A DNA stretch of 32,000 nucleotides, from contig NC_002939.5 of the NCBI RefSeq assembly GCF_000007985.2, forward strand, positions 240,001 to 272,000, in the 5' to 3' direction. The notes beneath the pieces are model-generated. The model was not told the origin of the DNA. It made no database searches and saw nothing but the letters and a program-made list of their open reading frames with translations. Below are positions 1-32,000 of the stretch, in pieces. The position numbers and the translations under genes were made by a program. Position 1 is the stretch's first letter. Every line of letters begins with the position of its first letter. Source of the stretch: Geobacter sulfurreducens PCA (GTDB lineage: Bacteria; Desulfobacterota; Desulfuromonadia; Geobacterales; Geobacteraceae).

Positions 1-775
1 TCCCGAGCCGGCCCAGAAAGGCGAAGAGCTCCTCCTGTTCTTTGTCGGAAAGGTCTGCGCCCAGCTCTTGAATCTTACGCTGAAGGGAGGGGCTGCGATC
101 CTCCAGCCCCAGAAAGACCTGGGGAATTTTCCGTTCGATCTGATCCAGGTCCCCGAGTCCCAGATCGTCGGCCGAGATGTTGAAATCGGCGGCTTCATCG
201 CCGGAGAGGTCCGGGATAGGGGCCTCGATCGCAAACTCCTCCTCCACCAGCAGACCATCGCGCTTTTTCTCGTCGTAGATGCGGAGGGCGTCCATGAGGA
301 CATTTTCCGTGTGGAGCGTGATTTCCTCATGGAGCTTTTCCGGGAAATAGCGGTACTCGTCGGAGACGCTGACCCGGTTCACGTCCAGATCAAAGGTGCC
401 CCGCCTCCAGGTGAGAATTTCCACCACCGTCAGCTCGATGAGGGCCTCAAGCCCCCGGTAGGCGTCCTCCTTGCGGACGCTGCCCCGTTCGAGAAGTGTT
501 GCCACCAGGGGTTTCCGTCCCGCTCCCGCCTCCTCCTGCTCCTGCAGGGCCTGCTCCAGGACCTCCTTGCTGATGACGCCGGCCTCTACGAGGATGTTGC
601 CGATCCGGACGCTGTTGTCGAAGTGATTGGCGCTGATGATGTAGCCGTCGTTGAAGACGAGCTGGGACTCTCCCTTGCGTCCCCGCACGGTGAGGGTGCC
701 TGACTTGCGGGTGGCGTGCAGCAGTTGGATGACGTCGACGATCGACAGGTGTTCCAGGTCACCGGTGAAAGACAT
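1..775 (-). CDS. DUF4388 (PatA-like N-terminal) domain protein; the C-terminal end runs off the left edge of the window
   Basis: Absent from the supplied ORF track because no stop lies inside the window. A reverse-strand ATG at 775..773 opens a stop-free frame to position 1: MSFTGDLEHLSIVDVIQLLHATRKSGTLTVRGRKGESQLVFNDGYIISANHFDNSVRIGNILVEAGVISKEVLEQAL... The GDL-x-x-x-x-(I/V)-x-D-V-I-Q-L-L ... SGTL ... G-x-I block is the DUF4388 signature. The plus-strand ORF 68..703 is its shadow. Confidence 0.7.
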   Translation of the reverse strand, partial: MSFTGDLEHLSIVDVIQLLHATRKSGTLTVRGRKGESQLVFNDGYIISANHFDNSVRIGNILVEAGVISKEVLEQALQEQEEAGAGRKPLVATLLERGSVRKEDAYRGLEALIELTVVEILTWRRGTFDLDVNRVSVSDEYRYFPEKLHEEITLHTENVLMDALRIYDEKKRDGLLVEEEFAIEAPIPDLSGDEAADFNISADDLGLGDLDQIERKIPQVFLGLEDRSPSLQRKIQELGADLSDKEQEELFAFLGRLG

Positions 776-974
776 GAGGCGGTTCTCCTTGCAGGGGGCG
801 TCAGGATGCGCCCGGTCCAGCCCTGGACCGTCAGGGGGGCGACTTTCCCCGCTGGACCCAGGTTCAATTAAACTCGATAACGAGCGCCCCTTCAAGTACA
901 CCTATCGGAAAGAAACGGAATTGCTTGAGGAAACCTTTCCGCAGTCCGTCCGCTGAAGCTGAAAAGCGCATGCG

Positions 975-998
975 TTCGGCGCCGAATCCGGGTATACT
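975..998 (+). promoter_or_regulatory. Candidate operator/promoter upstream of the yceH-like gene: 12-bp perfect palindrome plus a -10-like hexamer
   Basis: TTCGGCGCCGAA (975..986) is a perfect palindrome and lies 6 nt upstream of TATACT (993..998). The AAAGGAG ribosome-binding site and the ATG at 1031 follow about 30 nt downstream. I found no convincing -35. Confidence 0.25.
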
Positions 999-1030
999 GC
1001 GAGGCCAACCCCAACGACAAAGGAGACCCT

Positions 1031-1690
1031 ATGGAGATACTTCTGAACGACGTGGAGGTGCGGGTTCTCGGCTGCCTGATCGAAAAGGAGCTGGCGACCC
1101 CCGAGTACTATCCCCTCACCCTCAACAGCCTCACCACGGCCTGCAACCAGAAGTCGAACCGGGATCCGGTCATGGCCCTGGAGGAGTCCGAGGTGGTGCG
1201 GGCTCTGGACGGCCTGAAGATGAAGCATGTGGCGATCCAGGCGGCCGATTCGGGGCGGGTTCCCCGCTATCGCCATATCCTGTCGGAGCGGCTGCGGTTC
1301 TCCCCGGCCGAACTGGCGATCCTGGCAGAGTTGCTCCTGCGGGGGCCCCAGACCCTGGGGGAGCTGCGTACCCGCGCGGAGCGGATGCATCCCTTTGCCG
1401 ATCTGGCTGCCGTGGAGCAGGTGCTGGGCGAACTGGCGGAGCGCACCCCGCCTCTCGTGATGCGGCTTCCCCGTCAGCCCGGCCGCAAGGAATCCCGTTT
1501 CGCCCATCTGCTGGCCGGAGAGCCGGACCTGTCGGCCGAGGAGCGGACGGCCCCGCCGGAGGGGGCACGGCTTCAGGTCATGGCGGAGAATGAGCGGATT
1601 GCCGCGCTGGAGTTGGAGGTGGCGACGCTCAGGGCGGAAGTGGGCGAGTTGCGACAGGTGATGGAAGAGTTCAGGTCCCAGTTCGAGTGA
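1031..1690 (+). CDS. yceH: YceH family protein (DUF480 / UPF0502)
   Basis: 219 aa. The N-terminus MEILLNDVEVRVLGCLIEKELATPEYYPLTLNSLTTACNQKSNRDPVM and the later LLLRGPQTLGELRTRAERMHPF ... RLPRQPGRKESRFAHLL blocks match my memory of E. coli YceH almost motif for motif. A coiled-coil tail is present. AAAGGAG lies upstream of the ATG. Confidence 0.85.
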   Translation: MEILLNDVEVRVLGCLIEKELATPEYYPLTLNSLTTACNQKSNRDPVMALEESEVVRALDGLKMKHVAIQAADSGRVPRYRHILSERLRFSPAELAILAELLLRGPQTLGELRTRAERMHPFADLAAVEQVLGELAERTPPLVMRLPRQPGRKESRFAHLLAGEPDLSAEERTAPPEGARLQVMAENERIAALELEVATLRAEVGELRQVMEEFRSQFE

Positions 1691-1704
1691 GAGGGGAGAG
1701 CGTC

Positions 1705-2517
1705 ATGACGGACAAGCGTTTCCTGACCCCGGCCGAGGCACTGAACGCAACGGTTGAGAACGGCCGGCGTGTTCTGACCCAGTCCCTCGCCCGCACGGTG
1801 CTCCTGAGCCTGCTGGCCGGGTTCTACATCGCCTTCGGCGCCCAGCTGGCAACGGTGGTGACCCAAGACGCAGCGCTCCATGTGGGGCAGGGGGTCGCCC
1901 GGCTCCTGGGGGGCAGTGTCTTTTCGGTGGGTCTCATGCTGGTGGTGATTTGCGGGGCGGAGCTCTTCACCGGCAACAGCCTTCTGACCGTGGCGCTTCT
2001 GCACGGCGAGATCACCTGGGTGAAGATGCTTGAGAACTGGGGAGTGGTGCTCCTGGGGAACCTGGCGGGCTCCCTCTTCTTCGCCTGGCTCATGGTGGAG
2101 TCCAGGCTCTGGGAGAACGGGGCCGTGGGCGACCAGGCGGTGAGGATCGCTGCGGCCAAGTGCGCCATCCCCTTCGGCGCCGCCCTCATCCGGGGTATCC
2201 TCTGCAACTGGCTCGTCTGCCTGGCGGTCCTCATGGCCACGGCGGCCCGGGACGTGGGGGGCAAGATGCTCGCCTGCTACGTCCCCATCATGACCTTCGT
2301 GACCAGCGGCTTCGAACACTCGGTGGCCAACATGTACTTCATCCCCACGGGACTCCTGGTGGCCGGCGCCCGGGGCACGACGGAGCCGGACCTTTCCTGG
2401 GGCGCATTCATGGGGAACGTGGTGCCGGTCACCATCGGCAATGTCATCGGCGGGGTGATCTTCGTGGCTATTGCCTACTGGTTCATCCACCTGAAAAAAG
2501 AGGGGAAACAGGCCTAA
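1705..2517 (+). CDS. Formate/nitrite transporter (FNT) family channel (FocA/NirC/HSC-like; substrate not assignable)
   Basis: Track ORF 1687..2517. I prefer the ATG at 1705 (MTDKRF...), which is preceded by GGGGAGAG. FNT hallmarks are present: FTGNSLL, LGNLAGSLFFAWL, CNWLVCLAV, FVTSGFEHSVANMYFIP and about 6 TM segments. Confidence 0.85.
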   Translation: MTDKRFLTPAEALNATVENGRRVLTQSLARTVLLSLLAGFYIAFGAQLATVVTQDAALHVGQGVARLLGGSVFSVGLMLVVICGAELFTGNSLLTVALLHGEITWVKMLENWGVVLLGNLAGSLFFAWLMVESRLWENGAVGDQAVRIAAAKCAIPFGAALIRGILCNWLVCLAVLMATAARDVGGKMLACYVPIMTFVTSGFEHSVANMYFIPTGLLVAGARGTTEPDLSWGAFMGNVVPVTIGNVIGGVIFVAIAYWFIHLKKEGKQA

Positions 2518-2520
2518 CCG

Positions 2521-4806
<2,286 letters not shown>

Positions 4807-4886
4807 GGAAAGTCCTCTGTTCCGGGGGAGTTGGGAAAGGCGGGCATCCTACCACAGGGGGCGGCGTTTGAAAAGCGGGGAAGGCT

Positions 4887-5303
4887 TCAGTGCCGGTCCA
4901 TGCGGCAGGTGCCGCCGTCGCAGCGGGATGCGCGTTTGGGAAGGTACCTGCGGATGCGGGCGAATCCCCGGTAGCCGAGCCGGGCCAGGAGGTTGAACCC
5001 CGGCAGCATCACGAGGGTGCCGAGGAGCCCGTAGAAGGTTGAGGCGGGGAAGGCCTGCCAGATGGCCCAGAAGCCTTCCACTCCCCGGTAGGCGCGGCCA
5101 TCCCGGTCGATGGCGTGCATCTGCGCCATGAACGCCTCCAGGGTGATGCCCCAGGGGGACGGGTCGAAGGCGGGATCGCTGATGTCCACGAAGACGAGCC
5201 GTCCCCCGTGGTTTTTGCGCCGGTAGACCGCCATTTCGGCCGCGCAGACGGAGCAGGCGCCGTCATAGAAGACGGTGAGGGGGAATGCCGGAGGGGTCGG
5301 CAC
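4887..5303 (-). CDS. Thiol-disulfide oxidoreductase, DCC family (DUF393)
   Basis: This is the C-terminal part of track ORF 4887..5663. The upstream 120 codons are Pro/Arg/Gly-rich read-through across the MaoC gene. The recognisable domain starts at GTG 5303..5301: (M)PTPPAFPLTVFYDGACSVCAAEMAVYRR..., containing the family D-G-x-C-x-x-C motif. Confidence 0.75.
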   Translation of the reverse strand: MPTPPAFPLTVFYDGACSVCAAEMAVYRRKNHGGRLVFVDISDPAFDPSPWGITLEAFMAQMHAIDRDGRAYRGVEGFWAIWQAFPASTFYGLLGTLVMLPGFNLLARLGYRGFARIRRYLPKRASRCDGGTCRMDRH

Positions 5304-5314
5304 GGTGCGCCGCC

Positions 5315-5791
5315 TCAGGGATAGACCCGCACCACCTGCTCGGCCACGCAGGCGGGCTTGTCCTTGCCCTCGATCTCCACGGTGATCTCGTAGGTGATCT
5401 GGACCGCCCCGGCCAGGGGCTCCACCGCCTTGAGCAGGGTGCGCGCCCGGAGCCGGGAGCCCACGATTACCGGCTGGGGAAAGCGGACCCGGTTCAGGCC
5501 GTAGTTGACCCGCAGCCGCATGCCGGGGTAGTTGCGCTGGAAGAAGTCCGGATGGTTCGCCTCCGTGAGGCAGGGGAGGAGGGAGAGGGTCAGAAAGCCG
5601 TGGGCCACGGTGGCGCCGTAGGGGGATTCGCGCCGGGCCCGCTCCGGGTCGGTGTGGATCCACTGGATGTCGCCGGTTACGTGAGCGAACCGGTCGATCC
5701 GCTCCTGGTCGACGGTGAGCCAGGGGCCCACGTGGGTTTCAGTGCCGAGTTTCGGGGCAAGGAATGCGATCAGGTCGTCCGCTGCCGACAT
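5315..5791 (-). CDS. MaoC-like (R)-specific enoyl-CoA/ACP hydratase/dehydratase (hotdog fold, NodN-like)
   Basis: Track ORF 5315..5818. I prefer the ATG at 5791 (MSAADDL...), which is preceded by GGAGG. FAHVTGDIQWIHTDPERARRESPYGATVAHGFLTLSLL is a typical MaoC dehydratase core. Confidence 0.8.
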   Translation of the reverse strand: MSAADDLIAFLAPKLGTETHVGPWLTVDQERIDRFAHVTGDIQWIHTDPERARRESPYGATVAHGFLTLSLLPCLTEANHPDFFQRNYPGMRLRVNYGLNRVRFPQPVIVGSRLRARTLLKAVEPLAGAVQITYEITVEIEGKDKPACVAEQVVRVYP

Positions 5792-5817
5792 AGAACCTCC
5801 GTGAAATCTGCCGTTCA

Positions 5818-5849
5818 CTGTAGGGGCAATTCGTGAAGTGCCCCTACAG
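5818..5849 (-). other. Perfect 11-bp stem / 10-nt loop hairpin between the radical-SAM A stop and the MaoC start
   Basis: CTGTAGGGGCA (5818..5828), a 10-nt loop, then TGCCCCTACAG (5839..5849). It sits 3 nt downstream of the TAG stop at 5855..5853 on the minus strand. No U-tract follows it. Confidence 0.5.
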
Positions 5850-5852
5850 CGG

Positions 5853-7238
5853 CTATTGAGGCTGGGAAAGCGGTTTCGCGTGGCTCCGTCCCAGCCGCTT
5901 GATCAGTTTCCACAGGGGACCGCGCACCGGGAAGTGGCGCATGGCCTCCAGCATGGCGTCGCTCATGTTGATCTCCAGTCCCGGCGCCACCCAGTTCCGC
6001 CGCGTCATGGCCCCGTCAGTGACGAGTTCCCCCAGCACGTCCCTGATGGCGGGGGCCAGGTAGAAGGTCGGTTCCAGGAGCGGTTCATCCGGCGTCACCA
6101 TCCCCTCGGCCACGGCCCGTTCGAAGAGGGGGGTGCCGGGGAAGATCCGGATGCCGGTCATGGCGATGACCGCGGTGGGGGCCACCTCGTCCATGAGGGC
6201 GAAGCTCTCGGCAATGGTCGCCGGGGTTTCGCCGGGGCCGCCGAAGAGGATGTAGTGGGCAAAGTCGACCCCCAGCTCGCGGCAGATGCGGGACGACTCC
6301 CGGATCTGTGCCACGCCGAAGGACTTGCCCAGGTTGCGGAGCATGGCTGGCGAGCCCGAGTCGGTGCCGAACTCCACGGCGTCGCAGCCGGCGGCCACCA
6401 TGGATTCCATGAGGCGCGGGGTGATGAACTGGGGGTTTATGAAGGCCGACCAGCCCATGGTGAGACCCGAGGCTATCATGGCCCGGCAGAGCTCCTCGGC
6501 AAAGTCGGGAGGGTAGTTGAAGATGTCGTCCACGAAGTAGACGTAGTCGATGCCGGCATCGGCCAGTTCCCGCAGTTCGGCCACGATCTCCGCCGTCGGC
6601 CGGAGCCGCATGCGCCGTCCCTCCAGGAGCGGATAGGTGCAGTAGATGCAGCCGAAGGGGCATCCCCGCTTCGTCTGGATGTTGGCCATCCCCCCCTCCC
6701 GCCGGTAGCGGGCCAGGGCGAAGAGGCGCCGGTCCGGGGCGGCGATCCGCTCCACCGGCCGGGGCGGCGCAAAGGCCCCGGCGCCGGCCACCACTCCCGG
6801 CAAACCCGCCGGGGACTCGCCCCGCTCAATGCAGGCCAGGAGCTCGGGCAGGATCTCCTCTCCCTCGCCCGCCACGCCGAGGTCACCGCCGGTGAAGGCG
6901 AGGAGTTCGGCGGGCATGAGGGAGAAGCCCGATCCCCCCAGGATGGTGGTGGCTATGCCCCGGCAGCGGTCCACGATGGCCTTGACCCCGGCCACGTAGG
7001 AGCGGGAGCCGGGCCAGGTGACGTTGTCGATGTTGCGGACGGAGATGATCACGGCCTGGGGGGTAAAATCCGCCAGAGCCGCGGTCACGGCCTCCTCCGG
7101 ATCGGCTTCGAAGCAGAGGTCCAGGGCCCGGAGCTCGTGGCCGGCCGCCTCCAGGGACGGGACCAGGCAGGCGAGCCCCAGGGGAAAGACCGGGTAGGGG
7201 CTCCGCTCCCGGTTTGCCGACACGAGGAGGAGCCTCAT
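5853..7238 (-). CDS. B12-binding-domain radical SAM enzyme (class B), here called rSAM-A
   Basis: 461 aa. The N-terminal Rossmann-like MRLLLVSANRERSPYPVFPLGLACLVPSLEAAGHELRALDL is typical of B12-binding rSAMs. The CxxxCxxC motif is KRGCPFGCIYCTY. Its ATG overlaps the upstream thioesterase stop (ATGA). Confidence 0.85.
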   Translation of the reverse strand: MRLLLVSANRERSPYPVFPLGLACLVPSLEAAGHELRALDLCFEADPEEAVTAALADFTPQAVIISVRNIDNVTWPGSRSYVAGVKAIVDRCRGIATTILGGSGFSLMPAELLAFTGGDLGVAGEGEEILPELLACIERGESPAGLPGVVAGAGAFAPPRPVERIAAPDRRLFALARYRREGGMANIQTKRGCPFGCIYCTYPLLEGRRMRLRPTAEIVAELRELADAGIDYVYFVDDIFNYPPDFAEELCRAMIASGLTMGWSAFINPQFITPRLMESMVAAGCDAVEFGTDSGSPAMLRNLGKSFGVAQIRESSRICRELGVDFAHYILFGGPGETPATIAESFALMDEVAPTAVIAMTGIRIFPGTPLFERAVAEGMVTPDEPLLEPTFYLAPAIRDVLGELVTDGAMTRRNWVAPGLEINMSDAMLEAMRHFPVRGPLWKLIKRLGRSHAKPLSQPQ

Positions 7239-7657
7239 GCCCCCTCCGTCCAGGCGAGCAGCCGTTCCAGCCGTTCGCCCACTGCGGGGGGAAGGCGGTA
7301 CTGGAGCACCCCGTCCCGGTCGGTGAGGGCGTGAACGGTGCGCCCCCGCGCGTAGAGGGTGCCGTCGGCTCCAAGGATGCGGGTGGCGAATTCGATGGTG
7401 GCCGTTTCGGTCCTGCGGGCCGTGGTCATGATCCGCAGTTCCTCGTTGAAACGGGCCGGTCGGCGATAGGAGAGCTCCAGGTCCACGACCGGCGCCAGGT
7501 ATCCCAGCTCGCCGATCTGGGCCGCGTCGAGCCCGAATCGCCCCGCCAGGTCGTTGCGCCCCACCTCCAGCCAGGCCACGTAGTGGCCGTGCCAGGCAAC
7601 GCCGTAGGAGTCAACCTCGTTGAAACGGACGGTGAGTGGTGTCTCGTGTTCCCGCAT
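7235..7657 (-). CDS. Acyl-CoA/acyl-ACP thioesterase, 4HBT/YbgC-like hotdog fold
   Basis: This is the C-terminal 140 codons of track ORF 7235..8395; the upstream part is out-of-frame read-through of the FabD-like gene. The ATG at 7657 gives MREHETPLTVRFNEVDSYGVAWHGHYVAWLEVGRNDL..., a typical 4HBT thioesterase N-terminus (R/V-x-x-x-D-x-x-G-x-x-x-H). GGGGGAGG lies just upstream. Confidence 0.8.
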   Translation of the reverse strand: MREHETPLTVRFNEVDSYGVAWHGHYVAWLEVGRNDLAGRFGLDAAQIGELGYLAPVVDLELSYRRPARFNEELRIMTTARRTETATIEFATRILGADGTLYARGRTVHALTDRDGVLQYRLPPAVGERLERLLAWTEGA

Positions 7658-7658
7658 G

Positions 7659-8501
7659 CTACCTCCCCCGCTCGCTTTCGATCCACCGGTTGTACTTGCG
7701 GAGGGAATCACCCGCCCCCACCTCGTAAAGACGGTCGACGCCGGCGGCGCGCAGGGCGCGGTAGGTGCGCTCCCACCGGACCGGCTCCATGAGGTCCCGG
7801 ACCATGAACACCGGCAGGTCTGCGGCGGCCAGGAAGTCCTGGTCGATGTGGTCCACCAGGGGGACGGACGGCTCCCGGTAGCGGTAATCGCCGGCAACGG
7901 CAGCAAGCTCTTCTGCCACCTCCGCCATGAGCGGGGTGTGGAGCGGGGCGTCGCACGGAAAGAGCCTGGCCGAGAAGGCGCCGCGGGCCAGGGCCTCGGC
8001 GCAGGCGTCCTCCATGGCCCCCCGTTCGCCGGCCAGGAGAAAGTGGCGGGACGTATTGTGATTGGCAAGGTACACGCCGTTGTTCTCGGCAATGACCAGG
8101 AGGGGTTCCAGGGTGAGCCCCACCATGCAGCCGAGGGCGTAGGTCCGTTGTCTCCCCATGGCGGCCATGGTCCTGCCGAGGCGGACGGCGAGCTCCAGGG
8201 CGTCCCCCTCATCCAGGGCGCCGGCCGCGGCCAGGGCGGGGTAGATCCCCATGCTGTGCTCGGCGATGAGCCGGGGCGCGATCCCCTCGGCCCTGAGCCG
8301 GCGGGTCCGGTAGAGCCCCATGGCCACGCCGTAGGCCTGGAGTGCCACGGTATCGCTGGACGGCTCGCCGGTCCAGGAAAAGGTGTGCAGGTCAAAGGAG
8401 GCCCGCTGCCGCGTCAAAAGGGCAATGGCCTCGAAATCCGCGTCCTCCGGGAATTCGACCGGGGGCGCGAGGGGTTGTCCGGGAAACATGAAGCAGATCA
8501 T
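7659..8501 (-). CDS. FabD-like acyltransferase ([acyl-carrier-protein] S-malonyltransferase family)
   Basis: Track ORF 7659..8609. I prefer the ATG at 8501 (MICFMFPGQ...), 2 nt after the upstream stop. The FPGQ N-terminus and the nucleophile elbow AEHSMG (GHSxG-type) support the family call, along with a later HTPLM-type motif (LHTPLMAEV). Confidence 0.8.
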   Translation of the reverse strand: MICFMFPGQPLAPPVEFPEDADFEAIALLTRQRASFDLHTFSWTGEPSSDTVALQAYGVAMGLYRTRRLRAEGIAPRLIAEHSMGIYPALAAAGALDEGDALELAVRLGRTMAAMGRQRTYALGCMVGLTLEPLLVIAENNGVYLANHNTSRHFLLAGERGAMEDACAEALARGAFSARLFPCDAPLHTPLMAEVAEELAAVAGDYRYREPSVPLVDHIDQDFLAAADLPVFMVRDLMEPVRWERTYRALRAAGVDRLYEVGAGDSLRKYNRWIESERGR

Positions 8502-8503
8502 GG

Positions 8504-9796
8504 TCAGGAGGCTTTCGTTTTGTCGGATTTTCGGATGGCGCTGCGGAACCCCAGGTTCATGGGGCCGAAGACCTGTACCGAGCGGTGCAGCTTGCCGATG
8601 CGCCGCCACATGGAGCCGAAGGAGTAGAAGGAGCGGTTGAGCCAGTCGTGCCCATCCTGGAGCTCCCGGGCGGTCATTCCCGTGGGGCGGAAGGTCACGT
8701 GCCCCATGTCGTAGTCGCGCCAGTCGTTGGAGGTGATCCGCCCCTCGGCCTCCAGCCGCCGGCGTACGGCGGTACCGGGGTAGGGGGTGAGGATCGGGAA
8801 GATGGCCGCCTCGATCCGGGCCTCTTCGCAGAAGCGGAGGATGCGTCCGAAGGAGTCCGGGGTGTCGCCGTCGTAGCCCAGGACAAAGGACCCGAGGATG
8901 CCGATGCCGTGGTCCCGGAATTTCCGGGCCTGGTCCAGGAACGCGGAGGAGCTGTTGGTCACCTTTCCCATGGCGGCCAGGGCCTCCTGGTCCAGGGACT
9001 CGAATCCCACGAACATGCCGATGCAGCCCGATTCGCCGGCGGCCCGCATCAACTCCTCATCACCGGCGAAATCGATGGGGGCATGGGAGAGCCACTTGAA
9101 TCCCATTCCCTTCATCCCCCGGAACAGGGGCAGGGCGTAGCGGCGGTCGGCCACCAGGTTGTCGTCCACGAAAAAGGCAAAGGAATTGGCCTTGCGCAGG
9201 GTTTCCAGCTCGGCCAGCACCGCTTCGACGGGGCGCTCCCGGTACTTGCGGCCGTAAAAAGCGGTGACCGAGCAGAATTCGCAGTCAAAGGGGCAACCCC
9301 GGGTGGTCTGGAGGGTGTTGGTCAGCAGATACCCCTTGCCGGCGAAGATCTCGCGCCGGGCCACCGGGATCGATGCCATGGGCAGGAGCCCCGGGGACCG
9401 GTAGAGGCGCTGGAGCCGGCCCGCCTGGAAATCCGCCAGCAGCAGGGGCCAGGAGAGTTCCCCTTCGCCCACCACCACGGCGTCCACGTGGCCGAGGGCC
9501 TCGTCCGGGAGATTGCTGGCGTGGAATCCCCCCATGACGACGGTTTTTCCCCGGGCGCGGAAGCCGGCGGCGATCTCGTAGGCCCGGGGCGCCTGGGGGG
9601 TCATGGCGGTGATGGCCACCAGATCGCACGGGGCATTGAAGTCGATGGTCTCCCGGCTCTCGTCGCAGAGGGCCGCGTCCCACTCGGGCGGAGTAACCGC
9701 AGCCAGGGCGGCCAGGGCAAGGGACGGGAACTTGAAGCCCAGTTCGCCCCAGAGCCTGCCCCGGGGCCAGCCCGGCGCCACGAAGAGAATCTTCAT
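8504..9796 (-). CDS. B12-binding-domain radical SAM enzyme (class B) with a DUF4070-like tail, here called rSAM-B; paralog of rSAM-D
   Basis: 430 aa. B12-binding-like block: DLVAITAMTPQAPRAYEIAAGFRARGKTVVMGGFH...DAVVVGEGE. The CxxxCxxC motif is TRGCPFDCEFCSV. ILTPYPGTA is also present. Its ATG overlaps the ACP stop (ATGA). Confidence 0.85.
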   Translation of the reverse strand: MKILFVAPGWPRGRLWGELGFKFPSLALAALAAVTPPEWDAALCDESRETIDFNAPCDLVAITAMTPQAPRAYEIAAGFRARGKTVVMGGFHASNLPDEALGHVDAVVVGEGELSWPLLLADFQAGRLQRLYRSPGLLPMASIPVARREIFAGKGYLLTNTLQTTRGCPFDCEFCSVTAFYGRKYRERPVEAVLAELETLRKANSFAFFVDDNLVADRRYALPLFRGMKGMGFKWLSHAPIDFAGDEELMRAAGESGCIGMFVGFESLDQEALAAMGKVTNSSSAFLDQARKFRDHGIGILGSFVLGYDGDTPDSFGRILRFCEEARIEAAIFPILTPYPGTAVRRRLEAEGRITSNDWRDYDMGHVTFRPTGMTARELQDGHDWLNRSFYSFGSMWRRIGKLHRSVQVFGPMNLGFRSAIRKSDKTKAS

Positions 9797-10050
9797 TTCC
9801 GGTTGGCGGCGATATGGTCGGCCATGCTTCGGACCGACGCGAAGACCTTGGTGCCGGTGGCGGCGTCGGGGACCACCACGCCGAAATCCTTCTCCATGGC
9901 CACCACGAGTTGGAGGGCGTCGATGGAATCGAGGCCGAGCCCTTCGCCGAAGAGGGGGGCGTCGGTGTCGATGTCGTCGGGGGACATTCCCTCGATCCGG
10001 AGGGCGTCGATGATCATCTGCTTTACCTGCACAATAAGTTGGTCGGACAT
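9793..10050 (-). CDS. Acyl carrier protein (dedicated, cluster-associated)
   Basis: 85 aa and acidic. LGLDSIDALQLVVAMEKDFG carries the D-S phosphopantetheine attachment motif at the start of helix II. Confidence 0.85.
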   Translation of the reverse strand: MSDQLIVQVKQMIIDALRIEGMSPDDIDTDAPLFGEGLGLDSIDALQLVVAMEKDFGVVVPDAATGTKVFASVRSMADHIAANRK

Positions 10051-10054
10051 GCGG

Positions 10055-10954
10055 TTATCCCTTCACGGTTTCGTTGTGTTCATTGTTCCAGAAGTCGAAA
10101 AAGTTGTACCACTGGTCAGGGTAGCAGCGGATGTACCGCTCGAAGACCCCGAGTACCTGCTCCATCCCCCGGCGGATGGCCTCGGCGTTGCGGCCCCGCC
10201 CGCCGACGAACCGGATCGGCTCCTCCATGATGGTCGCGTAGCGGCTCCCCTCCAGGGGGACGAACACCGGCATGACCGGCGCACCCGTGGCCAGGGCCAG
10301 GTAGGCGGCCCCCACCGGGATGGGGGTCGGCCGGCCGAAGAACTCCAGCTCCATGGTCTGGGACGAGCCGTCGCGATCAACCAGGAGCGCCACCACCTCG
10401 TTGCGGCGCAGGGCGTTCACCGCCTCCACGGCAGCCAGGGGAGAGGTGTCGTGCCGGTCCACGTAGATGAAGCGGATGCCCCGCTCCTCCCGGACCCGCT
10501 CCCGCAGGTCGTTCACCCGCTCGTCGGGCTCCCGGAAGGTCATGACGTTGAGCCGGTAGCCCCGCTCGGCCAGCCCCAGCCCCCCCAGTTCCCAGTTGCC
10601 CAGGTGGGGCGAAACGATGATGGCACCGTTCCCCTCCGCCAGGACCCGATCCAGGATACCGTGCCCCTCCTGCCGGCCGATGAGGGCAAAGAGCCGCTCG
10701 CCCCGGCGGCGCATCATGAGCATGATGTCGGTCCAGTTGCGGGAGCACTTGTAGTAGGTGGAGAGCACCAGCCGCTCCACGTTGCGCCTGCCGGTCACGG
10801 CCCTCAGGTTCGCACGCACCCCTCGCCGGGGCCCGGGAATGGCCAGGTAGAGAATCAGCCCCGTCAGAAAGGCGAAGGGCGCATGGACCGTCCGGGGGAC
10901 CAGCAGGGTGAACAGGTTGATAAGGAACAGGTTTATCCGGTTGTGCAGCGGCAC
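10055..10954 (-). CDS. LpxL/HtrB-family (lipid A biosynthesis lauroyl/myristoyl-type, LPLAT superfamily) acyltransferase
   Basis: 299 aa with an N-terminal hydrophobic anchor. The catalytic H-x4-(D/E) motif is SPHLGNWE. VDRDG and a PVGAAYLA-type block are typical of Lip_A_acyltrans proteins. The start is a GTG and is uncertain by a few codons. Confidence 0.8.
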   Translation of the reverse strand: MPLHNRINLFLINLFTLLVPRTVHAPFAFLTGLILYLAIPGPRRGVRANLRAVTGRRNVERLVLSTYYKCSRNWTDIMLMMRRRGERLFALIGRQEGHGILDRVLAEGNGAIIVSPHLGNWELGGLGLAERGYRLNVMTFREPDERVNDLRERVREERGIRFIYVDRHDTSPLAAVEAVNALRRNEVVALLVDRDGSSQTMELEFFGRPTPIPVGAAYLALATGAPVMPVFVPLEGSRYATIMEEPIRFVGGRGRNAEAIRRGMEQVLGVFERYIRCYPDQWYNFFDFWNNEHNETVKG

Positions 10955-11045
10955 GTGTCAGCTCGTCATGCCGGAGTTCCGGCGTCGGTGAAGTTTCTCC
11001 CGAATCCGTGGCTCTTCGGCTCCAGGGATTCAGGTTTCAGATACA

Positions 11046-12422
11046 TCAGCGGGTTACGCCCTTGGGCCGTTTCCCCTGCCCGGCGCCGAACTCCTGCTCC
11101 CAGGCCGGGTCGGCGAACTCGGCGTACCGCCGGGCATAGTCGTCCATGTTGTCCGCCAGAGCGGTGAAGATGGCGTCGGCCCCCTCGTGGGTGGGATAGG
11201 CCCCGGCGCTTTGGAAGAGCTCGCGCCCCACGTCAGGGTGGTCGATGAGCATGCAGGGGCGGAGCAGGTTGTCGTGCTCGCCCTGCACTTGGCGGATTTT
11301 CCGGAACAGCGGCGACCGCAGGGCCTCCCGCAGGGTGGTGCGCCGGATGTTGTCCACGGCGAAGTGGCAGAAAACGCACGGCTCGATGTCGCCGTTGGCG
11401 TTGATGTGGAAGTACTTGCGCCCCCCCGCGATGCAGCCGCTGATGATGGGTCCGTCGTTCCAGAAGTCCACGAAGAGCATCGGCTTGGCGGCCCGGAAAT
11501 CGACGATCCGGCGCCGCAGGGCGTCCCGCTGCTCCGGTGTCGCCATCAGTTCCAGATCGGGCTCCCGTCCCACCGGCACGTAGGTGAAGAGCCAGAGGGC
11601 GAAGACCCCCTTCGCCACCAGCATGTCGATGTACTCGTCGCTGGTGATGATGTCGGTATTCCGGCTGGTCTGGGTGAAGGAGCCGCAGAACGAGAGCCCC
11701 GCCTCCCGCAGCAGGTCCATGGCCCGCATGACCTTGCGGAAATGGCCGGGGCCGCGCCGTTCGTCGGTTTCCTGCTCGTACCCCTCCAGGGAGAAGGCGG
11801 GCATCACGTTCCCCACCTCCACCAGTTTCCGTACCATGGCCTCGTCGATGAGCCCGCCGTGGGTGAAGACGAGGAAGGCCATGTCCGAGTGCTTTTTGAA
11901 GATCTCGAAGATGTCTTCTTTAAAGAACGGCTCACCGCCGGAAATGACGGCGAAGTAAACCCCCATCTCCTTCATCTGGGTGAGGATCGAATCGATCTCG
12001 TCGTTGGTCAGCTCCAGGGCCTTGGCGTAATCGCCCGCGTAGCAGCCGTAACAGGAGAGGTTGCACTTCATGGTGGTGCTGATGACCACGGTGGAGGGGG
12101 GATAGTACCCCTCCCGCTCCTGCCACGCCTTCCGCTTGTTGGTGCCTGAGAGGAGGTGGTTCACCGCCAGGTTCGTGATCCACTTCTCCCGCTGGTTGGG
12201 GTGGATCTCCCGCAGGATACGGCGGGGAAACTCGATGGAAGGATGGTTCTCCCGGATGAGCCTCCGGATCCAGCGGATCCGTTCCTTGTAGTATTCCTTC
12301 TTCGGGATCAGCTCCATCAGGTGCGTCATCCGCGCCAGGTTCTCGTTGGAGGCGTTGGTGGCCATGGAGAGAAGGAGGGAGACGATCTTTTCGGTTGTAT
12401 AGTTTTTCAGGCTCTGGAGCAT
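11046..12422 (-). CDS. Radical SAM enzyme with a ~115-aa N-terminal helical extension and a C-terminal partial-SPASM/twitch cysteine motif, here called rSAM-E
   Basis: Track ORF 11046..12425 (TTG). I prefer the ATG at 12422. The CxxxCxxC motif is TTMKCNLSCYGCYA, followed by a GGEPF SAM-binding motif. The C-terminal GCIAGGRKYFHINANGDIEPCVFC fits C-x13-G-x4-C followed by x2-C, and a further Cys occurs in RPCML. Confidence 0.85.
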   Translation of the reverse strand: MLQSLKNYTTEKIVSLLLSMATNASNENLARMTHLMELIPKKEYYKERIRWIRRLIRENHPSIEFPRRILREIHPNQREKWITNLAVNHLLSGTNKRKAWQEREGYYPPSTVVISTTMKCNLSCYGCYAGDYAKALELTNDEIDSILTQMKEMGVYFAVISGGEPFFKEDIFEIFKKHSDMAFLVFTHGGLIDEAMVRKLVEVGNVMPAFSLEGYEQETDERRGPGHFRKVMRAMDLLREAGLSFCGSFTQTSRNTDIITSDEYIDMLVAKGVFALWLFTYVPVGREPDLELMATPEQRDALRRRIVDFRAAKPMLFVDFWNDGPIISGCIAGGRKYFHINANGDIEPCVFCHFAVDNIRRTTLREALRSPLFRKIRQVQGEHDNLLRPCMLIDHPDVGRELFQSAGAYPTHEGADAIFTALADNMDDYARRYAEFADPAWEQEFGAGQGKRPKGVTR

Positions 12423-12471
12423 CAATCTGTGACCTCGTTGTGATTCCCGGCAAAAGGGCCCCTGCGCAGCC

Positions 12472-13134
12472 TCACATGTGGCGCAGGAACGTCATGCAGA
12501 TATTCCAGGTATCCCGCACCGGCCGGAAATGGCTCGTGGCACGTCCGTCCGCCACCCGGGCGGCCACGGGGAGCGAATCGATGGCGAATCCACCCCGCCA
12601 TGCCTTCATGAGGATTTCCATCTCCAGGTGGTAGCCGCTCGCCTCCAGGGAGACCCCTTTCAGGAGCCGGGCGGAGTACCAGCGGAACCCGGACTGGCTG
12701 TCGGTGATGGTGAAGCCGGTCCGCTTCCTCATGCACCAGACGCCGAAGCGGTTCCAGACGGAGCGAAGCCCCGCCATCTCCCGGAACTGGGTATCGCGGG
12801 AGGCGATGAGGATGTCGACGTTGCGCTCCCGGGCCGTAGCCGCCAGGAGCGGGATGGCCGTGGGGTCGTGCTGGCCGTCGGCGTCCAGGGTCACCACGCC
12901 GGAGTATCCGTGCGCGAGCGCCCACTCGAAGCCGGTCCGCAGGGCCGCTCCCTTGCCGCGGTTGCCGTCGTGGCGCAGCAGGTGTACCCCCAGCCCCTCC
13001 ACCGTGGCGGAGGTCCCGTCGGTGGAGCCGTCGTCCACCACGAGGCATGGCATCCCCAGGCCGAGGACTTCCCGGACCACGGCCGGCAGGGTCCGGGCCG
13101 CGTTGTAGGCTGGTATGATTATACAGTATCCCAA
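12472..13134 (-). CDS. Family 2 glycosyltransferase (short, soluble, DPM1/ArnC-like catalytic domain)
   Basis: 220 aa. IIIPAYNAARTL, VVDDGSTDGT, NRGKGAALRTGF and TLDADGQHDP (DxD) are canonical GT2 blocks. I saw no C-terminal TM segments. The start is TTG at 13134 and overlaps the deacetylase stop by 16 nt. Confidence 0.8.
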   Translation of the reverse strand: MGYCIIIPAYNAARTLPAVVREVLGLGMPCLVVDDGSTDGTSATVEGLGVHLLRHDGNRGKGAALRTGFEWALAHGYSGVVTLDADGQHDPTAIPLLAATARERNVDILIASRDTQFREMAGLRSVWNRFGVWCMRKRTGFTITDSQSGFRWYSARLLKGVSLEASGYHLEMEILMKAWRGGFAIDSLPVAARVADGRATSHFRPVRDTWNICMTFLRHM

Positions 13135-13949
13135 CGGTCAACCAACTGATCGAGTGTAGTGAATGAGAATCGTTCCAGCAGGGCGTCGAGTCGCGGTGCC
13201 GCATCGCTACGCGGTCCGTAGGCCACGAAGGAGCGCAGGGGCGGCAGCGCCAGCCGCGGGCCCTCCGGGTCAACCTCCCGGGGATGAACGTACAGCACCG
13301 CCGGCATGCCGCGCCGGTTCAATCCCGCTACGCTGGCCCCGATCAGCCCCAGCGGAAAGAACCGGAAGCCCCACCCGCCGCCCGTCGGCAGGTTTCCCAA
13401 GGGGGTCCGCGTCACCAGGGGCGGCACCTCCACCAGGGGCCCCGCCGGGGTGTCGATCCTGAACGGACCGCGCGGACCGCGCCGGTCTCCCACGAAGGGG
13501 AGCGGCGAGAGACTGGAATCGTACCGGTATCCCTCATCCCGCAGGATGGGAAAGGCCCAGGGGGTCCGCCGGCGGCAGAGGGACCACTGGGGTGCCCGGA
13601 ATCCCACGGGGCGCCGGCCGGTCTGCCGTTCCAGGAGGTCACCGGTTCGCCGCAGCTCCGTCCGGAATTCTTCGGGAGAGAGCCCGGTCACGAGCCGGTG
13701 GGACCAGCCGTGCGAAGCAATCTCATGGCCCGCTTCGGCGATTGACGGCGCCAGGCCCGGATGCCGTTGGGCCACGGAGCCGAGCAGAAAGAAGGTGGCC
13801 CGGCAGCCGCGCCTGGCCAGCAGCGCCAGCAGCCGTCCGACGGCGGGAACGACCCGCTCCGTGTCAGGACTGACGACCGGCTCGCCGGGGAGTCCGCAGA
13901 CATGGTACCAGTCCTCCACGTCGATGGTCAGGGCATTCAGAACGGGCAT
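13119..13949 (-). CDS. Polysaccharide deacetylase (NodB homology, DUF3473-type C-terminus)
   Basis: Track ORF 13119..14033. I prefer the ATG at 13949 (MPVLNALTIDVEDWYH...), because the track TTG start coincides with a -35-like TTGACT (see the promoter feature). TIDVEDW (Asp-containing motif 1) and HEIASHGWSH (His motif 2) match the NodB fold. Confidence 0.8.
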   Translation of the reverse strand: MPVLNALTIDVEDWYHVCGLPGEPVVSPDTERVVPAVGRLLALLARRGCRATFFLLGSVAQRHPGLAPSIAEAGHEIASHGWSHRLVTGLSPEEFRTELRRTGDLLERQTGRRPVGFRAPQWSLCRRRTPWAFPILRDEGYRYDSSLSPLPFVGDRRGPRGPFRIDTPAGPLVEVPPLVTRTPLGNLPTGGGWGFRFFPLGLIGASVAGLNRRGMPAVLYVHPREVDPEGPRLALPPLRSFVAYGPRSDAAPRLDALLERFSFTTLDQLVDRWDTV

Positions 13950-14003
13950 CACCGAGAAAAAAAAGGGGATGGCATCTCCCCCTCTGCTTTCAAGAATAGC
14001 GAA

Positions 14004-14033
14004 AGTATAATACTCCCGCCTAACTTTAGTCAA
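14004..14033 (-). promoter_or_regulatory. Sigma70-like promoter candidate for the minus-strand (deacetylase to MaoC) operon
   Basis: On the minus strand: TTGACT (14033..14028), an 18-nt spacer, then TATACT (14009..14004). It lies in the only AT-rich stretch of the divergent intergenic region. A GGGGA/TCCCC hairpin followed by T8 lies in the predicted leader (13981..13957). Confidence 0.4.
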
Positions 14034-14130
14034 TACGCAGGGAATCAGCTTTAACGAAACATATTACCCTTGACCCCCGCCGCCCTTTTCGGAAACAATA
14101 CCCCCGTTACTTCACCTTGGCGAGATTCAG

Positions 14131-15594
14131 ATGAACATTCTCCTGCTCCGCCCCCATCCCGGCAACGACCGGTTCGGCCTCGGCCCCTTCTTTCGGGTCG
14201 AGCCCCTGGGGCTCGAATACATCGGCGCGGCGCTTCGCGCCCACGGCCACACCGTTACCGCGGCAGATCTTCGCTTCCGCCCCGGTGCCGCAACCTGGGT
14301 CAGGCGCACCCGGCCCCGTCTCGTGGGAATATCCTGCCTCCACGCCCTGGAGTACGAGCGGGTGGTTGAAACGGCCCGTGAGGTCAGGCGGGCAAGCCCC
14401 GATGCCTTCATCTTCGTGGGGGGGCATGCGGCCGCCGCCTTTCCCGCTCCTCTGGAGTGCGACGCGGTGGACGCCATCTGCCGCGACGACGGGGAGGAAA
14501 TCGTGCCCCTGGTTGCCGCCGCCCTGGCGAAGGGTGGGCGGCTTGACGAGGTACCGGGGCTCCGGCTGCGCGAACCCGACGGCTGGCGCGACACCCCCTG
14601 CCTCGACCGCCAGACCTGCCTCGACCTCGTGCCGCTCCCGGCCCGGGACCTGGTGGACCGGCACCGCTCCGGCTACCACTGCCTTCTCTTTAAGCCGGTC
14701 TGGCTCGTGGAGACGGCCCGGGGCTGCCCCCACCGCTGCTCCTTCTGCTCCGTCTGGCAGCTCTACGGCCGTTCCTGCCGCGAGCGGAGCATTGCCGCGG
14801 TGGTGGAGGATTTCGCCACGGCCGGGGATTCGATCTTCGTGGCCGACGACCTCTTCTGGCACAATCCGGCCCGGAGCCTGGAGCTGGCCGAGGCGCTGAA
14901 AAAGCGCGGGGTTTTCAAACGCTGGATTCTCGTCCAGACCCGCACCGACCTCATCTGCCGGAGCGCCGACCTCATGGCCGCCTGGCGTCCCCTGGCCAAG
15001 GATTTCGACATCTTTCTGGGGCTGGAGGCGGCCACGGACAAGGGGCTCGCCGGGATCACCAAGGATTCCGGCGTGGCCGAGAGCGTGGAGGCGGTCCGCC
15101 TTGCCCGCGAACTGCGCTACGGCATCAACGGCAATTTCCTCATCGATCCTGATTGGGGTGAGGACGATTTCCGCGACCTCTGGGACTTTGTGGCCCGCTA
15201 CGGCCTCCAGCGGGCCGGGTTCACGATCCTCACGCCCCTGTCCGGCACCGATTTCTTCCGGGAAGTGGCCCCGCGCATTGCCCGCCAGCCCTGGTCCAAC
15301 TTCGACATGCACCACCTCCTGTGGGACCCCCGGGTGGGCGCCCCGCGTTTCTTCGAGCTCTATGCCGAGACCTGGCGCCGCTCCATCCTCAATACCTCGG
15401 GAGACAAGAGCCTGGTGGACTGGATGAAGCAGGTCCGCCCCTCCCAGATTCCCTACATCGCCCGGGTCCTCTGGCGGACCCAGCGGATGATGAAGCCCGA
15501 GGCCTATCTCAGGGAGTACGAGGCGACCCGGCCCCGGACAACGGAGCCCCTGGTGGATTTCAGCGCCGGGGCGTACTGCGGGGGAGCCGCCTGA
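14131..15594 (+). CDS. B12-binding-domain radical SAM enzyme (class B), here called rSAM-C
   Basis: 487 aa. The N-terminal MNILLLRPHPGNDRFGLGPFFRVEPLGLEYIGAALRAHGHTV is B12-binding-like. The CxxxCxxC motif is ARGCPHRCSFCSV. This is the first gene of the plus-strand operon. Confidence 0.85.
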   Translation: MNILLLRPHPGNDRFGLGPFFRVEPLGLEYIGAALRAHGHTVTAADLRFRPGAATWVRRTRPRLVGISCLHALEYERVVETAREVRRASPDAFIFVGGHAAAAFPAPLECDAVDAICRDDGEEIVPLVAAALAKGGRLDEVPGLRLREPDGWRDTPCLDRQTCLDLVPLPARDLVDRHRSGYHCLLFKPVWLVETARGCPHRCSFCSVWQLYGRSCRERSIAAVVEDFATAGDSIFVADDLFWHNPARSLELAEALKKRGVFKRWILVQTRTDLICRSADLMAAWRPLAKDFDIFLGLEAATDKGLAGITKDSGVAESVEAVRLARELRYGINGNFLIDPDWGEDDFRDLWDFVARYGLQRAGFTILTPLSGTDFFREVAPRIARQPWSNFDMHHLLWDPRVGAPRFFELYAETWRRSILNTSGDKSLVDWMKQVRPSQIPYIARVLWRTQRMMKPEAYLREYEATRPRTTEPLVDFSAGAYCGGAA

Positions 15595-16880
15595 TGTCCC
15601 GTTCCCCTCGGCTGCTGCTGATCTACCCGGCGACCCACAAGCTCGGTTGGGCGCGCTATTTTCAGCTTCCCTCCCATTCGCTCCAGATGGTGGCCGCGGC
15701 CACGCCCCGCCACTGGGAGGTGATCCTGGCCGACGAGGTCCATGACGAGGTCCCCTTTGACGGAACCTTCGACCTGGTGGGGATCACGGCCATGACCCAC
15801 CAGGCGACGCGGGCCTATGAGATCGCCGACCGGTTCCGGGCCCGGGGTGTCCCCGTGGTGATGGGGGGAATCCACCCCACGGTCCTGCCCGACGAGGCAC
15901 TGGAGCACGCCGACGCGGTGGTGGTGGGGGAGGCCGAGCCGGTCTGGGCGCACCTTCTCGACGACCTCCTGGCCGGGCGGCTCGCACCGGTCTACCGGGC
16001 GCCGGTCCCCACGGACGAAATCCTCTCCGCCCCCTGGCCCCGCCGCGAGATCCTGGCTGGCCGCCGCTACCTCACCACCCAGACGGTCCAGGCGAGCCGG
16101 GGCTGCCCCTACGACTGCTCCTTCTGCACCGTCACTCCCTACTTCGGCCGCACCTTCCGCTACCGCGACCCCGACGACATCCTGGCAGAGATTCGCTCCT
16201 TCAGACGCAAGCTCGTGGTCTTTCTCGACGACAACCTCCTGGGCGATCCGGCCAAGGCCCGGCCCATCCTGCGGGGGCTGGCCGAGATGAACGTCCGCTG
16301 GGGCTCCCAGACCAATCTCCGTTTTGCCGAGGACCCGGAGCTCCTGAAACTCGTGGCGGACTCGGGGTGCATCGGCCTCTTCGTGGGGATCGAGTCGGTG
16401 ACCGGGGCCCACGCCAACATGGCCAAGTCCGGCACCCGTTACTCCCAGGCCGATCTCATGAAGCGGGTCCGCGACGCCGGCATCATCCTGGAAACCTCCA
16501 TCATCTTCGGTTTCGACGACCACGACGAGAGCGTCTTCGAGACCACGGTCCGCTTCCTGGAGGAGTGCTCCCCCAGCGTCCCCACCTTCCACATCCTCAC
16601 CCCCTACCCCGGCACGGCCCTGTTCCGCCAGTTCCAGGAGGAGGGGCGGCTCCTGACCACCGACTGGTCCCGTTACGATCACTCTACCGTGGTCTTCCGG
16701 CCCCGTCTCATGTCTCCCGAACGGCTTCACCGGGGCTGGCTGGAGGCACGCCGTGAGGCCTACTCCTGGCGGGCCATCGCCACCCGCGTCATGCGCAATC
16801 CGGGGCGCCGCCTGACGAATTTCGCCTACAACATGCTGCGCAAGGGACCAAACGACCTGCTGGAGGATGGGGCGCCGTAG
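15594..16880 (+). CDS. B12-binding-domain radical SAM enzyme (class B) with a DUF4070-like tail, here called rSAM-D; paralog of rSAM-B
   Basis: Track ORF 15321..16880; its first 91 codons are read-through of rSAM-C in another frame. The ATG at 15594 overlaps the rSAM-C stop (TGATG) and gives MSRSPRLLLIYPATHK... Supporting blocks: DLVGITAMTHQATRAYEIADRFRARGVPVVMGGIH, SRGCPYDCSFCTV and ILTPYPGTA. Confidence 0.85.
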   Translation: MSRSPRLLLIYPATHKLGWARYFQLPSHSLQMVAAATPRHWEVILADEVHDEVPFDGTFDLVGITAMTHQATRAYEIADRFRARGVPVVMGGIHPTVLPDEALEHADAVVVGEAEPVWAHLLDDLLAGRLAPVYRAPVPTDEILSAPWPRREILAGRRYLTTQTVQASRGCPYDCSFCTVTPYFGRTFRYRDPDDILAEIRSFRRKLVVFLDDNLLGDPAKARPILRGLAEMNVRWGSQTNLRFAEDPELLKLVADSGCIGLFVGIESVTGAHANMAKSGTRYSQADLMKRVRDAGIILETSIIFGFDDHDESVFETTVRFLEECSPSVPTFHILTPYPGTALFRQFQEEGRLLTTDWSRYDHSTVVFRPRLMSPERLHRGWLEARREAYSWRAIATRVMRNPGRRLTNFAYNMLRKGPNDLLEDGAP

Positions 16881-16940
16881 GGCACCGTTCTCCTCTCGAT
16901 CCGATGCGTACCCTGCCGGCATGAGGATGGAACGTCTGCC

Positions 16941-17918
16941 ATGACCCGTTTGATTGTCTTCGGAATACTTGCGGCATTCTTCTTCAGCAGCACGTTCGTG
17001 CTCAACCGGGCCATGAGCCTGGAGGGAGGGCACTGGGCATGGACCGCGAGCCTGCGCTACGGATACATGCTGCTTCTGCTCTGCACCTGGTTGCTGCTGA
17101 AAGGACGACGGGGGGTACTGATTGCTGCATGGGACGCCTTTCGCCGGAATTGGCTGTTCTGGACCACGGCGGGAAGTGTCGGCTGCGGGGCGTTTTACGC
17201 CCTGATCTCCTTCAGCGCGTCGTTCGCTCCCGGCTGGGTGGTGGCAACCACCTGGCAGATTACCATCCTCGCGACACCGGTGGTGCTCCTGCTGTTCGGC
17301 CGCCGGGTGCCGGCCAGGGGGGTGTTGTTCACTGCCATGATTTTTCTCGGCATTGTGCTGGTTACCCTTGAGCAGGCAACCGCCGCTCCGCTGGGCGACA
17401 TCCTGCGGGGGGTAGTGCCGGTTGTGGCCGCGGCATTCGCCTATCCCCTGGGCAACCAGATGGTGTGGGAGGCCCGCCATGGGACATCTTCTCTGCTGCC
17501 GGCCATAACGGACCCCGTCGTCGACGACAGCTTCGGGAGGGTACTGCTCATGGTGCTCGGCTCGATCCCCTTCTGGGTCGTGCTGCTCATCGTGGCAGCG
17601 CCCCCGCCCCCCTCGCCCGGTCAGTTGGTCAACACGGCCCTGGTGGCGGTGTTTTCCGGCGTCATTGCCACGAGCCTGTTTCTTCATGCCCGGCATTGCG
17701 CGTCAACTACCTACGAACTTGCCGCCATTGATGCGACCCAATCGACCGAGGTTATTTTTTCGCTTCTAGGGGAGATCGTCTTTCTCCATGGCGCACTGCC
17801 GGGCTCGTCGGGCACCGCGGGGCTGGTGCTGGTCGTCGGCGGGCTCATGCTGTATGTCCGGGCCCAGACCGCGGGTCCGCTTAAAGAAATGGTTCACAGC
17901 CGGGCAGAGAAAGGGTAA
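16941..17918 (+). CDS. DMT-superfamily membrane transporter (putative multidrug-resistance efflux transporter family)
   Basis: 325 aa with about 10 predicted hydrophobic helices. The N-terminus FGILAAFFFSSTFVLNRAMSLEGGHWAWTASLRY resembles the family annotated as multidrug resistance efflux transporter family protein. It is co-directional with rSAM-C/D, 60 nt downstream. Confidence 0.65.
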   Translation: MTRLIVFGILAAFFFSSTFVLNRAMSLEGGHWAWTASLRYGYMLLLLCTWLLLKGRRGVLIAAWDAFRRNWLFWTTAGSVGCGAFYALISFSASFAPGWVVATTWQITILATPVVLLLFGRRVPARGVLFTAMIFLGIVLVTLEQATAAPLGDILRGVVPVVAAAFAYPLGNQMVWEARHGTSSLLPAITDPVVDDSFGRVLLMVLGSIPFWVVLLIVAAPPPPSPGQLVNTALVAVFSGVIATSLFLHARHCASTTYELAAIDATQSTEVIFSLLGEIVFLHGALPGSSGTAGLVLVVGGLMLYVRAQTAGPLKEMVHSRAEKG

Positions 17919-17930
17919 TAATGATCACGG

Positions 17931-18404
17931 ATGGAATTCATCCCCGGGGGAGATGCCGGCATAATGCAGCCAGAGCCCGTCGTTTCGAACATTGCCCATG
18001 TCATCCAGATGTCTGTCGCGCCGGTTTTTCTCCTCACCGGTGTCGGCGCGATTCTGTCCGTGCTCATCAATCGGCTGGGCCGCATCGTTGACCGTGCCCG
18101 CGTCATCGAACAGCACCTTGCCGATGTCGCCAGTGATGGCAGGGCCTTGGCCAGGCTTGAGCTGACAACGCTCGGTCGCCGCATGCGGTTGATCAACTGG
18201 GCCATCAGTTCGTGCACGATAAGCGCGCTCCTCGTGTGCGTGGTCATAGCCCTGCTTTTTGTGGGTGCGTTCCTCCACGTCAATGTGTCGGACGTTGCCG
18301 CCCTGCTGTTCGTGTTTGCCATGCTCGCACTGATCGGAGGCTTGCTGGGCTTTCTCCGGGAGATCTACCTGGCGATCGCCACTGCACGCCTGGGGATGCG
18401 CTGA
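17931..18404 (+). CDS. DUF2721 family membrane protein
   Basis: 157 aa. IQMSVAPVFLLTGVGAILSVLINRLGRIVDRARVIE matches the DUF2721 signature as I remember it, and two further TM helices follow. An alternative start at 17964 (MQPEP...) is possible. Confidence 0.65.
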   Translation: MEFIPGGDAGIMQPEPVVSNIAHVIQMSVAPVFLLTGVGAILSVLINRLGRIVDRARVIEQHLADVASDGRALARLELTTLGRRMRLINWAISSCTISALLVCVVIALLFVGAFLHVNVSDVAALLFVFAMLALIGGLLGFLREIYLAIATARLGMR

Positions 18405-18483
18405 CGCTGCCGATCCCGGGCCGAGCGCGATGACTGTACACAATCCGCTCCACGACGAGATATTCCGCCACCACCTCCACAAT

Positions 18484-18789
18484 CTATTCAGCACCGCAGG
18501 CACGTGCCGGATTCCTGTGGGCAGCCCTGCCGGCTACCGCCTCCCTTTCGGTGCCGCAAATTGCCGAAGTTCCATCGTGAGGGCTGCGCCAGGTATAACC
18601 CTGCCGTCTCCCGCGGATGGCGCACTGGCTCGGGGACTCCAGGTCACGAGACAGACGATACTCCGGACAGTCTTCCTCCACGCGTGTTTCTGCCACCAGG
18701 TTCAGGGGCTCTGTCCTGACAGCGCCGGCAGCCTCCCTCACTGTCGCCTCTGCGGTAACTGTTACGGTTGGTGTTGAGTACCCTCTCAT
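18484..18789 (-). pseudogene. ABM (antibiotic-biosynthesis-monooxygenase-like) domain remnant, probably frameshifted
   Basis: The N-terminal half TPTVTVTAEATVREAAGAVRTEPLNLVAETRVEEDCPEYRL aligns by eye with the intact ABM at 26319..26609 (MPTVTVIAEVRAREEAVDAVRVELLKLVSETRQEEGCLEYRL). The C-terminal half loses similarity except for WRSP versus WQSP. A better continuation (AALTMELRQFAAP versus ACLERHLGSGHFRAY) appears in another frame. Confidence 0.35.
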
Positions 18790-18954
18790 CTCGTCGGCCT
18801 CCAGTCCGTGACCCCTCACCGGCGTGGCAAAAGAGAAGATGTTCCGCGCATCATGAATGACACATCCAGCGGCTAAACCCTGCTGCTGGCAGCGGGCATG
18901 ACGGCAGGCCGGTCACAGTCGCCCGGTTGTGCGATGGACCTGTCATGGAGCTTT

Positions 18955-18963
18955 GCGCGGCAT
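18955..18963. repeat. Target-site duplication, left copy (GCGCGGCAT)
   Basis: A 9-bp direct repeat, identical to 20204..20212, that abuts the IS terminal inverted repeat. Confidence 0.85.
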
Positions 18964-18982
18964 CACTGCTGTCCCATAGTTT
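18964..18982. repeat. IS left terminal inverted repeat (CACTGCTGTCCCATAGTTT)
   Basis: Exact reverse complement of 20185..20203. Confidence 0.9.
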
Positions 18983-19065
18983 AACTGAATAAAGAGAGGC
19001 CCTGAGAGCTACTTGTGATATATTGAGTTCGCCAAAACACCAATATTAACAAGGAGATCAGAGCC

Positions 19066-20184
19066 GTGGCACATTGTAACACAGTCCTTAACCAAGTTGT
19101 CGGTTTTTTCAAGAGACATGAATTTGAATCCCTTGCCCGCAAGCATCACATCGGGCAGAAGTTTCGTTCTTTTAACCGTTGGTCGCAGTTCATGGCGATG
19201 ATGGTTTGTCAACTTTCCGGCAGAAAAAGTCTGCGGGATATCGTGGAAAACCTCAAGGCCCAAGGCCACAAGCTCTATCATCTGGGCATGAAGACGGTTT
19301 CCCGTACCACCTTGGCCAGAGTGAACGATGAACAGCCGCATGAGTTGTACAAAGAGCTCTTTTACAAAATGCTGCATCGATGCAAGGCAGTTGCACCCAG
19401 TCATCGCTTCAAGATCGATGAAAAAGTCTATCTGCTGGATGCCACCACCATCAATCTCTGTCTGGAGGCGTTCCCTTGGGCCACCTACCGGCAGAAGAAG
19501 GGTGCCATAAAGATGCATGTCGGTCTTGATGCTGACGGCTATCTGCCTGAGTTCATCGATGTGACCGAAGGCAAGAAGCACGAGATGTCCTGGGCCAGGA
19601 TGCTACAACTGCCTGCCGGTTCACTGGCCGTCTTTGACCGGGGCTTCACCGATTACGACTGGTGGCAGCAACTAACGACCAACGGCATCTTCTTCGTAAC
19701 CCGGCTGAAAGAGAACGCCTTGGTGGAATACTTCAAGAAGCGTCCCGGCAGGAAAGCAACGGGCGTCATTCTTGACCAGGAGATTCGGCTCAAAGGGATG
19801 AAGGACAAACTGCGGCTTGTCCAGTTCATCGCCGATGACGGCAACGATTACCGCTTCGTGACCAATGCGCATCACCTGAAAGCAGCAATCGTGGCGGATC
19901 TCTACAAAGAGCGCTGGAAGATCGAACTGTTCTTCAAGTGGATCAAACAGAACCTGAAGATCAAGACCTTCCTCGGCACCTCGGAGAATGCCGTACTCAC
20001 ACAGATCTGGATTGCCCTGTGCGTGTATCTGGTACTGGCATACTTGACGTTTCTGTCAAAGATCGGATCGTCGATGCAGCAGATATTACGGTTATTACAG
20101 CTGAATTTGTTCGAGCGGCGAGACCTTGAAAGCCTATTCAAACCACCGAAAGTAGAGGCTTCGCCACAACTGGTGCTGCTTTAG
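19066..20184 (+). CDS. IS4-family DDE transposase (DUF4372 N-terminal domain plus DDE_Tnp_1)
   Basis: 372 aa with a GTG start preceded by AAGGAG. The C-terminal YKERWKIELFFKWIK fits the IS4-family Y-x2-R-x3-E-x6-K signature exactly. Candidate DDE acidic residues lie in LLDATT and FDRGF. Confidence 0.9.
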   Translation: MAHCNTVLNQVVGFFKRHEFESLARKHHIGQKFRSFNRWSQFMAMMVCQLSGRKSLRDIVENLKAQGHKLYHLGMKTVSRTTLARVNDEQPHELYKELFYKMLHRCKAVAPSHRFKIDEKVYLLDATTINLCLEAFPWATYRQKKGAIKMHVGLDADGYLPEFIDVTEGKKHEMSWARMLQLPAGSLAVFDRGFTDYDWWQQLTTNGIFFVTRLKENALVEYFKKRPGRKATGVILDQEIRLKGMKDKLRLVQFIADDGNDYRFVTNAHHLKAAIVADLYKERWKIELFFKWIKQNLKIKTFLGTSENAVLTQIWIALCVYLVLAYLTFLSKIGSSMQQILRLLQLNLFERRDLESLFKPPKVEASPQLVLL

Positions 20185-20203
20185 AAACTATGGGACAGCA
20201 GTG
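20185..20203. repeat. IS right terminal inverted repeat (AAACTATGGGACAGCAGTG)
   Basis: Exact reverse complement of 18964..18982. Confidence 0.9.
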
Positions 20204-20212
20204 GCGCGGCAT
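20204..20212. repeat. Target-site duplication, right copy (GCGCGGCAT)
   Basis: Identical to 18955..18963. Confidence 0.85.
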
Positions 20213-20494
20213 ATCAAGTTTCAGTTCCAGGGAGAATTTACGGGTAGTCAAACTTTCCCGACAGACGGACTGATTTGTTATTTTCTATTCTGCCGAAGTT
20301 GTGCACTTAATCGTGGCGGAATTACATGTCAAAGATCAAGTCCTCTGCTAGTGTTTGATTGCGGGTGATGTTCGTTCGTGAGCTTGTGGGAATGCGGCGA
20401 TTTGCTTACGGCATTAATAGACTTAGCTGAGTTCAAGGGAACAGTCGAACCTCGGGCTCGAAGTGTCTGATCTGTATTTGCAGGAGTTTCGGAA

Positions 20495-22987
20495 GTGATC
20501 CATCGGCACCTTCAACATTCGCCGTTTCCCGTTCTGCTGGTAGAACCGCAGGGACGCATTGTGCAAGCCAGCCCGGCAAGTCTCGAATTCCTGGGCATAG
20601 GATCGCGTCACTCCGCCCCCAGCGCTCTGGCCGACATCATGCATGCGGAACAGTGCGAGGCCGTGCTTCGCGCCGGAGCCGCCTTGACCGACACCGGGTT
20701 TTGGGAAGGAGAATGTTCTTTGATCGGGCGGGATGGGCAGCCCGTGCGGGCGTTCCTCCGGGTGGCCAGGGCTGGTGATGACCGCCTGGTGATGTACCTT
20801 CGGGACTCCGCCGGGCGCAGTCGCTCCGAAGAGTTGCTGCGCATCCGTTTGCAGCTGTCGGAACGTGCCCGGTGCGAAAGCCTCGACGAGTTACTTCGGT
20901 CAGCCCTGGATGCCGCTGAACGGCTGACCGACAGCAGTATCGGTTACCTCCATGTTGTTGCCCCGGACCGGGAGCAGGCTTCCCTGCAGGCGTGGTCGAG
21001 CAATACCCTGGCCACCATGTGCCGGGTGAGAGGCGAAAAAGAGCACCATCCGACCAGACGGGCCGGGATCTGGGGTGATTGCTGTCGCGAACGTACTGCC
21101 ATGATCCATAACGATTACGCCGGGCTTCCACATAAAAAGGAACTGCCCGAGGGACACCCCCCCATTGTGCGGGTGATGGGTGTGCCGATCATTCATGGCG
21201 ACAAGGTGCTCGCCATTATCGGCGTGGGCAACAAGGCGACGGAGTACATCCGTGAAGATGCGGATGCGCTGCATGAGCTCGCCTCGATGATCATGGACCT
21301 GGTGGAGCGCAAGCAGGCTGAAGCGCAGTTGCTCGCAAGCGAAAAGCGCTTCAGGACGGTCTTTGAGCAGGCGGCAGTCGGGGTGGCCCTGGTTGATCCG
21401 CTGACGGGCCGGTTCGTCAGGGTCAATGCGAAATACGGCGACATCGTCGGCTACTCTCCCGAGACAATGCTGACGATGGGGTTCCAGGAGCTCACCCACC
21501 CCGACGATCTGGCGGTCGACCTGGAGTGCATCTCCCGGCTCTTGAAGGGGGAAATCCGTACCTTTACGAGAGAGAAGCGTTACCTGCACCGGGACGGCTG
21601 CAACGTGTGGGTCAGACTGACCGTCTCTCCCCTGTGGGCGGACGGCGAGGAGCCGAGCTTCAACATCGCCATCGTGGAAGACATAACCGCCCGCAAGGCG
21701 GCGGAGGCGGCCCTCCGGGAAGCGAAGGAACAGCTGGAGCTTCGCGTCAGGGAAAGGACTGCGGATCTGGAACAGGCCAACCGGGCCTTGCAGGAGGAGG
21801 TAGCCGCACGCAGCCAGGCCGAGGAATCTCTTCGTGCAAGCGAGTCAAGGTTCAGGCGTCTCGTCCAGATGGCGCCGCTGCCACTGTGCTTCGCGGATGC
21901 GAGCGGCACCTTGCGGTACGTAAACGACCGGTTCACGCGGCTGTTCGGCTATGCGCCGGAAGACATCCCGACGCAGGAGGAGTGGTGGAGTCGGGTTTGC
22001 ACCGATGGGCGCTGCCGAGGGGAGACGGCCGATGCCTGGCAGGCGTCCGTGCAAAGAGGCCCGAACGGTGCGAGTGATATCGAACCCGCTGAATTCCGGG
22101 TCGCGTGCAAGAACGGTGATATTCGTCTGGTGGAAGTTTCCGGGATAACGATTGAGGGCACGGTCCTGGCGACATTCATCGATATCACCGAGCGCCGGTT
22201 GGCGGAGGATGAGCTTCATCGCCACAGGGAACTGCTCGAGGAGCTGGTTCACCAGCGGACTGCGGAACTGAAACTGCGGAACATGGAGCTGGCCTCCGAG
22301 ATTGCCGAACGCCGGCGGGCCGAGGCAGCCCTCCGCTGCTACACCCGGCGTCTCACCGAGATGGAAGAGGACCTGAGGAAGAAGCTCGCCGCCGAACTGC
22401 ACGACGAGATCGGGAGGGATCTGACCGCCCTCAATCTCAACTTTTCCGTTATCGGCAACCGTCTCGTGCAGGGCCCGGACGGGTGCCTCAAGGCGAGGAT
22501 CGAAGACACGGAACGGCTTATCGAAGACATAAGCCGCACGGTCCGGGGCCTAACTGCCAAGCTGCGGCCGCCCGTGCTGGACGACTACGGTCTGCCGGCA
22601 GCGCTACGCTGGCATGCTGATCTTTTTTCACGGCGGACCGGGATTGAGGTGACGGTACGGGGGGCCGACAGCGTTCCCCGGATGCCTGCGGAAAAGGAAA
22701 TAGCGCTCTTTCGTATCGTTCAGGAGGCCCTCACGAATTGTTCGAAACATGCAAACGCAGGGAACGTGAAGGTCTCCCTGGATCACGGCGATGGGCGGGT
22801 GCGGCTTTCGGTTGTGGACGACGGTATTGGATTTGCACCTGAAAGTGCCTCGCCGACACCGGCGGGAAGCGGCTGGGGGCTGACAATCATGCGCGAGCGG
22901 GCTGAACTGATCGGCGGGACGTTCCGGCTGAATACCGCGCCGGGCAAAGGTACGGTACTGACTGTTGAAATTGACGAGGGTTCGTAG
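20495..22987 (+). CDS. Multi-domain sensor histidine kinase: PAS-GAF-PAS-PAS-HisKA_3-HATPase_c (NarX/DegS class)
   Basis: 830 aa. GAF-like region: SSIGYLHVV...GVPIIHGDKVLAIIGVGNK. PAS S-boxes: SEKRFRTVFEQAAVGVALVD and SESRFRRLVQMAPLPL. HisKA_3 H-box: LAAELHDEIGRDLTAL. ATPase N/G boxes: QEALTNCSKHA, DDGIGF and GWGLTIMRERAELIGG. The start is GTG and is uncertain. Confidence 0.85.
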   Translation: MIHRHLQHSPFPVLLVEPQGRIVQASPASLEFLGIGSRHSAPSALADIMHAEQCEAVLRAGAALTDTGFWEGECSLIGRDGQPVRAFLRVARAGDDRLVMYLRDSAGRSRSEELLRIRLQLSERARCESLDELLRSALDAAERLTDSSIGYLHVVAPDREQASLQAWSSNTLATMCRVRGEKEHHPTRRAGIWGDCCRERTAMIHNDYAGLPHKKELPEGHPPIVRVMGVPIIHGDKVLAIIGVGNKATEYIREDADALHELASMIMDLVERKQAEAQLLASEKRFRTVFEQAAVGVALVDPLTGRFVRVNAKYGDIVGYSPETMLTMGFQELTHPDDLAVDLECISRLLKGEIRTFTREKRYLHRDGCNVWVRLTVSPLWADGEEPSFNIAIVEDITARKAAEAALREAKEQLELRVRERTADLEQANRALQEEVAARSQAEESLRASESRFRRLVQMAPLPLCFADASGTLRYVNDRFTRLFGYAPEDIPTQEEWWSRVCTDGRCRGETADAWQASVQRGPNGASDIEPAEFRVACKNGDIRLVEVSGITIEGTVLATFIDITERRLAEDELHRHRELLEELVHQRTAELKLRNMELASEIAERRRAEAALRCYTRRLTEMEEDLRKKLAAELHDEIGRDLTALNLNFSVIGNRLVQGPDGCLKARIEDTERLIEDISRTVRGLTAKLRPPVLDDYGLPAALRWHADLFSRRTGIEVTVRGADSVPRMPAEKEIALFRIVQEALTNCSKHANAGNVKVSLDHGDGRVRLSVVDDGIGFAPESASPTPAGSGWGLTIMRERAELIGGTFRLNTAPGKGTVLTVEIDEGS

Positions 22988-23635
22988 ATGGTGATCAAGG
23001 TTCTCATTGCCGATGACCATGCCGTCGTAAGGGACGGACTGACCATGATTCTCGAATCCCAGAGCGATATTGCCGTGATCGGTCAGGCCGGCGACGGGCG
23101 CGAGGCGATAGCGATGGCCGAGTCGCTTAAGCCCAACGTGGTGGTTATGGACATTACCATGCCGGAACTGAACGGCATCGAAGCCGCCCGCCTGATTGCC
23201 AGAGAGCAGCCGGCGACAAAAATCGTCATTCTTTCCATGCACGACACCCTTGAGCACGTCTACCGCGCGCTCCAGGCCGGCGCGCGGGGGTATCTCCTGA
23301 AGGAATCGGCAGGTGCCGAGGTCACCGATGCAGTGCGAACGGTCATGCGGGGGCACCGCTATTTCGGCAGAGGGAGTCGGCTGCCGTCCGACATGCACCG
23401 CTCCGCCTGCGCCGATCTCCCGAAAAGTCCCCTCGACAGCCTGAGCCAGCGGGAGCGGGAGGTCCTGCAGCTGGTAGTCGAGGGGAAGAAAAGCTCTGAG
23501 ATTGCTGAAATCCTTTCCCTTTCACCCAAAAGCATCGAAACCTACCGCAGCAGGCTGATGATTAAGCTCGGTATCACCAATATCCCTTCGCTGGTCAAAT
23601 TTGCCCTTCTACACGGCGTTACCCCCGCAAAATAG
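22988..23635 (+). CDS. NarL/FixJ-family response regulator (REC plus LuxR-type HTH)
   Basis: 215 aa. VLIADDHAVVRDGL ... VVVMDITMPELNG carries the phospho-Asp in its usual context. The C-terminal LSQREREVLQLVVEGKKSSEIAEILSLSPKSIETYRSRLMIKLG is a LuxR HTH. Its ATG directly abuts the kinase TAG stop. Confidence 0.9.
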   Translation: MVIKVLIADDHAVVRDGLTMILESQSDIAVIGQAGDGREAIAMAESLKPNVVVMDITMPELNGIEAARLIAREQPATKIVILSMHDTLEHVYRALQAGARGYLLKESAGAEVTDAVRTVMRGHRYFGRGSRLPSDMHRSACADLPKSPLDSLSQREREVLQLVVEGKKSSEIAEILSLSPKSIETYRSRLMIKLGITNIPSLVKFALLHGVTPAK

Positions 23636-23837
23636 TCTTTTCACTGTTTGAGTCAAACATTCCTGACAGACTGACGACGTTATTTCGGATATTTACTGTC
23701 GTTGGGCGCCTATCCTTTTGTTCATACCGCGGGAAACCCTGCAGTACCTGTCCCAACCGTGCCCATGTCCTTTGACATGTATACGCCGCTTCCGGCCCCG
23801 GAGCGGAATGATCCGGCAAAACACAGGAGGAAGGAGC

Positions 23838-25688
23838 ATGGCCGGCAGCAATCAGAATGTAGCGTTACGGATTACTGCGATCTATGCGCTCGTCGGCGTG
23901 TCATGGATTCTCTTTTCCGATTGGCTGCTCTATCTCGCGGTTGGCGACCCTCATCTCCTCACGCGACTCCAGATGGGAAAGGGATGGGTGTACGTGGCCG
24001 CGACCGCCATGCTCCTCTACTGGCTCGTCCACCGGGATACGGCGCAGATCAGTCGCTCCGAGGAAGATCTCCGGGTGCGGAATGAAGAACTGACCGTGGT
24101 AGAGGAGGAACTCAGGCAGCAAAACGAAGAACTGATCGTGGCCGAGGAAGAACTTCGGCAGCAGCTGACCGAGAACTACGAGAGCCAGAAAAAATTGTTC
24201 GAGGCACATCAGGCAATGGCAGCCATCCTCCAGGCGTCACCGGTCGCCATCGTGGCGCTTGACAGGGAAGACAAGGTCGTGGTGTGGAACCGTGCCGCCG
24301 AGCGCCTCTTCGGCTGGCTTGAGGGGGAGGTTCGGGGGACGCCCTTTTCCCTGCTCCACCCCGACGACACGAAAGATGAGGAGCGGGTCTGCGGGAGCGC
24401 CTGCCAGGAGGCGGTCCTGCACGATATCGAAGGCGTGCGCATGAAGAAAAACGGAGAGTTGATCAGTGTCAGCATCTCCACTGCGCCACTGCACGATCCT
24501 GCCGGGCTGAACGCCGGCGTGATCGCAATGTTCACCGACATCACCGACCGCAAGTCTGCGGCTAAAAGTCTCAGAAAAAGCAACGAAAAGTATGTCGAAC
24601 TGGTCAATGCCATCAGCGGCATCGTCTGGGAGCTTGACGTCGAGAGTTTTTGTTTCACGTTTGTCAGCCGGAGGTCAGAGGATATCCTGGGCTATCCCGC
24701 CGAGGCATGGCTGGCCGAGCCGGGGTTCTGGGAGCGCTGCATCCACCCCGACGACCGCGCGTGGGTGCTTGCCGCCTGCCGCACGGCGCATGGCGAGGGA
24801 ACCAGCCATGAGTTGGAGTATCGCGGACTCGCCGCCGATGGCCACATTATCTGGCTGCGGAACTCATTCGTGGTTGTCGAGGACACGAACGGCCACGTGA
24901 AGCTCCGCGGGGTCATGACCGATATCAGCCGGCGAAAGAATGCCGAGGATGAACTGTCCAGACTCAATGCCGAGCTCGAACAACGGGTGGCGCAGCGAAC
25001 GTCGGAGTTGGCGGCACTCAACCGGGAACTGGAAGCCTTCAGCTATACGGTTTCCCACGATTTGCGGGCCCCCCTGCGCCACATCGAAGGGTTCGGCAGG
25101 GCTCTTCAGGAGGATTACTACGAGGCCTTTGACGATACGGGGAAATTACACTTGGCCCGGCTCTGTTCGGCAGCCAGAAAGATGGGGCAACTGATCGACG
25201 ATCTGCTCCGCCTTGCCATGGTCAGCAAGGGGGAAATCAACCGGCGTCCCACCAATCTCAGCACGATCGCACATGGCATTGTGCAGGATCTGACGCTGTC
25301 TCAGCCGGAGCGCGCGGTTGCATTCCGGATAACCGACGGGATCGAGGTGAACGGCGATCCCCGGCTGCTGCAAGTCGTTATGGAGAATCTCCTCAGCAAT
25401 GCATGGAAATACACGGGGAAGCGGCAGGATGCCGTTATAGAGTTCGGTGTGGGCGAGGATCGGGGGCGAACGGTCTTCTTTGTCAGGGACAACGGAGTTG
25501 GCTTTGCCAATGAACATGCCGAAAAAATCTTCAAGCCGTTCCTGAGGCTCCACAGCGCGGAGGACTATGAGGGGTCGGGCGTTGGTCTGGCAACGGTGCG
25601 CCGTGTCGTGGAGCGCCATGGGGGGCGTGTGTGGGCGCAGGGCCGGGAAGGGCACGGCGCCGTGTTCTTCTTTACTCTGGATAACTGA
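23838..25688 (+). CDS. Membrane-anchored PAS-PAS sensor histidine kinase (classical HisKA plus HATPase_c); no adjacent cognate regulator
   Basis: Track ORF 23718..25688. I prefer the ATG at 23838 (MAGSNQNVALRITAIYALVGVSWILFSDWLL...), which is preceded by AGGAGGAAGGAG. It has a coiled-coil EEL repeat and two PAS domains. The H-box is FSYTVSHDLRAPLRHIEGF; the ATPase blocks are NLLSNAWKY, DNGVGF and GSGVGLATV. Confidence 0.85.
   Translation: MAGSNQNVALRITAIYALVGVSWILFSDWLLYLAVGDPHLLTRLQMGKGWVYVAATAMLLYWLVHRDTAQISRSEEDLRVRNEELTVVEEELRQQNEELIVAEEELRQQLTENYESQKKLFEAHQAMAAILQASPVAIVALDREDKVVVWNRAAERLFGWLEGEVRGTPFSLLHPDDTKDEERVCGSACQEAVLHDIEGVRMKKNGELISVSISTAPLHDPAGLNAGVIAMFTDITDRKSAAKSLRKSNEKYVELVNAISGIVWELDVESFCFTFVSRRSEDILGYPAEAWLAEPGFWERCIHPDDRAWVLAACRTAHGEGTSHELEYRGLAADGHIIWLRNSFVVVEDTNGHVKLRGVMTDISRRKNAEDELSRLNAELEQRVAQRTSELAALNRELEAFSYTVSHDLRAPLRHIEGFGRALQEDYYEAFDDTGKLHLARLCSAARKMGQLIDDLLRLAMVSKGEINRRPTNLSTIAHGIVQDLTLSQPERAVAFRITDGIEVNGDPRLLQVVMENLLSNAWKYTGKRQDAVIEFGVGEDRGRTVFFVRDNGVGFANEHAEKIFKPFLRLHSAEDYEGSGVGLATVRRVVERHGGRVWAQGREGHGAVFFFTLDN
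24081..24164 (+). repeat. In-frame 42-bp tandem duplication inside the kinase coiled coil
   Basis: 24081..24122 encodes NEELTVVEEELRQQ and 24123..24164 encodes NEELIVAEEELRQQ. The two DNA copies differ at only a handful of positions. Confidence 0.8.
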
Positions 25689-25793
25689 AGAAATGTTCCG
25701 CGCGGAGGCGATTGGCCCGGTTCGTGCTAAAATAACCCGCAACAACCATCCTGATTAACTAGTATAGTGCACAGGTTCTGGAAAGGGGTGAGC

Positions 25794-26231
25794 ATGGGAA
25801 CAGCGGATTCAAGCGCCTCAAACAGTAACAAAGCATCCCAGAAGTTCATTGTCTGGCAGGACAGCTACAGTGTCGGCGTCCCGAAGCTCGATGGTCAACA
25901 CAAAAAGATCATTGATCTCATCAATGAGGTGTACGACTATCTGCAGGGCAGGACGGGGCTGCTCGATCTGGGCCGCATTCTCGATGACTTGTCCACCTAC
26001 ACCCAGAACCACTTCGCCGATGAGGAGCAACTCCTCCGCCTGGCAAAGTATCCCGAGTATGAGGAGCACAAGAAGCACCATGACTGGATGATGCAGCGTA
26101 CCCGCTCAATCCGCTCGGAGTACCGTGAAAAGCGCGAAGATCTCTCCTGGGAACTGATGGATTTCCTCAAGAAGTGGTGGTTGAGCCACATCCAGTCCAA
26201 CGACGCACGCTACGTCCCTTACGTGAAGTGA
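25794..26231 (+). CDS. Bacteriohemerythrin (hemerythrin-like metal-binding domain protein)
   Basis: Track ORF 25767..26231. I prefer the ATG at 25794, preceded by GGAAAGGGG. W-x-D-x-Y-S-V-G-V-x-x-L-D-x-Q-H-K, HFADEE, EHKKHH and WLSHIQSND supply the His/Glu/Asp di-iron ligand pattern. Confidence 0.85.
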   Translation: MGTADSSASNSNKASQKFIVWQDSYSVGVPKLDGQHKKIIDLINEVYDYLQGRTGLLDLGRILDDLSTYTQNHFADEEQLLRLAKYPEYEEHKKHHDWMMQRTRSIRSEYREKREDLSWELMDFLKKWWLSHIQSNDARYVPYVK

Positions 26232-26236
26232 CGCCG

Positions 26237-26263
26237 GGTTTCGGCGCAGACAGCGCCGAAACC
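26237..26263. terminator. Perfect 11-bp stem / 5-nt loop hairpin between the convergent hemerythrin and ABM genes
   Basis: GGTTTCGGCGC (26237..26247), loop AGACA, then GCGCCGAAACC (26253..26263). It starts 6 nt after the hemerythrin TGA. There is no clear U-tract on either strand, so its terminator function is uncertain. Confidence 0.4.
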
Positions 26264-26318
26264 ACGCATGACCCCTCCGGCCCAAACCCCACCACCTCAT
26301 CAAAAGCGTTGATACCCT

Positions 26319-26609
26319 TCAGGTGAGTTCCGACAGCCTGCGGACCGTCTTGCCGGCAATCATTCCCTCGACCGCGGCGAGGTATGCCCGGAAGTGGCCG
26401 GACCCCAGATGCCGTTCCAGGCAGGCCGGACTCTGCCAGTTCTCGTAGAAGATGAACAGGGCCGGGTCGTCCCCGTCCTGATGCAGCCGGTATTCAAGGC
26501 AGCCTTCCTCCTGACGGGTTTCCGACACCAGTTTCAGAAGTTCGACCCTGACCGCGTCGACCGCCTCTTCCCGTGCCCGTACTTCCGCTATTACCGTTAC
26601 CGTCGGCAT
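26319..26609 (-). CDS. ABM-domain (antibiotic biosynthesis monooxygenase / YgiN-like quinol monooxygenase) protein
   Basis: 96 aa. The pattern V-x-V-x-A-x-x-x-A ... CLEYRLHQDGDDPALFIFYENWQSPACLERHLGSGHF is the ferredoxin-like ABM fold signature. Confidence 0.8.
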   Translation of the reverse strand: MPTVTVIAEVRAREEAVDAVRVELLKLVSETRQEEGCLEYRLHQDGDDPALFIFYENWQSPACLERHLGSGHFRAYLAAVEGMIAGKTVRRLSELT

Positions 26610-26803
26610 GGCTGCCTCCTCTCGTGGGACTTTTTCCCGTGAACCCGTTCATAGGCCTTGCAGAAGGGGCAGATGTCCCGCTCCACATTCCGCACGAATT
26701 CAAAGACGACCCCTTGCTGGTGATAGCGGGCATGAAGGCAGACCGGGCACAATTCGCAGACCTTTGCGAGGGCCTTGTCCAGTGCGGAAACCTCAGGCGT
26801 CAT
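26597..26803 (-). CDS. Small cysteine-rich protein (C-x2-C-x2-C ... C-x2-C), hypothetical
   Basis: 68 aa: MTPEVSALDKALAKVCELCPVCLHARYHQQGVVFEFVRNVERDICPFCKAYERVHGKK... Its ATG overlaps the flavin reductase stop (ATGA). Its 3' end carries the GAGAGGAGG ribosome-binding site and overlaps the ABM start by 13 nt. This packing supports a translated ORF. Confidence 0.5.
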   Translation of the reverse strand: MTPEVSALDKALAKVCELCPVCLHARYHQQGVVFEFVRNVERDICPFCKAYERVHGKKSHERRQPCRR

Positions 26804-27369
26804 AGTAGCTTCTTCCCTGCGGAGAAGGCCTTGCCAACCAGTTGTCCGACCGCGTGATACCCCTTGTGGGCGGTGTCATAGACCAGCGGCCGGATTTTGA
26901 GGATGTCGGGGAGTCCGTCCTCGCCCAGGATGGCCTCGTCCGCCTTCACATCGACGATCTCGCCGATGAACTGGGTGTGCAGCCCCAGCTCTTGGGTATG
27001 CAGCAGCCGACACTCCAGCACCAGCGGAAACTCCTCCGCATAGGGTGCGTCCACGTATTCGCCGGCGACATGGGTCAGGCCGGCCACGGCAAATTTGTCG
27101 GCATCACGGCCTGAGGCGATGCCGACATAGTCCGCTTCCACCATTGTGGCTTCGTTGGCCACGCTAACCGTGAATGCTTTGCGCTGAACGATGTTGTCGT
27201 AGGTAAGCCGTGACGTGCGCACGGATACCGTAACGCACGGCGGGTCGGAGCAGCAGATGCCGCCCCAGGCCGCATTCATCAGGTTCGGCGTGCCTGTGGG
27301 GCCATAGGTTCCAACCATCAGGACGGGGGTCGGGACGAGCAGTGTTCTGGCACCGAGTGATTGTTTCAT
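26800..27369 (-). CDS. Flavin reductase-like FMN-binding split-barrel protein
   Basis: Track ORF 26800..27384. I prefer the ATG at 27369 (MKQSLGARTLL...), preceded by GGAGG. LVPTPVLMVGTYGPTGTPNLMNAAWGG and AFTVSV are typical of the Flavin_Reduct family. Confidence 0.8.
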   Translation of the reverse strand: MKQSLGARTLLVPTPVLMVGTYGPTGTPNLMNAAWGGICCSDPPCVTVSVRTSRLTYDNIVQRKAFTVSVANEATMVEADYVGIASGRDADKFAVAGLTHVAGEYVDAPYAEEFPLVLECRLLHTQELGLHTQFIGEIVDVKADEAILGEDGLPDILKIRPLVYDTAHKGYHAVGQLVGKAFSAGKKLL

Positions 27370-27575
27370 GGGACCTCCAGTCAAGGATTTCGGAAACGTT
27401 CGATTCGCTCTCCAACGGGCGACGCCGGGGGGACGAGTCCCGTTGCGGACAGAATATAACTCGGACCGGCAGCAACAAGGAATACTTTTTATCCGGACCG
27501 AAACCGCTCTGGTTACTCAGGGGAGAGTCGTTGCTCCGGGAGCGACAAGACCGGTTCCCTCCGGCGCTCGACCGT

Positions 27576-28043
27576 TCAGGCCGCTGGGTCCGGCTGATCG
27601 GGCGAGCGGCGTATGATCTCCACGGAGCAGGGCGCGTGAAGGGCAACGGCCAGGGATACGGAGCCGAGGAAAAAGCGCTTGAGCGCCCCGGATCCTTGGG
27701 AGCCGACAACGATCAGGTCCGCACACCATCGTTCGGCTTCGTCCAGAATGGCATTCTTGGGCCGGCCTTCCAGCAGCACGGGCGTGACGTGCAGGTCGGG
27801 TGCCCGTTGCTGCAGGGTTTCGGCCGCGTCCTTCAAGCGTTTGGCCGCATCCCACCCCTGTTGCTCGAAGATCTCGTCATAGGACAGGGGGATGTGTGAA
27901 GAGTTGCGCAAGGGGAGCGATTCCAGCGGGGAAAGCACGGTCACGATGCGGACTTCGCTTGCGGCCGGCCAGGGCCTGCGGCATACCTCTGCAACGGCAG
28001 CGTCGCTGCCCGGTGAACCATCTACTGCAAGAAGAATTCTCAT
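27576..28043 (-). CDS. Universal stress protein (UspA family)
   Basis: Track ORF 27576..28061. I prefer the ATG at 28043 (MRILLAVDGSPGSDAAV...), preceded by GGAGGG. The C-terminal ATP-binding motif is LIVVGSQGSGALKRFFLGSVS. Confidence 0.85.
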   Translation of the reverse strand: MRILLAVDGSPGSDAAVAEVCRRPWPAASEVRIVTVLSPLESLPLRNSSHIPLSYDEIFEQQGWDAAKRLKDAAETLQQRAPDLHVTPVLLEGRPKNAILDEAERWCADLIVVGSQGSGALKRFFLGSVSLAVALHAPCSVEIIRRSPDQPDPAA

Positions 28044-28103
28044 TCCGTTCCCTCCAGTCATAGTGCCGGGACATCTGTGTAATGTGCGGGGCTGGTTCCG
28101 GCG

Positions 28104-29870
28104 TTAGTGATCCGTGGCGAGCGGTGTTACGGCCGGCGTCCCTCCGAGGAGCTCCGACCGGACCCGCTCCCGTTCGCGGTCGATCTGCTCGGGCGTGGCG
28201 CCGAGTTTGTTGAGCATGTGCTCGGTCATGTTGAGCGCTATCTCGCCCTCTCCCGAGAACACCGCATCGGCCCCGGCGCGGCGCAGGGCCGGAATATCCC
28301 TCAGATAGGCCGCGCGGGCGATGATGCGCAGGTTGGGGTTGAGTTCCCGAGCCAGGCGGATGGCCTCGTCGCTTCCCTGCATCCCTGCCGAGGTCAGGAT
28401 GAAGGCAACAGCACTCTCCACCCCCGCCCCCTTCAGTGTTTCCTCGCGCGTGGCATCCCCGTAAATGGCCAATGTGCCGTCGGCGTTGAGCTGGCGGACC
28501 GTGTGCAGGTTCATCTCGATAATGACCGGGTCAATCCCGTTTTCACTGAGCAGACGGGCCAGGGTTCTGCCCGTGGGGCCGTATCCCACCACGATTGCCC
28601 TGTTCCGGGACGTGAGCACATGGCTGCCCGCGTCTTCGGCACTCCCTGTGGTGCGCGACTTCGCCCGTTCGTCGAGCATGCGCCAGAGGCGCCAATGTCG
28701 GGCTTTTTTCTCCAACGGCCCGATGAGCCGGTACAGCAGTGGGTTGAGGCTGATTGATATGATCGATGCGGCAACGAGGGTGTTGGCTCCCCCTTCGCCG
28801 AGGACGCCCAGGTCTTTGCCGACGGTGGCCAGGATGAACGAGAATTCCCCGATCTGCGCCAGGGCGACGGCAATGGACAGCGCAACGCGCGGCGCATAGC
28901 CGAGGACGAGAACGATCACCAGCGCGGCCAGCGGCTTGCCCACCAGGATGATCACGAGGGTGGCAAGTACGAGGCCGGGTTCCTCCATCAGGTATGTCGG
29001 GTTGAAGAGCATCCCCACCGAGACGAAAAAGAGGACCGCGAAGGCATCTCGCATCGGCAGCGCTTCCGATGCGGCCCGAAAGCTGAAATCGGACTGCCGG
29101 ACCACCATGCCTGCCAGAAATGCCCCGAGCGCCATGGACACGCCGAAGAGTTTGGCGGAGCCCACGGCAATCCCCAGGGCGAGCACCAGCACGGTCAAGG
29201 TGAACAGCTCCCGTGAGCGCGTGGCCGCCACGTGCCACAGGAGGCGGGGGATGAGGCGGCTTCCGACGAAGAAGGTCAGGGCGACGAGGAGGGCTATCTT
29301 GACCACGGAGAGCCCGATGGCGAGGGGGAGGCTGTCCGATCCGGCCACCCCGGAGCCGAAAAAGATGGGCAGGATCACCAGCAGGAAAACGGTGAAGATG
29401 TCTTCCACCACGAGCCAGCCCACGGCAATGTGGCCGGTGGGGGTATGCAGCTCATTGTTGTCCACCAGCACGCGGAGAAGCACGACCGTGCTCGCAACCG
29501 ACACGGCGAAGCCGAAGACGATACCCGCCGACCAACTCCAGCCGAGCCACCTGGCCAGCAGGCAACTCAGCAGTGTGGCCACGGCGCTCTGGCATACAGC
29601 GCCGGGAATGGCCACACGCCGCACGTCGAGCAGTTCTTTGACGTGAAACTGGAGCCCCACGCCGAACATCAGAAGGATGACGCCGATTTCGGCGAATTGT
29701 TCAGCCATCCCCAGGTCGGCGACGAACCCCGGCGTGTGGGTTCCGACGGCAATGCCCGCCAGAAGATATCCGACAATCGACGACATGCCCAGGCGATGGG
29801 TCAGATACCCCAGGAGCAGCGCCGCGGTGAAGCTCCCCGTGATGGTCATGATGAGTCCAAGATCGTGCAT
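28104..29870 (-). CDS. Kef-type monovalent cation:proton antiporter (CPA2 family, YbaL-like) with a C-terminal RCK/TrkA-N domain
   Basis: 588 aa. About 12 TM helices begin with SSIVGYLLAGIAVGTHTPGF...AEIGVILLMFGVGLQF. The C-terminal Rossmann motif is AIVVGYGPTGRTLARLL. Confidence 0.85.
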   Translation of the reverse strand: MHDLGLIMTITGSFTAALLLGYLTHRLGMSSIVGYLLAGIAVGTHTPGFVADLGMAEQFAEIGVILLMFGVGLQFHVKELLDVRRVAIPGAVCQSAVATLLSCLLARWLGWSWSAGIVFGFAVSVASTVVLLRVLVDNNELHTPTGHIAVGWLVVEDIFTVFLLVILPIFFGSGVAGSDSLPLAIGLSVVKIALLVALTFFVGSRLIPRLLWHVAATRSRELFTLTVLVLALGIAVGSAKLFGVSMALGAFLAGMVVRQSDFSFRAASEALPMRDAFAVLFFVSVGMLFNPTYLMEEPGLVLATLVIILVGKPLAALVIVLVLGYAPRVALSIAVALAQIGEFSFILATVGKDLGVLGEGGANTLVAASIISISLNPLLYRLIGPLEKKARHWRLWRMLDERAKSRTTGSAEDAGSHVLTSRNRAIVVGYGPTGRTLARLLSENGIDPVIIEMNLHTVRQLNADGTLAIYGDATREETLKGAGVESAVAFILTSAGMQGSDEAIRLARELNPNLRIIARAAYLRDIPALRRAGADAVFSGEGEIALNMTEHMLNKLGATPEQIDRERERVRSELLGGTPAVTPLATDH

Positions 29871-30281
29871 ATGTTCTTAATTCCTCCTCCCGGCGGACCG
29901 TCTGCCGGCGGCATGTGGGGCCGAAGCCGGTCGTGCCGGCCTAATTCGATGCGTTACGTCTGCCGTGCCCTGTCTGCCGTTCGAAACGGTTGGATTAGCC
30001 GCAAAACCGATGAACTGATGCCAAAGAATAATGACTGCACAAAGGGCAAAGGGACAAACGCGCAACGCGTCTCCGCCGCAGGTCTGGAGCTACGGGCGGC
30101 CATCGGCGCGGTGAGCGGCGTTATTGCAGAGTGCGGGGATTTCGATTGATGCTCCGGGCAAAGACCTTCGGCGGGGCCTGTGATGGTCCTCGCCCGGGTG
30201 CGGGGATCAGATCGAACATCTCGACCCTCTCTGCCAGAGAATTGTCGGCAATCGTAAGGGTGGCAGTTGGATGGTGTTGTG

Positions 30282-30623
30282 CTATGAAAGACTGCTGCGG
30301 GCGGGTGGGGCCCGGGTGAAAACGATCGATGCGGTAAGGGATGTCTGTGGGCGGGGGTCCTGATGGCCGTTCAAAAGGAAGGACACCGGGCTGTGAAACT
30401 CGAAGAGCCGCTGGCCGAGGACTACGATCTGGACATGCTTGAGGGTCGTCGAATGGGCCGTAGCGCTCTGTGACTTGCTGATGGCGCACTTCGGCTGGAG
30501 GGAGCCGCCATGCTCCAGAAAACCGGAGCTGGCGACCCCGTTGAGGGCGAGAACAACGAAGATCGTGGCGATCACCGCAATTCGCAGGGGTGTTCCCGAG
30601 AATTTTTTCAGCCCTGTTTGCAT
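30282..30623 (-). CDS. Hypothetical signal-anchored/exported protein; possibly truncated by a frameshift
   Basis: The ATG at 30623 gives MQTGLKKFSGTPLRIAVIATIFVVLALNGVASSG..., a hydrophobic N-terminus, and the third codon position is strongly G/C-biased as in the neighbouring genes. I recognise no family and see no clear ribosome-binding site. A moderately coding-like signal continues in another frame to 30121. Confidence 0.35.
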   Translation of the reverse strand: MQTGLKKFSGTPLRIAVIATIFVVLALNGVASSGFLEHGGSLQPKCAISKSQSATAHSTTLKHVQIVVLGQRLFEFHSPVSFLLNGHQDPRPQTSLTASIVFTRAPPARSSLS

Positions 30624-30800
30624 ATGAGGACCATAGTACATAGTTGCCGGCTGATACAAGTTAAAGTTATGCGCCAACTCTGCGGAGCGTCCCGCGCAGT
30701 CCCCGGAGGGAGTCTCTCCGCCCGCGTGTGAGGCCGGTCCGGCAGTGGTTGCTGTTGAGCCAGTCCTGATGGCGCCAGGGCACGTTCTCCGGGGAAGCGG

Positions 30801-31994
30801 TCAGTGGTCGACTTGGGCGCGAGGGATTCCGGCCACGGCGGCACACCAGCCCAGCAGCCCGCAGGCCGCCATGGCAGCGGTCATCGGCACCGCAGTTCCG
30901 TTGTGGAGCATCCCAACCAGAGCCCCCGCGCTTGCCCCCAGGGTGTACTGGATCGTTCCCAGAAGCGCCGATGCACTCCCTGCCGCCTTGTCGAAGGGGG
31001 CCATGGCGAGGGCCGTCACGTTGGGATAGAGAAATCCGGTCATGCAGAGGCACACGAACAGAAGGACGACCTGGGCCGGGAAGCCGCCCACCCCCGTGAA
31101 TCCCGCCACCGTGAGGAGCAGGGCCGCCGCTGCGTTGACGGTGAACGCGACGTTGAGAATCCGTTGGGCGCTGAAGCGTCGCAGGAGCCGGCGGTTCACC
31201 TGGGATGCGCCGATCAGGCCGAAGGCGTTGGCCCCGAAGAAAAGGCCGAACTGCTGGGGAGAGACGCCGTTCAGCTCGATGAAGACGAACGGGGAGCCTG
31301 AGATGTAGGAGAAGTTGACCCCGGCGACGCAGCCCAGGGCGATGGCATAGCGGAGGTAGCGGCGGTTGCGGAGCAGATGGCCGTAGATGGCGGCCATTTC
31401 GGCGACACCGCGCGTGCTCCGCCGTTCGGGCGGCAGCGACTCGGGAAGGCATGCCGCTGCCGCGGCGAGAGAGAGAATGCCGAAGATCCCCAGAAAACCG
31501 AAAATCCCCCGCCAGCCGGTGATCAGCAGGAGTTGTCCCCCCGCGATTGGGGCCAGGATCGGCGCGGCCCCCATGACCAGCATGAGAAGTGAAAACATCC
31601 TCGCCGCCTCGGCGGTGTCGTAGAGATCACGCACCACGGCGCGGGAGATCACCATGCCGGCCCCGCCTCCCAGCGCCATAACCACCCGCCAGAAGAGCAG
31701 CCCCTCCCCCGTGTGGACGGCGGCGCATCCGAAGGCTGCCGCCACATAGAGGGCCAGTCCCCCGAGGAGAGGGGTTCGCCTGCCCCACCGGTCGGCCAGC
31801 GGACCGTACACGAGCTGCCCCGCGGCCGAGCCGAACAGGAAGGCGGAGATGGAGAGCTGCACCGTTCCGAGTGGCACGCCGAGGTCCCGGGCGATCTGCG
31901 GGAAGGCGGGAAGGTACATGTCGATGGACATGGAGCTGAAAGCGGTCAGCGCACCCAGGATGAGGACCAGTCGCGCCAGTTCGCGCCGGGTCAT
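30801..31994 (-). CDS. MFS transporter, Bcr/CflA drug-resistance (DHA1) subfamily
   Basis: 397 aa. FSSMSIDMYLPAFPQIARDLG ... GPLADRWGRRTPLL (MFS motif A) ... VVRDLY is the characteristic Bcr/CflA N-terminal pattern, with 12 TM helices. Confidence 0.85.
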   Translation of the reverse strand: MTRRELARLVLILGALTAFSSMSIDMYLPAFPQIARDLGVPLGTVQLSISAFLFGSAAGQLVYGPLADRWGRRTPLLGGLALYVAAAFGCAAVHTGEGLLFWRVVMALGGGAGMVISRAVVRDLYDTAEAARMFSLLMLVMGAAPILAPIAGGQLLLITGWRGIFGFLGIFGILSLAAAAACLPESLPPERRSTRGVAEMAAIYGHLLRNRRYLRYAIALGCVAGVNFSYISGSPFVFIELNGVSPQQFGLFFGANAFGLIGASQVNRRLLRRFSAQRILNVAFTVNAAAALLLTVAGFTGVGGFPAQVVLLFVCLCMTGFLYPNVTALAMAPFDKAAGSASALLGTIQYTLGASAGALVGMLHNGTAVPMTAAMAACGLLGWCAAVAGIPRAQVDH

Positions 31995-32000
31995 GTCGGC

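Follow-up and report, generated by a model that had tools for sequence, protein, structure and literature searches.

A divergent radical-SAM gene cluster of Geobacter sulfurreducens as one half of a putative outer-membrane lipid pathway

Gene content and radical-SAM enzymes

What kind of product would call for five radical-SAM enzymes encoded around a single, dedicated acyl carrier protein (ACP)? The question is raised by a stretch of 32,000 nucleotides from Geobacter sulfurreducens PCA (hereafter, the window), in which an initial annotation had listed 15 open reading frames (locus tags roughly GSU0235-GSU0249). All 15 were present, each with its stated Pfam domain above Pfam's own cut-off, and the gene and domain list therefore stands. 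Neighbouring genes are spaced as in an operon, overlapping by 1-16 nt or lying <92 nt apart, and the back-to-back layout around an AT-rich spacer was likewise confirmed: the spacer (13950-14130, 181 bp, no strand) has a G+C content of 47.5%, compared with 66-67% in the flanking genes. Two divergent sigma-70-like matches lie within it, at 14033-14004 (minus strand) and 14070-14099 (plus strand), where 0.1 would be expected, and both are kept in the relatives L005 and L003, which points to a divergent promoter region. Terminator-like sites were sought at the operon ends of the cluster and none was found.

A combined domain and motif search verified that the five radical-SAM enzymes (rSAM-A to rSAM-E) have an intact CxxxCxxC, exactly one in each, and that four of them carry a B12-binding domain. 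The core enzyme is rSAM-A (5853-7238, minus strand; Pfam B12-binding and Radical_SAM), which corresponds to PCA protein AAR33572.1 (GSU0237, as inferred) and passes the NCBIfam model TIGR04072 (rSAM_ladder_B12, 'lipid biosynthesis B12-binding/radical SAM protein') with 379.8 bits (cut-off 360). No characterised member of this family was found as far as searched; the closest solved structure to rSAM-A is 6wte, a cobalamin-dependent Trp C2-methyltransferase (E 2.5e-39), and in most related loci the gene adjoins KR or KS/CLF. The nearest characterised relatives of rSAM-A and rSAM-C are the cobalamin-dependent methyltransferases TsrM and HpnR. None of rSAM-B, C, D and E reached the cut-off of a curated family model. 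Assignment of the B12-dependent enzymes to characterised non-lipid families had been set beforehand as the refutation of a lipid role; none of them reaches a BchE, RiPP or cofactor cut-off, and the one family that is entered, by rSAM-A, is a lipid family.

rSAM-B (8504-9796, minus strand; B12-binding and Radical_SAM) is present in 24 of the 28 Geobacteraceae-type loci and is a paralogue of rSAM-D (45% identical). rSAM-D itself (15594-16880, plus strand; B12-binding, Radical_SAM and DUF4070), a predicted accessory enzyme, occurs in 11/28 loci, occupying any of three places in the cluster. rSAM-C (14131-15594, plus strand; B12-binding and Radical_SAM), a predicted accessory enzyme too and a distant relative of HpnR, was found in just five of the 28, every time within the cluster; the position of the rSAM_D/C pair shifts among loci but is always inside it. 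The fifth enzyme, rSAM-E (11046-12425, minus strand; Radical_SAM and SPASM), combines a 100-residue N-terminal extension with one auxiliary-cluster (twitch or partial SPASM) domain, and the label 'partial SPASM' proved apt, as there are only four C-terminal cysteines (331, 350, 353, 391). Among solved structures, SkfB and the sugar decarboxylase BlsE come nearest to it, and it still lies beside the deacetylase in distant, rearranged clusters.

Likeness to the aryl-polyene lipid machinery

The genes around these enzymes were compared with those for aryl-polyene (APE) lipid biosynthesis, for which the APE cluster of E. coli CFT073 was used. The ACP (9793-10050, minus strand; Pfam PP-binding), which has a DSI serine motif, passes NF006617 (75.1 bits, cut-off 70), as does E. 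coli ApeE (89.5 bits), to which it is 46% identical. The hot-dog thioesterase (7235-7660, minus strand; Pfam 4HBT_2), found in 28/28 Geobacteraceae-type loci, is 43% identical to ApeK and has an equal pattern of NCBIfam hits. Equally constant (28/28) is the FabD/MdcH-like acyl-CoA:ACP transacylase (7659-8501, minus strand; Pfam Acyl_transf_1), with an EHSMG active-site motif and scores under the cut-offs of both MdcH (118 bits) and FabD (98 bits).

Two further proteins align with the two domains of ApeJ. The GT2 glycosyltransferase (12472-13134, minus strand; Pfam Glycos_transf_2) matches residues 8-229 with 32% identity (BLASTP, E 7e-24), and its best NCBIfam match, PpgS (polyprenyl-P-GalNAc synthase), is the best match for ApeJ as well; PpgS and its other curated matches, the polyprenyl-phosphate sugar synthases AglJ and ArnC, are under cut-off. 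The membrane-associated acyltransferase (10055-10954, minus strand; Pfam Lip_A_acyltrans, 97 bits) matches ApeJ residues 363-550 with 26% identity (BLASTP, E 8e-17); its HLGNWE motif falls within the HLGxxE pattern that, together with W(Y/F)NFFDFW, is common to it and the ApeJ C-domain. Its best NCBIfam match is a PatA-type PIM acyltransferase (109 bits, cut-off 209). The identity as LpxL given in the initial annotation was rejected, since every LpxL/LpxM model is failed (24 bits against 298 for LpxL), and the protein is better described as a Lip_A_acyltrans member homologous to the ApeJ C-terminal domain. Adjacent to the GT2 gene, the NodB-fold deacetylase (13119-13949, minus strand; Pfam Polysacc_deac_1 and DUF3473) has an HGWSH motif, scores 205 bits against TIGR03006 (cut-off 276) and was found in at least 23 of 28 loci, contig ends possibly hiding others.

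The likeness extends to genes absent from the window: in the unsplit relative L003, KR, KS and DH are 42%, 36% and 31% identical to ApeQ, ApeO and ApeP. All these identities to Ape counterparts are modest (26-46%). The published APE lipid has a polyene esterified to GalNAc-phosphate-diacylglycerol, and the authors proposed that ApeJ puts GalNAc on the phosphoglycerolipid and then acylates the sugar from ApeE, with export of the lipid by ApeL/N/M. In contrast to APE clusters, those of Geobacter are without ApeD, ApeH and ApeB and have an extra deacetylase, and may therefore use another acceptor lipid. The cluster has relatives among aryl-polyene lipid clusters as well as among the anammox 'ladderane-type' clusters. 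The idea that an ACP-tethered chain is tailored, moved to an amino-sugar lipid and exported is thus largely supported: the ACP and thioesterase are homologues of ApeE and ApeK, and the GT2 and acyltransferase of the two ApeJ domains. The link to lipid A and the choice of exporter were not supported.

Conservation and division into two loci

In many Geobacteraceae the genes follow the order NodB-GT2-rSAM_E-AT-ACP-rSAM_B-FabD-TE-rSAM_A-KR-KS-CLF-DH-LolA-LolB-MMPL. Co-localisation holds across Geobacteraceae genera and, in shuffled form, in Syntrophaceae, Desulfobacterales, Nitrospirota and NC10, so that conservation of the neighbourhood reaches well beyond near-identical strains; restriction to such strains, the second refutation set beforehand, is not borne out. 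In G. sulfurreducens the segment KR-KS-CLF-DH-LolA-LolB-MMPL sits about 219 genes off; the cluster is thus split, with just one half in the window. This second half was read in strain AP028967.1; KS and CLF proteins with identities of at least 90% also occur in PCA (AAR33792 and AAR33791), and the right flank of the second locus is collinear with the unsplit relative. Contrary to what had first been supposed, the pathway is not self-contained, with the chain-building KS/CLF, KR and DH at the second locus. Both halves are intact. Relative to L005 (95.6% identical, with the same split), all eleven core genes have dN/dS values of 0.04-0.27 (rSAM-E 0.04, the lowest; rSAM-C 0.07; rSAM-B 0.09; rSAM-D 0.16; rSAM-A 0.21), and the same comparison revealed not one premature stop after the split. 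Purifying selection is acting on the window half. The cluster is not an orphan and appears to be half of a widely conserved putative outer-membrane lipid pathway.

Several neighbours that had been counted as members are not conserved with the cluster in related loci. The MaoC-like hydratase/dehydratase (5315-5818, minus strand) adjoins rSAM-A in the G. sulfurreducens group alone, KR coming after rSAM-A elsewhere, and is best seen as a lineage-specific neighbour at the breakpoint; its co-transcription with rSAM-A is possible because no terminator-like site was found between them. The DCC1-like thiol-disulfide oxidoreductase gene (4887-5291, minus strand) was absent from all other related loci. 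The DMT (EmrE/EamA-type) transporter (16941-17918, plus strand; PF13536, 315.7 bits), at first regarded as the pathway exporter, is entirely missing from L005 and was absent from all 80 related genome loci, which marks it as a strain-variable neighbour; the conserved export genes are the LolA/LolB-like and MMPL genes outside the window. The DUF2721 membrane protein (17931-18404, plus strand) is found beside the cluster in L005 and in G. hydrogenophilus (L045), is absent from other loci, and seems weakly associated with the cluster. Just past the cluster lies an IS element (19066-20184).

The gene combination had been thought to have no known precedent, but similar Geobacter clusters were already reported in 2009. 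In the searched literature, GSU0236-GSU0249 are named in no paper. G. sulfurreducens is genetically tractable, and the enzyme family could be studied there.

Proposed pathway and alternative explanations

We consider it fairly probable that the window encodes one half, for tailoring and lipid assembly, of a pathway that is spread over two loci and makes a specialised outer-membrane glycolipid. From the observed gene content, homologies, conservation, split and selection, we infer each chemical step and the product. The ApeE-type ACP would be loaded by the FabD-like transacylase, and the chain extended by the KS/CLF pair, KR and DH of the distant locus; the unsplit cluster has no gene for an enoyl reductase, which makes an unsaturated or hydroxylated chain probable. 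Cobalamin-type radical-SAM enzymes may then modify carbons of the ACP-bound chain, rSAM-A and rSAM-B as a conserved core and rSAM-C and rSAM-D as optional extras, with C-methylation the most likely chemistry and methyl-derived ring formation possible. The GT2 would place an N-acetyl-hexosamine on a phosphoglycerolipid, as proposed for the ApeJ N-domain, the NodB-type enzyme would take off the acetyl group, and rSAM-E, the companion of the deacetylase, may alter the head group further. The finished chain would be passed from ACP to the sugar by the ApeJ-C-like acyltransferase, intermediates being edited or released by the ApeK-like thioesterase, and the LolA-like, LolB-like and MMPL proteins encoded at the second locus would carry the lipid to the outer membrane.

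Remodelling of lipid A or LPS would require that an LpxL-type late acyltransferase adds a radically modified secondary chain while the GT2 and deacetylase decorate lipid A via a polyprenyl-phosphate amino sugar. A GT2 paired with a NodB-fold enzyme follows the logic of ArnC/ArnD, the best curated matches of the GT2 (PpgS, AglJ and ArnC) fit this scheme, and the acyltransferase falls in Lip_A_acyltrans. However, this protein scores only 22-25 bits against the LpxL, LpxM and LpxP models, with cut-offs of about 300 (298-336 for LpxL/LpxM), it aligns with the ApeJ C-domain and shares its C-terminal WxNFFDFW motif, and the cluster partners are its own KS/CLF and Lol-like/MMPL genes, not lpx or arn genes; lipid A remodelling is therefore unlikely. 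Geobacter makes hopanoids, and the HpnR model gives a full-length alignment with rSAM-C (E 3.5e-68). This enzyme could be an HpnR-like methylase, with a GT-deacetylase-rSAM triad yielding an aminosugar or cyclitol side chain as in the published HpnI/HpnK/HpnJ route. We regard this as very unlikely, given that scores fall under the cut-offs of HpnR (230 against 650 bits) and HpnJ (52-87 against 578), that hopanoid genes are absent from the window, as already recognised, and from unsplit clusters, and that the genes are tied instead to an ACP, transacylase and KS/CLF system.

A true ladderane pathway, leading to fatty acids with cyclobutane rings like those of anammox bacteria, is suggested by the model name rSAM_ladder_B12 and by a KS with an inactive KS-like partner in the genome, like anammox Cluster I. 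It appears the least probable of all, as a phytoene-dehydrogenase-like gene was not seen in the window, L003 or L098, ladderanes are reported from anammox Planctomycetota only, and Desulfotalea, with similar clusters, had none. RiPP and cofactor pathways often use rSAM/SPASM and B12-rSAM enzymes, and rSAM-E has weak matches to sactipeptide and heme-d1 maturases; these are all far under cut-off, the tight spacing leaves no precursor-like gene among the enzymes, and the conserved partners (ACP, transacylase, acyltransferase, Lol-like proteins and MMPL) make a soluble secondary metabolite, peptide or cofactor a most improbable product in place of an envelope lipid. Finally, the window half could be a decaying remnant, stranded by rearrangement and without function: it lies apart from the KS/CLF and export genes, the IS element is close by, and acyltransferase and KS copies are fragmented in one G. 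anodireducens genome. Very little credence can be given to decay, considering that all ORFs and motifs are intact, that the low dN/dS values come with unbroken reading frames, and that both the second half and the promoter region have been preserved.

Gene content and enzyme families of the cluster

The cluster occupies positions 4887-18404, where eleven minus-strand and four plus-strand genes are arranged with operon-like spacing. The domains and open reading frames recognised in the initial annotation are all present, and every domain named there passes its Pfam gathering score: DCC1-like, MaoC, 4HBT thioesterase, Acyl_transf_1, PP-binding, Lip_A_acyltrans and GT2 in the single-domain enzymes, Polysacc_deac_1 together with DUF3473 in the deacetylase, B12-binding with Radical_SAM in four radical-SAM proteins (rSAM-A to rSAM-D), Radical_SAM with SPASM in a fifth (rSAM-E), and an EmrE/EamA-type transporter and DUF2721 in the plus-strand membrane proteins. 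A motif scan found exactly one CxxxCxxC in each radical-SAM protein (5/5), confirming, with the Pfam results, the reading of five intact enzymes of which four carry B12-binding domains. In rSAM-A these domains score 49.9 bits (B12-binding) and 78.4 bits (Radical_SAM), and the motif is C193-x3-C197-x2-C200. The carrier protein (ACP) has its DSI serine, and the acyltransferase, transacylase and deacetylase show the motifs HLGNWE, EHSMG and HGWSH, respectively.

The back-to-back operons had been described as sharing an AT-rich region. The 181-bp spacer between them indeed has a G+C content of 47.5%, compared with 66-67% in the genes and 64% in the window overall, and contains two divergent promoter-like matches where 0.1 would be expected by chance. 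Both matches are kept in relatives at 96% and ~75-90% identity. Terminator scans for the operon ends found none, and an Rfam scan of the whole window returned no family, including no cobalamin riboswitch. Between the predicted minus-strand promoter and the start codon of the deacetylase lies a G+C-rich hairpin followed by an eight-U run (13953-13985, minus strand). This hairpin is retained, with changes that keep the pairing, in the two relative loci L005 (95.6% identical) and L003, and its folding energy is not statistically distinguishable from that of shuffled sequences (z -1.35). It may act as a leader attenuator or have no function at all, and no regulatory role is claimed for it.

Profile searches placed one of the four B12-type enzymes in a named family. 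rSAM-A passes the NCBIfam model TIGR04072 (rSAM_ladder_B12, "lipid biosynthesis B12-binding/radical SAM protein") with 379.8 bits against a cut-off of 360, residues 2-445 aligning with model positions 1-440 of 443; rSAM-B, rSAM-C and rSAM-D, at 66-71 bits, are not members. The initial annotation had proposed this check for roles outside lipid chemistry, and none of the B12 enzymes falls into BchE, RiPP or cofactor families: rSAM-A to rSAM-D score 54.6-109.9 bits on BchE against 481, and no B12 enzyme reaches the cut-off of a RiPP or cofactor maturase family. A hopanoid methylase is rejected as well. rSAM-C does align over its full length with the HpnR model, with the highest score of the four; that score is 230.3 bits against a cut-off of 650, the four enzymes give 51-87 bits on HpnJ against 577.6, and hopanoid genes are absent around the cluster. 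As had been read from the sequence, the gene content of the window likewise includes no porphyrin or precursor-peptide genes around the cluster. The closest characterised relatives are TsrM for rSAM-A, by sequence match in the structure database, and HpnR for rSAM-C, by the sub-threshold profile. The fifth enzyme, rSAM-E, passes Pfam SPASM (34.7 bits against 21.5) and lacks the seven-cysteine two-cluster motif. It has just four further C-terminal cysteines, so that the description "partial SPASM" was right and the protein is twitch-like, with one auxiliary cluster at most. A sugar decarboxylase is among its closest solved relatives, and it has the lowest dN/dS of the cluster (0.04).

The label "LpxL-type" given to the acyltransferase had to be replaced. 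A lipid A late acyltransferase (LpxL, LpxM or LpxP) is rejected at ~24 bits against ~300, the individual scores on models of the TIGR02207/TIGR02208 kind being 24.4 against 297.8 and 24.9 against 336.05. Its best model is the PatA-type PIM acyltransferase, where 108.9 bits also stay below the cut-off of 209. The HX4D/E catalytic motif, shared by the broader acyltransferase superfamily, is present as H117-LGNW-E122 and aligns with HLGDVE of ApeJ, an aryl-polyene (APE) lipid protein of E. coli CFT073 that the window enzyme resembles instead. The deacetylase reaches 205.4 bits on the XrtA-system model TIGR03006 (cut-off 276.2), and in the profile search it did not pass the NodB model.

Conservation and division of the pathway over two loci

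Database searches returned ~2,470 close relatives of rSAM-A and 1,187 more distant ones (E below 1e-30). In other Geobacteraceae the genes follow the order deacetylase, GT2, rSAM-E, acyltransferase, ACP, rSAM-B, transacylase, thioesterase and rSAM-A, and continue with a ketoreductase (KR), a ketosynthase (KS), its ketosynthase-like chain-length-factor partner (CLF), a hot-dog dehydratase (DH), LolA-like and LolB-like proteins and an MMPL transporter. Geobacter sp. AOG1, Geomobilimonas, Oryzomonas, G. hydrogenophilus and many MAGs share this order; the contig from Trichlorobacter stops past rSAM-A. Among the 28 genome loci with an rSAM-A at least 58% identical, the transacylase and thioesterase occur in 28/28, the ACP, acyltransferase and rSAM-E in 25, rSAM-B in 24, the deacetylase and GT2 in 23, and KR, KS and CLF in 19, 18 and 17, respectively, all of them minimum counts, since numerous contigs break off within the cluster. 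Shuffled arrangements of these parts occur in Syntrophaceae, Desulfobacterales, Thermodesulfobacteriota, Nitrospirota and NC10. Thus, the co-localisation that the initial annotation had singled out for checking is conserved across Geobacteraceae and persists, rearranged, in other phyla. Even in distant phyla rSAM-A almost always adjoins KR or KS/CLF, and rSAM-E adjoins the deacetylase even in the rearranged Desulfobacterales clusters.

Several genes that had been counted with the cluster do not share this conservation. MaoC, DCC and the DMT transporter are found in none of 80 genome loci and DUF2721 in one, which removes MaoC and DCC from the list of members. The DMT gene (segment 16881-17878), to which export had been assigned, has been cleanly inserted or lost in the comparison with L005, where the gap between rSAM-D and DUF2721 is just ~170 bp. 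It is rejected as the pathway exporter, being absent from L005 and from 80/80 loci, and the conserved export genes are those for the Lol-like and MMPL proteins. In Geobacteraceae the rSAM-D/rSAM-C pair takes three positions: upstream in divergent orientation, between rSAM-B and the transacylase, or behind MMPL (loci L016, L028, L054, L045, L003 and window 14131-16880). rSAM-C occurs in 5/28 loci and rSAM-D in 11/28, always within the cluster. The number of B12-type radical-SAM genes varies between species from two to four, with rSAM-A and rSAM-B alone in, for example, the organism of locus L001.

Where the ketoreductase would be expected after rSAM-A, the window and L005 have MaoC, DCC and Tex, and no gene for KR, KS, CLF, DH, Lol-like or MMPL proteins lies anywhere in the 32 kb of the window. 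The closest metagenomic KS matches come from samples other than those holding the window cluster. When the CLF of an unsplit relative was used as query, G. sulfurreducens genomes yielded a protein 72% identical to it, encoded within a KR-KS-CLF-DH-LolA-LolB-MMPL run at positions 7924-15296 of locus L098 (AP028967.1). The genes downstream of this run (DPBB_1, a menaquinone-synthesis gene, a nucleoside phosphorylase and a histidine kinase) are the same as in the unsplit relative L003, with which the second locus is collinear from KR onward. This places the breakpoint exactly between rSAM-A and KR, and the left half, the one in the window, is the part that moved. In strain PCA the second-locus copies include AAR33791 and AAR33792, at a distance of 219 protein accessions from rSAM-A; AAR33791 probably corresponds to the degenerate FabF paralogue listed for G. 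sulfurreducens by Rattray et al. An IS-type transposase gene (DUF4372 and DDE_Tnp_1; 19066-20184) lies in a dip to 51% G+C just past the cluster. That this IS element caused the move is speculation.

A cluster separated from half of its pathway might be a decaying remnant. Comparison with L005, which shares the same split, speaks against this reading: all eleven core genes have dN/dS values of 0.04-0.27 and no premature stops. These findings mean that the biological unit is twice as large as the window cluster and is encoded at two loci, so that the window cluster is not a self-contained pathway.

Relation to known lipid pathways and a proposed route

A close parallel is provided by the APE lipid clusters of E. 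coli CFT073 (c1186-c1204) and Xenorhabdus doucetiae (apeB-R). The window ACP is 46% identical to ApeE, and both pass NF006617 (75.1 and 89.5 bits against 70); the thioesterase is 43% identical to ApeK. ApeJ corresponds to two window proteins, its residues 8-229 matching the GT2 (32%, E 7e-24) and its residues 363-550 the acyltransferase (26%, E 8e-17), with the HLGxxE and WxNFFDFW motifs in common. ApeJ and the window GT2 also have the same best curated match, a polyprenyl-phospho-GalNAc synthase. ApeQ, ApeO and ApeP have counterparts in the KR, KS and DH, respectively, of the unsplit relative, and the second locus and the unsplit relatives, like the APE clusters, combine KS, CLF, KR and DH with LolA-like, LolB-like and MMPL proteins, without an enoyl reductase. 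In the APE product, a GalNAc joined to diacylglycerol through a phosphate carries the polyene as an ester at its O-6. Working from deletion mutants, the APE authors put forward a scheme in which ApeJ first attaches the sugar and next acylates it from ApeE, and in which transport of the lipid to the outer membrane falls to the LolA-like, LolB-like and MMPL proteins. Build-up of an acceptor lipid has been reported for the mutant deleted for apeJ. A logic common to both systems is likely by this analogy, in which a chain made on a private ACP would be transferred to a hexosamine-phospholipid and delivered to the outer membrane.

The two systems also differ. The Geobacter cluster lacks the ApeH ligase, the ApeB methyltransferase, ApeD and a second ACP, encodes ApeJ as two genes, and has a NodB-type deacetylase and three to five radical-SAM enzymes in addition. 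Unlike the APE clusters, that of G. sulfurreducens is divided over two loci, and of the APE core set (KS, CLF, KR, DH, ACP and MMPL) only the ACP is in the window, the rest being at the second locus. No AMP-binding or methyltransferase gene is found in the window cluster, L003 or L098. Because aryl-starter genes are absent, the cluster was not filed as an APE cluster.

Ladderane-type clusters are a second parallel. Anammox Cluster I (KustE3603-3608), which has been proposed to make ladderanes, and the antiSMASH "ladderane" class of non-anammox bacteria have, like the Geobacter pathway, a cobalamin radical-SAM enzyme beside a private ACP, a dehydratase and a pair of active and inactive ketosynthases. 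In the anammox cluster this pair forms a heterodimer, and no component has yet been tied to a product. The anammox enzyme may belong to the family of rSAM-A, as the model name rSAM_ladder_B12 suggests. Similar clusters in Geobacter, Pelobacter and Desulfotalea were described by Rattray et al. (2009), and ladderane-type clusters in Desulfobacterota and other non-anammox phyla have been reported as of unknown function. The gene combination, for which the initial annotation knew of no characterised pathway, has been on record since about 2009, both in publications and as a curated family, without a product. Ladderanes are known only from anammox bacteria and no phytoene-dehydrogenase-like gene was found in the window, L003 or L098; for these reasons the cluster was not filed as a ladderane cluster. 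The Geobacter version differs from anammox Cluster I, moreover, in its extra genes for sugar attachment and for Lol/MMPL export. Literature searches returned nothing for TIGR04072, nor for Geobacter together with antiSMASH ladderane.

Hopanoid tailoring resembles the pathway in its cobalamin-type radical-SAM enzymes acting on lipids (the C-methylases HpnR and HpnP) and in the HpnI-HpnK-HpnJ triad of glycosyltransferase, deacetylase and ring-contracting radical-SAM enzyme for an amino-sugar head group. HpnK is, however, YdjC-type and not NodB-type, and HpnJ is a B12 radical-SAM enzyme, whereas rSAM-E is of the twitch/SPASM type; the scores are far under the family cut-offs and the hopanoid context is missing. 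In Nod-factor synthesis (NodC/NodB/NodA with NodF/NodE) and in lipid A synthesis (LpxC/LpxD), an amino sugar is deacetylated and then acylated from acyl-ACP. This logic shares with the Geobacter pathway its combination of a GT2, a NodB-fold deacetylase, an acyltransferase and a private ACP with KS, but the Geobacter acyltransferase is not NodA or LpxD, and the acceptor is probably a sugar linked to a phosphoglycerolipid.

From the observed parts list, homologies, conservation, split and selection, we infer a route in which the chain would be built on the private ACP by the transacylase together with the KS/CLF, KR and DH of the second locus. As the unsplit cluster has no enoyl reductase, an unsaturated chain is likely, provided that no housekeeping enzyme supplies this activity. 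rSAM-A and rSAM-B probably act on ACP-bound intermediates. rSAM-C and rSAM-D appear to be accessory, in a pattern that would fit tailoring that varies the product between species. Since the closest relatives of rSAM-A and rSAM-C are cobalamin methyltransferases, C-methylation is the first guess for the chemistry, and ring formation or rearrangement by the B12-type enzymes is possible. The GT2 and the acyltransferase would then act as proposed for ApeJ. The deacetylase, which has no APE counterpart, may free the sugar amine, perhaps shifting acylation to nitrogen by analogy with Nod factors and lipid A, and rSAM-E may have a role in the head group, echoing the HpnI/HpnK/HpnJ triad and calditol synthase. 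The chemical intuition behind the initial annotation, that of an unusual envelope (glyco)lipid, was largely right.

A bolder reading, which we regard as improbable, is that the TIGR04072-type enzyme and its paralogues build carbocycles or other carbon-carbon bonds into a polyene still growing on the ACP, giving a new cyclised or poly-methylated outer-membrane glycolipid by a chemistry shared with anammox ladderane synthesis. If the carbocycle reading were true, G. sulfurreducens would become the model organism in which to work that pathway out. What the cobalamin radical-SAM enzyme does in ladderane-type fatty-acid clusters is a question dating from 2009, which has stalled on the lack of genetic methods for anammox bacteria and of heterologous expression of the enzyme. 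G. sulfurreducens is routinely grown and genetically tractable, with methods for gene deletion. PCA has a TIGR04072 member in a complete, though split, pathway under selection, and in a tractable host the question is therefore testable by deletion and lipidomics. The APE link also provides a checkable prediction, namely that the outer membrane contains an acylated hexosamine-phospholipid as the product. The varying number of B12-type genes, two to four, points to a family of related lipids, and a new outer-membrane lipid of Geobacter could bear on cell-surface electron-transfer biology.

Locus numbering and strain-level observations

The PCA accessions are AAR33572 for rSAM-A, AAR33577 for the acyltransferase, AAR33581 for rSAM-C and AAR33569 for Tex. 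KN400 (CP002031.1) and many sequencing runs of G. sulfurreducens contain an identical rSAM-A with the same neighbours, and KN400 has slightly different copies for two of these four proteins. The pilus ATPase four genes beyond Tex carries the published tag GSU0230, from whose position the cluster genes are inferred to be approximately GSU0235 to GSU0249. Within the library searched, no paper names GSU0236-GSU0249. The remainder of the window encodes Tex, sensor kinases, a response regulator, a hemerythrin, a cation/proton antiporter, an MFS transporter and the IS element. Downstream of the latter lie two large PAS/GAF sensor histidine kinases and a LuxR-type response regulator (20495-25688), for which there is no evidence of a link to control of the cluster.

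Some relatives depart from the usual gene structures. In one G. anodireducens genome (3,555,507 bp; proteins P0409, P0415, P0584), the ApeJ-like acyltransferase is annotated as two pieces, 153 aa and 146 aa long, and a fragment of 272 aa represents the cluster KS. The cause is either decay of the pathway in this strain or frameshifts from sequencing. In an NCBI MAG (L004, 7440-8738), rSAM-B is called as two ORFs of 155 and 243 aa, while the matching ENA contig (L003, 7440-8738) has a single ORF of 432 aa; the split call is probably an assembly error. Finally, in Geobacter sp. AOG1 (L001, 15740-19231), a gene of the alpha-amylase family encoding 1,163 aa is inserted between the LolA-like and LolB-like genes.
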